DNA of 64,000 bases from an uncultured Cytophagales bacterium (GCA_964511645.1 CAZEGV010000001.1:11343-75342); one strand, 5' to 3'; counted from the first letter of the stretch, positions 1-64,000 are shown. Made by a program: numbers and translations. The notes: a model not told the origin generated them from the sequence alone.

Positions 1-5
1 GAATT

Positions 6-1403
6 ATGAAAATTGAACAAATATATACTGGTTGCCTAGCTCAAGGAGCTTATTATATAGAGTCTAATGGTGAGGTAGCCATCATAGACCCGCTAAGAGA
101 AGTAAGCCCTTATGTCAAAAGAGCAGAAAAAGACAGTGCTAATATTAAATATATTTTTGAAACTCATTTTCATGCCGACTTTGTAAGTGGTCACGTAACT
201 TTGGCAGAGCAAACGGATGCTAAAATAATTTTTGGACCTACCGCCACCACTAAATTTAACTCTCATATTGCTGAGGATAATGAAGAGTTTAAGCTAGGAG
301 ATTTGATAATAAAGGTACTACATACTCCTGGGCATACTTTAGAAAGTATCAGCTTATTACTAAAAGATAAGTCAGGAAAAGATATTGCTTTATTCTCTGG
401 TGACACGCTTTTCTTAGGTGATGTAGGCCGCCCAGACTTGGCTCAAAAAAGTAATATTACTTTAGACGACTTGGCAGGAATGCTTTATGATAGCTTAAGA
501 AATAAAATAATGCCTTTAGCTGATGACTTAACGGTATATCCTGCTCATGGTGCTGGCTCTGCTTGTGGAAAAAACATGATGAAAGAGACAGTAGACACAC
601 TCGGGAATCAGAAAAAAACAAATTATGCCCTTAGAGCAGACATGACTAAAGAAGAATTCATAAAAGAGGTAACTGATGGATTAGCAACACCTCCTGGCTA
701 CTTCCCTGAAAATGTAAGGCTTAACAAAGAAGGATATGATGATATTAAAAACATATTAGGAAAAGGGACAACTGCCCTATCACCTGCAGTATTTGAAACT
801 ATTGCAAACGAGACTGGTGCTCTTATGCTTGATGTACGTAGTGCTAGTGATTTTGCAAAGGCTCATGTTCCGAATAGTATTTTTATCGGGCTAGATGGTG
901 GTTTTGCTCCTTGGGTTGGGCAATTAATTGTGGATGTAAATCAAGAAATCATACTTATTACTGATAAAGGAAGAGAAGAGGAAGCAGTAACTAGGCTAGC
1001 TAGAATTGGATTTGACAACACTTTGGGTTATCTAGATGGTGGAATTAAGGCTTGGAAAGCTGAGAAAAAAGATACTGAGTCTATTGACTGTGTAAGTGCA
1101 GAAGAATTCACAAAACAGTATGATAAAAACATTTCTTTTGATGTGCGTAAAGAAGGTGAATTTCTATCAGAACACGTACTAGACATTAATCACACGCCTC
1201 TTTGTACAATAAATGAGCATTTGAGCGAGTTCCCAAAAGAGAAATTCTTTGTACATTGTGCTGGAGGGTATCGCTCGATGATGGCGGCCAGTATACTCAA
1301 ATCAAGAGGGTTTGATAAAGTGATTAATGTAGAAGGTGGTTTTAAGGCTATAAAAGAAACAAATATTCCTGTGAGTGCATACGTTTGTCCGAGTACGCTT
1401 TAA
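6..1403 (+). CDS. MBL-fold metallo-hydrolase fused to rhodanese domains (persulfide dioxygenase/sulfurtransferase-like)
   Basis: THFHADF metal-binding motif, HTPGHT, GDTLF, and C-terminal rhodanese with HCAGGYRS active-site loop. Confidence 0.9.
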   Translation: MKIEQIYTGCLAQGAYYIESNGEVAIIDPLREVSPYVKRAEKDSANIKYIFETHFHADFVSGHVTLAEQTDAKIIFGPTATTKFNSHIAEDNEEFKLGDLIIKVLHTPGHTLESISLLLKDKSGKDIALFSGDTLFLGDVGRPDLAQKSNITLDDLAGMLYDSLRNKIMPLADDLTVYPAHGAGSACGKNMMKETVDTLGNQKKTNYALRADMTKEEFIKEVTDGLATPPGYFPENVRLNKEGYDDIKNILGKGTTALSPAVFETIANETGALMLDVRSASDFAKAHVPNSIFIGLDGGFAPWVGQLIVDVNQEIILITDKGREEEAVTRLARIGFDNTLGYLDGGIKAWKAEKKDTESIDCVSAEEFTKQYDKNISFDVRKEGEFLSEHVLDINHTPLCTINEHLSEFPKEKFFVHCAGGYRSMMAASILKSRGFDKVINVEGGFKAIKETNIPVSAYVCPSTL

Positions 1404-1422
1404 TAAAACATTATTTTGTATT

Positions 1423-1454
1423 AAAAGGTGATTCTTAATTGAATCACCTTTTTT
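1423..1454 (+). terminator. Intrinsic terminator
   Basis: AAAAGGTGATTC-ttaatt-GAATCACCTTTT hairpin with T tract, 20 nt after the stop codon. Confidence 0.85.
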
Positions 1455-1585
1455 GTGTGACAAGGTTTGTTTTTTTAGTGTAATTTTTATCAAAATAACT
1501 ATCTTTACGCTCTTGTAACATATATGTATTGAAAGGCATAAATTACTAAATGGCTTAATAATAGTAAAACAGCTAATAAGTGACA

Positions 1586-1725
1586 TGGCTTAGGGATCCG
1601 TCAGTAGACGGACTTTGTCGTGGTTTGTTTGAATCACATAAGCGTAGTATAACGAAGCGAAATGGGATGAGTAGCGAAAGCCCGGTCAAAATCATGAGGT
1701 ACGAAATGATTTTGGAAAGCTCCAA
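1586..1725 (+). repeat. Structured intergenic repeat copy E1 (Flavo-1-like), upstream of gatB
   Basis: GGCTTAGGGAT...GAGTAGCGAAAGCCCGGTC...GGAAAGCTCCAA, with a CCGTCAGTAGACGG hairpin inserted after AGGGAT. Confidence 0.8.
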
Positions 1726-1754
1726 AAGAAAGAAAATATTAGGATTAAATAATA

Positions 1755-3200
1755 ATGAGGGATAAATATCAAGAAGTAATCGGTTTAGAAATCCATGTGC
1801 AACTATCGACCAATACAAAGGCGTATTCGTCTGACATTGTAGAGTATGGTAGCTTACCTAATACCAATATTAGCCCTATTACTTTGGCTCATCCTGGTAC
1901 TTTGCCTAAGCCTAATAAAAAGGTATATGATTTTTCAATTAAGCTGGGTCTGGCTTTGGGTTGCGATATTACGGAGTTCAATTATTATGATAGGAAAAAT
2001 TATTTTTATCCTGATTTGCCTAAGGGTTATCAGATTACGCAGGATGCAACTCCTATTTGTGAGAATGGAAGCGTTCATATTAAAACAAAAAGTGGTGTAA
2101 AAAAAGAAATTAAATTAACGAGAATCCATATGGAAGAGGATTCTGGGAAGTCGATGCACCTTGATGGGGAAAGTGAGTCTTTAGTAGACCTTAACCGTGC
2201 TGGTACTGCCCTACTTGAGATTGTGACAGAGCCAGATATTCGTAATTCGGAAGAGGCGTATGCTTTTGTGACCGAAGTGCGGAAGCTTGTGCGTTATCTA
2301 GAAATCTGTGATGGGAATATGGAAGAGGGGTCGATGCGTTGTGATGCTAATATTTCTGTAATGAAAAAAGGTAGTGACACTTTTGGTACTAAAGTAGAGG
2401 TCAAAAACATGAATTCTATCCGAAATGTGGCACGAGCAATTGAGCATGAGATTGATAGACAAATAGAAATGAACGAAAATAATGAGGTTATTATTTCGGA
2501 AACTCGTTTGTTTGATGCTTCTGCAGGAACGACAAAAGCAATGCGTAAAAAGGAAGAGCTGAATGATTATCGGTTTTTTGCTGAACCTGATTTACAGCCT
2601 GTAACGGTTACCAAAGATTGGATTGAAAAGATAAAATTGGAGATGCCTGCCCTGCCCCATGAGTTATTCAAACGTTTTGTGACAGAGTATAAGCTACCTG
2701 AATATGATGCTTATGTATTGACCGACCAAAAAGATATTGCCCTGTACTTTGATGCGCTTTGTCAAGAGACGTCTAACTACAAATCTGCGTCTAACTGGGT
2801 GATGGGTGCTATGAAATCATATATGAATGAGCTGACCTTATCTGTGGCTAACTTCCCGTTAAGTCCTGCAAAGATGGCGGAATTAATTCGTTTTATAGAT
2901 GATGGAAAGATTAGTGTCTCTTCGGCTACAATGAATTTATTCCCTGAGTTAGTTAATCAGCCAAAAACATCTGTAAGTAAGCTTGCCGAAAAACTTAACC
3001 TTGTGCAAGACACGAACGAAGATGATATAAAATCTGTTGTGGAAGAAGTGTTGGCTCAATTTCCTGATAAAGTAGAAGCCTACAAAGCTGGAAACAAAAA
3101 CTTACTTGGGCTGTTTATGGGGCAAGCGATGAAGGCAACTGCTGGAAAAGCTGATCCAAAAAAAATCAATCAAATCTTAAGAGAAATATTAGAAGCTTAA
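1755..3200 (+). CDS. gatB: Asp-tRNA(Asn)/Glu-tRNA(Gln) amidotransferase subunit B
   Basis: IGLEIHVQL, FDRKNYFYPDLPKGYQITQ-like motif, RIHMEED, GSMRCDANIS, C-terminal YqeY-like tail. Confidence 0.97.
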   Translation: MRDKYQEVIGLEIHVQLSTNTKAYSSDIVEYGSLPNTNISPITLAHPGTLPKPNKKVYDFSIKLGLALGCDITEFNYYDRKNYFYPDLPKGYQITQDATPICENGSVHIKTKSGVKKEIKLTRIHMEEDSGKSMHLDGESESLVDLNRAGTALLEIVTEPDIRNSEEAYAFVTEVRKLVRYLEICDGNMEEGSMRCDANISVMKKGSDTFGTKVEVKNMNSIRNVARAIEHEIDRQIEMNENNEVIISETRLFDASAGTTKAMRKKEELNDYRFFAEPDLQPVTVTKDWIEKIKLEMPALPHELFKRFVTEYKLPEYDAYVLTDQKDIALYFDALCQETSNYKSASNWVMGAMKSYMNELTLSVANFPLSPAKMAELIRFIDDGKISVSSATMNLFPELVNQPKTSVSKLAEKLNLVQDTNEDDIKSVVEEVLAQFPDKVEAYKAGNKNLLGLFMGQAMKATAGKADPKKINQILREILEA

Positions 3201-3204
3201 TCAA

Positions 3205-4242
3205 ATGAAAAGAATATTATATATTAGTGTTGCACTATTACTATGGTCTTGTGATAAACAAACGGAAGGAAAAACTAGCGAAAAAACAGAGAACATAACA
3301 ACGAAAAAAACACCAAGCATCTCTCCTACTGCTGTTGTACACCTTATAAAAGGAACAATCAATACCCCTGATACAATCTTACCCAGTAAAGTTGAGCTAT
3401 ATAAAGCTCGTGGAAGAGAGAGTGTCCTACTAAACACTAGTAAGATAAATGAAGATGGGAGTTTTGAAATTGGACTTAATGATGATGAGTTGTGGCTATA
3501 TTCTCTTCGGGTTGATGATATGAAAATAGACTTTATCAATGATGTGAAAGAAATTGAAATCAACATCAGTCATAAAGGAGTTGAATTTCCTAATTCTAAA
3601 GAAAGTAGATTTGTACAACAAATCACAAATTTGCTACAATCAGGAAAAACAGCAGAAGTAAAGGAATTTGTACTGGATAACGCACCTAGTTATACTTCTT
3701 TTATTTATGTTTCATCTTTATCAAGAGATGATAATTATGATTTTATAAAGTCAGTAGCAAATAAGTTTTCGGAGAAAGAACATTTGTACGCAAGTAAATG
3801 GCTAAAGACTATCAATAGTTTTGTAGGAATTGGTTCACAAGCTCCTGAAATCAAATTACAAAATCCAGAGGGAAACACAGTTGCTCTTAGTAGCTTAAAG
3901 GGTAAGTATGTTTTGATTGACTTTTGGGCTTCGTGGTGTGGACCTTGTATACAGGAAATGCCGAATGTAAGAAATGCTTACGCTAAATATAAAAGCAAAG
4001 GTTTTGAAGTATTTGGAGTATCGTTAGATAGTGACAAAGGCAGGTGGAAAGCTGCTATACATCGCTTAAAATTACCTTGGACTCATGTTTCTGACCTTAA
4101 GAAATGGTCTTCTCCAGTTGTGTCTCAATATCAAATTTCTGGAATTCCTCATACTGTACTGATTGATCCAACAGGTAAAATCATTGCTAAAAACTTAAGA
4201 GGGACAGCACTAGAAGCTAAGCTTACTGAAGTATTAAAATAA
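3205..4242 (+). CDS. TlpA/ResA-like thiol-disulfide oxidoreductase lipoprotein
   Basis: Lipobox LLWSC; C-terminal thioredoxin fold with FWASWCGPC. Confidence 0.9.
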   Translation: MKRILYISVALLLWSCDKQTEGKTSEKTENITTKKTPSISPTAVVHLIKGTINTPDTILPSKVELYKARGRESVLLNTSKINEDGSFEIGLNDDELWLYSLRVDDMKIDFINDVKEIEINISHKGVEFPNSKESRFVQQITNLLQSGKTAEVKEFVLDNAPSYTSFIYVSSLSRDDNYDFIKSVANKFSEKEHLYASKWLKTINSFVGIGSQAPEIKLQNPEGNTVALSSLKGKYVLIDFWASWCGPCIQEMPNVRNAYAKYKSKGFEVFGVSLDSDKGRWKAAIHRLKLPWTHVSDLKKWSSPVVSQYQISGIPHTVLIDPTGKIIAKNLRGTALEAKLTEVLK

Positions 4243-4244
4243 AA

Positions 4245-4278
4245 AAATCCTAGTTTGAAAATATTCAAACTAGGATTT
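4245..4278. terminator. Bidirectional intrinsic terminator
   Basis: AATCCTAGTTTGAA-aata-TTCAAACTAGGATT between convergent genes. Confidence 0.8.
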
Positions 4279-4299
4279 AATAAAATTATTTTTTTACTA

Positions 4300-4700
4300 T
4301 TATGCTTCTTGATAATCAGTTGCACCACCTTCTATTCCTTTAGGGGTTACATACTCATTGTCTCCTGCATCACATAAGGCTGTGGTAAACTCATTAGATA
4401 CCCATATCTGGGCAAGCCATTTTAGTTCCCATCATTGCACCAAAGACTAGGTTTCTTTCATCTATTTGTTCTATGGTACCAGCAATTCTATTACATCCAT
4501 CAGACCCAAAAACTTTATTTTTATCAAAATTAAGAAGATGTTTTTTTCTTTGATACTTTCTAAGCGAGATATAGATAAGACTAACCACTCCCCTTTTATT
4601 GATAGTTCTTTATTTCTTTTTTTACCTTCATCTTATTTGTACTACAAGATATTAATAATCCTACGAGTATTAGTATGGTGATTTTACTTGTGATTAGCAT
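4300..4700 (-). pseudogene. META-domain (HslJ-like) lipoprotein, frameshifted
   Basis: Pieces in successive frames: MLITSKITILILVGLLISC (lipobox) / ELSIKGEWLVLSI / LNFDKNKVFGSDGCNRIAG...MMGTKMACPDM / SNEFTTAL; at least three frame changes needed. Confidence 0.7.
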
Positions 4701-5916
4701 TCCACCTTGCTTTTTGTTTTCTGTAAAACTTCATACGAGTTTGAGCTGCATCCCTATACCTAAATTTAAACTTGTCATAATCAATGATTTCAAGTAAGGT
4801 TAATTCTGCCTTCTCATATTCATTCATCCATCCATAAGCTTGTGCAATATTAAGTTTCATAGTTGCAGTCACGTGTTTATTTACTCTTGCTTTTTTATTT
4901 TCTAATTCTGACTCTTTCAAAACTCTATTCCATATTTTTATCGCTTCTAGCAATTTATTTTTGGATGATTTAAAATCTGTATTTAAATTCAAATACCCCT
5001 CTCTAGCAATAGAAAAACCCGATTGACAGTCGTCATAATTGAATTTCTTAGCTTTCACTTTATACAAGTTTTCATAGCGAACTTTGGGGCAGAACCCATA
5101 AAGCTCATTCAACCGCTCATAAACTAGCTTCATGTTTTTATCTACTATTTTTGATTCTAACATTCGTTTTATAGTAACCGTATCAAAAGAAGGAATTTTC
5201 GTTTTTGTATGCTTTGTTTCATATTTCACAAACTCACTTGTGCCTTCTAATAACTCATTTAGGAAAATCTTCCCACTATTATCTACTACCCTGATTCTAA
5301 CAGGGTGCTTATAAGACATCCTGTGCCAATAATATACGGCTGGTGAAGGCTTAGTTACACTCCTACTTTTGAGTTCTATTTTGGTAGATTGAAACCCATA
5401 TAAATGAGCCGAAATTTTTACTGCCTTTTCTGGCTTACCCTCAAACCCCTCAAGGTATAGATAAGAGGTGGCTAAGGTTTCGGTATTAAATATTTTTTGA
5501 TAATGCACTTGTCTCTTCTTAGGCTTTGGGGCAGCTACGTATGGGGCTGGTTTGTCTGGTATAGTACCTGTTTTTAGTACCTGAGTTTCTAATAAATAGC
5601 CTGCTAATGTTTTCTTCTTACCTGAATATAAGTTATCATAATACTGATCCATTCTAGCTTTATGACGTGTTTTAGATTGAAATTCTATCTCTTTATATTG
5701 TTTTAGCTCTTCATCATATTCTTCTTGTATCATTTTTTGATGTGCTAAAATATCTTCTTCATATTCCAAAACAACTGTTGATTGATAATACTTGGGCAGT
5801 AATAATACTGATGGCAATTGGGTATAATTAATTCCTATCTTACTCTGAATTATTTTTTGAGATAAGGATAGGTTAGCTATTAACAATAAGTGAAGTACTA
5901 GTAGTGTATTTTTCAT
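4684..5916 (-). CDS. Hypothetical exported protein, possible C-terminal TPR-like helices
   Basis: 410-aa ORF with N-terminal signal peptide; no family recognised. Confidence 0.65.
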   Translation of the reverse strand: MKNTLLVLHLLLIANLSLSQKIIQSKIGINYTQLPSVLLLPKYYQSTVVLEYEEDILAHQKMIQEEYDEELKQYKEIEFQSKTRHKARMDQYYDNLYSGKKKTLAGYLLETQVLKTGTIPDKPAPYVAAPKPKKRQVHYQKIFNTETLATSYLYLEGFEGKPEKAVKISAHLYGFQSTKIELKSRSVTKPSPAVYYWHRMSYKHPVRIRVVDNSGKIFLNELLEGTSEFVKYETKHTKTKIPSFDTVTIKRMLESKIVDKNMKLVYERLNELYGFCPKVRYENLYKVKAKKFNYDDCQSGFSIAREGYLNLNTDFKSSKNKLLEAIKIWNRVLKESELENKKARVNKHVTATMKLNIAQAYGWMNEYEKAELTLLEIIDYDKFKFRYRDAAQTRMKFYRKQKARWNANHK

Positions 5917-6001
5917 TGATTTTATAATTTAGAATTACTGACTTATCAAACATCTTACCAAAGATAGTTAATTACAATCATAAAGCTACATTATCACATA
6001 A

Positions 6002-6120
6002 TTGGCTTAGGGATTGACGTGGAAATCCTTCCTGATTTTTTTCATCGGGAAGATTGGGAACAGAAAGCCCGACCGTCTGGGCGAAATAGCCCAGAGAGTG
6101 AAATGAAAGGGAAGCCCCAA
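6002..6120 (+). repeat. Structured intergenic repeat copy E2 (Flavo-1-like)
   Basis: TTGGCTTAGGGAT...GAAAGCCCGACC...GGGAAGCCCCAA; inner hairpin CTTCCTGAT-ttttttc-ATCGGGAAG. Confidence 0.8.
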
Positions 6121-6175
6121 ATATTTTTTATTGCCTTTTAGGAAATATTAGCTAAATTAGCCACGTAGAATCTAC

Positions 6176-6760
6176 ATGATAATGATACAAATACCCGAAC
6201 ACATAAAAGGAATAATTTTTGACCTCGACGGAACACTTGCCGACACAATGTCTTTGCATTATAAGGCTTGTCAGCTCGTTTGTGAGCCTTATGGTATTGA
6301 GTTTCCGTATGAGTATTTTATCGCTAAAGCGGGAATACCTACACTAAAAGTTTTTGAAATGTTTGTAAAAGAGTACAAACACTCCGTAAATGGGCTAAAG
6401 CTAGGTGAGAAAAAGGAAAGGATTTTTCAGTCTTTAATCCCTACCGTAAAAGCAATTCCTGCTAGTGAACAATTATTACTAGCTAATCTAGGAAAAAGAA
6501 AAATAGCTGTGGGTTCTGGGGGAGATAGAGAGAGTGTAATAGCTACTCTTCAAGCAATTGGGCATATCAAAAACTTAGATTCTATAGTAAGTGCTGACGA
6601 AGTAGATTTGCACAAACCTCACCCCGATACGTTCTTGAAGTGTGCCGAAGAAATGAACTTAAGTCCTAATGAATGTATTGTTTTGGAAGATGCTCAACTG
6701 GGTTTTGAGGCGGCCATAAGTGCTGGAATGAAATATATCAATATCAACTTATATGTTTAA
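6176..6760 (+). CDS. HAD-family phosphatase (beta-PGM/YqaB-like)
   Basis: FDLDGTL motif I, KPHPD motif III, LEDA motif IV. Confidence 0.9.
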   Translation: MIMIQIPEHIKGIIFDLDGTLADTMSLHYKACQLVCEPYGIEFPYEYFIAKAGIPTLKVFEMFVKEYKHSVNGLKLGEKKERIFQSLIPTVKAIPASEQLLLANLGKRKIAVGSGGDRESVIATLQAIGHIKNLDSIVSADEVDLHKPHPDTFLKCAEEMNLSPNECIVLEDAQLGFEAAISAGMKYININLYV

Positions 6761-6762
6761 CA

Positions 6763-7287
6763 ATGGATTTGAAAAGAGCCTTAGAAAAAGAACATAGCAG
6801 AGCTAATACTAGCCAAATCATTTCTTACATTGGTCTAAGTGATGATAAGTTTAAGGTTTTGTTTGATCTATTTATTAACGGAAGCGATACCCTAAAGCAA
6901 CGAAGTGCTTGGGTGGTTGGAGATATTGGGGTAGAACAACCTTCAATGATTAAGCCTTATCTTAAGCGGTTAATCAATAATCTTGGTGCTCAACATCACA
7001 ATGCTATTTATCGCAATACTTTTAGGGTTTTGCAAGAGATAAACATCCCTACTCCACTGCAAGGAGAGGCAGTTGAATATGCTTTTGATTTTTTAACTAG
7101 GCAAGCTGTGCCTGTGGCAATAAAATCTTGTGCGATGAGTACAATATATAATATCAGTAGGGATAACCCTGAACTAAAACCTGAGCTTAAGCTGATTATA
7201 GAGGATCAAATGCCTTATGCATCAACTGGGTTTAAAGGTAGAGGTGCTAAAATCATTGCTAAGCTTAACAAAGAAATAACTGGGTGA
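6763..7287 (+). CDS. Conserved hypothetical helical (HEAT/ARM-like) protein
   Basis: Operon-coupled 174-aa ORF, predominantly helical pattern. Confidence 0.65.
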   Translation: MDLKRALEKEHSRANTSQIISYIGLSDDKFKVLFDLFINGSDTLKQRSAWVVGDIGVEQPSMIKPYLKRLINNLGAQHHNAIYRNTFRVLQEINIPTPLQGEAVEYAFDFLTRQAVPVAIKSCAMSTIYNISRDNPELKPELKLIIEDQMPYASTGFKGRGAKIIAKLNKEITG

Positions 7288-8480
7288 AACAAACGATAGT
7301 TATAATTGGAGCTGGTGCGGCTGGAATTATCTTGGCTTGTCATTTGAATGAAAGCAAGTATGATGTTCACCTTTATGAAAAAGGTAAAACAATTGGAAGA
7401 AAGCTCCTTGTAGCGGGAAAAGGTGGGTTTAACTTGACACATAGTGAAGGGATGAAAGATTTCATTTCTCGCTATATGCCTGAAGAATTCATCGCTCCTT
7501 ATATCAAACATTTCACTAATCAAGACTTAGTGAAATGGCTCAAATCTATTGGGATAGATACTTTTGTGGGATCTAGTAAGCGAGTTTTCCCTGATAAAAC
7601 AATAAAGCCCGCCGAAGTACTGGCAAAATTTACAGAAATATTGAATAAAAAAAATGTAACCATTCATACTCAACATCAATGGACTGGATGGACAAAAAAT
7701 CAACTTTCTTTTACTTGTGACAGGGGTGATATTATGATTTCTGCTGACTATACTATTTTCGCTTTAGGCGGGGCTAGTTGGTCAAAAACTGGATCTGATG
7801 GTTCTTGGCTCTCATTATTTGATGACAAAGGAATTAAAACTACCTCTTTTTTTCCTTCCAATTGTGGTTATTTAATTAATTGGGGAGATAAGTTTTTAAG
7901 TCCAAATGATGGACAGCCTATTAAAAATATTGCCGTAAAATCTGGTAATCAATACAAGAAAGGTGAGTTGATGATTACAAGGTACGGTATAGAGGGAGGG
8001 GCAATTTATGCTTTAAGTCCTACAATACGAAAAGATTTACAGGCAATAGGGTATTCAAAAATCTATATTGATCTTAAGCCTCAATTTAGTATAGAAAAAT
8101 TAGAAAAAATCATCCTTTCTAAATCAAAAAAAAGTAATTGGAAAACATTTTTTAAACAAGAAATCAAACTTTCAAATGTGCAGATTGACTTATTAAAAAC
8201 TTATAGCGATAAAACAATTTATAACGATAGCTTGACACTTAGTCAAGGCATTAAAAATCTTCCTTTGGAAATCATTGGTACAACTCCTATCAATGAAGCT
8301 ATTTCAACAGTGGGTGGAATTTCACTTCATTCTGTCAACAAAAATCTTGAGCTTAAAGCCTCTCCTCAACATTATGTAATGGGAGAAATGCTTAACTGGG
8401 ATGCTCCTACGGGTGGTTATTTACTACAAGCCTGTTTTAGTATGGGGAAGTATTTGGCTGATGAATTGAATAAAATTTAA
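7284..8480 (+). CDS. HI0933/BaiN-family FAD-dependent oxidoreductase
   Basis: IIGAGAAG dinucleotide motif, GRKLLVAGKGGFNLTH, GRVFP-like segment, GEMLNWDAPTGGYLLQ; GTG start overlaps the upstream TGA. Confidence 0.9.
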   Translation: MKQTIVIIGAGAAGIILACHLNESKYDVHLYEKGKTIGRKLLVAGKGGFNLTHSEGMKDFISRYMPEEFIAPYIKHFTNQDLVKWLKSIGIDTFVGSSKRVFPDKTIKPAEVLAKFTEILNKKNVTIHTQHQWTGWTKNQLSFTCDRGDIMISADYTIFALGGASWSKTGSDGSWLSLFDDKGIKTTSFFPSNCGYLINWGDKFLSPNDGQPIKNIAVKSGNQYKKGELMITRYGIEGGAIYALSPTIRKDLQAIGYSKIYIDLKPQFSIEKLEKIILSKSKKSNWKTFFKQEIKLSNVQIDLLKTYSDKTIYNDSLTLSQGIKNLPLEIIGTTPINEAISTVGGISLHSVNKNLELKASPQHYVMGEMLNWDAPTGGYLLQACFSMGKYLADELNKI

Positions 8481-8698
8481 TTGCTTGCCGCAAAAAAAAA
8501 TCTTGCTCTTTTATCACTTTCAATTCATCAATAATTCTTCTTTCACTTACTCATAAACTCTTCTAATACAATAATCATCACTTAACAACATAGACTATTC
8601 TGCGGTCGTTCAAACTGCGATATTATTTTAATTACCCAAAAACGGCTTAGAAACAGAGTTATTTGTTTATACTTTAACGAGCTCAATATTAAAAAAGG

Positions 8699-10201
8699 TC
8701 AATCTTGAACCATAGAGTGTTTGATAGAATAAATAGATATCGAACCAAAGCCAAATAATAATAAGACATGGTAATAAACAAAGGAATAATCGCTTAAAAC
8801 ATAAGCTTGAAAAATGCCATAGGCAAAATAAATAACTAATAATAATTCAAAATAAACAAATCCAGATATTTTTTTGATTCGGTATACATTTTTTTCCCAT
8901 GAAGAGTCCTGTGCACCTTGTAGATTGAACTTAGGTGTGCGAATAAATGGTGACTTCTTCCCTACCAAGCCCTCTACTACCGCAATAGAATTATGAAGAG
9001 ACAAGCCCATACTTAAAGATAAAAAAACAAAAAAGACAAAAGGAAATCGAATGTGATTGGATAAGTTTTTCTTATGTTCTAAAAAATAGGCGTGATAATA
9101 ATTTATCATCAGAATCAACAAACTCGACATAAAAACTCCCATTAACGGAAACAACCATTTGGCATGAAGTGTTTGCTTGATAAATAAAGCTGGCACACTC
9201 AAAATTGCAGAAACTAATACCGCCAACAACACTGTACTATTGAGTAAGTGCATTGTAGCAAAGTATTTAGTAGCTAATGATTTATTGCTTTTATACACTC
9301 TTTTGAGGTTTTTCACTGTACATTCTGCCCCTCCCTTCATCCACCTGAACTGCTGAGAACGCAATGCAGGCATCGTAATAGGTAATTCTGCTGGTGCTAC
9401 AATGTCTTCTACATATTGGAATTTCCAATCCTTGAGTTGAGCACGGTAACTCAAATCCAAATCTTCTGTAAGCGTATCTGCCTCCCAATTACCCGCATCT
9501 AGGATACAGGTTTTACGCCAAACTCCGCCTGTCCCATTAAAATTAATGAAGTGATTTTGAGAATTTCTTCCTACTTGCTCTACCGTAAAGTGTGCGTCTA
9601 AACCAAATGCTTGTAGCTTAGTTAGGTACGAATAATTTCTATTAAGGTGTCCCCAACGAGTCTGTATCACTCCTAACTTAGGATTTCCTATGAAATAAGC
9701 GATTGTTTTTTTTAAGAAATCTGATTCTGGCACAAAATCAGCGTCAAAAATAGTGATGTACTCACCTTTCGCTAATCCTAAACCGTATTTGAGTGCTCCA
9801 GCTTTATACCCTTTTCTATTTGGTCTACGGACTAGCTTAATATCAATTCCTTCTGCTTGTAACTTTGTTATTCTTTTTTGAGCAATTGTTGTGGTTTCAT
9901 CTGTAGAGTCATCCAATACTTGAATCTCTAGTTTGTCTTTTGGGTAGTCAAGTTTGGCTATTGTGTTGATTAGCCGCTCTATAACATAACGCTCATTAAA
10001 CACGGGTAACTGAACGGTAACTAACGGATAATCTTGTAAGGCTTTAGGCTGTGTATTTGTTCTTCTTTTTGCTCGTACATAATTAACTACTAATAATAGC
10101 TGAGCAATGCTAAACATGAAAATAAAGCTTATAGAAGCGATGTATACAATTAATATAGTGATAGAAAGAATATTCACTTTAGATATTTGAAGATTGTCCA
10201 A
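8699..10201 (-). CDS. Cellulose-synthase-like GT2 membrane glycosyltransferase
   Basis: QLPVFNE, QVLDDS, KAGAL, FDADF, TEDLDLSYR and QQFRW motifs with flanking TM helices. Confidence 0.9.
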   Translation of the reverse strand: MDNLQISKVNILSITILIVYIASISFIFMFSIAQLLLVVNYVRAKRRTNTQPKALQDYPLVTVQLPVFNERYVIERLINTIAKLDYPKDKLEIQVLDDSTDETTTIAQKRITKLQAEGIDIKLVRRPNRKGYKAGALKYGLGLAKGEYITIFDADFVPESDFLKKTIAYFIGNPKLGVIQTRWGHLNRNYSYLTKLQAFGLDAHFTVEQVGRNSQNHFINFNGTGGVWRKTCILDAGNWEADTLTEDLDLSYRAQLKDWKFQYVEDIVAPAELPITMPALRSQQFRWMKGGAECTVKNLKRVYKSNKSLATKYFATMHLLNSTVLLAVLVSAILSVPALFIKQTLHAKWLFPLMGVFMSSLLILMINYYHAYFLEHKKNLSNHIRFPFVFFVFLSLSMGLSLHNSIAVVEGLVGKKSPFIRTPKFNLQGAQDSSWEKNVYRIKKISGFVYFELLLVIYFAYGIFQAYVLSDYSFVYYHVLLLFGFGSISIYSIKHSMVQD

Positions 10202-10857
10202 ATGATTTTATAGCCTGCCATTATGACTCCTTTTACCGTTCCCGATACTTTGGATTGCCCAATTCTGGGTCTGTACCGAACAGGGACTTCTGTTACTTTA
10301 AAGTTATGTTTGAGGGCTTTAATTTGCATCTCTACCGTCCATCCATAGTTTTCATCTATCATTTTCAATTCATTCAGAACAGGTAACTTTATGACCCTAA
10401 AAGGTCCTAAATCAGTATACTGAAATTTGTAAAACATCTTTATCAAACGAGTTGCCAACCAATTACCAAAAATTTGTGGTACTGTCATACTTCCTTTTTT
10501 TCGCTCTCCTAATGTCCTACTTCCAATAACCATATCATAGTTAGGTAGTTTGCTTAGCAAAAGTTCCATGTCTTGTGGGTAATCTGAGTAATCACCGTCT
10601 AAAAACACAACAATGTCTGTTTGAGGATAGTTTTGATTGATATAGCCAATCCCTTTAAGGCAAGCTTTACCATAGCCTCCTTTAGGCTCGTCAAGTACAG
10701 TTGCTCCTGCAAGAGTTGCTACCTCTACTGTATTATCCGTAGAGCCATTATTGACTACAATTATTTCCTCCACTCCCTCAATGTCTTTTAGCACCTTTGC
10801 TATGGATTGTTCCTCGTCTAACACGGGAATAATTACCCTGACTTCTACTTCTCTCAC
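10174..10857 (-). CDS. Glycosyltransferase family 2
   Basis: IIPVLDEE, VNNGSTD, FLDGDYSD motifs. Confidence 0.9.
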   Translation of the reverse strand: MREVEVRVIIPVLDEEQSIAKVLKDIEGVEEIIVVNNGSTDNTVEVATLAGATVLDEPKGGYGKACLKGIGYINQNYPQTDIVVFLDGDYSDYPQDMELLLSKLPNYDMVIGSRTLGERKKGSMTVPQIFGNWLATRLIKMFYKFQYTDLGPFRVIKLPVLNELKMIDENYGWTVEMQIKALKHNFKVTEVPVRYRPRIGQSKVSGTVKGVIMAGYKIIWTIFKYLK

Positions 10858-10862
10858 GGATA

Positions 10863-10870
10863 CAAAAATA
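10863..10870 (-). promoter_or_regulatory. Bacteroidota -7 promoter element (TAnnTTTG)
   Basis: TATTTTTG on the minus strand, 5 nt before the GTG start at 10857. Confidence 0.45.
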
Positions 10871-10953
10871 CATTTTTATACATTGAAAACAATGTCGCAA
10901 GTAAGACAATTTAGTTTGAGTAAATTAAAAAAATATGATTAACGCTTTAGCAA

Positions 10954-11048
10954 GACTTAGGGATTTTCCAGTAGTCGGATTTTGTTATGGTTTATCTAAA
11001 ATTATTTTTGATGAAAAATCGGGAAAATTGAGTAGCGGAAGCCCGACC
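10954..11048 (+). repeat. Structured intergenic repeat copy E3 (degenerate, no recognisable 3' end)
   Basis: GACTTAGGGAT...GAGTAGCGGAAGCCCGACC; antisense to both flanking genes. Confidence 0.7.
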
Positions 11049-11140
11049 AAGAGACTTTACTAAAATTGGATTATACCGTATTAACTATAATATAGTATTA
11101 TATAGAAAAGATTTCACCGATTGAGAAAACCCAAACCTTA

Positions 11141-11677
11141 TCATTTTTGAAAAATAATTATTTCTCCTGTTTCTACTTCGTTGCTCTTATTATGAGCCCT
11201 ATCTATAACTGAAACCACATATTTAATAGTGTCATTATAAAAATATTTGGTGTTAGGTTCTTCAATCGGTGGAATATCGGCATGAGAGAGAGAGGTATTA
11301 AAAACTAGCTCTCCGTCAATAGGTCCTTGATAATCTACTGTGGGAGCTAGTGGCTCAAAACGTCCAAACAGTGTATCTAAGGGTTCAAAAATTCCGTTTA
11401 CTTTTTTGAATACTTTGTAATGATAGTTATTTTTGAATTCGTCATCTTCTTGAATAGACTGGTTAATATCCATCCCTAAGTCTCCATCTCCATCTTCAAA
11501 TTGTACTGCAATCCTAATTACATCTATATTTGATTGCAGTGTATCATCAAATTCGATAGTTTTGCTTATCGAAACAAAAGTGATTTTGGGTTCTAAATCA
11601 TAACCTGGATCTTTTTTGCAAGATATGGCTGTAACTAACAAAATTAATAATCCAATAAGTCTTATACTTCTAAGCAT
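11141..11677 (-). CDS. Hypothetical lipoprotein
   Basis: Lipobox TAISC; F.DGDGDLG motif typical of Bacteroidota lipoproteins. Confidence 0.75.
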   Translation of the reverse strand: MLRSIRLIGLLILLVTAISCKKDPGYDLEPKITFVSISKTIEFDDTLQSNIDVIRIAVQFEDGDGDLGMDINQSIQEDDEFKNNYHYKVFKKVNGIFEPLDTLFGRFEPLAPTVDYQGPIDGELVFNTSLSHADIPPIEEPNTKYFYNDTIKYVVSVIDRAHNKSNEVETGEIIIFQK

Positions 11678-11686
11678 TCTATTTAT

Positions 11687-12670
11687 ATGTCTTTCGTAAG
11701 CGAATTTAAGTCTAAATTAAGCAATATACAAGCTTCTTCCTTTAACGGTTTGGCGATGGACTTATTTCGTCATCAGGCAAAAAGTATTCCTGTGTATAGG
11801 GATTTCTTAAGTTACTTAAGAATAGATAATAAAAAAATCAATTCGATTGAGGAGATTCCTTTTATGCCTATCTCTTTTTTTAAGACTCATAAAGTCTATA
11901 ATGGATCAGCTGATTCTTACTATAGTAGTAGTGGTACTACTGGAGAAGTCACGAGTAAGCATTATTATAATGATGAATCGTTTTACCTAAAACACGCCCA
12001 ACAATTATTTGAACAGTCGTACCAAGTCAACTTAAAGGATTGTGTGATTTTGGCTCTTCTCCCCTCTTATTTAGAACGAAAAGGTTCTTCTCTCGTTTCT
12101 ATGTGTCAGCATTTTATTAATGAGTCAGGTAATGATTTATCAAACTTTTATTTGTACAATCACGAAGAGTTACACCAAACCATTTTATCTCTAAAAGCTT
12201 CAAATAAAAAGGTATTCTTAATAGGTGTCACTTTTGGTTTATTGGATTTCGCTGAAAAATTTAGTTTTACGGGTATTCCAATTACCGTTATAGAGACTGG
12301 AGGCATGAAGGGAAAACGAAAAGAAATCATCAGAGAAGAGGTTCATCAGGTGCTATGTAATAAACTTGGTGTTTCGTTAATCCATTCAGAATATGGGATG
12401 ACTGAATTACTTTCTCAATCTTACTCTAAAGGTAATGGGATTTTTAAACCTTCATCCAGTATGAAGGTTTTGATAAGGGACTTAAATGATCCATTGTCAA
12501 ATCACTTACAAGGGAGGGGTTGCTTAAATATTGTTGATCTTGCTAATATCGAAAGTTGTGCTTTTATCGCTACGCAAGATTTGGGTAAAGTGTATAAAAA
12601 CGGGTATTTTGAAGTAAATGGACGGATTGATAATAGTGATATAAGAGGCTGTAATTTGATGATCACTTAA
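11687..12670 (+). CDS. LuxE-like acyl-protein synthetase / acyltransferase
   Basis: SSSGTTG AMP-binding loop, ETGGMKG, HSEYGMTELLSQ, RGCNL C-terminus. Confidence 0.85.
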   Translation: MSFVSEFKSKLSNIQASSFNGLAMDLFRHQAKSIPVYRDFLSYLRIDNKKINSIEEIPFMPISFFKTHKVYNGSADSYYSSSGTTGEVTSKHYYNDESFYLKHAQQLFEQSYQVNLKDCVILALLPSYLERKGSSLVSMCQHFINESGNDLSNFYLYNHEELHQTILSLKASNKKVFLIGVTFGLLDFAEKFSFTGIPITVIETGGMKGKRKEIIREEVHQVLCNKLGVSLIHSEYGMTELLSQSYSKGNGIFKPSSSMKVLIRDLNDPLSNHLQGRGCLNIVDLANIESCAFIATQDLGKVYKNGYFEVNGRIDNSDIRGCNLMIT

Positions 12671-13001
12671 ATTCTGAGTAAGCTGTATCAGCTTCTACTT
12701 TTACTCTCTTCCAAAATTCATAATAATATTTTTCGTCTTGCTGAAGTCTAACATAAGAAGTGTCAAAGTCAGCAAAACTAACTTTATTTTTTTTCAATAC
12801 TTCTGGTTTCACTACCGAATAATAATAAATTTGAATAGAATCCCCTGGTACACCTTTATAGTTAAGACTTCGTTTCTCAGTCATGAGTTCACAAATGATT
12901 TTTGCCATTTTATCTTCTCCTATGGGTAAATCAAGCTCTTTTCTACTCATACAGCTTTGAGAAATAAAAAAACCCATTATGATTGCTAGTACCTGTTTCA
13001 T
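12663..13001 (-). CDS. Small lipoprotein (DUF4296-like)
   Basis: Lipobox ISQSC; F..S...Y pattern. Confidence 0.6.
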   Translation of the reverse strand: MKQVLAIIMGFFISQSCMSRKELDLPIGEDKMAKIICELMTEKRSLNYKGVPGDSIQIYYYSVVKPEVLKKNKVSFADFDTSYVRLQQDEKYYYEFWKRVKVEADTAYSEFK

Positions 13002-13025
13002 TATCTATTAGTAAAAGAAGTTTTA

Positions 13026-13033
13026 TATATTTG
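13026..13033 (+). promoter_or_regulatory. Bacteroidota -7 promoter element
   Basis: TATATTTG upstream of the yggS operon. Confidence 0.5.
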
Positions 13034-13108
13034 CGTACAAAGTAAGGATAAAGTCTGCAAGAACATAAATTATTTGAGAGAACCTCATTGAATAACAAAC
13101 AAAATTAG

Positions 13109-13786
13109 ATGAATAGTATTAGTCAAAATCTAGAAAATATTTTAACACAAACTAAAGATTATAAATTCACTTTGGTTGCAGTATCCAAGACAAAACCTAA
13201 TGAGGCTATTGTAGAAGCTTATGAAGCTGGGCAGCGGGTGTTTGGTGAGAATAAAGTACAAGAACTTTGCAAAAAGCAAGAAACACTGCCAAAGGACATA
13301 AAATGGCACATGATTGGACATCTGCAAAGTAACAAGGTTAAGTATATTGCCTCTTTTGTGTCATTGATACATGCTGTAGATAGTGAAAGATTATTAAAGG
13401 AAATCAATAAACAAGCTCTTAAAAAGAATAGAATAATTAATTGTCTATTACAAGTACACATAGCCCAAGAAGAGCATAAATTTGGGTTTCCTAAAAAAGA
13501 AATCATAGAATTGTTAAATAATAATTTTGAAAAAAAATACTCAAACATCAAAATAAAAGGACTTATGGGAATGGCTTCTCATACTGACGATATCAATGAA
13601 ATTAAAAGCGAGTTTTTGACAATAAAAGAGTTATTTGATGAGATAAAGAAATTAAAAACATCATCAAATATCGAAATAGAGGATCTATCTATCGGAATGA
13701 GTGGGGATTATCAAATAGCTTTAGAAACTGGTAGTACAATGATTAGAGTAGGAAGTGCTATATTTGGAAAAAGGAACCATAACTAG
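13109..13786 (+). CDS. yggS: PLP homeostasis protein (YggS family)
   Basis: LVAVSKTKP, FGENKVQE, WHMIGHLQSNK, SIGMSGDY, IRVGSAIFG. Confidence 0.95.
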   Translation: MNSISQNLENILTQTKDYKFTLVAVSKTKPNEAIVEAYEAGQRVFGENKVQELCKKQETLPKDIKWHMIGHLQSNKVKYIASFVSLIHAVDSERLLKEINKQALKKNRIINCLLQVHIAQEEHKFGFPKKEIIELLNNNFEKKYSNIKIKGLMGMASHTDDINEIKSEFLTIKELFDEIKKLKTSSNIEIEDLSIGMSGDYQIALETGSTMIRVGSAIFGKRNHN

Positions 13787-13792
13787 ACTACA

Positions 13793-14179
13793 ATGGGAAA
13801 TTATCAATTAGGAAGGATTATCGCATTTATCGCTTCTGTAAGCGGTGCAATTGCTGTGGCTTTAGGAGCGTTTGGTGCTCACAAGCTTAAAGATTTTTTG
13901 TTAGAGACTAAACGTCTAGAAGTGTTTGAAACTGCGGTAAAGTATCATTTCATCCATACTTTATTATTACTCTTTATCGGGTTTTTACTTAGCAATGTAA
14001 AAAGCAACACCTTACAGTATGCTAGCTATGTTGCCATCGCTGGTATAGTTATATTTTCGGGTTCGTTGTATTTGTTATGCCTCACTCAAACTCCTAAACT
14101 AGGTGCAATCACCCCTATTGGCGGATTATTACTTATTGCAGCGTGGGTGTTATTGGGAGTATATGCGATTAAGGGGTAA
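13793..14179 (+). CDS. DUF423 family membrane protein
   Basis: AVALGAFGAH, IFSGSLY, LGAITPIGG. Confidence 0.9.
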   Translation: MGNYQLGRIIAFIASVSGAIAVALGAFGAHKLKDFLLETKRLEVFETAVKYHFIHTLLLLFIGFLLSNVKSNTLQYASYVAIAGIVIFSGSLYLLCLTQTPKLGAITPIGGLLLIAAWVLLGVYAIKG

Positions 14180-14640
14180 TGCATTCAGAAAGAATCATTA
14201 CACAATATGGTAATAAGGTACGAGTAAGAACTTGCGGGGTTCTTATCCGAAATAGTAAAATCCTTTTACTCAATCATAATGGAATTAATGATGAAAATAT
14301 ATTTTGGTCATTTCCAGGTGGTGGTGTGAATTTTGGGGAAAGCCTAGAAAAATGTCTTATACGAGAATGTGAAGAGGAGTGTAATATAAGTATAGAGGTT
14401 AAAAACTTCATCTACCTTGATGAGTATATTAATAAAAATTTTCACGCTATTGAGCTACTGTACCTTGTCAGTAGTAATGATACACCTAGCTTAGGAAAAG
14501 ATCCAGAATTAGAAAATAGTTTTCATGGAATCAAATGGTTTAGTTTGGATGAAATAATACAGGTATCAGAATGTCAAAAACATAGTTTTTTAAGTAAAAA
14601 CATTCATCTAATCGATAATCTTATGCAAAAGTGTAATTAA
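14179..14640 (+). CDS. NUDIX hydrolase
   Basis: PGGGVNFGESLEKCLIRECEEE Nudix box. Confidence 0.9.
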   Translation: MHSERIITQYGNKVRVRTCGVLIRNSKILLLNHNGINDENIFWSFPGGGVNFGESLEKCLIRECEEECNISIEVKNFIYLDEYINKNFHAIELLYLVSSNDTPSLGKDPELENSFHGIKWFSLDEIIQVSECQKHSFLSKNIHLIDNLMQKCN

Positions 14641-14656
14641 TTCTTATTTTTATAAA

Positions 14657-15232
14657 ATGAAATTAAAACATATCATCATTATCATCTCAGTAGTACTTGG
14701 CACTATAGCTTGCTTTTGGGGATACAAACTATACGAAAGCATAGGCTCTCGTGTACAGGAAATCAAATACATAGAAGAAACTGAGGAAAAAATAAAAACT
14801 CAACTTGTACTTCTTAAAGACTTACAAACAGCATACAGAAATGAGAAAAAACATTATGCAGAAAATTGGGGAAATTTAAGTAAATTCATTCAATCGGACA
14901 GTATTTACACCATAGATAAGCATGAGCATATCATCAACCTATACCCTGGAAAAGACTCTAGCTATTACACTTATGACACTATTCATATTACTTCCGTTAA
15001 GGACTCTATTTTCAATAAAAATACACTTAAACTAAACATTAAAAACTACACCAAACTGCCTCACAAAGCTAATATGAACTATAAAATAACTTTAGGACGT
15101 GTAGATGGAGTAGCAGTGTTCGAGATAAAAAACACTAAACCTGTTCATCCTAAGCGTGAGCTAGGTATTTACGATACATTACGAATAGGCTCGCTAAGAC
15201 GGGTAACAGAGGAAGGAAACTGGGAGAAATAA
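14657..15232 (+). CDS. Conserved hypothetical membrane-anchored protein
   Basis: N-terminal TM helix; operon context. Confidence 0.65.
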   Translation: MKLKHIIIIISVVLGTIACFWGYKLYESIGSRVQEIKYIEETEEKIKTQLVLLKDLQTAYRNEKKHYAENWGNLSKFIQSDSIYTIDKHEHIINLYPGKDSSYYTYDTIHITSVKDSIFNKNTLKLNIKNYTKLPHKANMNYKITLGRVDGVAVFEIKNTKPVHPKRELGIYDTLRIGSLRRVTEEGNWEK

Positions 15233-16072
15233 ATGCCGGCACATACAAACGATATTAGAATTCAAGACAATCTGTTTAATGCAGAAAAAATAGGTGATTA
15301 CTATCTCAACCTTTGTCATTCTGGCAATACCCTCACACATGCCGTTTATGAACCTATCAGTAACAAATACCTATCTCTTGAGCACCACATCGTCAAAACG
15401 TCTATCACTGACTTGCTAGAGGGTCATTCCTACTTGTCAGGACGGTTTTGGAAAAAAATAAACCTGAGCTTTGTTTCTTCTTCCTTTTCTTTAATTCCAT
15501 CTACACTGTTTGATGTAGGGCAAGTCAATAACTATGTACAACTGAACCATGGAGTGAGCAAAGACGAAAACTGTACTTATGATATACATAAAAGCTTAGG
15601 AATCACCAATTGCTACGCTTATTCTAACAATGTAATTAATGAATTTAAGCAATTTTATGCTAAAGAAATTAATATAAGTCACCATACTACTGCTTTTTTG
15701 AAATCAATCTCTCCACAGTCTAACCAGCCTGAAGCTCACATCTTATTTTTACACAAAAGTATAACGCTAGCATTATACAGTCAAGATAAGCTTACTTACC
15801 TCAATGTATTTGAAGCTAGAACTCCAGAAGACAGTCTTTTTTATACTTTAATGGCATTCAAAAAACTGAAATTACCGCAAAATACACCTACATATCTATA
15901 CGGAGACATTAGTGTGTTCTCTAGCGAATATAATAGGTTTAAAGACTTTTTGTCTGTTATCAATTTTGCACCTCGTACTACTAAGTATAAATTTAGCTTA
16001 GCTTTTAGCGAACTAGACGATCACTCTTTTGCACATATTTATCAAATCCAAAACAGTACACGAAATGAGTAA
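15233..16072 (+). CDS. DUF3822 family protein
   Basis: FSLIPS.LF, YLNVFE..TPED..FY patterns; upstream of coaD. Confidence 0.7.
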   Translation: MPAHTNDIRIQDNLFNAEKIGDYYLNLCHSGNTLTHAVYEPISNKYLSLEHHIVKTSITDLLEGHSYLSGRFWKKINLSFVSSSFSLIPSTLFDVGQVNNYVQLNHGVSKDENCTYDIHKSLGITNCYAYSNNVINEFKQFYAKEINISHHTTAFLKSISPQSNQPEAHILFLHKSITLALYSQDKLTYLNVFEARTPEDSLFYTLMAFKKLKLPQNTPTYLYGDISVFSSEYNRFKDFLSVINFAPRTTKYKFSLAFSELDDHSFAHIYQIQNSTRNE

Positions 16073-16517
16073 AATAGCTATTTTCCCTGGTTCTTTTGAC
16101 CCTTTCACCAAAGGTCATGAAGACATTGTGCGTAGAGGCATTTCTTTATTTGACAAAATAATCATTGCAGTTGGTAATAATGGTAATAAAAAAAGACATT
16201 TTGAAATCAACTTGATGATTTCAAAAATTAAAGAAGCATTTCCTAATGCTGACAAAGTAGAAGTAGTATCCTACTCAGGACTTACAGCTAAGTATGCCGA
16301 AGAAATTGGTGCTAATTATATTCTTAGAGGGATTAGAAACACCACGGATTATGAGTATGAAAATACTATCTCTCAGGCAAACAAACAACTTAATCCTAAG
16401 CTAGAAACGTTCTTTTTAATTACCTCTCCTCAATACGCACATATCAGTTCTACCCTAACGAGAGAGCTGTACAAGTTTGGAGAAGATATTTCTGCCTATA
16501 TTCCTTATCAACTATAA
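16065..16517 (+). CDS. coaD: Phosphopantetheine adenylyltransferase
   Basis: AIFPGSFDPFTKGH, LRGIRN..DYEYE, ISST; start moved to the ATG at 16065. Confidence 0.95.
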   Translation: MSKIAIFPGSFDPFTKGHEDIVRRGISLFDKIIIAVGNNGNKKRHFEINLMISKIKEAFPNADKVEVVSYSGLTAKYAEEIGANYILRGIRNTTDYEYENTISQANKQLNPKLETFFLITSPQYAHISSTLTRELYKFGEDISAYIPYQL

Positions 16518-16529
16518 TTACAGTAAGGA

Positions 16530-17642
16530 GTGTTAAAAAACTTCTATACAAAACTATTTTCTAACCATAACTCTGAGCGAATTTATGGCTTAGATATCAT
16601 GAGAGCTGTAGCCATTTTACTTGTTATATGTTCACATAGTCGATTTTTACTTTTCCCTATATCTAACAAGTTTGATATAATGAAAAGTTGGGGTTTTTAT
16701 GGTGTAGAAATTTTCTTTGTACTCAGTGGATATTTAATCGGTGGAATCCTCATCAAGCAATCTCAAAATGGTTTTTCTTTTAAAAAACTAAAAACATTCT
16801 GGGTCAGACGATGGTTCAGGACAATGCCTAACTATTATTTGGTATTATTGTTTAACCTTATTATCATTTTTGTTTTAAAACAGCAGAGCGAGTTCAATTG
16901 GCATTTTTTAAGTTTCACCCAAAACTTATTCAACCCTCACCCCAACTTTTACTCAGAAGCATGGAGTCTCACAATAGAAGAATGGTTTTATATTATTCTT
17001 CCATTCCTACTTGTACTTATCTTCAAAGTAATTAAAAGCACAAAAAGAGCAATCTTACTAAGTATTACTATTGTCTTTCTTTTCTCTTTTATAATGAGGG
17101 TAAATGCTGTTTACACAAGCGAATTGAGTTGGGATGAATCTTTACGAAAAATCGTTATTTATCGATTAGACAGTATTTTAATAGGGGTATTTTCCGTTTG
17201 GGTTCAATTTTATTATCCCTCACTATGGAAAAAAAAATACACCTCTCTAGCTATCGGTTTGGCACTTTTATGTGTAGCTATATTTTTATCCGAAACCCAG
17301 CTTTACAAACAGCCTCACGTTTTCACTAAAATCTTTACGTTTAGTTTCTTCAACTTTGGGACAGCCTTCTTATTGCCTTATTTCAGTAAAATCCGTCATT
17401 ACAAAACAAGACTAGGAGGTATAATCACACATATAAGTATTATCTCCTACTCTATTTACTTACTGCATTACTCAATTATATACCGTATACAGTGCAAGCT
17501 ATTCTACCCAGAGACTGGGTCAGAAGGCGTTATGGCATTTTCTGCTTTTATTCTACTTACGATTTTAATTTCAAGTATTAATTATAAAGTATTTGAGTTG
17601 CCGATGACTAGGTTGAGGGAACGGTTTAGTAAAAACGCGTAA
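16530..17642 (+). CDS. Acyltransferase-3 (OafA-like) membrane O-acyltransferase
   Basis: GLDIMRAVA, GVEIFFVLSGYLI, WSLTIEEWFY, ISYSIYLLH. Confidence 0.9.
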   Translation: MLKNFYTKLFSNHNSERIYGLDIMRAVAILLVICSHSRFLLFPISNKFDIMKSWGFYGVEIFFVLSGYLIGGILIKQSQNGFSFKKLKTFWVRRWFRTMPNYYLVLLFNLIIIFVLKQQSEFNWHFLSFTQNLFNPHPNFYSEAWSLTIEEWFYIILPFLLVLIFKVIKSTKRAILLSITIVFLFSFIMRVNAVYTSELSWDESLRKIVIYRLDSILIGVFSVWVQFYYPSLWKKKYTSLAIGLALLCVAIFLSETQLYKQPHVFTKIFTFSFFNFGTAFLLPYFSKIRHYKTRLGGIITHISIISYSIYLLHYSIIYRIQCKLFYPETGSEGVMAFSAFILLTILISSINYKVFELPMTRLRERFSKNA

Positions 17643-17648
17643 AAGAAT

Positions 17649-18920
17649 CTACCTCATTACTTCTCGCAAAACATCACTTATTTTTTTGTTGTAGGATTCA
17701 AATGAGAATCGTTTTACATTTTCGTAACCTCGTTGAATTAAATCTTGTCGTAAAATCGGATTTTGATATAGTTCAAGCATCTTCCTTCCTATCTCACCTA
17801 CATCAGTAGGTTCTACTAATAAAGCAGCGTCTCCACAAACTTCTGGCAAAGATGTTTTGTTAGAACAAATGACAGGCGTTCCCATTTTCATTGCCTCCAA
17901 AGGGGGTAGCCCAAACCCTTCCGAAAAAGATACAAACACAAATGACAAGCTACCTTTTAATAAAGATAACTTCTCTGTATTAGAGACATAACCTAAATAT
18001 TTAACACCCGAAATATCCCCTCTTTTTATTTCTTCAATTTTGTTATGCAATTCAATATCTACCTCACTTACCCCACCAGCGATCACTAAAGGGATGTCTA
18101 ATTGAGATTTTACTTCATTATAAGCCTCTATTAAGGTCAATATGTTTTTTCTCTCTTCAATAGCACCTACATATAGAAAATATTTTCCTTTTTGTAATTC
18201 AAACTTATTTAAGTCTCTAATTACATTGCTTTCATCTTGAACATACTGCTCTTCTTCTGGATATACTGGTATCGGTTGATGAGTAACAATAATATCTGCT
18301 TTGGTCTCAGGAAAAAATGACAAAAGTCTATTTTTAGAATATTCGGATACCGATAAAATAATATCTGAATTTTCCGTCATTCCTTTTACCATTTGCCGAA
18401 TCACCTTACCATAACCTGATAATGGACTTTCTTCCAAAGGAATCACATCATGGAGTGTCTGAATAAGTTTCGTACCTTTATCCACCCTAAGGTTACTCGG
18501 TATTGATGTTATCATTACATCAAATCCTTTTGTAGGAATCCTAAATCTAGCTTTGATGAATTTATTCCAAAAATATTCTATATCAAACACTAACGTAGCA
18601 TTCACAAACCCTTTTACATATTTCAAAAATGGGGCTTCTTCTGTTTTTTTTTGTTTATTTAGAACTACTTTTTTGAAAAACCTATTCGCAATTAAAGTCT
18701 TTCTAACTAAAAAAAGAAGCTTATTTTTAGTGGTATATTTATTATTTTTACCAAAGCTAATTTTACTAATGATATCTGTCTCTCTACTACTTTCACAACT
18801 CGTTAACAAGTGATTCTCACAACCATTATCATATAATGATTTCAACAATGACTTTGAATAAAATCCAATTCCTCGTTTATGTTTCAACTCTAAATCAGCA
18901 CTAGAAAACAATACTTTCAT
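17649..18920 (-). CDS. Glycosyltransferase family 4
   Basis: [20 protein letters not shown]. Confidence 0.9.
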
Positions 18921-18926
18921 AAAAAA

Positions 18927-19697
18927 TCAATTTTGATAAACCCTGTTTTTTTGTTCTTCCATTTTACGAAGATACTTCTCTGCAATATCCTTAACATTTC
19001 CAATTTCAATTAGTTTCCCTTTATCAAGAATTGCCGCTCTTTGACAGATATTAAGCATTTCTTGAGGATTTTGAGTCACCATTAAAACAGTTTTGTTTTG
19101 AGCAATAATTTCACTTATTCTATCCCTACATTTTTCTTGAAAAGCCAAATCACCTACCGCTAAAGCTTCATCTACAATCAGTATATCTGGCACTTCTGCT
19201 ATTGCTGTAGAAAAACCTAATCGAGAAACCATTCCTGAAGAGTATTTTTTAACTTGCATATTTAAATCCAAATCACTCAATTCTGAAAAATCTCTTATTT
19301 TACTTATCAAAGACTCTGTTTTATCTGCCGAATACCTCAACAAAGTACAACACAACCTAATATTCTCATAGCCTGTAAGTTCGGGCTCTACACCTACTCC
19401 TATTCCTAAAACTGGTGCCATCTTACCTTCTACCCTCAAAGAACCTTTAGACGGTTCTATGATTCCTGAAATAGTACGCATAAATGTACTTTTACCTGAA
19501 CCATTGGTCCCGAGTACACCAAAACACTCTCCCTTCTTAATTTGAAGCGTTATACCTTTCAATACCTCTTTTCGTTGAAACAAAGGCTCTCTTCCTAAAG
19601 AAAACAAATACTGTCTAAAAGACAACATACTACTACTTGGTATTAAATAGTCTACATATATGTCTTGTGCGTCTATCGCAAACTCTGACTGTCCCAT
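18927..19697 (-). CDS. wzt: Polysaccharide ABC exporter ATPase
   Basis: GTNGSGKS Walker A, YSSGM..RLGF signature, ILIVDE Walker B; no C-terminal substrate-binding domain. Confidence 0.85.
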   Translation of the reverse strand: MGQSEFAIDAQDIYVDYLIPSSSMLSFRQYLFSLGREPLFQRKEVLKGITLQIKKGECFGVLGTNGSGKSTFMRTISGIIEPSKGSLRVEGKMAPVLGIGVGVEPELTGYENIRLCCTLLRYSADKTESLISKIRDFSELSDLDLNMQVKKYSSGMVSRLGFSTAIAEVPDILIVDEALAVGDLAFQEKCRDRISEIIAQNKTVLMVTQNPQEMLNICQRAAILDKGKLIEIGNVKDIAEKYLRKMEEQKNRVYQN

Positions 19698-19703
19698 TTT
19701 AAT

Positions 19704-20465
19704 TTATAAATTAGAAATAAACCCTCTTTTCAAACGATTGTACACAAATGACCCAAACAACACTGATACTAATGCCAATACTAACATAATTAATACATTT
19801 TGACCACTAGGTAGCCTATTGAAGTACAAGACATCCCTAATCGACTCCATATAATAATACAACGGGTTTAATTTAAAAATCCATCGATATTGTTCTGGAA
19901 CAAAATCAATTGTATAAGCTACAGGAGTTATATAAAACAAAGCTGGTCCCATCGCATTCCAAAGAAACATTACATCTCTAAAAAACACATTTAAAGAACT
20001 CATCGCTAAAGCGAATCCAAATATAAAAAATGAAAAAATAATACTTACAGGAATAATTAATAAATTATGAAAAGAGAATTCAGCACCCGTAAAGAACATT
20101 AAAATCACAAAAGGAATCAATGACAAATACAAATTAACAAACCCCGCTACAAGTGTACCCATTGGAAAATAAACTGGAGGAACTGCCATCGCCTTGAGTA
20201 ACTGTGCACTTTCTATAACAGAAGTCAAAATTTGGGAGGTAGTTGTATTAAAGAAAATCCAAAACAACATCCCACTCAATGCGTAAACTGGATAATTTTC
20301 AACATCGCCAACTATTGTACTAAATATAAAAGTAAATATTACTACATAAATAATAGGATGTAACAATGTCCATACATAACCTAATATCGAATTTTTATAC
20401 CTTATTCTAAGAAATTTAAGACCTAGTTGATAAATCAATCTATAGTCTTTTAATAATTGTTCCAT
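19704..20465 (-). CDS. wzm: Polysaccharide ABC exporter permease
   Basis: RYKNSILGYVW.LLHP, FRD..FL, ITPVAY, LNPLYY. Confidence 0.85.
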   Translation of the reverse strand: MEQLLKDYRLIYQLGLKFLRIRYKNSILGYVWTLLHPIIYVVIFTFIFSTIVGDVENYPVYALSGMLFWIFFNTTTSQILTSVIESAQLLKAMAVPPVYFPMGTLVAGFVNLYLSLIPFVILMFFTGAEFSFHNLLIIPVSIIFSFFIFGFALAMSSLNVFFRDVMFLWNAMGPALFYITPVAYTIDFVPEQYRWIFKLNPLYYYMESIRDVLYFNRLPSGQNVLIMLVLALVSVLFGSFVYNRLKRGFISNL

Positions 20466-20493
20466 CCTTAAAGACGCTGTTTTTAATTCTTTG

Positions 20494-21285
20494 CTAATAC
20501 TTTTTCAACCTACGCAACTCTTTTTCTTTCAGGTACCTCCACTTTCCTCTAGGAGTATCTATTTTAGTAAGCCCTGCATATACTACCCTATCGAGTCTAA
20601 TTACATCGTAACCAAAATGCTCAAACATTCTTCTTACAATACGGTTTCTACCGATATGAATCTCTAACCCTACAATATGATCATCTTCAGAGTTTATCGC
20701 AATATCATCTACCTTAACATGACCATCTTCCAAGTCAAACCCTGCCGCTAGAGCGTCAAAATGCTCTGGCTTTAATGGTTTATCAAGTACTGCTTCGTAT
20801 ATTTTTCTAATTTGATGAGAGGGGTGAGAAAGTTTTTTTGCCAAATCACCATCATTAGTTAATAGTAATAAACCTGTAGTCATCCTATCTAACCTACCCA
20901 CAGGGTAAATACGCTCATTACAAGCCTGTTTCACCAAACTCATTACAGTTCTGCGTTCCTGAGGATCATTTGTAGTGGTAATAAAATCTTTAGGCTTATT
21001 CAACAGTACATAAACAAATTTCTCTAATGATAATGTTTTCTTTTGATAGACAACAACATCTCCTTCCTCTACCTTATGCCCCATCGCTGACACTACCTTT
21101 CCATTTACCTTTATCTCACAATTCTCAATGAGTTTATCGGCTTCTCTTCTAGAGCATACACCTGCGTTAGCAACATAGCGATTCAATCTCATCGGAAAAG
21201 TAGTTAATTTCTCTTCTGCACCCTCATAGCTAGGTGGTTTTTGCTCATTCTGAAATTTTGAATATTTTTTTACTGGCTTTTTCAT
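20494..21285 (-). CDS. rluB: rRNA pseudouridine synthase (RsuA/RluB family) with S4 domain
   Basis: GVCSRREAD S4 motif, LNKP, PVGRLD catalytic Asp; adjacent to scpB. Confidence 0.8.
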   Translation of the reverse strand: MKKPVKKYSKFQNEQKPPSYEGAEEKLTTFPMRLNRYVANAGVCSRREADKLIENCEIKVNGKVVSAMGHKVEEGDVVVYQKKTLSLEKFVYVLLNKPKDFITTTNDPQERRTVMSLVKQACNERIYPVGRLDRMTTGLLLLTNDGDLAKKLSHPSHQIRKIYEAVLDKPLKPEHFDALAAGFDLEDGHVKVDDIAINSEDDHIVGLEIHIGRNRIVRRMFEHFGYDVIRLDRVVYAGLTKIDTPRGKWRYLKEKELRRLKKY

Positions 21286-21860
21286 TCTCTTTCCTCTCCT
21301 ATTACGTTTTCCTCATCTACCCTAAAATCTTTCAATACAGGTAGTTCTTCTATATTACGAATACCAAAATACTCCATAAACTTCTCACCCGTACCATACA
21401 AAACTGGCTTACCTACAGTATCGGCTTTACCTCTAATGTTCACCAACTCTTTTTCGAGTAGCTTATTTACCGTATAATCCGACCCAACCCCTCTTATTTG
21501 CTCTATTTCTGATTTAGTAATCGGTTGCTTGTAAGCTATAATTGCCAATGTTTCTAAAGCAGAAGTTGACATTCTTTTTTTCGACTGGTTTTTCAACAGA
21601 ATCGCAATACTTGCCTGATAAGCTGGTTTTGTAAGAAACTGAAAGCCATTTGAAATTTCAACTAATTCAAATGAAATATTTTCTTGTTGATAACGCTCTT
21701 GTAAATCGCTTAAACTCTTTTCTATTTCTTCTAATGAAATTTTAGACTCAAACATCTCCGCCAAGCACTCTTGAATTTCTTTTACACTCAAAGGGTTGCT
21801 TGAACAAAAAACAAGGCTCTCAATATGTCTTATTAAAACTTTATCTATATTTAAGTCCAT
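21282..21860 (-). CDS. scpB: SMC-Scp complex subunit
   Basis: IESLVF, ALETLAIIAYKQPITKSEIEQIRGV, LYGT...F. Confidence 0.95.
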   Translation of the reverse strand: MDLNIDKVLIRHIESLVFCSSNPLSVKEIQECLAEMFESKISLEEIEKSLSDLQERYQQENISFELVEISNGFQFLTKPAYQASIAILLKNQSKKRMSTSALETLAIIAYKQPITKSEIEQIRGVGSDYTVNKLLEKELVNIRGKADTVGKPVLYGTGEKFMEYFGIRNIEELPVLKDFRVDEENVIGEERE

Positions 21861-21929
21861 AGATTATATACTATAATACAATGTATCGTTACAAAAGTAC
21901 TTATTCCGCAGTAGATATTCTCTATTCAT

Positions 21930-23228
21930 TTATGATTTTTTAGAAATACCTTTTTTAATTTGACTAATCAATCCTTCATAAAAATCCTCCCAACCTGTCC
22001 ATTTATCTTCCCCACCTATAGACTCATTATGAAAAAGTAAGGTACAATCAGTATTACTCATGTTTTCTTTAAGATAAACCAAAGCTTCTCCCGATGAAAA
22101 CTTAAGGTATTTCTGCAATGTCGTGTCCATCACATAAAATGGATGGATTTGTAAATTTTCTTTTTTATTCTTTTCTAAATTAAAAAAATAAAATGGCTTA
22201 GCTGTACCTGCTCTATATCCCACTTGAGAATGATAACCCATCGTATAATCATCTCTAATCCCTACCTCTATCAAGTTTTGATACGTTTTCGGAAATTCAA
22301 GCATTAAGTAATGTTGCCTACTTTTTGTAACCATTTCTCCCAAAACATTTTCCAAAGATTTTTTTTCTTTTTTTAGAATAGATACATCTAAATTAGAAGC
22401 GTATGAAGGATGTAAAGCAATATCACCTTCTTTTTTTAACCTATTTAATAAATCAATACTTCGTTTAAGTTTTATATTTAAGTTCTTATCAACCCCACCA
22501 TTACTCCCTACTAGATAAAAATAAATTGGCTTTAAGCCATACTTTTTATGAATGGCATCCATCTTATCGTAAGAATCATATTTATCTTTCTTAAACCCTA
22601 TCAGAACTAACAAATGAGTGACAAAAGTTTTAAATTTTAAATTAAGTATTTTTTTTACTAGCGAACCAAGCGTTCTCAAAAACCCTTTATAACAATAAGC
22701 ATAAGCATTATCTATGTCTATTGTAAGAAGAAGATTAGATTTACTTTCTATATGTTTGACTTGTAATTTTGACGCAATCAAATGAGCGTATTGATCCACG
22801 ACTGGTTTTCTCAAAAAATCATTCTTGTATGATATGGACGCTTCCGCTAAAAACCTTCTGTGCTTATCTCTCTGACTAGGCAAATACTCTTCGTAACGAG
22901 ACAACAAATAAAACGCCGAAGCAAACAAATCAAAAGACAAAGCCCCATTACTAACGGGGAATAACCCTTTAACACCTTTATCTATAACTACTTGTGGAGT
23001 ATCCTGCTCTATTGTCGCTTCCCAAAGTAATGGGACTGCATCAAAAAACAATTCATTCTGAACAGTAACCCCATAACTAAACTTTGATCCTGAGTGATTT
23101 AAAAAAAATGATACATCAATAGTGAACTCATACTCCAGCCCCATCCTACGAATTAACAGTTCGTCAAAAACATATTTTAAACGAGGACTTTTTTTATTTA
23201 CTAAAATTAAAACAGCTATATCACCCAT
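21930..23228 (-). CDS. Polysaccharide-deacetylase-like (CE4/NodB fold) protein
   Basis: TIDIDNAY, ALHPSY, SRQHYL, DYTMGY, LLFHNE; start position approximate. Confidence 0.75.
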   Translation of the reverse strand: MGDIAVLILVNKKSPRLKYVFDELLIRRMGLEYEFTIDVSFFLNHSGSKFSYGVTVQNELFFDAVPLLWEATIEQDTPQVVIDKGVKGLFPVSNGALSFDLFASAFYLLSRYEEYLPSQRDKHRRFLAEASISYKNDFLRKPVVDQYAHLIASKLQVKHIESKSNLLLTIDIDNAYAYCYKGFLRTLGSLVKKILNLKFKTFVTHLLVLIGFKKDKYDSYDKMDAIHKKYGLKPIYFYLVGSNGGVDKNLNIKLKRSIDLLNRLKKEGDIALHPSYASNLDVSILKKEKKSLENVLGEMVTKSRQHYLMLEFPKTYQNLIEVGIRDDYTMGYHSQVGYRAGTAKPFYFFNLEKNKKENLQIHPFYVMDTTLQKYLKFSSGEALVYLKENMSNTDCTLLFHNESIGGEDKWTGWEDFYEGLISQIKKGISKKS

Positions 23229-23257
23229 ACACACTATAAAACTACATCTTTTTTCAT

Positions 23258-23265
23258 TATATTTG
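23258..23265 (+). promoter_or_regulatory. Bacteroidota -7 promoter element
   Basis: TATATTTG 3 nt before the ATG at 23269. Confidence 0.45.
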
Positions 23266-23268
23266 TGC

Positions 23269-24897
23269 ATGCTTAATTTCCTTTCACCAAAATCATTTCT
23301 TTTTTTAGCGGTCAGCCTCTTAATTACTGTGCCTACACGGGCTCAAAACATCTATACTACACTGAATCAACAAGAGAATTTATTGCTTGACAAAGCTGAA
23401 ATAAAACAAGGAATAATAAGTCATACGAGTTTAAAACCATTTTCCGTAAAAGAACTTATGGATTCCACTAGTGTCAATGATTCTAGTGAGCTAGTACAAC
23501 GATATAAGCTGTTCTATAACAAAGAAAAGACAAGACACCAACGTTTTCTTTATGCTAATAATCAAGACTTTTATTCAGTCAGCACAAAAGACTTCAAATT
23601 AAGAATAAACCCAATTATTTATTTTTCTGGAGGGAAGAATCTAATTGATAAAGAAACAATATTCACAAATACTAGAGGTATACGCTTATCTGGTACAATT
23701 GATAATAAAGTTTCTTTTCACACCGCATTTACTGATAATCAAGCCCGATTACCACGCTATGTAGACAAACAAATTGCTTTGCACCAAGCTATTCCTTACC
23801 AAAATCTTTGGAAAAAATTTAAGCTAACTGGCTATGATTATTTTAATGCTCAGGGCTATATCAACTTTCATGTTATTAAACATATTGATTTAACTTTGGG
23901 TTACGGCACATTATTCCTTGGAGATGGTAATCGTTCGCTACTACTTTCTGGTTATGCTGGCAACATGCCATATATGCGTATCAATACCAAAATATGGAAA
24001 ATCAATTACTCTAACATCTACGCTAAAATGACGGCAAGTTTCCCTACTTCTGGCGGAGTTCCAATAGATGGCTTATACCCTACTAAATATTTAACCGCAC
24101 ATTATTTATCTATCGACATCCTTAAAAACCTTAACATCGGTCTATACGAAGCAGTTGTATTGAGTCGCACAGACTCAACAGGTATAGATTATGGTTATGA
24201 CTTGGCTTACCTCAACCCTATTATTTTTTATCGCTCAGTAGAGCAAAACCTAGGAAGCCCCGACAATGCTATACTAGGGTTAAACATGAAATGGAATGTA
24301 GCTAAAACACTTTCTTTTTATGGTCAATTTGTACTAGATGAGTTTAAACTAGATGAAATAAAATCCTTTAAAGGCTGGTGGGCAAATAAATACGGTGGGC
24401 AACTTGGTGCAAAATACATTGATGCTTTTGGCGTAAAAAACTTACATCTTCAATCAGAAATAAATATTGTACGACCTTATACCTACTCTCACGGTAGGTC
24501 TGTAAGTAGTTATACTCATTTTCAAAAACCTTTAGCCCACCCTCTAGGGGCAAATTTCGCAGAAGCAATTGGCATTATCAAGTATGCACCTACCCATAAG
24601 TTGTTTTTTACTACCAAGGCTACTTTTATCAAGACAGGTAGAGATGGTAAAAACCAAAACTGGGGCAGTAACCCATTCCTCAATAACCAAAGTAAACAAC
24701 AAGTATATGGCAATAGAATAGGACAAGGCATTGCTACCAAAATTGCTTTAATTAAATTTTCTGCCTCTTATCAGGTTTTTCCTAATATCTTTTTGGATTT
24801 AGATATCCTAAAAAGAAAAGAAACAAGTCAAGCAAGTACATCATACATTGGTTTTGGTATTCGTGCCAATACAAGCCGAGTGCAACACAACTTCTAG
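23269..24897 (+). CDS. Outer-membrane beta-barrel protein (Wzi/RemB-like)
   Basis: Signal peptide, amphipathic beta pattern, YLNPIIFYR..E...G..DN, HPLGANF; start moved to the ATG at 23269. Confidence 0.7.
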   Translation: MLNFLSPKSFLFLAVSLLITVPTRAQNIYTTLNQQENLLLDKAEIKQGIISHTSLKPFSVKELMDSTSVNDSSELVQRYKLFYNKEKTRHQRFLYANNQDFYSVSTKDFKLRINPIIYFSGGKNLIDKETIFTNTRGIRLSGTIDNKVSFHTAFTDNQARLPRYVDKQIALHQAIPYQNLWKKFKLTGYDYFNAQGYINFHVIKHIDLTLGYGTLFLGDGNRSLLLSGYAGNMPYMRINTKIWKINYSNIYAKMTASFPTSGGVPIDGLYPTKYLTAHYLSIDILKNLNIGLYEAVVLSRTDSTGIDYGYDLAYLNPIIFYRSVEQNLGSPDNAILGLNMKWNVAKTLSFYGQFVLDEFKLDEIKSFKGWWANKYGGQLGAKYIDAFGVKNLHLQSEINIVRPYTYSHGRSVSSYTHFQKPLAHPLGANFAEAIGIIKYAPTHKLFFTTKATFIKTGRDGKNQNWGSNPFLNNQSKQQVYGNRIGQGIATKIALIKFSASYQVFPNIFLDLDILKRKETSQASTSYIGFGIRANTSRVQHNF

Positions 24898-24900
24898 TTA

Positions 24901-26718
24901 ATGAAAACATATTTACGAATATTATCCTATGCTAGACCTATTAAGGTGATTTTACCTGCGTACATTACGCTTGTCATCTTAGAGACTTTATTCAATGTAG
25001 CCTCTATTGCTTCCATTGCACCATTGCTTGAGATGTTATTTAAAGAAAATATAGCACCTACAACAGCTGTATCTTTCCCCGACTTTGAACTTTCTATGGG
25101 TTTCCTTAGTCAATTGGGAGAATATGTAAAATATTATATCTCACAATCTGGAACAAAACAAGATATCCTAACTAAACTTTGTGTTCTTATTGTAATAATG
25201 GTCGTGTTACAAAATTTATTTAGTTACCTAGGTAATTTGATTCTTGCCTTTGTAAAGTCCCGTGTAATTATTCGCATCCGTAAGGAATTGTATGATAAAC
25301 TTACAGCATTACATTTAGGTTATTATTCTGACCAAAGAAGAGGAGATATAATATCAAAACTAACGACTGATGCACTAGAAGTAGAAGGTGTCTGTACCAA
25401 TACTTTTAATACTGTCATCAAAAGTCCTATCAAGATAGTTATTTTCTATACTGCACTTTTCATGATTAATACCCCTCTTACACTATTTACTCTACTAGTA
25501 TTACCCATTACAGGAATAGTTGTAGGCTTAATTACCCGTAAGTTGCGTGCAAGCACAAAATTAGGGCAACAATATTTAGGAGAGATATTATCTATTGGCG
25601 ATGAAACAGTTGGCGGACTTAAAGTAATAAAAGCATTTAATGCTGTTAAATTTATTAGGCTAACTTTTGGGAAAATCAATCAAAAATATGGAAGAATTGT
25701 ATTTAAAATAGACTCTCAACGAGAGCTTTCCTCTCCAGTATCTATGATATTGAGTTTTATAACACTTGCTATTATTTTGTATAAAGGAGGCATGATGGTG
25801 CTTCACAAAGAGTCTGCACTATCAGCGGATATGTTTATTGCTTACCTGATTTTGTATGGGCAACTGGTTGACCCGATTAAATCCCTATCAAGAGTAGTTA
25901 CTTATATACAACGAGGACTAAGCTCTGGACAAAGAATTTTTGATGTACTAGATACTCAAACAATTATTAAAAATAAATCCGATGCAATTACTCTACACGA
26001 TTTTGAAGATAAAATAGAATTAAAAAATATTATATTTGCATACGAAGATAGGAACATACTTAATGATATTAGTTTTTCTGTAAACAAAGGAGAGACAGTC
26101 GCCTTGGTTGGACCATCTGGAGGGGGAAAATCTACTTTAATAGACTTGATACCTCGATTTCATGAAGCTCAAAGCGGAGAAATCAATTTAGACGGGAAGA
26201 ATATTCAAGATTACACAATGGAATCTTTGCGTCATAAAATGGGAATTGTCACTCAAGAGGCTGTTTTGTTTAACGATACCGTCCATAACAATATCGCTTT
26301 TGGGATTAACGCCAGCAGAGGAGAGGTGGTAGAAGCCGCAAAAGTAGCCAATGCTCATGAGTTTATCGTAAAACTAGAGGCTGGTTATGACACAAACATA
26401 GGTGATAGAGGAATGAAGTTATCTGGTGGGCAAAAACAACGATTAACTATCGCTAGAGCAATATTAAGAAACCCTCCCATCCTATTATTGGATGAGGCGA
26501 CTTCTGCCCTAGACTCAGAATCTGAAAAACTAGTACAACACGCATTAGAAAACCTAATGAAAAATCGTACCAGTATTATCATAGCTCACCGACTCAGTAC
26601 TATCCAAAATGCCGATAAAATCATCGTCATAAAAGAGGGGAAAATAGAAGAGGAAGGCACACATCAAGAATTATTATCAAATAAAGGAATTTACAGTAAA
26701 CTACACGAAATCCAATAA
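24901..26718 (+). CDS. MsbA-like ABC transporter (fused permease/ATPase)
   Basis: Six-TM domain, GPSGGGKS, LSGGQKQR, LLLDEATSALD. Confidence 0.92.
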   Translation: MKTYLRILSYARPIKVILPAYITLVILETLFNVASIASIAPLLEMLFKENIAPTTAVSFPDFELSMGFLSQLGEYVKYYISQSGTKQDILTKLCVLIVIMVVLQNLFSYLGNLILAFVKSRVIIRIRKELYDKLTALHLGYYSDQRRGDIISKLTTDALEVEGVCTNTFNTVIKSPIKIVIFYTALFMINTPLTLFTLLVLPITGIVVGLITRKLRASTKLGQQYLGEILSIGDETVGGLKVIKAFNAVKFIRLTFGKINQKYGRIVFKIDSQRELSSPVSMILSFITLAIILYKGGMMVLHKESALSADMFIAYLILYGQLVDPIKSLSRVVTYIQRGLSSGQRIFDVLDTQTIIKNKSDAITLHDFEDKIELKNIIFAYEDRNILNDISFSVNKGETVALVGPSGGGKSTLIDLIPRFHEAQSGEINLDGKNIQDYTMESLRHKMGIVTQEAVLFNDTVHNNIAFGINASRGEVVEAAKVANAHEFIVKLEAGYDTNIGDRGMKLSGGQKQRLTIARAILRNPPILLLDEATSALDSESEKLVQHALENLMKNRTSIIIAHRLSTIQNADKIIVIKEGKIEEEGTHQELLSNKGIYSKLHEIQ

Positions 26719-27497
26719 TGGAATTAATCTACACAGACAAAGGAAAAGGAAAGGTAATCGTATTGTTACATGGTTTTTGCGAAAACAGAACACTTTGGAA
26801 CAATCATCAAGAAGCACTTAGTAAGTATTACAGAGTCATTACAATAGACCTACCTGGCTTTGGCGACAGCCCCTCTTTTACGGGTGATATGAATATCGAA
26901 GCAATGACTAGCGAAGTGCATAATGTACTTAAAAGTATTGATGTAGAGCAATCAGTTATGGTTGGGCACTCACTAGGTGGCTATATTGCTTTAGCCTACT
27001 CCGAAATGTACCCTAAACACACATTAGGTTTGTGTATGTTTCACTCTACTGCCTTTGCTGACAATGAAGAAAGAAAAAAAAATAGAGATAAATCTATAGA
27101 GTTTATACAAGAAAACGGAGTAGCTGTGTTTGCACAAAACTTTGTAGCACCCCTATTCAACCCTCTTACACGAGAAGATTATACCAAAGAAATAAAAAGC
27201 TTAATCAAAATAGCTAGTAGCACCAATGAACGTATTGCAATAGCAGTAATCAAAGCAATGCGTAACCGTAGGATGCGTATTACTTTACTACGTAAATTAA
27301 CAATTCCAGTTATGTATATTGTGGGGAAAAACGATACTGTCATTTCTACGGAAGCAATTTTTCAGCAATGCCACTTGCCACAAGACTCACAAGTACATAT
27401 CTATGAGCATACAGGACATATGGCAATGATTGAACGAAAAAAAGAAACAATTTTCGCTATCAAACAATTTACTGAAAAGTGTGTTGAGAATATTTAA
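26718..27497 (+). CDS. Alpha/beta hydrolase
   Basis: LLHGF, DLPGFG, GHSLGG nucleophile elbow, GHM. Confidence 0.9.
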   Translation: MELIYTDKGKGKVIVLLHGFCENRTLWNNHQEALSKYYRVITIDLPGFGDSPSFTGDMNIEAMTSEVHNVLKSIDVEQSVMVGHSLGGYIALAYSEMYPKHTLGLCMFHSTAFADNEERKKNRDKSIEFIQENGVAVFAQNFVAPLFNPLTREDYTKEIKSLIKIASSTNERIAIAVIKAMRNRRMRITLLRKLTIPVMYIVGKNDTVISTEAIFQQCHLPQDSQVHIYEHTGHMAMIERKKETIFAIKQFTEKCVENI

Positions 27498-27517
27498 TCA
27501 AGTTTAATTCCTTTCGT

Positions 27518-27554
27518 AAAACATCCTCTTAACGCCAGTTAAAAGGATGTTTTT
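27518..27554 (+). terminator. Intrinsic terminator
   Basis: AACATCCTCTTAAC-gcca-GTTAAAAGGATGTT followed by T tract. Confidence 0.75.
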
Positions 27555-27608
27555 GAATTTGGAGAAAATAAACATACCTTAGTAATCTACAACTAAACAC
27601 CAAATAAG

Positions 27609-29846
27609 ATGAAACAATTATTGATCTCGCTATTTGTATTAACAACATTAGTTAGTAATGCTCAAAATATAAACATACCTGACCCTAATTTTAAGGCGTA
27701 TTTGGTGGGTAATTCACTTATCAACACCGATAACGATACAGAAATACAAGTAAACGAAGCATCTTCCTTTACTGGGACAATTAATTGCTCTGGAAAAAAC
27801 ATTATAGACTTAACAGGAATCGAACAATTTATTAATTTAACAGAATTATTTTGTTATAACAATCAACTTACTGTATTAAATACTAGTTTTAATACATCAC
27901 TCACAGGTTTATATTGTAGAGATAATCAAATAATTAATCTAAACCTTACAAACAATCTTTCTCTAAAAACTTTACGTTGCGAGAAAAATAAATTAACCAG
28001 TTTAAATATATCAGGACTTAGTATGCTAACTGATTTAGACTGTTTTGAGAATCAACTCACTAGCTTAGATCTCTCTACAAGTATTGCCTTAGATGATTTG
28101 GACTGTAGGAATAATAAAATCACAAACTTAGCCCTCACCAACAACACAGCTTTACGCCTGTTAGATTGTAGAAATAACCAACTCACATACCTAAACACCT
28201 CTACAAACACTTTATTAACACAATTATGGTGTGGAAATAATCAGCTATCCAGTTTAAATACTTCTACAAATACTAATTTAGAGGAATTATGGTGTAATGC
28301 TAACCTGATTACAGGTTTAGATGTTACAAGTAATATTTTACTAACTCAATTATATTTTTTCAATAATCAAGTTTCAAATATTGATATCACTAATAATACG
28401 GCACTAAAAATATTACTTTGTGAAAATAATTTACTGACAAGTTTAGATGTTTCTACCAATACATCATTAACCCAATTAAGGTGTCATCATAACCAAATCA
28501 CAGCATTGGATGTTTCTACTAATACTAGTTTAATAGAGTTAACCTGTAACAACAACCAACTGACTAAGTTGGATATGAAAAATGGGAATAACTCAAGTAT
28601 GACAGCGTTATGGAACTTTAATGCTAAAATCAACCCCAACCTTACTTGCATCAATGTAGACGATGCTACATGGAGTAACGCAAACTTAAGCCATGGTATT
28701 GATGCAACAGCAAGTTTTAGCTCTAGTTGTTATACACAAACCGTATATATACCTGATACTAACTTTAAGGCATATCTACTAGGGCATAACGGTATAAACA
28801 TCAATCATGATAGTGAAATCCAAGTAAGTGAAGCAACTTCTTTTACAGGTATATTTTATTGTGATTACAAAACAATTTCAGACCTAACAGGTATTGAAGC
28901 ATTTACGTTATTAACGAAACTGCATTGTAAAGCTAATCAAATAAACAGTTTAGACTTATCTAAAAATACAGCTTTAACATACCTTGATTGTCAATTTAAT
29001 CAATTATCGAGTTTAGACCTATCTAACAACACAAACTTAACAGGTGAATTAAATTGTCAAAACAACCAGATCACTAGCTTGAACATAGCCAACAATACAG
29101 CTTTAACACGAATCAAGTGTGGTGGTAATAAATTAACAAATTTAGATGTTTCTATGAATATTAATTTGATCTCTTTAGATTGTTCTAATAATCAAATAAC
29201 CGAGTTAGATTTGTCTGATAACATTGAATTAAAAAGTTTAAACTGTCAAAGAAATATTTTAACAAGTTTAGATTTATCTTTTAATACTAATTTCACTTTT
29301 TTAAAGTGTTTTGAAAATCAATTAACAAGCTTAAACTTATCAAGTAATATAGGGTTAAGAAACTTATATTGCAATAAGAATAACTTAACAAGTTTAATTT
29401 TAGCTTCGAACCCAAATTTAGTAATTTTAGATTGTAGTGAAAACCAATTGATAAATTTAAACATCAAAAATGGAGGAAATTCCAATATGTCAGTTTATTG
29501 GACATTTAATGCTATAGACAACCCAAACCTCACTTGTATAAAAGTTGATGATGCTAACTATAGTACTACAACTTGGACAAAAATTGATGCTACAGCTAGT
29601 TTTAGCGAAAACTGCATAACAAGTATAAACAAAGAATTCACCAAACCGATTTTAAACTTATACCCCAACCCTGTTTCTGAGACCTTATACTTTGACAAAA
29701 CTTTATCAAACATCTTTATTTACTCAGCACAAGGTAAACTAATGGGAGAATATACTCAACTAGAGTCTTTGGATGTTTCTACCTACCCTACTGGAATGTA
29801 CCTTATCAAATCTGACAACGTGAACAGTCAGTTTGTGGTAAAGTAA
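27609..29846 (+). CDS. Secreted leucine-rich-repeat protein with T9SS type-A C-terminal domain
   Basis: Signal peptide; two capped LRR modules (about 12 and 9 copies of a 21-aa LxxLxCxxNxLTxLDxSxNxx repeat); LYPNP...GMYLIK CTD. Confidence 0.9.
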   Translation: MKQLLISLFVLTTLVSNAQNINIPDPNFKAYLVGNSLINTDNDTEIQVNEASSFTGTINCSGKNIIDLTGIEQFINLTELFCYNNQLTVLNTSFNTSLTGLYCRDNQIINLNLTNNLSLKTLRCEKNKLTSLNISGLSMLTDLDCFENQLTSLDLSTSIALDDLDCRNNKITNLALTNNTALRLLDCRNNQLTYLNTSTNTLLTQLWCGNNQLSSLNTSTNTNLEELWCNANLITGLDVTSNILLTQLYFFNNQVSNIDITNNTALKILLCENNLLTSLDVSTNTSLTQLRCHHNQITALDVSTNTSLIELTCNNNQLTKLDMKNGNNSSMTALWNFNAKINPNLTCINVDDATWSNANLSHGIDATASFSSSCYTQTVYIPDTNFKAYLLGHNGININHDSEIQVSEATSFTGIFYCDYKTISDLTGIEAFTLLTKLHCKANQINSLDLSKNTALTYLDCQFNQLSSLDLSNNTNLTGELNCQNNQITSLNIANNTALTRIKCGGNKLTNLDVSMNINLISLDCSNNQITELDLSDNIELKSLNCQRNILTSLDLSFNTNFTFLKCFENQLTSLNLSSNIGLRNLYCNKNNLTSLILASNPNLVILDCSENQLINLNIKNGGNSNMSVYWTFNAIDNPNLTCIKVDDANYSTTTWTKIDATASFSENCITSINKEFTKPILNLYPNPVSETLYFDKTLSNIFIYSAQGKLMGEYTQLESLDVSTYPTGMYLIKSDNVNSQFVVK

Positions 29847-29861
29847 CTATTATTACTACAC

Positions 29862-29892
29862 AAGCCTACAATCTAGTTGTAGGCTTTTTTTA
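29862..29892 (+). terminator. Intrinsic terminator
   Basis: AAGCCTACAA-tctag-TTGTAGGCTT plus T tract. Confidence 0.85.
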
Positions 29893-29990
29893 TATCCTTT
29901 CTTTTTTCACCTTCTAGTAATGACTAATACCATTTTAACGCTATTAGCTATTCTCTTTTTCTTAAAATTTAGTATCTTGTCACAAAGTGA

Positions 29991-30117
29991 TGGCTTAGGG
30001 GATAGAGCGGTTTGTCTGAAATCCTTTTCGATTTTTCATCGGAAAGATTGAGTAGCGAAAGCCCGACCCGAAAGTGTAATGAAGCGATAGCGAAATAAAA
30101 CAAAAGGGAAGCCCCAA
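29991..30117 (+). repeat. Structured intergenic repeat copy E4 (Flavo-1-like)
   Basis: TGGCTTAGGGGATAGAGCGG...GAGTAGCGAAAGCCCGACC...GGGAAGCCCCAA. Confidence 0.8.
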
Positions 30118-30142
30118 TTATTTTGATACAAAAAGATTATCA

Positions 30143-31243
30143 ATGACAAAAATAAAAAACATTATACAGACACTTACGGAGTGGGCACCTCCTGCCTATC
30201 AGGCTAGTTATGACAATGCTCAATTACTGACAGGGGACAAGGATACAGATGTAAGTTCGGTATTGGTAACGCTAGATTGTACTGAGGAGATTGTGGATGA
30301 GGCGATACAAAAAAATGCTAATTTAATTGTTGCTCACCACCCTATTATATTTGGTGGACTGAAAAGCCTTACGGGAAAAACCTATATTGAACGCACTATA
30401 ATTAAGGCGATTAAAAATGATATTGCAATTTATGCGATTCACACTAACCTTGATAGCGTGAGTACTGGTGTAAATAAAATGATTTGCGATAAACTGGGAT
30501 TAAATCAAGTCAAAATACTTGATCTACAAGCCAATACGCTAAAAAAATTAACAACTTATTGCCCTGAATCTCATACAAAAACATTGATAAAATCATTAAA
30601 CAATGCAGGTGCTGGAAATATTGGAAATTATGAAAATTGTGCGTTTCAGAGTAGCGGAACAGGGCAGTTTAAACCTAATAAAAATGCTCAGCCTTTTGTA
30701 GGAAAAATAAATAAACTTGAGTATGTGACCGAGAATAAAATCGAAGTCCTCTACCCTAGTCATTTGGAAGGTTCTATTCTGAAAGTATTGAAGAAAAATC
30801 ACCCTTATGAGGAAGTGGCTTATTACGCTACTCCGCTAAGTAACCTGAATCAAGAGGTGGGTTCTGGTATGGTGGGTGAGTTGGATGAAGTGATGAATGA
30901 GTCTAATTTTTTGAAAATGCTCAAAAAAGAATTTAACTTAGAAGTCATTCAACACACTCAATTATTAGGGAAACAAATCAAAAGAGTGGCAGTTTGTGGT
31001 GGTGCTGGTTCCTTTTTGCTTCAAAAAGCAATTGGTACTGGTGCAGATATTTTTATTACGGCAGATTTTAAGTATCATGAGTTTTTTGATGCCGAAAAAA
31101 AGTTAATTATAGCTGATATTGGACATTATGAAAGTGAAGTTTTTACAAAAGACTTAATTTGCAAGTATATAAGTAAAAAATTCACTAATATTGCAGTTGA
31201 TTTATCAGAAATTAGTACTAACCCTATATATTACTACACTTAG
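30143..31243 (+). CDS. Nif3-like dinuclear metal-centre protein (YbgI family) with PII-like insert
   Basis: AHHPIIF, AIHTNLD, HPYEE, DFKYH, DIGHYESE. Confidence 0.92.
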   Translation: MTKIKNIIQTLTEWAPPAYQASYDNAQLLTGDKDTDVSSVLVTLDCTEEIVDEAIQKNANLIVAHHPIIFGGLKSLTGKTYIERTIIKAIKNDIAIYAIHTNLDSVSTGVNKMICDKLGLNQVKILDLQANTLKKLTTYCPESHTKTLIKSLNNAGAGNIGNYENCAFQSSGTGQFKPNKNAQPFVGKINKLEYVTENKIEVLYPSHLEGSILKVLKKNHPYEEVAYYATPLSNLNQEVGSGMVGELDEVMNESNFLKMLKKEFNLEVIQHTQLLGKQIKRVAVCGGAGSFLLQKAIGTGADIFITADFKYHEFFDAEKKLIIADIGHYESEVFTKDLICKYISKKFTNIAVDLSEISTNPIYYYT

Positions 31244-32020
31244 ATGAAAGTAGACAAATACCTTAAAATACTCGTAAAACTTCAAACAATTGATTCAAAA
31301 ATAGATGAAATTGAAAAAGTGCGTGGTGATCTTCCTGAAGAAGTTCAAGATTTAGAAGATGAATTGGCAGGCTTAGAAACTCGAATTACAAAATTTGAGA
31401 CTGAACACGAAGGTTTAGAAAATGAAATTACTGAACGTAAAGAGGCTATTAAAACGGCTAACGATCTTGTTGCTAAATATACAGAGCAACAAAACACTGT
31501 TCGTAATAATCGTGAGTATGATGCTATCACAAAAGAAATTGAGCTTCAGGAGTTAGAAGCACAAGTTTGTGAGAAAAAAATCAAAGAAGCTGGTTATGGA
31601 CTAGAGAAAAAGAAAGAAGAGATTGAAAAGGTGAAAGAAGGTCTTGAATCTCGTACAGCAGACCTAGCTACTAAAAAAGTAGAGCTAGAAACAATCATTG
31701 CAGAAAGTAAGGAAGAGGAAGATAAACTACTAGTAGATAGAGAAAAAATTACTGGGAAAATTGAAGACCGATTATTGCTTTCTTACGATAAATTACGTGG
31801 AAAAGTACGTAATAGACTTGCCGTAGTATCTGTTAAACGTAATGCTTGTGGAGGATGTTTTAACACTGTGCCACCTCAACGCCAATCAGATGTAAAGGAT
31901 AAGAAGAAGATTATGGTGTGTGAACATTGTGGTAGGATTCTTGCTGATGTAGAGGTTGTGAAAGAGGTTGTAAAACCAAAAAAGAAAAGAACTGTTCGTG
32001 CTAAAAAAGCTACATCATAA
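31244..32020 (+). CDS. Coiled-coil protein with C4 zinc ribbon (DUF164 family)
   Basis: Long coiled coil, ACGGC...CEHCGRIL. Confidence 0.9.
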   Translation: MKVDKYLKILVKLQTIDSKIDEIEKVRGDLPEEVQDLEDELAGLETRITKFETEHEGLENEITERKEAIKTANDLVAKYTEQQNTVRNNREYDAITKEIELQELEAQVCEKKIKEAGYGLEKKKEEIEKVKEGLESRTADLATKKVELETIIAESKEEEDKLLVDREKITGKIEDRLLLSYDKLRGKVRNRLAVVSVKRNACGGCFNTVPPQRQSDVKDKKKIMVCEHCGRILADVEVVKEVVKPKKKRTVRAKKATS

Positions 32021-32051
32021 CATTACTTTTATAAAACATTCAACAAAAAGG

Positions 32052-33506
32052 ATGGTTTTTATAAGCCATCCTTTTTTGTTTGTTCTACTATTTTTTAATT
32101 CGGTATATAGCTTTGCTCATTTTGACTTTAGCCCTGCTCACCAGAAGGCTTATCAGCAATTATTGTACATGCAAGTACCACTTGTAGAGAAAAACATTAA
32201 TACACTAGACAAAAAAAATGGATGCACTATAAGTATTAAAAACACTTTAGTCATACTAAAGTTACTCGCCAACGACTCCCCTCAATTGTATGATTCACTC
32301 AAAGCATTAGAATCTACTTACCAAAAAGAATTAAAAAAACAAGCTGAAAAATCACCTTATTACCATTATTACGAAGCAGAAATGAAGCTATATTGGGCCT
32401 TCGTACACCTCAACTATGGAAACGAAGTAGCGGCATTCATTAAATTAAAATCTGTAAAGAGTATCATAGAGGCTAACACAAAAAACTACCCCGACTTCTT
32501 ACCCAACAAAAAGGTAGATGCCATTATACAACTGATACTCGGCAGTATACCTGGAGAATACAAATGGATTACAGATAACTTAGGACTCAAAGGAAGTCAC
32601 TACAAAGGAATTTCTCTACTTAATGAAATTATCGACAGTAACCATTGCCTCAAAGATGAAGCTTTACTCTTAAAGTCTATGTCTTATATATTCTTGCAAC
32701 AAGATTATTACTTAGGGCTCTCTATTGTTAATAAGTTACAGCAAAAACATCCTAAATCTTTACTTTATAACTTTATACTAGTCAATACGCTCCTGTTTAA
32801 GCATGACAATGAAAAAGCACTTGAAATCATCAAGAAAAAGCCTAAAGGAAATGAATATGTAAATATACCTCAATACACTTACTTTACCGCTGAATGTTTT
32901 TTACAGAAACTAGAGTTACAAACTGCAGAACAATATTATCAACAATTCTTGAAAAAATATACTGGGAAAAATCACAGAAAAAGTAGCTATTTCAAACTCT
33001 ATCTTATAGAAACGATGAGAGGAAACCGAAGCAAAGCCGATTATTACATCAATCAAATTGATACAAAACATAAATCCAACACTTACCCTGATAAGTACGC
33101 AGTAGCTTTCGCTAAAAATCCAGAAAATTTTCATCCAAAACTTATCAAAGTAAGACTTTTGCAAGATGGCGGATATTACAGCAGGGCTCTCAAAATTCTT
33201 CTTGACACTAAAACTAGTATCCGCAGAGATATTCTAGAAAAAGAATACCGATTGGCAAGAGTTTATCACTTTACAGGAAAAACAGTACTCGCCAAAGAGC
33301 ATTATAAAACCTGCATCAACAAAAGCCGTTATGATGATGGTTGGTATTACGCTCCCAACTCTTGCTTACAGCTAGGTTATATATATGAATACTACAATAA
33401 AGACTTAGCCAAATCTTATTACCAAAAGGCATTAAAATACAGTCAACACCCATATAAAAATGGTATAGATGATCGTGCTAAAAAAGGAATTAATCGATTA
33501 AAATAA
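32052..33506 (+). CDS. TPR-repeat exported protein
   Basis: Signal peptide and helical TPR-like repeats; start moved to the ATG at 32052. Confidence 0.7.
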   Translation: MVFISHPFLFVLLFFNSVYSFAHFDFSPAHQKAYQQLLYMQVPLVEKNINTLDKKNGCTISIKNTLVILKLLANDSPQLYDSLKALESTYQKELKKQAEKSPYYHYYEAEMKLYWAFVHLNYGNEVAAFIKLKSVKSIIEANTKNYPDFLPNKKVDAIIQLILGSIPGEYKWITDNLGLKGSHYKGISLLNEIIDSNHCLKDEALLLKSMSYIFLQQDYYLGLSIVNKLQQKHPKSLLYNFILVNTLLFKHDNEKALEIIKKKPKGNEYVNIPQYTYFTAECFLQKLELQTAEQYYQQFLKKYTGKNHRKSSYFKLYLIETMRGNRSKADYYINQIDTKHKSNTYPDKYAVAFAKNPENFHPKLIKVRLLQDGGYYSRALKILLDTKTSIRRDILEKEYRLARVYHFTGKTVLAKEHYKTCINKSRYDDGWYYAPNSCLQLGYIYEYYNKDLAKSYYQKALKYSQHPYKNGIDDRAKKGINRLK

Positions 33507-34627
33507 TGTCATTGATAAGTAAAATAAAAGACTACAATTACGCCGCTATTTTCACCAATACAAAATATCGATATGGATTCAAGAACCTTATTTCTCTAGG
33601 AAATGAAGCTTTAGAAGACTTTCCTAACCTATCACCTGATGAGCTCACTGCTGGTTTTATTAATTATGAATATAAAAATCAAGTAGAGAAATCAAAATCT
33701 GCAAATCCTGCAAGTATCTCATTTCCCGATTGGTTTTTCTTTAAACCTATAGAATATCAAGAATTTGACTACCTAAATGAAACAAGTGACGTTAAAAGTT
33801 CTTTTCCTGCAATCAGTTTCCAATGTAATTTCACAAAAGAAGAGTATATCCAATCTATAGAGAAAATAAAAGAACACATTGTAAATGGGGACATTTACGA
33901 AATGAATTTCTGTATTGAGTTTACTGCAAAACAAAAAATTGACCCCGTAGCTCTTTACCTAAAATCTATAAAAGAAGACCCAAAGCCATTTTCTTCATTT
34001 TTTAAATACAAAAGTAAATATATGATTGGTGCTTCTCCAGAGCGGTATATACTCAACGAAGATGGTAGACTACACTCCCACCCAATAAAAGGGACTGCTC
34101 CTAGAGGTAAAACACCTGAAGAAGATAATCGCTTAAAAAAAGAGCTTTACCACTCAGAAAAAGAACGTGCTGAAAACTTAATGATTGTAGACCTTGTCCG
34201 CAATGACTTGAGTAAGATTGGCATAAAAGGTTCTACTAGAGTAGATGAGCTTTTTGGTCTATACACCTTCCCTACTGTACACCAAATGATTTCTAGTATT
34301 AGTTGCAAAAGTGACTGTAGTTTTAAACAAATCATAGATGGCACCTTTCCTATGGGGAGCATGACAGGAGCTCCAAAAGTAATGTCTACAAATCTAATAG
34401 AACAATATGAACGTTCAGCTAGAGGCTTGTATAGTGGCACAGTGGGCTACTTACTACCCAGTGGTGATTTTGATTTTAATGTTGTCATTCGTAGTCTTAT
34501 TTATGATGCTGATACTTGTCAATTATCCTTACATGTGGGAGGTGCCATTACTTACTCATCCAACCCTGAGCAAGAATATGAAGAATGCCTACTAAAGGCT
34601 CAATCATTCTTTGACATGCTTCAATAA
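33506..34627 (+). CDS. pabB: Aminodeoxychorismate synthase component I (chorismate-binding)
   Basis: ASPERY, PIKGTAPRG, AENLMIVDLVRNDL, PMGSMTGAPK, RGLYSGTVG. Confidence 0.85.
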   Translation: MSLISKIKDYNYAAIFTNTKYRYGFKNLISLGNEALEDFPNLSPDELTAGFINYEYKNQVEKSKSANPASISFPDWFFFKPIEYQEFDYLNETSDVKSSFPAISFQCNFTKEEYIQSIEKIKEHIVNGDIYEMNFCIEFTAKQKIDPVALYLKSIKEDPKPFSSFFKYKSKYMIGASPERYILNEDGRLHSHPIKGTAPRGKTPEEDNRLKKELYHSEKERAENLMIVDLVRNDLSKIGIKGSTRVDELFGLYTFPTVHQMISSISCKSDCSFKQIIDGTFPMGSMTGAPKVMSTNLIEQYERSARGLYSGTVGYLLPSGDFDFNVVIRSLIYDADTCQLSLHVGGAITYSSNPEQEYEECLLKAQSFFDMLQ

Positions 34628-35293
34628 ATGTTTTCGGCTTTTATTAACATATTATACCCGAGTATTTGTATCTCTTGCAAAAGTCAATTAATGAAAAAAG
34701 AGGTTGTTTTTTGTGCACAATGCGAAACAGAGTTTCCAGCAGTAAAACCTAATGAAAGCAAACTGCGACTTAAACTAGACGGTAGAGCAAAAATAGAAAA
34801 TTTTTATGCACTCACTAGATTTACTAGGTCTAGCAAAATCCAAAAAGCTATCCACTTGCTCAAATATGGAGATAAACCAAAGGTAGGACATCAATTAGGT
34901 ATCGCTTTTGCTAATAAAATAACACTTGACAAAAGCATTGATTATATTATCCCAGTACCTCTTCATCCAATAAAACTCAAAAATAGAGGATACAACCAAT
35001 CAGAGGAGTTTGCAAATGGGATTTCTTACAAAAACACCATTCCCATTATCAATAGCATTTTACACAAAACAAGTCACACACAATCTCAGGCATCTAAAAA
35101 CAGAAATGAACGGCTTGTTTTTAATCCAAAAGCTTATAAGCTAGATGACAAACAAAAAATCCTACAAGAAAGACACATACTACTTGTAGACGATGTTATT
35201 ACTACTGGAGTTACTTTAGAAAACTGTATTGCTGCTTTTAAAGATGTAAAAAATATTAGAATTAGCATAGCAGTAATTGCTTTTACTGAGTAA
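34628..35293 (+). CDS. comF: ComF-family phosphoribosyltransferase-like protein
   Basis: C..C zinc motifs, PVPLH...RGYNQ, LLVDDVITTG. Confidence 0.88.
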   Translation: MFSAFINILYPSICISCKSQLMKKEVVFCAQCETEFPAVKPNESKLRLKLDGRAKIENFYALTRFTRSSKIQKAIHLLKYGDKPKVGHQLGIAFANKITLDKSIDYIIPVPLHPIKLKNRGYNQSEEFANGISYKNTIPIINSILHKTSHTQSQASKNRNERLVFNPKAYKLDDKQKILQERHILLVDDVITTGVTLENCIAAFKDVKNIRISIAVIAFTE

Positions 35294-36956
35294 TATCAAC
35301 TTCCTCTAGCTTCAACAATTTCATTGCATTAAACTTCAAATTTTTTACTTTAGGGTTAACTAATGTCAGCGATTCATTATAATACAACGGTATCACTGGA
35401 GCATCATCCACTATCAACTGATCCATTTGGTAATACAATGCTAACCTTGCACTGTCATTGGTGATAGTCCTTGCTAAAGCAAATAAAGAGTCTACCTTTG
35501 GGTTTGAATAATGTGTTTTGTTAGGACCAAAAGGGGATTCATTAGGTCCATAAAATAAAGTTAAATAATTTTCAGCATCTGGATAATCACCTACCCAAGC
35601 TGCTCTAAACATCTCTAGTTCACCTTTTATAGCCAAATCATAATTTACTTTGGGTTCATTCATCCTAATTTCTACTTTTATCCCCAGAGACTCCTCCCAA
35701 CTCTTCACAATAAATTCCATTAAGTTCTTTTGCACTTTTCCTGCCGACATCACCAACACCGGCAATGTCTCTAATGTCCAACCTGATTTGGCAAGATATT
35801 CTTTAGCTTTTTTTGGGCTATAAGCATAACCTTGAGTAATACCTTCTGCAAACCCTGGTGTAGCTAGAGGAACAATCCCACTTCTAGCAGGTTCACCCAA
35901 TCCATTTCTGAGTATATTGATTAACTTCCCTTTATCTACTCCGTAACATAATGCTTTTCTAAAATTCTTATCAAATAAAGGATGCTTCCCATTGTGTTTT
36001 TTGTAACAATTAGCTTCTTTATTTAGTTGTATCCCTATATATTCCAAATACAAATAAGGGTTACGAGAAACTACATAGTTCAACCCCTCCTTTGTTTCTC
36101 CATTGGGTTTTAGGACGTCTTCAATTTGATATTCATCTAACCCGTCTAGCATATCTATTTTACCTGTCGAAAAAGCCCTAAAAGCTTGTGCTCGTTCTGT
36201 AATGAAATACAGCTGAACAGCATCTAAATATGGTAGTTGATTGCCCTTTTTATCTTTTCTCCAATAGTTTTCATTTTTGTGTAAAACAAGAGAGTTACCC
36301 TCTTCCCACATAAAAAGCTTAAAAGGTCCAGTCCCTACTGGGTTTCGCCTATAATCTGCACCATAATGTTTTACAATCTCTGGTGCTACTACAAAAGCAT
36401 AAGCCATGCTCAATACTTGCAATATCAAAGGATTTGGTTTTTGGAGATAAACTTTAAACACTTCATTATTTACAGCTTTAAAACAGGTGTCTGAAAGTGT
36501 GCCATTAGGGTTTTTAAGTACTTTGTCTCTAAATATCCAAATTCCTTTGTTATAAATATCGTTTGTGTCACAAATACGCTTTAGCGAAAACTCTACATCA
36601 TAAGCAGTTACGGATCTTCCCTTGCCATTAGTAAATAGTTTGTGGTCATGAAATTTAGTTCCTTTACGCATATAAAAGGTGTAACATTTTCCGTTTTCTG
36701 ATATATCCCAATGACTCGCCAAAGCAGGTTTCACCTTCATATTATCATCAAGTTCTACCAAACCATTATAAAGTTGTGTGTTTATCCACACAGCACTCAT
36801 ATCCGAGGTAAGTGCTGGATCTAATGCACTTAAAGCTCCTACCTCATTATACCTAAAGACCTTTTTTTGTTCAGAAGAGTTGTCCACAGAGCAAGAAAAA
36901 AGTGTGTATAAGAGCGTGGAAAAGATAAGAGTTTTATGTAGAAACATGACTTTCAT
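35283..36956 (-). CDS. ABC transporter substrate-binding lipoprotein, family 5 (peptide/nickel)
   Basis: Lipobox LFSC, LDP, LYNGLV, PVGTGPFK, W..DYPD. Confidence 0.88.
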   Translation of the reverse strand: MKVMFLHKTLIFSTLLYTLFSCSVDNSSEQKKVFRYNEVGALSALDPALTSDMSAVWINTQLYNGLVELDDNMKVKPALASHWDISENGKCYTFYMRKGTKFHDHKLFTNGKGRSVTAYDVEFSLKRICDTNDIYNKGIWIFRDKVLKNPNGTLSDTCFKAVNNEVFKVYLQKPNPLILQVLSMAYAFVVAPEIVKHYGADYRRNPVGTGPFKLFMWEEGNSLVLHKNENYWRKDKKGNQLPYLDAVQLYFITERAQAFRAFSTGKIDMLDGLDEYQIEDVLKPNGETKEGLNYVVSRNPYLYLEYIGIQLNKEANCYKKHNGKHPLFDKNFRKALCYGVDKGKLINILRNGLGEPARSGIVPLATPGFAEGITQGYAYSPKKAKEYLAKSGWTLETLPVLVMSAGKVQKNLMEFIVKSWEESLGIKVEIRMNEPKVNYDLAIKGELEMFRAAWVGDYPDAENYLTLFYGPNESPFGPNKTHYSNPKVDSLFALARTITNDSARLALYYQMDQLIVDDAPVIPLYYNESLTLVNPKVKNLKFNAMKLLKLEEVDITQ

Positions 36957-37086
36957 TTTTAGCTATATTTGTTGTCTAAGCAAAAGGATTATTTACCAAA
37001 AATACGTTTTTATATAAAACTACAAAAGGTAATTGAGAGGATTGTTTTCAACAAAAAAAATCATACATCAGCTAAAGAAAAATTCT

Positions 37087-37860
37087 ATGGGAAAAGTTAT
37101 TGGGATTGCTAATCAAAAAGGAGGAGTAGGAAAGACTACTACAGCAGTCAATCTAGCCGCTAGCTTAGCCGCTATGGAACACAAAACACTTATCGTAGAT
37201 GCTGACCCACAAGCAAATGCTACATCTGGATTAGGGCTTGACCCAAAAATCATTCAACACAGTATTTATGATTTGATGCTAGAAGAAACAGACCCTAAAC
37301 CTCACATTCTTCATACAGAGGTTGACTTTTTAGATATAATCCCTTCTAATATAGACCTTGTAGGTGCTGAGATAGACCTTGTAGACATTGACAATAGAGA
37401 GGCTAGAATGAAGCAAACGATTAATAAAATTAAGGATGATTATGATTTTATTATTATTGATTGCTCACCATCATTAGGACTTACTACCATCAATGCTCTT
37501 GTAGCTGCGGATTCGGTAATTATACCTGTACAATGTGAATATTATGCTTTGGAAGGTTTAGGAAAATTACTCAATACTATTAAAATTATTCAGAAAAGGC
37601 TAAACCCTGAACTTGAAATAGAGGGTATTTTGTTGACGATGTATGATATTCGTGTAAATCTTTCTAATCAAGTGGTGCATGAAGTACGCTTGCACTTCAA
37701 ACAACTTACCTTTGAAACCATCATACCTCGTAATGTAAGGCTAAGTGAGTCTCCTAGTTTTGGTTTACCTACTATTGCTCATGATGCTGAGAGTAAAGGT
37801 GCAATAAGTTACTTGAATTTGGCTAAAGAAATTTTAGACAAAAACACTATTGAGGCATAA
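37087..37860 (+). CDS. parA: Chromosome partitioning ATPase ParA/Soj
   Basis: NQKGGVGKTT, DADPQANAT, IDCSPSLG; start moved to the ATG at 37087. Confidence 0.95.
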   Translation: MGKVIGIANQKGGVGKTTTAVNLAASLAAMEHKTLIVDADPQANATSGLGLDPKIIQHSIYDLMLEETDPKPHILHTEVDFLDIIPSNIDLVGAEIDLVDIDNREARMKQTINKIKDDYDFIIIDCSPSLGLTTINALVAADSVIIPVQCEYYALEGLGKLLNTIKIIQKRLNPELEIEGILLTMYDIRVNLSNQVVHEVRLHFKQLTFETIIPRNVRLSESPSFGLPTIAHDAESKGAISYLNLAKEILDKNTIEA

Positions 37861-37877
37861 AACACGATAAATCGTGT

Positions 37878-38009
37878 TTGACTTAGGGATAGAGCGGTTT
37901 GTTTGAATCACAAAACGTAGCAGAGCGAAGTTTTTGGGATGAGTAGCGATAGCCCGACCATGAAGTAAAGCGAAGTGAAATGTAGCTGAACCTGAATGGG
38001 AAGTCCCAA
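37878..38009 (+). repeat. Structured intergenic repeat copy E5, between parA and parB
   Basis: TTGACTTAGGGATAGAGCGG...GAGTAGCGATAGCCCGACC...GGGAAGTCCCAA. Confidence 0.8.
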
Positions 38010-38049
38010 GAAAACAAAACATCATAAAACCATAGTTTAATTTTAGAAA

Positions 38050-38916
38050 ATGGCAAAAAAAAGACAAGTATTAGGAAGAGGTTTAGGTGCTTTATTAAAA
38101 GACACTGAAACGGTGGTAGAAAAACATAGTGAAATCAGTAATTTTCAAGAAATTCCTGTATCCCAAATTGAGACGAATCCTTATCAGCCACGTACTCATT
38201 TTGACGACGATGCCCTGAATGAGTTAGCTGAATCAATCAAAGTACAGGGCATTATACAGCCGATTACTGTGCGAAAGATGAGCGACAAGAGTTTTCAACT
38301 TATTTCTGGTGAGAGAAGGTTGCAAGCGAGTAAACGTGCTGGGTTAGAAAAAATCCCTGCATATATTCGTACGGCTAACGATCAAGAAATGCTTGAAATG
38401 GGCTTGATTGAAAATATTCAACGTGAAAACTTAAATGCAATTGAAATTGCTTTGTCATACCAACGCTTACTTTCAGAATGTAAACTGAAACAGGAAGAAC
38501 TTGGAGAACGAGTGGGAAAAAAGCGTACTACGGTCAATAATTACTTGCGTTTACTCAAGTTACCTCCTAGCATACAAACAAGTGTGAGAGACAAAGAAAT
38601 CTCAATGGGGCATGCTAAGGCTTTATTAAGTATTGAAAAAATAGACAAGCAGTTGGCTGTTTTTGAACTTGTTACAAAAGAAGGTCTTTCGGTGAGGGCT
38701 ACTGAGCAACTTGCCAAACAAGATGAGTTTGCAAAAAAAGAAAACAACACAAATAAAGAAAGTTCTTACGAAATAACACAGTTGCAATCGAAACTTTCTT
38801 CTCATTTTGGTACTAAAATAAACATCAAAAGTGATCAAAAACACAAAGGTGAAATAAAAATACCTTTTATTTCGTTAGAAGACTTGAATCGTATCCTCGA
38901 AATTTTGGATATATAG
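38050..38916 (+). CDS. parB: Chromosome partitioning protein ParB/Spo0J
   Basis: LGRGLGALL, NPYQPR, GERRLQA arginine patch, ENIQRENL. Confidence 0.95.
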   Translation: MAKKRQVLGRGLGALLKDTETVVEKHSEISNFQEIPVSQIETNPYQPRTHFDDDALNELAESIKVQGIIQPITVRKMSDKSFQLISGERRLQASKRAGLEKIPAYIRTANDQEMLEMGLIENIQRENLNAIEIALSYQRLLSECKLKQEELGERVGKKRTTVNNYLRLLKLPPSIQTSVRDKEISMGHAKALLSIEKIDKQLAVFELVTKEGLSVRATEQLAKQDEFAKKENNTNKESSYEITQLQSKLSSHFGTKINIKSDQKHKGEIKIPFISLEDLNRILEILDI

Positions 38917-38941
38917 GTTAATCTATGCGATATTTGTCTTA

Positions 38942-39484
38942 GTGAAAAAACGAATACTATATATATGCCTTTTGGTGCTTGTACTAAACTCTGTGTTTAG
39001 TCAAGAAAAAAAAATACCCGCACTCAAAACTGCAGTAAAAGCAACCTTGCTCTCTACTGCCCTACCTGGGCTTGGACAAGTGTATAATAAAAAATACTGG
39101 AAAGTTCCTATTATATATGCTGCTGGGGGTGCACTTAGCTACTTTGCTATAAGTAACCATAAGGAATACAAGGACTTAAGAGATGCGATTAATAATAGAC
39201 AAAGTAACAATAACCTCACCTCTAGCAATGATGCTTTTCCGCAATTAAGCACCGACCAATTGCGAACAAGGAAAGACCATTTTAGGAGACAACGGGATTA
39301 CAATATAATTTTTATAGGACTTTTGTATGTTGCCAATATTATAGATGCTAATGTAGATGCTCACTTGCGTGAATTTGATGTAAATGATGATTTAAGTATG
39401 AATTTATCGCCTATTGTTATCCCTACAAACTCTTTTAACAATTTATCATTTGGTTTATCTTTGACGCTTAGGCTCAAAAAATAA
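38942..39484 (+). CDS. DUF5683 family membrane protein
   Basis: PGLGQVYNKKYWKVPIIY, NIIDANVDAHL. Confidence 0.8.
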   Translation: MKKRILYICLLVLVLNSVFSQEKKIPALKTAVKATLLSTALPGLGQVYNKKYWKVPIIYAAGGALSYFAISNHKEYKDLRDAINNRQSNNNLTSSNDAFPQLSTDQLRTRKDHFRRQRDYNIIFIGLLYVANIIDANVDAHLREFDVNDDLSMNLSPIVIPTNSFNNLSFGLSLTLRLKK

Positions 39485-39509
39485 ACTTATTATTTAAGCA
39501 TTATTTTAT

Positions 39510-40226
39510 ATGAAAATTTTACTTGTAGGATATGGGAAAATGGGCAAAATCATTGAAAGAATTGCTCAAGAGCGTGGACACGAGGTTGTAGGTAGAATTA
39601 CTTCTAAAAACGGTGATACTTTATCACAGTATAATGCTAGTAATACTGATGCCGCTATTGAGTTTACTCGCCCAGAGATTGGCTATAATAATATCAAGAT
39701 TTTATTACAAAACAATATACCTACTGTATCTGGCACAACAGGTTGGCTAGAGCATTGGGATGAAATCAAAGAGCTTACTGCCAATACTAATGGTGCATTT
39801 TTTTACGCAAGTAATTTTAGCATTGGCGTAAATATCTTTTTTAAAGTCAATAAAATTTTGGCTTCTATTATGAAAAATTTTCCTGCTTATGACGTTAAGA
39901 TGGAAGAGATTCATCATATACATAAGCTAGATGCACCTAGTGGAACTGCTATTACGCTAGCAGAAGACATTATGGAAATCGTTACTACAAAAACAGATTG
40001 GGCATTGGGTAAATCAAATAAAAAATCTGATCTAATTATTGAGGCAATACGTGAAAAAGAGGTGCCAGGCACACATATTATTGATTATAGTTCGACTATT
40101 GACAGTATAGAAATCAAGCACGAGGCACATAACAGAGAAGGTTTTGCACTAGGATCTGTCCTAGCAGCAGAGTTTGCAACACAAAATAAAGGAACACTTA
40201 GCATGGATGACATGCTCAAAATATAA
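39510..40226 (+). CDS. dapB: 4-hydroxy-tetrahydrodipicolinate reductase
   Basis: GYGKMG, SGTTGW, NFSIGV, EIHHIHKLDAPSGTA. Confidence 0.95.
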   Translation: MKILLVGYGKMGKIIERIAQERGHEVVGRITSKNGDTLSQYNASNTDAAIEFTRPEIGYNNIKILLQNNIPTVSGTTGWLEHWDEIKELTANTNGAFFYASNFSIGVNIFFKVNKILASIMKNFPAYDVKMEEIHHIHKLDAPSGTAITLAEDIMEIVTTKTDWALGKSNKKSDLIIEAIREKEVPGTHIIDYSSTIDSIEIKHEAHNREGFALGSVLAAEFATQNKGTLSMDDMLKI

Positions 40227-40232
40227 TATATT

Positions 40233-41894
40233 ATGGGATTTATTGTTTATACATTTTTACTTAGCCAACTAGTATTAGGTCATATAGGTTTAGCACAATT
40301 ATTCAAAAAAGCAGGGGTTAAATCATGGAAGGCTTATGTACCGTTTCTTAATGCTTGGGAATGGATTAAGCTTATCGAAAAGCCTAAATACTGGATTATT
40401 CTTCTGATTTTGCCAATTTTCAACATTTTCACTTACCTATCTATGGTGGTGGATTTGATTCAAGGTTTTAATCACCGTACACTTAAGCAAGAAATAGTTG
40501 CTCTGTTGTTTCCTGGGTATTACTTTTTTATCATAGGTAGGAAAGAAGAAACCAAATGGTATGGGATTGTAGAAGACAAAAAAAGCGATTGGGCGGAATC
40601 TATTATTTTTGCATTATATGCCGCTACGTTGATTCGTTGGTCTACTTTTGAGCCTTATATGATTCCAACTTCCTCTATGGAAGGTTCTTTATTAGTTGGT
40701 GATTTTTTGTTTGTATCTAAAATGCACTATGGTCCTCGTACACCAATGACACCGTTGCAAGTACCACTTACTCATCAGACCTTTCCTTGGGTAGGGAAAG
40801 ATAAATTAGCTTCTGGTGATTACACACACACGTATTTGAACATTCCAGCATTGCGGTTGCCTTACTTTAGGTTACCAGGTTTTGGCTCGGTAAAACGAAA
40901 TGATGTAGTAGTCTTTAATTTCCCTGGTTATGACAAGCATTATAACGAAATGAATCTCCCACCAGATTTGCGTACCAATTACATAAAACGCTGTGTAGCA
41001 CAAGCTGGAGATACACTAAGCCAAGTCAATGCTATCATTAGTGTAAATGGAACTCCCATTAAAAACCACGAAAACACACAACATAATTACCTTGTACACT
41101 CGGGTGCTAACTTAGCCCCTCGCTTATTTGATGCTCAAAATGTACGTGAATACAACCAAAGAGAACGGGATAAAAATGGAAATATTGTATATGATTGGAA
41201 TATCATAAAAAAACCTAGTGTTCAGGATAAAAAAATATTCAGACCTGAGGCTATTCAATCTTTTACACAGGAGTATAACTTAATCTCTAAATTAGTAAAA
41301 GACACACTCCCATTTATTGCTTACCACTACCCTATGGACAAAGGTCAAAAAACTTACTTTGAGGGAATTAAAGAAGTGAACGGTGTAACGATGATGGCAC
41401 GTAGACCTCGTGGAGAAGTGGAAGATATTCTTTTTTATGAGAAGGCTTACAACCCTACTGAAATCAGTAAATTCTCAATAAAAGGTGATGACGTTACTCA
41501 AAACGTAGATAATTTCTCTCCTTTTGTAATTCCTTTTGAGGGCATGACTATTAAGCTTACTGATAAAAACAGAAGATTTTTAATCTCTCATTATGGGTAT
41601 TTGATAGAATATTATGACAGAAATAAAGATGGCGAGTATATAGTTAATGACAAGTATCAATTATTTAAAGACGGAAAAGAGATACAAGAATATACTTTTA
41701 ATCAAAATTATTACTTTATGATTGGAGACAATCGTCACCAGTCGTTGGATTCTAGGTATTGGGGGTTTGTACCAGAAGATCATATAGTAGGGAAAGCTTT
41801 ATTTGTTTGGTTCTCTAGGGAAAGTGGTTTATCAAAACCGCTGTCTTTCTTTGAAAGTATTCGCTGGAATAGGATATTTAAGGCTATTGAGTAA
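40233..41894 (+). CDS. lepB: Signal peptidase I with N-terminal membrane extension
   Basis: IPTSSMEGSL catalytic Ser, NYIKRC catalytic Lys, GDNRHQSLDSRYWG. Confidence 0.92.
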   Translation: MGFIVYTFLLSQLVLGHIGLAQLFKKAGVKSWKAYVPFLNAWEWIKLIEKPKYWIILLILPIFNIFTYLSMVVDLIQGFNHRTLKQEIVALLFPGYYFFIIGRKEETKWYGIVEDKKSDWAESIIFALYAATLIRWSTFEPYMIPTSSMEGSLLVGDFLFVSKMHYGPRTPMTPLQVPLTHQTFPWVGKDKLASGDYTHTYLNIPALRLPYFRLPGFGSVKRNDVVVFNFPGYDKHYNEMNLPPDLRTNYIKRCVAQAGDTLSQVNAIISVNGTPIKNHENTQHNYLVHSGANLAPRLFDAQNVREYNQRERDKNGNIVYDWNIIKKPSVQDKKIFRPEAIQSFTQEYNLISKLVKDTLPFIAYHYPMDKGQKTYFEGIKEVNGVTMMARRPRGEVEDILFYEKAYNPTEISKFSIKGDDVTQNVDNFSPFVIPFEGMTIKLTDKNRRFLISHYGYLIEYYDRNKDGEYIVNDKYQLFKDGKEIQEYTFNQNYYFMIGDNRHQSLDSRYWGFVPEDHIVGKALFVWFSRESGLSKPLSFFESIRWNRIFKAIE

Positions 41895-42289
41895 TGAAAA
41901 AAGATATTCCAGAACATATTTCACAAGGTGTCTATCTTGCCATTGTCCCTACAGAAGACTCAACTATTTGGGAGGCTTACTTGGTCAATGATAGAGATGT
42001 AACGATTGATAATATATTGATTAACTCAAAAGGATTTGGGGAAGTTGACAAACAAGAAGTCAGTACTTCTGTGCTTAGACATCACATTCTTGAGTTAAAG
42101 CCTAAAAGCTTCACAAAAATAGAAAATGTTACCCCTGAGGTATTTGGGCTAAATAATCGTTTTTGGGTGACCTATTATATAGGAAGAATAATTTATGACA
42201 AAAAATTCCTTTTTACTCCTTACAGTATAGATAAACAACATTTTACTAATATTCCAGTTTTGGGTAAAAAAGGTGTTCTTCATCGGTAG
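41894..42289 (+). CDS. Conserved hypothetical protein
   Basis: MKKDI start, W..YL.N, SKGFG, FWVTY; coupled to lepB. Confidence 0.7.
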   Translation: MKKDIPEHISQGVYLAIVPTEDSTIWEAYLVNDRDVTIDNILINSKGFGEVDKQEVSTSVLRHHILELKPKSFTKIENVTPEVFGLNNRFWVTYYIGRIIYDKKFLFTPYSIDKQHFTNIPVLGKKGVLHR

Positions 42290-42314
42290 TTAGGTTTCAT
42301 TAACAATGAATCCG

Positions 42315-42322
42315 TATATTTG
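42315..42322 (+). promoter_or_regulatory. Bacteroidota -7 promoter element for the island gene
   Basis: TATATTTG 13 nt before the ATG at 42336. Confidence 0.45.
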
Positions 42323-42335
42323 AAATAAAACATAA

Positions 42336-44165
42336 ATGAAAGTAAAATTAAGTCAGGCAGTAAAAATGTTTTTTGGAAATTCATCATTAGAAATGGTGTA
42401 TTTTGAAGCAATTGCTAATGCATTAGATGCTAATGCAACTGATATATTTATTAAAATTTCAGTAAAGGCATTGAATAAACATGAGACTTTAAAAATTGAA
42501 ATTTCAGATAACGGGGATGGATTTACTGATGATAGATATAAGAAATTTTCTAACTTATTTGATGTAGATGAAAGTTCACATAAAGGACTAGGTAGATTAG
42601 TCTACCTATGCTATTTTGAAAATGTTACAATAACAAGTTATTATAACAATGTCAATAAAAGAGAGTTTGACTTTTCTGATGGTTTTGAAGAAAAAAAATG
42701 TAAAATAACAAGTGTTAGCAAAACCGATTCAGGCACTACATTTAAAATGGGGAATTATGCTCTTCAAAAGATTGCAAAAGGGGAATACATCGATCCAAAA
42801 AAATAAAACAACGTATCTTAGAAGAGTTTTATTCTAGATTGTTTCATTTTAAAAAGGAAAAACAACCTATTACAATACGTGTTGAGGCAATCATAGAAGA
42901 CCATGTAACTGAAGTGATTTTGAACAATTCTGATATTCCTGAATTTAAAATGATGGAGATGTCTAGTTCATTAAATTTTATCGATAAGTTTGATTTATAC
43001 TATTCTATTAAAGAAGTTGATCCTATAGATTCTTCCTTATTAGCAGCAATATCTGTTGATAATAGAACAGTAAAAGTTGATTTAGTAGCCGATGAAAATA
43101 AACCATTAGGTTATGAAATGGTATTCCTTTTATATTCTGATTACTTCAAAGGAAAAGTAGATGCAACTAGACAAAATCTTACCGTATCGAAACAAGAACT
43201 AAAAAACATTCAAACGTTATTAAGAAATGAAGTAGTTTCTATAATAGAAGCAACTGTACCGTCAATTAAAAAAAGAAACAAAGAAACAAGAAATGGTCTA
43301 GTAAATAAATACCCCCATTTGAGTGGCTATTTTGACACTGGAAATATTGGTTACATTTCTCGTACTGAAATTTTGAAAAAAGCTCAAGATGATTTTTTTA
43401 AAATACAGAAAGAGCTTTTAGATGCGACATCTTTAACTGATGAGCAATTTGAAAAATCTATAGAAGTTTCTTCTAGAGCTTTAACCGAATATATTCTGTT
43501 TAGACAAATGACAATTGAAAAACTAAAAAAATCAACCTCTAGTAATAGTGAAGCTGAGCTTCATAAACTTTTTACATCAATGAGAAGGGAAATTTGAAAA
43601 AAAGAATCTCTCAGATGATTTATACAGAAACAATGCTTGGTTGTTAGATGATAAGTATATGACATACGAAACGATACTGAGTGACCGAGAGATGGGTGAG
43701 TTAGTTCAGGTAATTACTGATGAAGAAAAAATAGCAGATGATAATAGACCCGATATTGCTTTAATATTTTCCAATAACCCTGCAAATAAAAAACCATTTG
43801 ACGTTGTCATTGTGGAACTTAAAAAAAGAGGGATTTCACTTGAAGAAAACATGAAGGTTGTGACTCAACTAGAAAAAAGAGCTCGAAAATTAATGAAACA
43901 CTATAACAATCAAATACAACGAATTTGGTTTTACGGAATTATTGAGTTTAATAAAGATGTTGAAATGCAATTAGCTGGAGAGTACACGGAATTGTATTCA
44001 TCCGGTAAGATGTATTACAGAGAAACAAATGTAGCGATTTCTTTAGAGCCTAAAATCACACTTCCTATTGGTGTATTCATATGGGATTTAGATGCTGTTA
44101 TAGGAGATGCGGATTCACGAAACTCAGCTTTCTTAAATCTAATTAAAAGTAAAATTACTGAATAA
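42336..44165 (+). pseudogene. GHKL (MutL/MORC-like) ATPase fused to a PD-(D/E)xK-type nuclease, split into three ORFs by two frameshifts
   Basis: EAIANALDA, DNGDGF, KGLGR and GTT GHKL motifs; RPDI...VIVELKK nuclease motif; frames rejoin at about 42803 (-1) and about 43586 (+1). Confidence 0.75.
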
Positions 44166-44330
44166 ATCACGGTAGGAAAAGACTCATACGTAATACGGGG
44201 TTTAGTTTATCGTAAATTGAAAGTACACCTATCTTTGGATTACAAAACCCCAAATTTGGTGTATCAGTAAGTGAAAATAATTAGTGTAACCTGTAGCTGT
44301 ATTTTAAGACAAGACATACACACAATATTG

Positions 44331-44346
44331 TCGTGATTCCAAAACA
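44331..44346 (+). repeat. 16-bp direct repeat, left copy
   Basis: TCGTGATTCCAAAACA, identical to 45520-45535. Confidence 0.85.
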
Positions 44347-44381
44347 TAGGCGAAAACCCCCTCCTAATTATTTTTTATCGC

Positions 44382-44404
44382 AAATTATACAATTTGTATA
44401 ATTT
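44382..44404. promoter_or_regulatory. Palindromic operator candidate
   Basis: AAATTATACAA-T-TTGTATAATTT perfect inverted repeat, 36 nt upstream of the GTG at 44441. Confidence 0.6.
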
Positions 44405-44440
44405 TATTGCTTACCTTTACGTATATAAAAGAAACCACAA

Positions 44441-44955
44441 GTGAAGGTTAAACTAATAGAGATTAAAAGCAATAAGATTTTAAATGCTACAATTATAAGT
44501 AAAGGAAATCTTATACCAGTTTACCTTCTTTTAATGATGGATGGAGGTTTAGCTTTGGTAAGCACTCAAAAAAGAAAAACTTTCAGACCTATGCTTTAAT
44601 ATGTGACAATAGTCCACAAACCATAGAGGGTTGTTTGATTTTTGAAATGAAAGATAGCAAAGAACCATATATGGCATATATAGAAGTTGCACCAATCAAT
44701 AAAGGTGGAAATAAAGAAAAAGAGAATGTAGCAGCCTGTCTAATTGCCTTTGCTTGTAGACTTAGTTTTATAAACGGAGAAGATGATTACCAAGGTTGGC
44801 TCGCATTTGATGTTTTAGAAGAATCTAAAGAAGATGAAACAAAGTTAATGGCAATGTATTCGAAAAAATATTACGCATTAAAATTTAGCGAAACAACAAT
44901 GGTAATTCCACCAAAAGGTGGAGAAATATTAATTAATGAATTTCTAAACTCATAA
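44441..44955 (+). pseudogene. GNAT-like acetyltransferase (putative toxin), frameshifted near the 5' end
   Basis: GTG 44441 frame (VKVKLIEIK...) must shift by -1 between 44503 and 44520 to reach LPSFNDGWRF...IEGCLIF...YIEVAP.N...VAACLIAFACRLSF...KLMAMYSKKY. Confidence 0.55.
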
Positions 44956-44957
44956 TT

Positions 44958-45425
44958 ATGAATTATAAAGAAATAGAATTGAAAGAAGTTTTGGATGACG
45001 AAAAAAGAAATGATTTAAAAAGCTTTATTTCTAATCATTCAAAAAAGCAATCTAAAGACAGATTATTGGCGAATAAATTATTATCGATACAATATCGAAT
45101 GGAAGATTACATTGGAAATGAAAATAATCAAAACGAAGTTTTTAAAATTCTTGATTTCGTAAAGATGTATTTAAAAGTATTAAACATTACTAAAAAAAGT
45201 CTTGCAAAATACTTTGAAATGGAGGATAGTAATCTTCATAAATATTTATCAGGGGAAAGAAAACTAAACGCTGAACTTGCTGTTAAATTAAGTTCTTTTT
45301 CTCATACAAAACCTGAACAATGGTATCGAGTTCAAATAAAAAATGAGCTTATTAAGTTTAAAAAAGAACAAAAAAATATAGATGATTTTAAAAAGTATGA
45401 CTTTAAAAACTTTGTTAGTGCTTAA
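44958..45425 (+). CDS. XRE/HigA-like HTH protein (putative antitoxin)
   Basis: ITKKSLAKYFEMEDSNLHKYLSGERKLNAELAVKL HTH and W.R.Q motif; starts 2 nt after the GNAT-like stop. Confidence 0.8.
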   Translation: MNYKEIELKEVLDDEKRNDLKSFISNHSKKQSKDRLLANKLLSIQYRMEDYIGNENNQNEVFKILDFVKMYLKVLNITKKSLAKYFEMEDSNLHKYLSGERKLNAELAVKLSSFSHTKPEQWYRVQIKNELIKFKKEQKNIDDFKKYDFKNFVSA

Positions 45426-45519
45426 ATAACTTTTGCCAATCGAGTAGACGGTACCAACTAGCCTACAAGAGATTTTCCTCTAGTATCTAGAGGTCTCTTT
45501 GATACATCGCTAACTGGGT

Positions 45520-45535
45520 TCGTGATTCCAAAACA
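45520..45535 (+). repeat. 16-bp direct repeat, right copy
   Basis: TCGTGATTCCAAAACA, lying between two hairpins (45467-45499 and 45541-45577). Confidence 0.85.
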
Positions 45536-45718
45536 CAAGTAAAAATTACACTCGTATTTAGAACGAGGGTAATTTTTCACTCGTTGCCTCCTTAATTTTA
45601 GCAACAAACACAAAATAGTGAATAAGTCATTTTAACATTCTCTCCTTTTTATTTCTGTATTTCCTAAAATCAAAGTACTTTTGGCTTGCTGTTTACAAAG
45701 TGGTAGGCTAGTTATTAC

Positions 45719-45898
45719 GGCATAGGGATAGAGCGGTTTGTTTGAAATCCTTTTGTTATTTTTATAATTTGTCCATACTAAGCTTATTTGTATCACATTG
45801 AGCTTTTCGAAATGTCAAAAAATTATAAAAACAACAAAAGATTGAGTAGCGAAAGCCCGACCTATACTGACTGAGAAGGAAGTATAGGGATGCTCCAA
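45719..45898 (+). repeat. Structured intergenic repeat copy E6 (expanded), upstream of leuS
   Basis: GGCATAGGGATAGAGCGG...GAGTAGCGAAAGCCCGACC...GGGATGCTCCAA with 21-bp inner arms enclosing 49 nt. Confidence 0.8.
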
Positions 45899-45930
45899 AA
45901 AAAAAGAATAATACTTCAATACGATATATC

Positions 45931-48699
45931 ATGAGTGAATATAATTTTAGTGCTTTAGAGAAAAAATGGCAATCTTACTGGAAAGAAAATAATACCTTTA
46001 AGACTTTAGATAAATCTGATAAACCTAAATTTTATGCTTTAAGTATGTTCCCCTACCCTTCTGGGGCTGGGCTTCATGTGGGGCATCCGCTAGGTTATAT
46101 TGCTTCGGATATTGTTGCGAGATATAAACGCTTACAGGGTTATAATGTACTTCACCCAATGGGGTTTGATGCTTTTGGATTACCTGCTGAGCAATACGCT
46201 ATCCAAACGGGGCAACATCCAGCGGTAACAACTGAAGAAAACCTAAACCGATACAAACAGCAGCTAGATAATATTGGTTTCTCTTACGATTGGAGTAGAG
46301 AAATCCGCACTACGGATACTTCGTATTATAAATTTACACAATGGATATTTATTCAGTTATTTGGTTCTTGGTACAATAAATCGAATAATAAAGCTGAAAA
46401 AATTGATGTTTTGATTGCTAAGTTTGAGACAACTGGTAGCCAAAACATTAAAGCTGTTTGTACTGAAAAAACTCCTTCTTTTACTGAGGATGAGTGGAAG
46501 GGTTTTTCTGAAAAGAAACAACAGAATATTTTACTCGATTATAGATTGGCTTATTTATCTGAGGCTTTGGTGAACTGGTGTCCTAAATTAGGCTGTGTAT
46601 TGGCTAATGATGAGATTAAAGATGGGGTATCTGAGAGAGGTGGATATCCCGTAGAGCAGAAAAAAATGAGGCAATGGTCTTTGCGTATTACTGCTTACGC
46701 AGAAAGATTACTTGAAGGACTAAAAGAATTGGAATGGAGTGATGCGATTAAGGAGATTCAAAAAAATTGGATTGGGGAATCTCATGGGTGTTCGCTAAAG
46801 TTTCAGGTAGAGAACAGCGATATTGAGTTAGAAGTGTTTACTACTAGGATTGATACTATTTTTGGGATTACTTATGTAAGCATAGCCCCTGAGCATGAAT
46901 TGATAAATCAATTAACCTCTACTGAACAAAAAAAGGTTGTAGAAAAATATGTAATTCAGGCTCAATCAAAATCAGAAAGAGATAGACAGGCAGATGTAAA
47001 AACAATTTCAGGAGTATTTTCTGGCTCTTACGTTTTTCACCCAATTACCGGTAAAAAACTACCAATCTGGGTAGCTGATTATGTCTTAGCAAGTTACGGC
47101 ACTGGTGTTGTGATGGCTGTCCCATCTTCTGATGAGCGAGATTATAAATTTGCCAATCATTTTGATTTGCCAATTATACAGGTACAAGAGGGAAATAAAA
47201 CAGATATAAGCTTAAATGATTTTGATGCTAAGGCTGGCACAATGATTAACTCTGACTTCTTGAATGGATTGAGTGTAAATGACGCTATCAAAAAATCCAT
47301 AGAGTATGTAGAAAACAATCAGCTAGGCACTTCAAAAATCAATTATAAGCTACGTGACGCTGTATTTGGTAGACAAAGATACTGGGGAGAGCCTATTCCT
47401 ATTTATTATAAAGATGGGATTCCATATACAATAGATGAAAAAGACCTACCACTTAGCCTACCCAAAATAGACAATTACAAACCTACAGAGACTGGTGAGC
47501 CTCCACTAAGCAGAGCTGATAACTGGACTACAAAAGAGGGGCATCCTTATGAGTTAACAACAATGCCTGGTTGGGCTGGTTCTAGTTGGTATTATTTTAG
47601 GTATATGGATAATAATAACCCAAGCGATTTTGCATCAAAAGAAGCTTTAGCATATTGGCAAGATGTAGATTTGTATCTTGGTGGTGCTGAACATGCAACT
47701 GGTCACTTGCTTTACTCTCGTTTTTGGAACTTATTTTTGTATGATTTAGGATTTGTTCCTAAAGCTGAGGTTTTTAAGAGAATGGTGAATCAAGGAATGA
47801 TTCAGGGACGCTCTAGCTTTGTGTATAGGGTAAATGACACTAATCAGTTTGTGTCTTATAATTTAAGAAAGGAATACCGCACTACTCGATTGTATGTAGA
47901 TGTTTCTTTTGTAAAAAATGATACGCTTGACACTAATAAGTTTAAAGCTTGGCGTGAAGAGTACCAAGATGCTGAATTTATCTTGGAAGACGGGAAATAC
48001 ATTTGCGGAAGCGAGGTAGAGAAAATGTCTAAATCTAAGTATAATGTAATCAATCCTGATGACATCATCTCAGAATATGGGGCAGATACTTTACGTTTAT
48101 ACGAGATGTTTTTAGGTCCTCTTGAGCAATCTAAACCTTGGAGTACAAAAGGGATTGAAGGTGTGTATAAGTTTTTGAAGAAACTTTGGAGATTATACAC
48201 CAATGAAGAAGGGAAAATCAATGATGAAAATCCTTCTAAAGAAGAACTAAAGATACTACACGGTACTATCAAAAAAATAAATCGAGACATTGATACCTTA
48301 TCATTAAATACTTCTGTGAGTAATTTCATGATTTGTGTAAATGAATTAACTACCCTTAAATGTAATAAACGTGCTATACTAGAGCCATTATGCATCGCTA
48401 TATCACCTTATGCACCTCATATAGCTGAAGAATTATGGAACATGATGGGACATCAAAAATCAATTTCAAATGCTCAATTCCCTAGCTATAACGAAGCTTA
48501 TCTGCAAGAAAGTGATCATGAATACCCTATTATGATGAATGGAAAAATGCGTACTAAAATCAAATTCCCATTAGATAAACCCAAAGAAGAAATTGAAAAA
48601 GAAGTATTAGAAAATGACATTGTCAAAAAATGGTTAGATGGAAAATCTCCAAAAAAACTCATCGTTGTACCTAAAAAAATCATCAACGTTGTCATGTAG
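45931..48699 (+). CDS. leuS: Leucine-tRNA ligase
   Basis: [14 protein letters not shown] (HIGH), GTGVVMAVP editing domain, KMSKS. Confidence 0.97.
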
Positions 48700-48768
48700 A
48701 TAGCTCTTTTGGTTTTATTATAAAATAATTTTATCTATATTTGGTTTCCTTGGTAAATAAATAACAAT

Positions 48769-50055
48769 ATGAAACATATAATTCTCTTATTCATTTTCTG
48801 TTTTTCTACGTTCAGTAGTTTCTCACAGAGTAATCCTTCTAAAGAAGGAAAAAAGAAAAAACTAGAAGTCATTGGATACTATGCCAATTGGCAACATTAC
48901 AAGCGTAGCAATCTATTTGTGCATACTAAGGCGGATTTTAGCAAATATACTATTATCAATTATGCCTTTATGTCACCTGATGCCAACGGCACTATCGTGC
49001 AAAATGACCCTACCAGTGATGCAGTATTACTAGAAGGTGAAATTGACTGGGACAATACAGAAGATCCTGAAAACCCTGCTTATGTACCTTATACTAATAT
49101 GGTATCTACTTGCCACGCAGTGGGTACAAAAGTGATGATGTCACTTGGTGGTTGGACATTGTCTACTTATTTCCCAGGTGTAGCAGCAGATGCGAAAAAA
49201 CGCTCTCACTTTGCAGGTGAATGTAAGAGGATTTGTAGAAAATGGGATTTGGATGGAATTGATGTTGACTGGGAGTTTCCTGGTGCTAAATCTTCAAATG
49301 GCACAATTGGTGGACCTGATGACACAAAAAACTTCAATTTAATGATGGCTGAAATCCGTGATTCGTTAAATGTACTGGAAAAAACAACAAACAAAGATTA
49401 TTTATTAACTGCGGCATTTCACTCTGTACCTTCTTTGGCTAAACACATTGATTGGAAATGGGCAGCTGAAAACTTAGACTATATCAACCTATTTGGTTAT
49501 GATTTTTACGGTGCTTGGAATGATAAAGCAATTTCTCAAGCCCCTTTATATGCACCAGAGTGTGGGGAAGAAAATGTCAATCAACACGACGGAATGATGT
49601 TATTGATTGACAAGTATAAAGTACCTCGTGAAAAAATAATTTTAGGCATTGGTTTTTACGGTAGGTCTCTAACAGGATTTAAAGGTGAAGTAGCATTATG
49701 TGCACTTCATACACCTGATGAAGTTGATACCGAAATATTTGCCTTAGAAGAAGGTACACCATCATACTTCTCTATACTTAGGTACATGAGCTTATTTGAA
49801 AGAAAATGGGATGAAAAAGGACAAGTACCTTACCTTGTTGGTAAAAATGTAAAAACATTTGTAGGTTATGACGACCAACTATCTGTAAGACTTAAAGCAG
49901 AACATATTATTAACGAAGGTTGTGCAGGATGTCTTATTTGGGATGTAGCACAAGACTGGGTTGAAGTACCAATCGGATCAGGTCAAGTATTTGACACACC
50001 ATTAATCAATGTTATTAACGAAGTGTTTTATTTAGAAAATAATTACACCAGATAG
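48769..50055 (+). CDS. GH18 chitinase-like glycoside hydrolase (signal peptide, no T9SS CTD)
   Basis: IGYYANW, INYAF, SLGGW, LDGIDVDWEFP catalytic DxxDxDxE, GYDFYGAW. Confidence 0.9.
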   Translation: MKHIILLFIFCFSTFSSFSQSNPSKEGKKKKLEVIGYYANWQHYKRSNLFVHTKADFSKYTIINYAFMSPDANGTIVQNDPTSDAVLLEGEIDWDNTEDPENPAYVPYTNMVSTCHAVGTKVMMSLGGWTLSTYFPGVAADAKKRSHFAGECKRICRKWDLDGIDVDWEFPGAKSSNGTIGGPDDTKNFNLMMAEIRDSLNVLEKTTNKDYLLTAAFHSVPSLAKHIDWKWAAENLDYINLFGYDFYGAWNDKAISQAPLYAPECGEENVNQHDGMMLLIDKYKVPREKIILGIGFYGRSLTGFKGEVALCALHTPDEVDTEIFALEEGTPSYFSILRYMSLFERKWDEKGQVPYLVGKNVKTFVGYDDQLSVRLKAEHIINEGCAGCLIWDVAQDWVEVPIGSGQVFDTPLINVINEVFYLENNYTR

Positions 50056-50070
50056 TAAATCACTACTTAC

Positions 50071-50100
50071 AAAAAAATAGTCCAATGGACTATTTTTTTT
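50071..50100 (+). terminator. Intrinsic terminator
   Basis: AAAAAATAGTCC-aat-GGACTATTTTTT. Confidence 0.8.
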
Positions 50101-50127
50101 ATCTGATTCCTATAAACTTCCTAAGTT

Positions 50128-51078
50128 ATGAAAAAAATATTATTACTAATAATTACATTAACATCGTTAAATGCTATTTCTCAGGATATAAATATTCCTG
50201 ATGTTAATTTTAAATTATACTTACTCAACAATCCTTATCTTAATACTAATAATGATAAGGAAATACAACTGAGCGAAGCTACAAGCTACTCAGGAGAAAT
50301 TAACTGTGGATATATATCCAATCAAGGATATGATCTAATTAAAGATTTAACAGGTATCGAATATTTTATTTCTCTTACCAGCTTAAGGTGTCATAATAAC
50401 AGACTAACAAAGTTAGATCTTTCACATAATATTGCACTAAGTAAATTAAACTGTGACAAAAATAAATTAACAGAATTAGACTTATCACAAAATCTTAACT
50501 TAACTGTACTACATTGTGGCAGTAATCGATTAAATGTTTTAAATTTATCTCATAATAAAGCTTTAACTACACTAGGTTGTGATAACAACAAAATAGCTAC
50601 ATTGGACTTATCTAGCAGTCTGAACTTAATAAACCTATATTGTCATAATAACCAATTATCTACTTTAAATATTGCAGGGAATAAAAATTTGGAGTACATA
50701 AATTGTTCAAAAAATAAAATTTCAGCTATTAACTTATCTCATCATCAAAACTTGAAAACTTTAGAGTGTGACATCAATCAGTTAATTTCTCTTAACACTT
50801 CTAACTGTACTGACTTAGTTAGTTTACGGTGTACCAAAAATCAACTCAAAAGCTTAGATATTTCACAAAACACTTCACTACTTTTTATCTTATGTGATAA
50901 AAATCAATTAACATATCTAAACGTTGCTAATGGTAATAATTACAATTTTAAAGATTGGGGTTTTAGTGCTAAAAACAATCCAGATTTAGCATGTATTCAA
51001 GTCGATGATAAAAAATACAGTAAGCTAAATTGGCAACAAAAAGACACTCAAGCTAATTATAGCCGTAGGTGTAAATAA
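50128..51078 (+). CDS. Leucine-rich-repeat protein, single module, no T9SS CTD
   Basis: Signal peptide, IPDVNFK N-cap, about 9 copies of the 21-aa LRR, NPDLACIQVDD C-cap then stop. Confidence 0.88.
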   Translation: MKKILLLIITLTSLNAISQDINIPDVNFKLYLLNNPYLNTNNDKEIQLSEATSYSGEINCGYISNQGYDLIKDLTGIEYFISLTSLRCHNNRLTKLDLSHNIALSKLNCDKNKLTELDLSQNLNLTVLHCGSNRLNVLNLSHNKALTTLGCDNNKIATLDLSSSLNLINLYCHNNQLSTLNIAGNKNLEYINCSKNKISAINLSHHQNLKTLECDINQLISLNTSNCTDLVSLRCTKNQLKSLDISQNTSLLFILCDKNQLTYLNVANGNNYNFKDWGFSAKNNPDLACIQVDDKKYSKLNWQQKDTQANYSRRCK

Positions 51079-51079
51079 T

Positions 51080-51423
51080 AAGGTAGGTCATTCTATCGCT
51101 GCAGTCTATGACTGGAGAGGAAAGTCCGGGCAGCACAGAGCATCTTGCTTCCTAACGGGAAGAGTCTTGAGTAATCGAGATATAGAATAGTGCCACAGAA
51201 AATAAACCGCCACTTGTGGTAAGGGTGAAAACGTGAGGTAAGAGCTCACGCATCTTTGTGGTGACATAAAGGTGAGGTAAACCTCAGGAGCTGAAAGACC
51301 AAATAAACCAGCAATTAAGAGTTGCTCGCTCAATGCTGGAGGGTAGGTTGCTTGATTCTAACAGCAATGTTAGGGCTAGATAAATGATAGAACTCGACAG
51401 AACCCGGCTTATCGACCTGCCTT
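51080..51423 (+). ncRNA. rnpB: RNase P RNA (bacterial type A)
   Basis: GAGGAAAGTCCGGG and ACAGAACCCGGCTTAT universal P4 motifs; 5' AAGGTAGGTC pairs with 3' GACCTGCCTT. Confidence 0.97.
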
Positions 51424-51446
51424 ATTATTTTATTATAAAATCAGCT

Positions 51447-52724
51447 ATGAATTTATTTATAATTGCGACAATACTTATCGTATTGTCATCACTATTTGGT
51501 TATCTAAATGTAAAATTCCTTAAGCTCCCCAATACAATTGGGCTGATGCTTATTGCCATCATCTTTACATTAGGCTTATTCTTAACTAGTTTCATTCACC
51601 CAATAGCACTCAATGCTGCCAAAGACTTAGTAAAAGAAATAGACTTTAAAACCGTCTTACTAGATGTAATGCTAGGCTTCTTACTCTTTGCTGGTGCTTT
51701 ACACACCAACTTCAATCAACTCAAGGTACAGCGATGGCCTATATTAGTTTTTGCTACTACTGGTGTTTTAGCATCTACTTTTATTATAGGTGCCTTAGGT
51801 TATTACTTGTTTTCTATGATTGGGCTTGATGTTCAGTTTATCCATTGCCTGCTATTTGGGGCACTCATCTCCCCCACTGACCCAATTGCGGTGCTCGGTA
51901 TTATGAAAAAAATTGGAATGCCTAAAAAGCTAGAAACTAAAATTGTAGGAGAATCATTATTTAATGACGGAGTGGGTGTTGTTGTCTTTCTTACTATCCT
52001 CAAAATAGCAATGGGCAGTGCTGACGGTGGAAATACTTCCGTTAATGATGTATTAATATTATTTAGCAAAGAAGTAGTAGGTGGAATCCTTTTTGGGACG
52101 CTCATCGGCTATGTTACTTACCTATTATTAAAATCTATAGATGATTATGAAATAGAAGTGATGATTACCCTTGCTTGTGTGATGGGAGGATATGTATCCG
52201 CTCATTCTCTTCATCTATCTGCTCCCTTAGCGATAGTAGTAGCAGGACTTATTGTAGGCAATAATACCGTAAGGGATACAGCCATGTCTGACATTACAGA
52301 AGAGTTTGTAGATAAATTTTGGGAGCTGATAGACATACTCCTCAACGCATTATTATTTGTTTTGATAGGCTTAGAACTACTTATCATCACTTTTGACGTA
52401 GGTTATATCGTAGCAGGATTAGTTTCTATTTTTATAGTACTTCTCGCTCGGTATCTATCATTGGCACTTCCTGTTAAGTTATTTTCAAAACGTTTAGAGT
52501 TTTTACCACACACAACCTCTATCATGACTTGGGGCGGACTAAGAGGCGGGATCTCTATTGCCCTTGCTTTAAGCTTACCAGAAGAAATGAACCGAGACTT
52601 ATTTTTAACTGTTACCTATGTCGTAGTTGTGTTTTCTATCTTAGCACAAGGCTTAACGATAGGTACAGTTGCTACACGTCTGTTAGGAAAAGATAAAATG
52701 AATGCTTCGGAAGACAGTCATTAA
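51447..52724 (+). CDS. CPA1-family Na+/H+ antiporter (NhaP-like)
   Basis: [31 protein letters not shown]; start moved to the ATG at 51447. Confidence 0.92.
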
Positions 52725-52788
52725 GAGAACAACTCTCGATGTCTAGCACAGAAAACATTTTAAACAAAAAAAACAATTAGAAGAAGAT

Positions 52789-53754
52789 ATGTTACACCCG
52801 AAAATAAAAAATACAATAATCGTTATTGGTATGCCTACGCTTTACGCTGTTGTATTACGAGTTTTATTTGGTGTTAAAAGTTGGGAAGATTTATTCTCAG
52901 TAATGACACTTACTTTTTTGGTTTTGTTACCAACAATTATGGGGGTTTTAGCAGTGTTTTTATCTGATAAAAGTAAGGTTGAAAAATTATGGTATCGAAT
53001 TTTCATTCCCTGGATACCAATATTATTATTCCTAGTAGTAACGATTCTTTTCGAACTGGAAGGTTGGGCATGTTGGATTATGATTTTACCCATATTTCTA
53101 ATTACATCATCAATTGGTGGTCTAATAGGCGGGTATTTAAAACTTAAAAAAAAGAACAATAGACTGAATGTTTCCATTCTTGTTTTATTGCCGCTGTTAA
53201 TTTCACCAATAGAAAACTTAATAGAAACAATTCCAGGGACATATAAAGCATATACATATATTGATATTAACGCATCTGCGGAGACCATTTGGGGTAATGT
53301 CACCCGTGTCAAAGAAATAACAGAAAAAGAAGATAACGGTTTCTTGAGTAACTTTTTAGGTTTCCCAAGACCTGTAAAAGCAGAATTAGATTTTGAAGGT
53401 GTTGGAGCATTTAGAGCCGCAAAATTTACAAATGGATTAATATTTAATGAAACAGTAACGGAATATAAAGACAACGAAAAAATGGTCTTCACAATTAAAG
53501 CAAACACTTATGATATCCCATCAACAACATTAGATGAACATATCTTAATCGGAGGAGATTATTTCGACGTTCTAAATGGTACCTATGAGCTTGAAAAGCT
53601 AGAAAATGGTAAACATAGGTTACACCTATATAGCCACTTCAAAATGAATACTATGTTTAATTTTTATGCTGGCTGGTGAGGAAAGTGGATAATGAAAGAC
53701 ATCCAAAATAACATATTAAAAATTGAAAAAAAACGATCAGAGAGTAAGCACTAA
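52789..53754 (+). pseudogene. Membrane protein with SRPBCC-like C-terminal domain, interrupted by an in-frame TGA at 53677-53679
   Basis: Four TM helices (EGWAC..M.LP), then I.I.ASAETIW; reading continues AGW*GKWIMKDIQNNIL...SKH* to TAA at 53754. Confidence 0.55.
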
Positions 53755-53802
53755 AGAACAAATTGAAATCTCATTACTTTCAATCACTACATAATCAACC
53801 CC

Positions 53803-55056
53803 ATGAAAAAAATCATACTATTATTTATCGTTAGTTCATCAATACTAGGTACTTACGCACAGCAAGACACGGCAAGAGTCGTTGGTTACCTCCCTTCTTA
53901 TCGCTTTACCTTGAGCTCACAAATAGAATACTGTAAACTGACCCATCTTAACCTCTCTTTCGCTAATCCCAAAGCAAATGGAATTTTAACCATGAGTGGC
54001 AATGTGAACAATGTAATGACCGATGCTAGAAGTCAAAACCCTAATATCAAAATCTATATTTCGCTAGCAGGCGGAGCAGTATCAAGCAGTAGCCCTAAAG
54101 GAATTATATGGTCAAACCTCATTGACACCCCTGCCAATCGACCTGATTTTATTCATAAAATCATTCAGTATGTCAACATGAACCAATTTGATGGTGTAGA
54201 TATAGACTTAGAATGGTCAGCAGTAACATCGGGTTATAGCGGTTTTGTAACCGAACTAAAAGACTCTCTAGACAAATATGACAAAGGAATAACAGCAGCC
54301 TTACCCAATACTCGGTTCTCAAACATCAATCAAGAAGCCTTAAATGCTTTCGACTTTATTAACATCATGGCTTACGATGCTACAGGGTCATGGGCTCCCA
54401 GTAACTTTGGGCAACACAGTTCTTACAACTATGCATTAAGCGGAATTAACCTCTGGCAAAACAGCAACAATAATATTCCAAAAGAAAGACTTACTTTAGG
54501 AATCCCTTTTTATGGTTACAATTTCATATCACCTACTAGCACCAGCTCATTCACCTTTGCCGAAATAGTTAGCTTAGACACCAATAATGCTAAGCTCAAT
54601 CAAGTAAGTAAGATGTATTATAACGGAATCCCCCTAATTCAATCCAAAGTAGAACTTGCCAAACTGAAAACAAGCGGTATCATGATTTGGGAAATTGGGC
54701 AAGACTCATTTGATAAATACTCATTGCTGTCTGCCATCCACGACCGATATACCATACTAAACGTACATACCACAGGTTTGTGTGGAAATTACCCCGTAGG
54801 ACTCTACGAAAAAGAAAACAGTCTTTCAAACCAAATATACCCCAACCCTGCTACTAACGAATTTATGATTTTTTTACCTCAATCAGGAGATGTTTCTGTG
54901 CAAATCACAAATACCATTGGGCAAAATATTTCAATCAAAAGCACTCAAAATACAAATCAACTCATATATAACACCGCAACACTTCCACGAGGCGTGTATA
55001 TAATAAATGTCACTCAAAACGAAAAACACGCAAGTCATAAACTTATTTTAAATTAA
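53803..55056 (+). CDS. GH18 chitinase-like hydrolase with T9SS CTD
   Basis: VGYLPSY, FDGVDIDLEW, IMAYD, GIMIWEIGQD, IYPNP...GVYII CTD. Confidence 0.9.
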   Translation: MKKIILLFIVSSSILGTYAQQDTARVVGYLPSYRFTLSSQIEYCKLTHLNLSFANPKANGILTMSGNVNNVMTDARSQNPNIKIYISLAGGAVSSSSPKGIIWSNLIDTPANRPDFIHKIIQYVNMNQFDGVDIDLEWSAVTSGYSGFVTELKDSLDKYDKGITAALPNTRFSNINQEALNAFDFINIMAYDATGSWAPSNFGQHSSYNYALSGINLWQNSNNNIPKERLTLGIPFYGYNFISPTSTSSFTFAEIVSLDTNNAKLNQVSKMYYNGIPLIQSKVELAKLKTSGIMIWEIGQDSFDKYSLLSAIHDRYTILNVHTTGLCGNYPVGLYEKENSLSNQIYPNPATNEFMIFLPQSGDVSVQITNTIGQNISIKSTQNTNQLIYNTATLPRGVYIINVTQNEKHASHKLILN

Positions 55057-55090
55057 GGGCGTGTCCGTCTACTGACGGATCCCTCACGCA
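55056..55090 (-). repeat. Minimal copy E8 of the structured repeat family
   Basis: Minus strand TGCGTGAGGGATCCGTCAGTAGACGGACACGCCCT; 22 nt (55063-55084) are the exact reverse complement of 1592-1613. Confidence 0.75.
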
Positions 55091-55108
55091 TCATCATAAC
55101 GCACAATA

Positions 55109-55990
55109 TTGAAAGCAACTATATACCTTATCATAGCCACCTCTTTATGGGGGTTTAATTTTCATTTTTCCAAGCTCGTACTTCGCGAAGTCGAATTTCT
55201 TGAAGGAGGACTTTGGCGGTATATCTGTGCTGTAAGCATTTTGGTGATTCTGAGTTTCAACAAACTACCTTCCGTCAAAGTATTTAAAGAAAACCTAAAA
55301 GAAATAGTAGCCGTAGGTATTGTTATTTTTTTATTCAACGTATTGTTCTTTTGGGGAATGAAAACTACCTCAGGCATCAACGGAGCACTCATTATGGGCA
55401 TCAACCCTACTGTGACACTTATCCTATCCCATTTCATACTCAAAACCCCAATTAAACGCAACCATATATTTGGTATCAGTTTAGCATTATTTGGCGTATT
55501 GTATTTGTTATTAAAAGGGAATATATCAGATATCACCAGTCTATCCTTTTCCACTGGGGACTTATTGGTTTTAATTGCAATTAGCTTTTTTGCACTGCAT
55601 CATGTTTGGGTCAAGAAATACTCCAAACCAACAGTTAGCAACCAAGAATTTACCACTATGGTAGCAATTGTTGCATTGTTCTGTTTTATATTGATTTCAC
55701 CTTTTTCAGGCATACCTAACGTAAGTAATCACAGTCAATCATTCTGGATTGGGGCAATCGGTATCGGATGCTTAGGTACAGGTATTTCTTATCTTTTTTG
55801 GTACAAAGGCATTCAATTGATTGGAGCAAACAAAGCGGGTGTATTCGTTAACCTTGTACCACTCTCTGCTGGGCTCAGTGCTACTTTTTTTGGTGAACAT
55901 CTTAATTATTACCACTTTATCAGTGGTGCATTAATTATCTTAGGTTTAATCGTTATGCAGGTTACGTTTTCTAAGAGAAAAAATAGCTAA
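55109..55990 (+). CDS. DMT/EamA-family transporter
   Basis: Ten TM helices in two EamA repeats, LWG.NF, G..IGANKAG.F.NL.P. Confidence 0.88.
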   Translation: MKATIYLIIATSLWGFNFHFSKLVLREVEFLEGGLWRYICAVSILVILSFNKLPSVKVFKENLKEIVAVGIVIFLFNVLFFWGMKTTSGINGALIMGINPTVTLILSHFILKTPIKRNHIFGISLALFGVLYLLLKGNISDITSLSFSTGDLLVLIAISFFALHHVWVKKYSKPTVSNQEFTTMVAIVALFCFILISPFSGIPNVSNHSQSFWIGAIGIGCLGTGISYLFWYKGIQLIGANKAGVFVNLVPLSAGLSATFFGEHLNYYHFISGALIILGLIVMQVTFSKRKNS

Positions 55991-55998
55991 AAATCAAA

Positions 55999-56409
55999 TC
56001 ACTCTAAAAGTCGATATTGAAGCACGCCATTATCATCATTTACTTGCACTTCAAATAAATCCTTTCCTTCTAATCCTCTAAAAATTTCTTGTATCTTTTC
56101 CACTGGCTTGTTTAGTTTAGTAGATGTTCCTGCTACTGTTAATACCCCGTTTTGGGTACGAGCCAAATTAATCAACTGTAACTCAAGTGATGCTTGAGAA
56201 TCTTCCTTCCATTTTTTTCTTGATTGCATCAATAATACCCCCCCCGCAATTAACGGCAATAGTATCACAAACGACATTAAAACAAAGTGGTTAGCTATAA
56301 AATCTTGAGTAATAGCTTCCAAAAGAACCATAATAACCAAAGCTAAAAAAGAAATTGCAATTAAGGTGATCCCTATCACAAATCGAATGAGGTTACTTAC
56401 ATTAAACAT
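55999..56409 (-). CDS. Hypothetical membrane protein
   Basis: Two TM helices followed by a winged-helix-like tail. Confidence 0.6.
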   Translation of the reverse strand: MFNVSNLIRFVIGITLIAISFLALVIMVLLEAITQDFIANHFVLMSFVILLPLIAGGVLLMQSRKKWKEDSQASLELQLINLARTQNGVLTVAGTSTKLNKPVEKIQEIFRGLEGKDLFEVQVNDDNGVLQYRLLE

Positions 56410-56434
56410 ATACTTTTTATTTTATTACAAACCA

Positions 56435-56481
56435 AAAAGACATCATACCTTGTAATAATTTCACAAGGTATGATGTCTTTA
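56435..56481 (-). terminator. Intrinsic terminator after the DUF2795 gene
   Basis: AAAAGACATCATACCTTGT-loop-ACAAGGTATGATGTCTTTT. Confidence 0.8.
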
Positions 56482-56498
56482 ATTATTAAATAATAAAT

Positions 56499-56720
56499 TT
56501 AATATTCATCTTCGTTGAATAGAAAATCATCTTTAGTCGGATAATCCGGCCATATTTCTTCTATAGTTTCATATGGTTCTCCATCATCTTCTAATTCTTG
56601 TAAATTTTCGGCAACCTCTGCTGGTGCTCCCCTTCTTATCGAGTAATCTATTAACTCATCTTTAGTAGCCGGCCAAGGCGCGTCTTCCAAGTATGATGCT
56701 AATTCTAGTGTCCAATACAT
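56499..56720 (-). CDS. DUF2795 small protein
   Basis: MYWTLELASYLEDAPWPATKDELIDY, highly conserved in Bacteroidota. Confidence 0.88.
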   Translation of the reverse strand: MYWTLELASYLEDAPWPATKDELIDYSIRRGAPAEVAENLQELEDDGEPYETIEEIWPDYPTKDDFLFNEDEY

Positions 56721-56814
56721 ATTTATTCTTTTTTTTACTATTAACTAATTGCAAAAGTAATTTATTTTTTCAAATCTGCAAGTTTATTTTAAAATACTCA
56801 AATTACGTACCAAA

Positions 56815-58044
56815 TTATTTTTTGACTGATAATTCTTTAAGTAAAGTTTCTTTTGCCTGTAATTTTCGTTGTTTAAGTCTTAATTGTCCTTCAAATAATT
56901 TAGCCGTTTCTCCAGTAGAAAACACTAACATTTTATCCATATTGTCCTCTAACGTTACTAATTCATCCTTATCCCTTCTCACACACTTGCGTAAAAATTT
57001 AATCATTTCAGTTTGATAAGCCTCTTTATCATCTTTTGAAACGCTCTGTTTTTGAAGTTGATAATGAACAAAACTCAATTCATGTAACTTATCACATTGT
57101 GTATAAAAACTTTTAGCAATTTTTTTATCCTCAACGTTATACCTTGCTCTTAAAGAAGAGAAATTTCCTTGTAAGGTTCTTAGTTCCTTAGCATCAATCT
57201 CTGTTTCTGATAGTTTTAACAGCTCATCAAGTAAGTCTTTACGTTGAACTGTCTGACTTGATATTCCTTTTGAAAAAACATCTTTGCTACTCGCCGTGTC
57301 CTCCTTTGCCAAAGCTTGATTAAAAGCACTTAATTTTTCTTGATAAATTTCTGCGGGAACCCCACCTATCGTTTTCCATTGTTTTTTTAAATCTACAAAA
57401 TCAGACTTAAGAGCATCAGGTTTTAAGGCAATTGCCTTCTCTACCAGAAATTGATAATTTTCAACTCTACCCTCTATCAGCTCTTGTTTTTCTTCAAAAT
57501 AAAGCTTTCTTTCATCAAAAAATTGTTGGGTCTTAGTAGAAAAACTTTCCTCTAAACTTTTTTCTTTATCTGCTTCAACCCTTCCTGTTTTTATCCAATT
57601 TTGTTGTAATTCTTTCACTCTCTCAATTCCTTCCACCCAATTTTTGGCATCAATCACAACGTCAATATCTTCTAAAATTGCTATTTTTATTTCGGTGTTT
57701 TTCACCCGATTGGCTGATATCTGTTGCTCAATAACCTCAGCCATTCCTTGAAGTCTTTCTTCTATAACAACTAAGTCTCCCAAAACTTTTACCTCACCTA
57801 TCTGACTCAGTAAATATTTAACTTTCATAATGTGAGACCCCTTGTTTTCGCTTTGATCAATTTTCTCTTGAAGTTTATCAACTTCAAGAGAAAATTGATC
57901 AAACCTTCCTTCAAAATACTTTACCGTATCTTCTTCTGAGATTTTTATTTCACCAATTTCTCTATCTGGGTAAGACAACACTGCTTTGAGAAATAATTTC
58001 TCATCTTTAAAATATCCAAAATCCATCATATCTTTATAAAACAT
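56815..58044 (-). CDS. DUF349 family coiled-coil protein
   Basis: Repeated LQ..W.K.G.V / WK.IGGVP helical units. Confidence 0.75.
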   Translation of the reverse strand: MFYKDMMDFGYFKDEKLFLKAVLSYPDREIGEIKISEEDTVKYFEGRFDQFSLEVDKLQEKIDQSENKGSHIMKVKYLLSQIGEVKVLGDLVVIEERLQGMAEVIEQQISANRVKNTEIKIAILEDIDVVIDAKNWVEGIERVKELQQNWIKTGRVEADKEKSLEESFSTKTQQFFDERKLYFEEKQELIEGRVENYQFLVEKAIALKPDALKSDFVDLKKQWKTIGGVPAEIYQEKLSAFNQALAKEDTASSKDVFSKGISSQTVQRKDLLDELLKLSETEIDAKELRTLQGNFSSLRARYNVEDKKIAKSFYTQCDKLHELSFVHYQLQKQSVSKDDKEAYQTEMIKFLRKCVRRDKDELVTLEDNMDKMLVFSTGETAKLFEGQLRLKQRKLQAKETLLKELSVKK

Positions 58045-58068
58045 TGACTAAGCCTGCAACTTGCCTCA

Positions 58069-60069
58069 TCAATACCTTCCTAATATTTTTCTTACTGCCC
58101 ACTCGCAGATTAATAACACAATTAACAACACAAAAATCCATTTATAATGGATTATATCTTTATAAGTAACTAATTCCTTCAATAAAGTCGTTCCTTTATA
58201 CTTTTTAACATCTAACGAAAGAAAATCAACAAGGTTTAAAAAATCCCCCTTATTATTTTTAGCTAATTTTTGTAAGCCTGATTGATTCATTACTAAATCC
58301 ATCACTTCAATATTATTTTCTATTACAGAAAAGCTACCCTTTTTTATGTGTTTCACACCTTTATGGTTAATTTGAGTAGTATAGTAATACTTTCCTTGTG
58401 AAAATTGTTTTAGTTTATATACCGATTTAATATCTGACAGTACATAAGAAAATACTTTAGAACCTAATTCACCTTCTTTTTTGACAGTAACCCTAACAGG
58501 CATATTCCCTAATCGCTCTCCCGACTTCGTTGTAAAAGAAATATTTAAAACAGGCACTTCTATAGTGGAGTAAATTTGTTTATCCAAAAAAACCACTAAG
58601 CCTTGTTTATCCTCTTCTGAAGCACAGAAATTGATGAGCTTGTAAAAAAAATCTTCTACCACCTTCTCTTCCTTGCTATTTTCATACATCTTTAACCTCC
58701 ACCAACCATCTCCCAATACTACTGCTTGATGAGGTAATTGATTTGCTTTTATCGCTACGAGAGGTTTTTGAGTTTTTAACTCTCCTACTCTCTGATTCAG
58801 CACCGACTCACCACTATTAAGTATAATTTCACCAAAAGGAACAGACAAGGGCTGTACGCTACGGAACAAATCAAAGTTGTTATGCTCTATAACAAAATCC
58901 GAAAAACTAGTATTCAAGACAGGAAGCACCTCATCCGCATCAACAGAGTATTTTTTAAAGTTAAACCATCCTAAATTGATATTTTTTTTAGGGTCGATAA
59001 TAAAATAAATACTCCCTTTCTTTTCTACTTTTTGTTTTAGTACTCCTTTAGGAATTATATCACAAAAAACATATACATCTGCCTCAGTATCTTCTGAAGA
59101 GAGTTTTTCATACTCGTATTTAATTTTGACATTATACTTATCATTACTAGATAAAATCTCATCCAACATCCCTATTGTTGGATGAGGGTAAGCGGCGTAT
59201 ATTAATACTCGTTTGCTATCTTCTACAACGTTAACAGCAAAATACCTTTGATTATTATGAGGGTTTTGTTCTTCATCTATTTTTTTGACAAAAAGCTCGT
59301 ACCGATGCACCCCTACTGATTTTGCATTAAGCATTTTTGTGTACACAGCAGTCTCATTTACTAATAAAACATTCTGTTTATCTATTACCTCACCATCTTG
59401 CTTAAGAACAAGTGTCACCAAACGGTTATTAATCCCTTTTGCTCCAATATAAGCTTTGATAAGAAAATCATTTCCTTTAAAAATGCTCTTATTATAATTT
59501 ACTTTTTTTATAAAAATATCCTTTTGCTCTACCGACTCTCCTAAAGCAATTACATGAATCGGCATATTATAATATTGTTGGCTATAATCTAAGCCTACAT
59601 TATCAATTCCATCCGACAGAAAAAATACTCCTGCTAAGTTACTTCCATTGTACTTTTCCTTTACCCTTGATAAGGCTTGATGTATTGGACTTATTTTAGC
59701 TTTGTACCCATCTATCTTCTCTACTACTGACTCTTGATAAATCTTACCCCCTAGTTCTATTTCTAAATGTTTGATTTTTGTTTTTATTTTTTGTTTTTCA
59801 GTACTATCAAGTACCATATCTACAGATTTACTATTGTCCTGAAGCACAACATAGCTTGGCAGAATCTCAATATTACTATTGCTCTTGTATTGAGGTAAAA
59901 AAAATAGCAATAACAATCCTGCTACAGCAAAAAATCTAATTCCTGATAAAAAGTAATTTTGAAGCTTAGACCAAGATTCTTTTTTCTGATAAAGAATAAA
60001 CGCATAAGCCCCTGCCACCACAACGGTAACAAGTAATTGCCAAAATGATATATAAGAAAACACATCCAT
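58069..60069 (-). CDS. vWA-like membrane-anchored protein
   Basis: N-terminal TMs, LQDNSKSV, FLSDG.DN MIDAS-like motifs, C-terminal TM with EW..RK. Confidence 0.75.
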   Translation of the reverse strand: MDVFSYISFWQLLVTVVVAGAYAFILYQKKESWSKLQNYFLSGIRFFAVAGLLLLFFLPQYKSNSNIEILPSYVVLQDNSKSVDMVLDSTEKQKIKTKIKHLEIELGGKIYQESVVEKIDGYKAKISPIHQALSRVKEKYNGSNLAGVFFLSDGIDNVGLDYSQQYYNMPIHVIALGESVEQKDIFIKKVNYNKSIFKGNDFLIKAYIGAKGINNRLVTLVLKQDGEVIDKQNVLLVNETAVYTKMLNAKSVGVHRYELFVKKIDEEQNPHNNQRYFAVNVVEDSKRVLIYAAYPHPTIGMLDEILSSNDKYNVKIKYEYEKLSSEDTEADVYVFCDIIPKGVLKQKVEKKGSIYFIIDPKKNINLGWFNFKKYSVDADEVLPVLNTSFSDFVIEHNNFDLFRSVQPLSVPFGEIILNSGESVLNQRVGELKTQKPLVAIKANQLPHQAVVLGDGWWRLKMYENSKEEKVVEDFFYKLINFCASEEDKQGLVVFLDKQIYSTIEVPVLNISFTTKSGERLGNMPVRVTVKKEGELGSKVFSYVLSDIKSVYKLKQFSQGKYYYTTQINHKGVKHIKKGSFSVIENNIEVMDLVMNQSGLQKLAKNNKGDFLNLVDFLSLDVKKYKGTTLLKELVTYKDIIHYKWIFVLLIVLLICEWAVRKILGRY

Positions 60070-60076
60070 ATAAGTA

Positions 60077-60110
60077 AATAACGCATAAATAAAATTACTT
60101 ATGCGTTATT
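60077..60110 (-). terminator. Probable terminator after fabG
   Basis: AATAACGCATAA-loop-TTATGCGTTATT. Confidence 0.55.
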
Positions 60111-60129
60111 GTTATTAATTTCTACTTTA

Positions 60130-60882
60130 TTAAGTAAGCATTCCACCATCTACTTGCAATACCTGACCGGTAACGTAAGCAGACATATCAGAACCCAAGA
60201 ACACAGCACAATCAGCAATATCCTGACCTTGACCAATTCTTTTTAAAGGAATCCCTTTTATCCATTCCGAAGTTAGTTTTTCATCCAATTGAGCTGTCAT
60301 TTCTGTTTCTATAAACCCTGGTGCAATTGCATTAGATCTGATGTTTCTACTACCAATTTCTAAAGCAATAGATTTAGTAAATCCAATCATACCCGCTTTA
60401 GATGCCGAATAATTAGATTGTCCTGCATTACCACTAATCCCTACCACCGATGTAATATTGATAATAGATCCACTTCTTTGCTTCATCAATGGCTTCACAG
60501 CTGCTTTCACCACATTAAATACTGACTTTAAGTTTACCTTAAGTACAGCATCCCATTGTGCTTCATCCATTCTCATCAATAAGCCGTCTTTTGTAATTCC
60601 AGCATTATTTACAATAATATCAATATTACCAAACTCTTTAACGACATCATCTACCAAGACTTGTGCCGCATCATAATCCGAAGCATCCGATTTATACCCT
60701 TTTGCTTTAATGCCCATGCTAGCAAGTTCTTTTTCTAAAGCTAAAGCAGAGTCTACACTCGACAAGTAAGTAAACGCTACGTTAGCACCTTGCTCTGCAT
60801 AACGCAAAGCAATTGCTTTACCTATTCCTTTTGAAGCACCAGTAATCAGTGCATTTTTTCCTTCTAAAAGTTTCATATTCAT
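60130..60882 (-). CDS. fabG: 3-oxoacyl-ACP reductase
   Basis: TGASKGIG, NNAGITKDGL, NYSASKAG, VTGQVLQVDGGM. Confidence 0.93.
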   Translation of the reverse strand: MNMKLLEGKNALITGASKGIGKAIALRYAEQGANVAFTYLSSVDSALALEKELASMGIKAKGYKSDASDYDAAQVLVDDVVKEFGNIDIIVNNAGITKDGLLMRMDEAQWDAVLKVNLKSVFNVVKAAVKPLMKQRSGSIINITSVVGISGNAGQSNYSASKAGMIGFTKSIALEIGSRNIRSNAIAPGFIETEMTAQLDEKLTSEWIKGIPLKRIGQGQDIADCAVFLGSDMSAYVTGQVLQVDGGMLT

Positions 60883-60954
60883 CTATTTAATTTCAAACTA
60901 GAGTCCGCAAAATAGTTAAGACTTATAAGATTCGCAAGAGTCCTAAAAAAATAC

Positions 60955-60962
60955 TACCTTTG
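60955..60962 (+). promoter_or_regulatory. Bacteroidota -7 promoter element
   Basis: TACCTTTG 4 nt before the ATG at 60967. Confidence 0.45.
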
Positions 60963-60966
60963 TAGC

Positions 60967-61626
60967 ATGAATATTAGAGTATTTTACACCTTTTTAGTCA
61001 TTTTAACAGTTAGTCTTAGCAGTTGCTTCGAATTGTTGGAAATAGTAACACTTAGTGAAGACGGTAGTGGTTCAGCCAAAATCGTACTTAATATGAGTAG
61101 AAGTAGAACACAACTTAATGAAGTAACAAAAAAAGACTCTATCGGTAGCATTAAAATTCCTTCCCAAGAGAATGTGCTCAAGGCACTGAGTCACGCTACA
61201 GATACTTTATCTACGATCACTGGGATATCCAACGCTAAGTATAATGCTAATTTTGAAGATTATATCTTTACAATGACTGTTGACTTTGATTCCCCAGAGA
61301 AATTAAATACTGCTTATAATATATTGTTAAGTGGTAATAAGCACCTACGAGACTTATTTATTTATGCTTACAACAGTAATTTTTACTCTCGTACCATTAA
61401 TAGTAACGCAATTAACAAACTCAAACAACACAAAACATTATTATCTCTATACGGAATAGATAAAGGTAGGTTCACAACAATAGTCAAAACCAAAACTGAA
61501 ATCACAAACATTTCAAATCCAAAAACTAGATTAGCAACATCTCACAAATCAGTACTTAATCAAGTTACGATAGAGGAATTAATTAACACAAATAAACTCA
61601 ACCAATTAAAATTAAACTTCGAATGA
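60967..61626 (+). CDS. Hypothetical lipoprotein
   Basis: Lipobox LSSC, then E.....DGSG. Confidence 0.7.
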   Translation: MNIRVFYTFLVILTVSLSSCFELLEIVTLSEDGSGSAKIVLNMSRSRTQLNEVTKKDSIGSIKIPSQENVLKALSHATDTLSTITGISNAKYNANFEDYIFTMTVDFDSPEKLNTAYNILLSGNKHLRDLFIYAYNSNFYSRTINSNAINKLKQHKTLLSLYGIDKGRFTTIVKTKTEITNISNPKTRLATSHKSVLNQVTIEELINTNKLNQLKLNFE

Positions 61627-63521
61627 AAAAGATTTTTAGCACCCTAACACTTATATCTCTTACAAGTTTCATTGCTTTTGCTCAACCTTCCGAAAAAACT
61701 TTATTAAAAGTACCTAAAGATGCCATGATTGTCATGTCATTTAACTTTGAGCATTTTCTCGACAAAGTCAGCACTGATCAATTTAAGTCTTACGAAATGG
61801 TACAGTATGCCTATAAGATGATGAAAAAGGACATGGGAAAAGACAGTACAATTCTAAAAAAACTATATAAAAACCCAAAATCTTACGGATTAGCGATTAA
61901 TCCTGCCTCTGTCTATTTCCTTAAAGTGGATACCGCTGGAAAAAGTGTTAGAGACATGAATTTCACCAATGGGTTTATTGTCCCATTAAAATCAGGAAAG
62001 AAGTTTGAAAAATTAATGGTGCAAACAATGAAAGAAAAATTTATTGATTTTGTAGAACAAGAAAATGGTTACAAATACTACCTTGACAATGGAGTTGTAA
62101 TAGGCTGGGATAAAAAAAATCTTGTGTTAATGCTTTCTACAAATAAAGAAAAAACACTTTCCGAATTGAACCAATTTATGACTCAATCAAGTACAACATC
62201 TATTATTGGTGATGTTACTGCAAAAAAAGCACTTAGTACGGGTAATGACATCACTTATCTTTTAAAGATTGCTCCTCTTTTAGGTGTTTACAAAAAAGTT
62301 TTAGCCAAAGAGTTCAAAGGAGATGATTTCCCTAAAGAGCTGAACCCTTCACGCATACTCTCTTTATTTAACCTAGAAGACCAAAGTTCTACATTAGGGC
62401 TTAACTTTGATAATGGAACAATTGGTTATACTCAAACAAGTACTATAATGAAATCCCAGAGACAATTTAGCGACCTATTACAAAATGAGCGAGTAAACAG
62501 TAAATTCAGACAATACCTTCCTCATAATCAAGTGTATGGTATATTATCATTTGCTACAGACATCAAAAAGATGAGAGCGATGGAATATAACTCTGAAACA
62601 CAAGAAATTGCTGATAGTGTGCAAAGCTATTTTCAAGATGTACTTAAATTGGTATTGTTAGAAAATGACTCTTCTGTTATCCATCTCAAAGAGCAACGAG
62701 ACACATTAAAATGGAATGATTATGATAAAAAGAAAGAACTTTCTAAACAATTAAAAACACTAAAAGACTCTCTTTATGTACAAAAAGCAGACACTTTGCA
62801 GCACGCTATGGATTCGGTACTAACGGCATATAATCTTACTGAAGAAAACCTATGGAACATATTTAAAGGCGATTTCTTATTAGCGTACACAGGTTCTCAA
62901 GCTGTTATAGATACCTTTCTTACACATGATTATATAGAAAATGAAGATGGTGATTACGAATATAAATCCGTAAAAAAAACACGTTCAATCAATATTCCTA
63001 ACTTCAGGACTTTTGCTACATCCAATGCACCTCAACTATTGATTCAAATACTAGACACGTTAGTCTCTAACGAAAAGCTTAATAAAGAAGATGGTTATTA
63101 TGCTTTACCGATTCCGTTTGACAATGGTATTAATTTCTACTTTGCAGTGAAAGATAATATATTTTGTTTGTCTAACGACAAAGACTTTCTAACCAAAACC
63201 TTTATCACAGGCAAAATGGTAGAAAACCCAGTATCTGGAAAAGTGTATGATTTGGCATTTGGCAATATCAGTGCAGGATATTTTGACATTGCTCAAGCCA
63301 TCAACTTATTAGGAGATGCAAGACCAACAGGCTCTAGTGGTATGGTTTTACAAAAATTCCAAGATTTGTTCAACAATATATCAATGACATCCAACTACTA
63401 TAACGGGGAAACTAAATCTCAATTTAACCTCAATATGAACGGAGAAAAGAATAGTATATTACTATTAATGGATATGGGTAATGAGTTATTCTTAGAGTTT
63501 AATGGTGGTAGTCAGCATTAG
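61623..63521 (+). CDS. Exported protein (DUF4836-like)
   Basis: Signal peptide, VPKDA..V.S.N, C-terminal N.NSI..L pattern. Confidence 0.6.
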   Translation: MKKIFSTLTLISLTSFIAFAQPSEKTLLKVPKDAMIVMSFNFEHFLDKVSTDQFKSYEMVQYAYKMMKKDMGKDSTILKKLYKNPKSYGLAINPASVYFLKVDTAGKSVRDMNFTNGFIVPLKSGKKFEKLMVQTMKEKFIDFVEQENGYKYYLDNGVVIGWDKKNLVLMLSTNKEKTLSELNQFMTQSSTTSIIGDVTAKKALSTGNDITYLLKIAPLLGVYKKVLAKEFKGDDFPKELNPSRILSLFNLEDQSSTLGLNFDNGTIGYTQTSTIMKSQRQFSDLLQNERVNSKFRQYLPHNQVYGILSFATDIKKMRAMEYNSETQEIADSVQSYFQDVLKLVLLENDSSVIHLKEQRDTLKWNDYDKKKELSKQLKTLKDSLYVQKADTLQHAMDSVLTAYNLTEENLWNIFKGDFLLAYTGSQAVIDTFLTHDYIENEDGDYEYKSVKKTRSINIPNFRTFATSNAPQLLIQILDTLVSNEKLNKEDGYYALPIPFDNGINFYFAVKDNIFCLSNDKDFLTKTFITGKMVENPVSGKVYDLAFGNISAGYFDIAQAINLLGDARPTGSSGMVLQKFQDLFNNISMTSNYYNGETKSQFNLNMNGEKNSILLLMDMGNELFLEFNGGSQH

Positions 63522-63537
63522 ACCTAATTCCTAATTC

Positions 63538-63574
63538 AAAAAAAGGTCAAGAAATAATTTCTTGACCTTTTTTT
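63538..63574. terminator. Bidirectional intrinsic terminator
   Basis: AAAAAAAGGTCAAGAA-loop-TTCTTGACCTTTTTTT between convergent genes. Confidence 0.85.
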
Positions 63575-63670
63575 GTGCAATAGGGATAGAAACGACATCC
63601 TTTTTTTATCCTAAAACAATAACAAATAAAAAAGATACAGTGAATAGCCTGCCCCATAGGGATTGCCCTA
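63575..63670 (+). repeat. Structured intergenic repeat copy E7 (divergent subtype)
   Basis: GCAATAGGGATAGAAACGACATCCTTTTTT...AAAAAGATACAGTGAATAGCCTGCCCC...GGGATTGCCC. Confidence 0.7.
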
Positions 63671-63679
63671 ATTTTTCAC

Positions 63680-64000
63680 CTATTTAATAAACTTAGGGTT
63701 CTTAAGGTTTTCTGAAGAGAAGATAATATCTAATTTCTCTTTATCTATCCAACCTTTTTCCAATACAATATCATACACCCTTTTACCAGTCCTAAAAGCC
63801 TCTTTTGCTATTTCAGAACATTTCTCATACCCCAAGACAGGATTTAAAGCCGTTACGACACCTACACTATTAGCAACATTGGCCGCACAAACGTCTTCAT
63901 TTGCCGTAATCCCTACCACACACCTATCTATCAAAGTATGAATGGCATTAGTCATTGTATCGGTAGATTGAAAAATAGCGTACGACATCACAGGTTCCAT
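63680..64000 (-). CDS. aspA: Aspartate ammonia-lyase, 3' part (gene runs off the window)
   Basis: EPVMSYAIFQS, GITANE, VTALNPVLGYE...IAKEA class II fumarase/aspartase C-terminus. Confidence 0.85.
   Translation of the reverse strand: MEPVMSYAIFQSTDTMTNAIHTLIDRCVVGITANEDVCAANVANSVGVVTALNPVLGYEKCSEIAKEAFRTGKRVYDIVLEKGWIDKEKLDIIFSSENLKNPKFIK

Follow-up and report, generated by a model that had tools for sequence, protein, structure and literature searches.

A three-way-junction element containing the Flavo-1 motif occurs as a dispersed intergenic repeat in a Cytophagales genome

Eight repeats dispersed over the window, that is, the whole 64,000-nt stretch of uncultured Cytophagales DNA analysed here, are genuine copies of the Flavo-1 motif of Bacteroidota. 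The 76-nt hairpin described in Rfam is just one arm, P1, of the complete element, a three-way junction measuring about 95-180 nt. As a whole, the element behaves like a dispersed insertion, and its density differs more than 10-fold between lineages. Copies at orthologous loci evolve more slowly than synonymous sites, a pattern that in the aligned sequences points to purifying selection after insertion. Flavo-1 is an orphan motif and the function of the element is still unproven. Among orphan 'sRNA' families in Rfam it is, to our knowledge, one of the most abundant; we know of nothing learned about its function since 2010.

Results

Eight copies of Flavo-1 in the window

In the description used here, P0 is the 5-bp closing helix formed by the two ends of the element, P1 is the long Flavo-1 hairpin with conserved purine-rich internal loops, and P2 is a variable hairpin with a CC/GG closure. 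A conserved unpaired CCAAA makes up the 3' tail. For the covariance model R1, 24 unrelated metagenomic copies from outside the window were used, and the entire window was scanned with it, filters off. The copies are listed below with their scores against R1 and, where obtained, against the Rfam model RF01705.

E1, 1587..1725, + strand: full element in which GGGAT is followed by an extra hairpin, CCGTCAGTAGACGG; P0 1587-1591 with 1717-1721 (GGCTT/AAGCT, outer pair G.U); gatB start 29 nt downstream; R1 23.4 bits.
E2, 6004..6120, + strand: canonical Flavo-1 hairpin within the three-way junction; P0 6004-6008 with 6112-6116 (GGCTT/AAGCC); P2 hairpin TCTGGGC...GCCCAGA; divergent spacer, sense, HAD phosphatase gene 55 nt downstream; RF01705 51.7 bits, R1 45.9 bits.
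E3, 10954..11048, + strand: 3'-truncated copy with the 5' P0 strand GACTT, an E1-type extra hairpin and P1 as far as GCCCGACC, lacking P2 and the 3' P0 strand; antisense, flanked by two minus-strand genes; R1 18.8 bits.
E4, 29992..30117, + strand: top-scoring copy; P0 29992-29996 with 30109-30113; P1 with GGGGAT (29998-30003), conserved loop GGTTTGTCTGA (30009-30019), apical hairpin (30021-30049) and GAGTAGCGAAAGCCC (30050-30064), then junction GA and CC; a purine-rich segment replaces P2; 3' end GGGAAGCCCCAA (30106-30117); Nif3-like gene 25 nt downstream; R1 74.5 bits, RF01705 21.6 bits.
E5, 37880..38009, + strand: P0 37880-37884 with 38001-38005 (GACTT/AAGTC); sense, inside the 189-nt spacer between parA (stop 37860) and parB (start 38050); R1 71.2 bits.
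E6, 45719..45898, + strand: long insert in apical P1; P0 45719-45723 with 45890-45894 (GGCAT/ATGCT, outer pair G.U); P2 CCTATACT/AGTATAGG; leuS 32 nt downstream; R1 63.7 bits.
E7, 63577..63670, + strand: canonical Flavo-1 hairpin with a minimal P2, CCC-CATA-GGG; P0 63577-63581 with 63662-63666 (GCAAT/ATTGC); convergent spacer, directly 3' of a terminator-like hairpin followed by T7; RF01705 43.6 bits, R1 32.1 bits.
E8, 55056..55090, - strand: 35-nt mini-copy made of P0 (GCGTG 55089-55085 with CACGC 55063-55059), AGGGAT, an E1-type hairpin and CCCTTAA, without the 3' half of P1; 22/22 nt identical to E1 (AGGGATCCGTCAGTAGACGGAC); antisense, flanked by two plus-strand genes; R1 16.0 bits.

The eight-copy structured repeat reported in the first-pass annotation is confirmed. 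All eight copies were located where it had placed them, and the scan of the window with R1 independently ranked exactly E1-E8 as the top eight matches. The ninth-ranked match reached just 13.3 bits, and the window total is therefore taken as eight, with no convincing ninth. A 25-nt core pattern with up to 3 mismatches gave 4 matches in the window and 0 in 100 shuffles. The closing stems GCTT/AAGC (E1, E2, E4), ACTT/AAGT (E5), GCAT/ATGC (E6), GCAAT/ATTGC (E7) and GCGTG/CACGC (E8) are as originally written; every one of them lengthens to 5 bp, with G.U as the outermost pair in E1 and E6. E3 is regarded as 3'-truncated because the 5' strand of its closing stem is present without the 3' partner or the tail. 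Small details had to be amended, among them the truncated state of E3 and the mini-copy nature of E8. E4 opens AGGGGAT and not AGGGAT. The GG and CC of the supposed GG(G)...CC(C) tail exist but do not form one unit: the GG pairs with the CC in GACC to close P2, and the second CC, just 3' of the closing stem, belongs to the unpaired CCAAA.

The suspected likeness to Flavo-1 was borne out by Rfam cmscan, which places E2 and E7 in RF01705 above the gathering score of 42 bits. E4 falls under this score, and E1, E3, E5, E6 and E8, unreported by Rfam, were recovered by R1 built from sister copies. The original seed alignment contains the same GCGUK-AGGGAU...AGCCCGACC sequences as the window copies, which belong to the Flavo-1 subclass that has GCGUK-A-GGGAU...AGCCCGACC. 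Covariation supports the long hairpin GGGAU...AGCCCGAC, whose paired segments are parted by conserved purine-rich internal loops: among 80 copies, pairing in the P1 helices is 93-98% and compensatory changes are present, and the same columns are found in the original alignment. Sequence and hairpin are those of RF01705 (Weinberg et al. 2010), with GGGAU, symmetric purine-rich internal loops and then AGCCCGACC. The host also agrees with the published distribution in Bacteroidota: the window encodes proteins with a T9SS sorting domain, and the best relatives of its ParB are from Cytophagales (66-75% identity). As in the published motif, orientation relative to genes is not fixed. Flavo-1 as published and in Rfam is a single 76-position hairpin with unpaired flanks, whereas here that hairpin forms one arm, P1, of the three-way junction. 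A conserved UUUGUYUG loop insertion or extra hairpins are found in most window copies, which score below the Rfam threshold, and with about 1 copy per 8 kb the element is far denser here than was observed at other loci.

The complete element is a three-way junction

Among 80 distinct copies, 94.5% of cells were paired as against 75.0% in shuffles, a level reached by 0 of 500 shuffles. Cells changed on both sides numbered 324 (77.5 in shuffles), and compensatory changes were found in 5/5 P0 pairs. The covariation score was 0.49 and did not exceed 0.105 when partners were slid. In 56/70 copies the tail contains the reverse complement of that copy's own 5-mer preceding AGGGA, compared to 3.2% for the 5-mers of other copies. 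Thus, the proposal that selection acts on the fold is upheld, as strong covariation is seen both in the closing stem and in the remaining helices; the lack of covariation in a larger alignment that had been named as evidence against it did not appear in the 80 copies. P0, P2 and the CCA tail are also present in all of the original Flavo-1 seeds read with their flanks (10/10), including those of Flavobacterium johnsoniae and F. psychrophilum.

The borders of the element are sharp, with Y at position -1, then P0 to P0', then CCAAA, and no sequence conservation was seen beyond these two marks. Position -1 is U in 55/80 copies and C in 19/80 copies, and is G in 0/80, while the first P0 pair is G-C in 62/78. 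The bases following the 3' P0 strand are C (75/77), C (62/77) and A (52/77), and P2 is linked to this strand by 1 nt. G.U pairs outnumber A.C (44 vs 27, p = 0.057), a weak pointer to the strand. The predicted folding energies of single copies are unexceptional (z +0.3 to -2.8).

Genomic context and insertion

All copies are intergenic and occur in either orientation. A co-directional gene begins 25-55 nt downstream of each of E1, E2, E4, E5 and E6, whereas E3 and E8 are oriented antisense and E7 occupies a convergent spacer, in agreement with the sense, antisense and convergent positions described earlier. The bias in tandem contexts is weak: 24 copies are sense vs 16 antisense (p = 0.27), or roughly 20 vs 14 with orthologous loci collapsed. 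In the pooled set the next gene is co-directional for 46 copies vs opposed for 23, and spacers are divergent in 14 cases vs convergent in 4. The downstream genes are functionally unrelated (gatB, HAD phosphatase, Nif3, parB, leuS, ABC permease, NrfD-like protein), and no protein family was seen to recur beside copies. Many copies occupy spacers of <200 nt inside operons. No conserved promoter motif at a fixed distance upstream and no terminator downstream were detected for the 80 copies. In F. psychrophilum, some Flavo-1 matches fall within mapped 5' transcribed regions and many lie outside transcribed regions (PMC9723704). Six identical copies in this species are situated exactly at the end of a six-copy repeat. 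One adjacent inverted pair of copies only was seen (locus L182).

The adjoining 10 kb of the contig adds one copy, giving 9 in about 76 kb. In the three nearest relatives 0 copies were found in 44 kb with filters off; 80 Bacteroidota parB loci (1.37 Mb) held 2 copies and Flavobacteriaceae loci (146 kb) gave 0 Rfam matches. The element upstream of parB is absent in 83 relatives. Against 189 nt here, the parA-parB spacer has a median length of 11.5 nt among 80 relatives, most of which have about 1-30 nt, and the called genes of the three nearest relatives are separated by 1-3 nt. The comparison with orthologous sites suggested in the first-pass annotation was carried out at this locus, and the E5 junction is empty in relatives. 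With unrelated neighbours, both orientations, lineage-dependent density and the empty parA|parB site, the earlier preference for a dispersed mobile or structured element over a gene-specific riboswitch is sustained. Truncated (E3) and mini (E8) copies also exist and were counted toward dispersal and insertion.

Target duplications were sought at 77 copies and none was supported: the best register and length gave 7/77 as against about 2 expected. Conserved terminal inverted repeats are not seen, the sole terminal complementarity being the 5-bp P0, which varies with compensation. As had been stated for the window, no mobilising enzyme is encoded there; transposase, reverse transcriptase, integrase, HUH and Y1 genes were found neither in the window nor beside about 80 copies, and no RAYT gene was seen in the window or in the surroundings of these copies. 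Copies within the genome are only 60-83% identical in model columns and the same subtypes occur together in another contig; they do not stem from a recent burst. The core sequence is kept across the phylum, which is unusual among MITE or REP families.

Conservation at orthologous loci

At the orthologous FeS-subunit|NrfD-like locus the element is 80-98% identical, as compared to 54-69% for third codon positions and 21-57% for the upstream spacer. The last P0 pair has changed there from U-A to G-C, and the G.U intermediate is seen. At the hisS|permease locus the element is retained at 76-81% protein identity, with P2 and apical P1 wholly replaced. A 'selfish only' account is too simple, because some copies are long-lived and are under purifying selection at fixed loci. 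Antisense copies are likewise retained at orthologous loci; together with the weak orientation bias, this means that a sense-only RNA role cannot explain all of the constraint.

Discussion

Three results, namely the junction, the gain by insertion and the purifying selection, make Flavo-1, until now no more than a motif, open to testing. What had been described is a single arm of a closed three-way junction whose ends are defined, and this is also the case for the original seeds, among them those of F. johnsoniae and F. psychrophilum, both tractable species. Copies are gained by insertion, at densities that differ >10-fold between lineages, yet purifying selection acts on them at fixed sites. 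The Rfam model proves incomplete, and most copies in the source genome escape it, which matters for the annotation of Bacteroidota and for the reading of 5' UTRs and operon structure.

The best explanation, held at a probability of about 0.5, is that a Flavo-1 three-way junction has spread by insertion, has been kept foldable by selection and acts as a folded single strand. It would be an ERIC/REP-like structured repeat. In the source genome the element has been amplified into a repeat dispersed between genes, with a copy about every 8 kb. Insertion gives rise to new copies, as seen at the parA|parB junction, and selection then keeps them foldable, as covariation and slow evolution at orthologous sites show. 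The unit that matters would be the folded single strand. Sense copies that are read through (5' leaders, operon spacers, 3' ends) would put a stable three-way junction into mRNA, which may affect transcript processing or decay in the manner of ERIC, REP and BOX repeats. Spread would depend on a putative activity encoded elsewhere that recognises the conserved junction and not terminal inverted repeats.

The ends of the element could also be read as a tRNA-like processing 'punctuation' signal, with dispersal secondary. Enzymes of tRNA maturation would recognise the CCA-tailed junction in primary transcripts, RNase P at the 5' edge and 3' exonucleases or RNase Z at the CCA, and polycistronic mRNAs would be cut or a small stable RNA released. 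We consider this improbable, and equally doubtful is its wider form, a phylum-wide SINE-like element excised by the same machinery and spreading via an RNA or single-stranded intermediate. In that form U(-1), the G:C first pair and a 3' CCA on paired ends would mark cuts in any transcript; mRNA ends would thereby be set within operons as well as where repeated units end, and spread would be structure-guided, unlike known IS, MITE or REP systems. It is established that U(-1), G1:C72 and RCCA favour cleavage by bacterial RNase P in general. The avoidance of G at -1, the prevalent G-C first pair, the CCA placed directly after the 3' P0 strand and the 1-nt link of P2 to that strand, like that of the T arm to the acceptor stem, speak for such processing, as do sharp edges that need no promoter or terminator, the conservation of copies inside operons (parA|parB, FeS|NrfD-like) and the F. 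psychrophilum copies that exactly end a repeat. Plant mitochondrial t-elements, mascRNA and tRNA-derived SINEs are similar in their paired ends followed by CCA, U(-1), G-C first pair, A-rich downstream sequence, lack of a promoter and many dispersed copies. However, Flavo-1 has three arms and not four, a P0 of 5 bp instead of 7, no discriminator base separating stem from CCA, no T-loop or D-loop motifs and unconserved P2 loops. ARAGORN gave 0 matches to tRNA-like genes in the window, and about 40% of tandem-context copies are antisense to their neighbours; RNase P cleavage of the element is a putative activity.

Antisense copies are accommodated by a purely DNA-level element whose fold in single-stranded or cruciform DNA would be recognised by a nuclease, recombinase or DNA-binding protein (an HUH/RAYT-like or other enzyme, or a host protein), transcripts being irrelevant. 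Both orientations are present and kept, promoter and terminator are lacking, target duplication is absent as with IS200/IS605-type ssDNA elements, and constraint lies on intrastrand pairing with stem sequence free to vary. Bacteroidetes moreover have their own RAYT subclass 2.6 with 'atypical' structures (PMC6006769), but those listed are simple, short hairpins that bear no relation to Flavo-1. Conserved non-Watson-Crick purine loops together with a mild excess of G.U look RNA-like, no HUH gene lies near any copy examined, and 35 F. psychrophilum copies show no strong replichore bias under either plausible (assumed) origin; this explanation is accordingly judged unlikely. Still less credence is given to free-standing small RNA genes, each copy being transcribed as a separate unit with a role in trans. 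The family's type in Rfam ('Gene; sRNA'), the Weinberg 2010 classification and an orientation independent of neighbouring genes agree with such units, but the 80 copies lack promoters and terminators of their own, many sit in <200-nt operon spacers and many matches are untranscribed (PMC9723704). A gene-specific cis-regulator (riboswitch or leader) is very improbable too. Five of the eight window copies end 25-55 nt ahead of a co-directional start codon, and the pooled excesses of co-directional genes and divergent spacers fit a leader, but the gene contexts already contradict it: the genes downstream have no functional relation to one another, copies in antisense or 3' positions are frequent, and the same genes in relatives are without the element. 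The pattern of copies always 5' of related genes, named earlier as favouring a cis-regulator, was not seen. A constant 5' UTR place before related genes is likewise not found, parB of 83 relatives being without the element.

Among the nearest known systems are ERIC/IRU, BOX, RUP and Correia (NEMIS), which are also 100-180-nt intergenic repeats with copy number varying between related lineages, both orientations, co-transcription with flanking genes, stable RNA folds, modular or truncated variants and insertion versus empty-site differences between relatives. ERIC, BOX, RUP and Correia end in inverted repeats and are usually flanked by a target duplication of TA or similar, whereas Flavo-1 has neither feature; their sequences are confined to a genus or family, whereas the Flavo-1 core spans a phylum and forms a three-way junction. 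Assignment as a MITE was rejected, with no IS-matching terminal inverted repeats and target duplication in at most 7/77 copies. REP/REPIN elements with RAYT (TnpA-REP) are comparable in being abundant and extragenic, in the constraint on intrastrand pairing, in the absence of target duplication, in an enzyme encoded elsewhere in single copy and in possible mRNA stabilisation in either orientation. From the earlier description of a REP/REPIN-like or structured-RNA element, the dispersed structured repeat stands, but the defining REP/RAYT features and a mobilising mechanism were not found. REPs are simple 20-40-nt hairpins, often inverted doublets; the 95-180-nt junction is not a 20-40-nt palindrome with a GT[AG]G (or CGTC) foot, and a RAYT gene flanked by copies and inverted doublets were not encountered, apart from the single pair at L182. 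GTAG does occur inside GAGTAGCG, only in this Flavo-1 subfamily; the seed alignment has ACAG, AUAG and AAAG.

Eight copies of Flavo-1 in the window

Searches for the repeat were carried out with sequence cores and with covariance models. The 25-nt common core, allowed up to three mismatches, gave four matches in the window versus 0 in 100 shuffles. As an alignment of the window copies alone (MAFFT) was too gappy for structure definition, a covariance model, R1, was built from compact metagenomic copies. A 19-nt core was scanned through a metagenome collection and matches with AGGGAT upstream were retained; the R1 alignment comprised 24 compact copies, the window contributing none, and the structure was supplied by hand. 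With filters off, the eight best matches of R1 over the whole window were E4, E5, E6, E2, E7, E1, E3 and E8 (74.5 to 16.0 bits), and the ninth reached 13.3 bits. These are the same eight repeats that the first-pass annotation had described, each at the place assigned to it. The window contains eight Flavo-1 copies, and they are not due to chance. The AGGGAT start ascribed to all copies holds except for E4, which begins AGGGGAT. As for the closing stem and tail, E3 has neither the 3′ strand of the stem nor the tail. E8 is a mini-copy of 35 nt, with 22 nt identical to E1.

Rfam searches of the copies at permissive E-values returned Flavo-1 only, the remaining weak matches being chance. A scan of viral contigs gave only chance matches in high-GC coding DNA; about half of the metagenome 19-mer matches were likewise of this kind and were filtered out. 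No match was obtained by blastn against plasmid and phage collections.

In Rfam cmscan (RF01705, gathering score 42), E2 and E7 scored 51.7 and 43.6 bits, and E4 fell below threshold (21.6 bits). The original Flavo-1 alignment (Weinberg et al. 2010) includes sequences of the identical type, GCGUK-A-GGGAU...AGCCCGACC. The resemblance to Flavo-1 stated in the first-pass annotation is therefore correct. Two classes are seen in that alignment, GCGUK-A-GGGAU...AGCCCGACC and UAGCC-CCGAU...AGCGGGA, and the Rfam consensus follows the latter. Several genomes also share another conserved apical module there, CCCACAGCCUGACGAAGGAAGUGCGAGGAC, and two copies are from Bacteroides plasmids. The supplement of the same paper gives Flavo-1 one sentence, on taxonomy, and does not address function.

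Flavo-1 is one arm of a three-way junction

Side-by-side comparison of about 70 metagenomic copies revealed a common plan exceeding the Rfam model. Its 5′ part consists of Y at −1, the 5′ strand of a 5-bp closing stem, P0 (5 nt, mostly GCGUU), A, the Flavo-1 hairpin arm P1 (GGGAU ... AGCCC) and GA; then follow P2, a CC/GG-closed hairpin of any length, one nucleotide, the 3′ strand of P0 and CCAAA. Within P1 are an A·G mismatch, a tandem G·A/A·G loop and a second internal loop, where the subfamily of the window carries a conserved insertion, GGUUUGUYUGA, facing GAGUA. Sequence and length are free to vary throughout P2 and in apical P1.

In 56 of the 70 copies, the tail downstream contains the exact reverse complement of the 5-mer that precedes AGGGA; reverse complements taken from copies with a different 5-mer are found in 3.2% of tails. 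There are twenty-one kinds of P0 5-mer, and most variant classes carry their own reverse complement in the tail (GCGUG/CACGC, GGCUU/AAGCC, GCAUU/AAUGC, GCAAU/AUUGC, GCACG/CGUGC and CGGCU/AGCCG, for example). Pairing was also scored on 84 matches, 80 of them distinct, aligned by means of the model. In this alignment, which is fitted to the model and so biased towards the structure (the 5-mer permutation test is free of that bias), the 80 distinct copies had standard pairs in 94.5% of cells versus 75.0% in shuffles, and 324 cells altered on both sides versus 77.5. The covariation score was 0.49, versus at most 0.105 with partners slid by 1-3 columns, and compensatory changes occurred at all five P0 pairs, in 7-23 sequences each. 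Predicted folding energies of single copies were unremarkable, with weak z-scores, and were excluded as evidence; the case for the structure is covariation. The selection on a fold proposed in the first-pass annotation is thus borne out at P0.

The same P0, P2 and CCA tail were present in ten of ten original Flavo-1 seeds inspected together with their flanks, copies from F. johnsoniae and F. psychrophilum among them. The published motif is therefore one arm of a three-way junction, and the junction with its covarying closing stem extends it. Extension of P0 across CC, and pairing of the tail (CC or CCAAA) with GG or the UUUG loops, were considered and dropped, covariation being absent by inspection.

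Gene contexts, orientation and edges

Gene contexts of the eight copies in the window
E1, upstream of gatB
E2, ahead of a HAD phosphatase gene within a divergent spacer
E3, antisense, with a glycosyltransferase-region gene on either side
E4, flanked by the genes of a T9SS LRR protein and a Nif3-like protein
E5, between parA and parB
E6, upstream of leuS
E7, in a convergent spacer, adjoining aspA
E8, antisense, flanked by the genes of a T9SS GH18 protein and an EamA transporter

Features adjoining individual copies
37862-37877, 16-nt palindrome ACACGATAAATCGTGT, spanning the whole interval from the parA stop codon to E5
44958-45425, + strand, HigA-like antitoxin domain protein, its gene just upstream of the long spacer of E6
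63545-63574, terminator-like hairpin GGTCAAGAAATAATTTCTTGACC followed by T7, directly upstream of E7, which thus lies just past the predicted transcript end of the upstream gene

Flanking ORFs were assigned for 80 non-identical copies at all loci, and none of these copies lies within a long ORF. Tandem contexts were sense in 24 cases and antisense in 16 (p = 0.27; about 20 and 14 with orthologous loci collapsed by hand), divergent spacers outnumbered convergent ones 14 to 4, and the following gene was co-directional 46 times and opposed 23 times. The sense orientation and the upstream side are thus mildly preferred; antisense copies are nonetheless common.

Conservation ends sharply at −1 (U in 55 copies, C in 19, A in 6, G in 0) and beyond CCAAA. 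The flanks contain no promoter box conserved at a fixed distance, TAnnTTTG included, and no terminator. Inside the element, many copies have the conserved loop GGTWTGTYTGA in the form TATGTTTG (window 30009-30019 and the metagenomic loci L093, L095, L119, L156, L163, L178 and L180), which equals the Bacteroidota −7 promoter box TAnnTTTG. The element edge, T(−1)G(+1), lies about 17 nt upstream of this loop. An outward promoter may possibly be built into the element.

Insertion at parA-parB and uneven density between lineages

The parA-parB spacer of the window is 189 nt long and contains E5. In 80 relatives its median length is 11.5 nt, with 68 of them at 61 nt or less, and in the three nearest relatives, where local gene order is retained, the called genes are 1-3 nt apart. 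E5 is therefore an insertion, and the empty-site comparison suggested by the first-pass annotation came out positive at this junction. The larger spacers of the other 12 relatives were considered as Flavo-1 sites and rejected, the sequence there being unrelated. Target-site duplications, raised in the same annotation, were absent from the flanks of the copies.

With one further copy in the next 10 kb of the 98-kb metagenomic contig, the total is 9 over about 76 kb. In the parB surroundings of 80 Bacteroidota genomes (1.37 Mb), R1 found 2 copies; in the three nearest relatives (44 kb, filters off) it found 0, as did the Rfam model in 146 kb of Flavobacteriaceae loci. Density is thus highly uneven between lineages. 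In a set of 5.8 billion proteins, the best ParB match shares 73-75% identity; the source organism has no close sequenced relative, the nearest named ones belonging to the Cytophagales (Roseivirga, Fulvivirga, Cyclobacteriaceae). The first half of the 2010 alignment file holds at least 35 copies from F. psychrophilum and at least 12 from F. johnsoniae. Within that half, the counts show copy load to be unequal in one genus. The two genomes are 2.9 and 6.1 Mb in size, respectively.

That the window encodes no mobilising enzyme, as noted at first pass, was upheld for transposases, integrases and reverse transcriptases. All-against-all comparison of 455 flanking ORFs returned orthologous groups only and no recurrent enzyme, nor was one seen among genes between closely spaced copies. 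The copies of this genome are 60-83% identical to one another in model columns, and the same subtypes occur together in another contig. The family is old and not from a recent burst.

Several arrangements of copies were seen at other loci. Two direct tandem copies lie 342 nt apart (L150, 423-899), and a head-to-head inverted pair is separated by 45 nt, with a third copy 7.5 kb off (L182, 1102-1392). Two inverted copies enclose a MazF/PemK-like toxin gene and a small upstream ORF (L205, 4242-5346), likely a toxin-antitoxin pair. A 19-nt palindrome, CTGCCTGCCGGCAGGCAGG, sits inside the P0 3′ strand at two loci (L129, ~1597-1615; L136, ~5569-5587). The orthologous copy of L123 lacks this palindrome, apparently a second mini-element, REP-like, that targets Flavo-1. 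Six copies in F. psychrophilum NC_009613 are identical. Upstream, their flanks are nearly the same over 100 nt or more, with small repeat-run indels as the sole differences; downstream, three tail variants begin just past the P0 3′ strand, and farther out the six loci diverge. The element thus lies at the end of a repeat present six times, which could be the rRNA operons.

Constraint at fixed loci

Five loci have the element in the orthologous spacer that separates the gene of an FeS subunit from that of an NrfD-like membrane subunit (proteins 88-97% identical). Identity is 54-69% at third codon positions, 21-57% in the spacer preceding the element and 80-98% in the element itself, where the differences are mostly in hairpin loops. 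The last P0 pair is U-A at two loci, G-C at two (or three, counting the near-duplicate L196) and G·U at one. In an orthologous hisS-ABC permease pair (proteins 76-81% identical), the element is at the same place, with P2 and apical P1 of wholly different sequence. The identities at these fixed loci indicate slow evolution of the element, which is maintained either by purifying selection or by repeated conversion from other copies.

RNA or DNA

The reading we favour, at a probability of about one half, is that Flavo-1 would act as a folded single strand, most likely a structural module in read-through transcripts affecting their processing or decay, and would have spread through a putative trans-acting activity. 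Evidence on RNA versus DNA is mixed. G·U/U·G cells number 44 versus 27 A·C/C·A (p = 0.057), an excess that points weakly to the annotated strand, and the conserved tandem G·A loops resemble RNA motifs. One main rival places the function purely at the DNA level. Orientation is nearly independent of neighbouring genes, and antisense copies are kept at orthologous loci; F. psychrophilum coordinates, with the origin position assumed, gave no strong replication-strand bias, and GC skew in the window tracks gene direction and is uninformative on the replication strand. In the F. psychrophilum transcriptome, Flavo-1 matches lie sense or antisense to transcribed regions, and many are untranscribed (PMC9723704).

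The other main rival is tRNA-like processing. Three features, a U at position −1, a first pair that is G:C and a CCA right after the closing stem, are reminiscent of RNase P substrate determinants; however, the discriminator base is absent, the closing stem has no more than 5 bp, and ARAGORN finds nothing. Flavo-1 has its best functional analogy in ERIC/BOX/Correia-type repeats, which are intergenic, co-transcribed, found in either orientation, folded as RNA and variable in copy number. It differs from them in its three-way junction, phylum-wide conservation and lack of terminal inverted repeats, and from MITEs in having neither terminal inverted repeats nor target duplications. A RAYT subclass particular to Bacteroidetes (2.6) is flanked by structures described as 'atypical' (PMC6006769). 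These were rejected as relatives, the table listing hairpins of 20-49 nt, mostly 20-35 nt, unrelated to Flavo-1 (PMC6006769).

Other features of the window

51080-51427, + strand, bacterial RNase P RNA class A (271.5 bits, full model length)
27900-29400, leucine-rich-repeat array of 63-nt period in a gene encoding a T9SS-sorted, internalin-like protein
50300-50900, leucine-rich-repeat array of 63-nt period in a second gene

The leucine-rich-repeat arrays are the largest direct-repeat family of the window.
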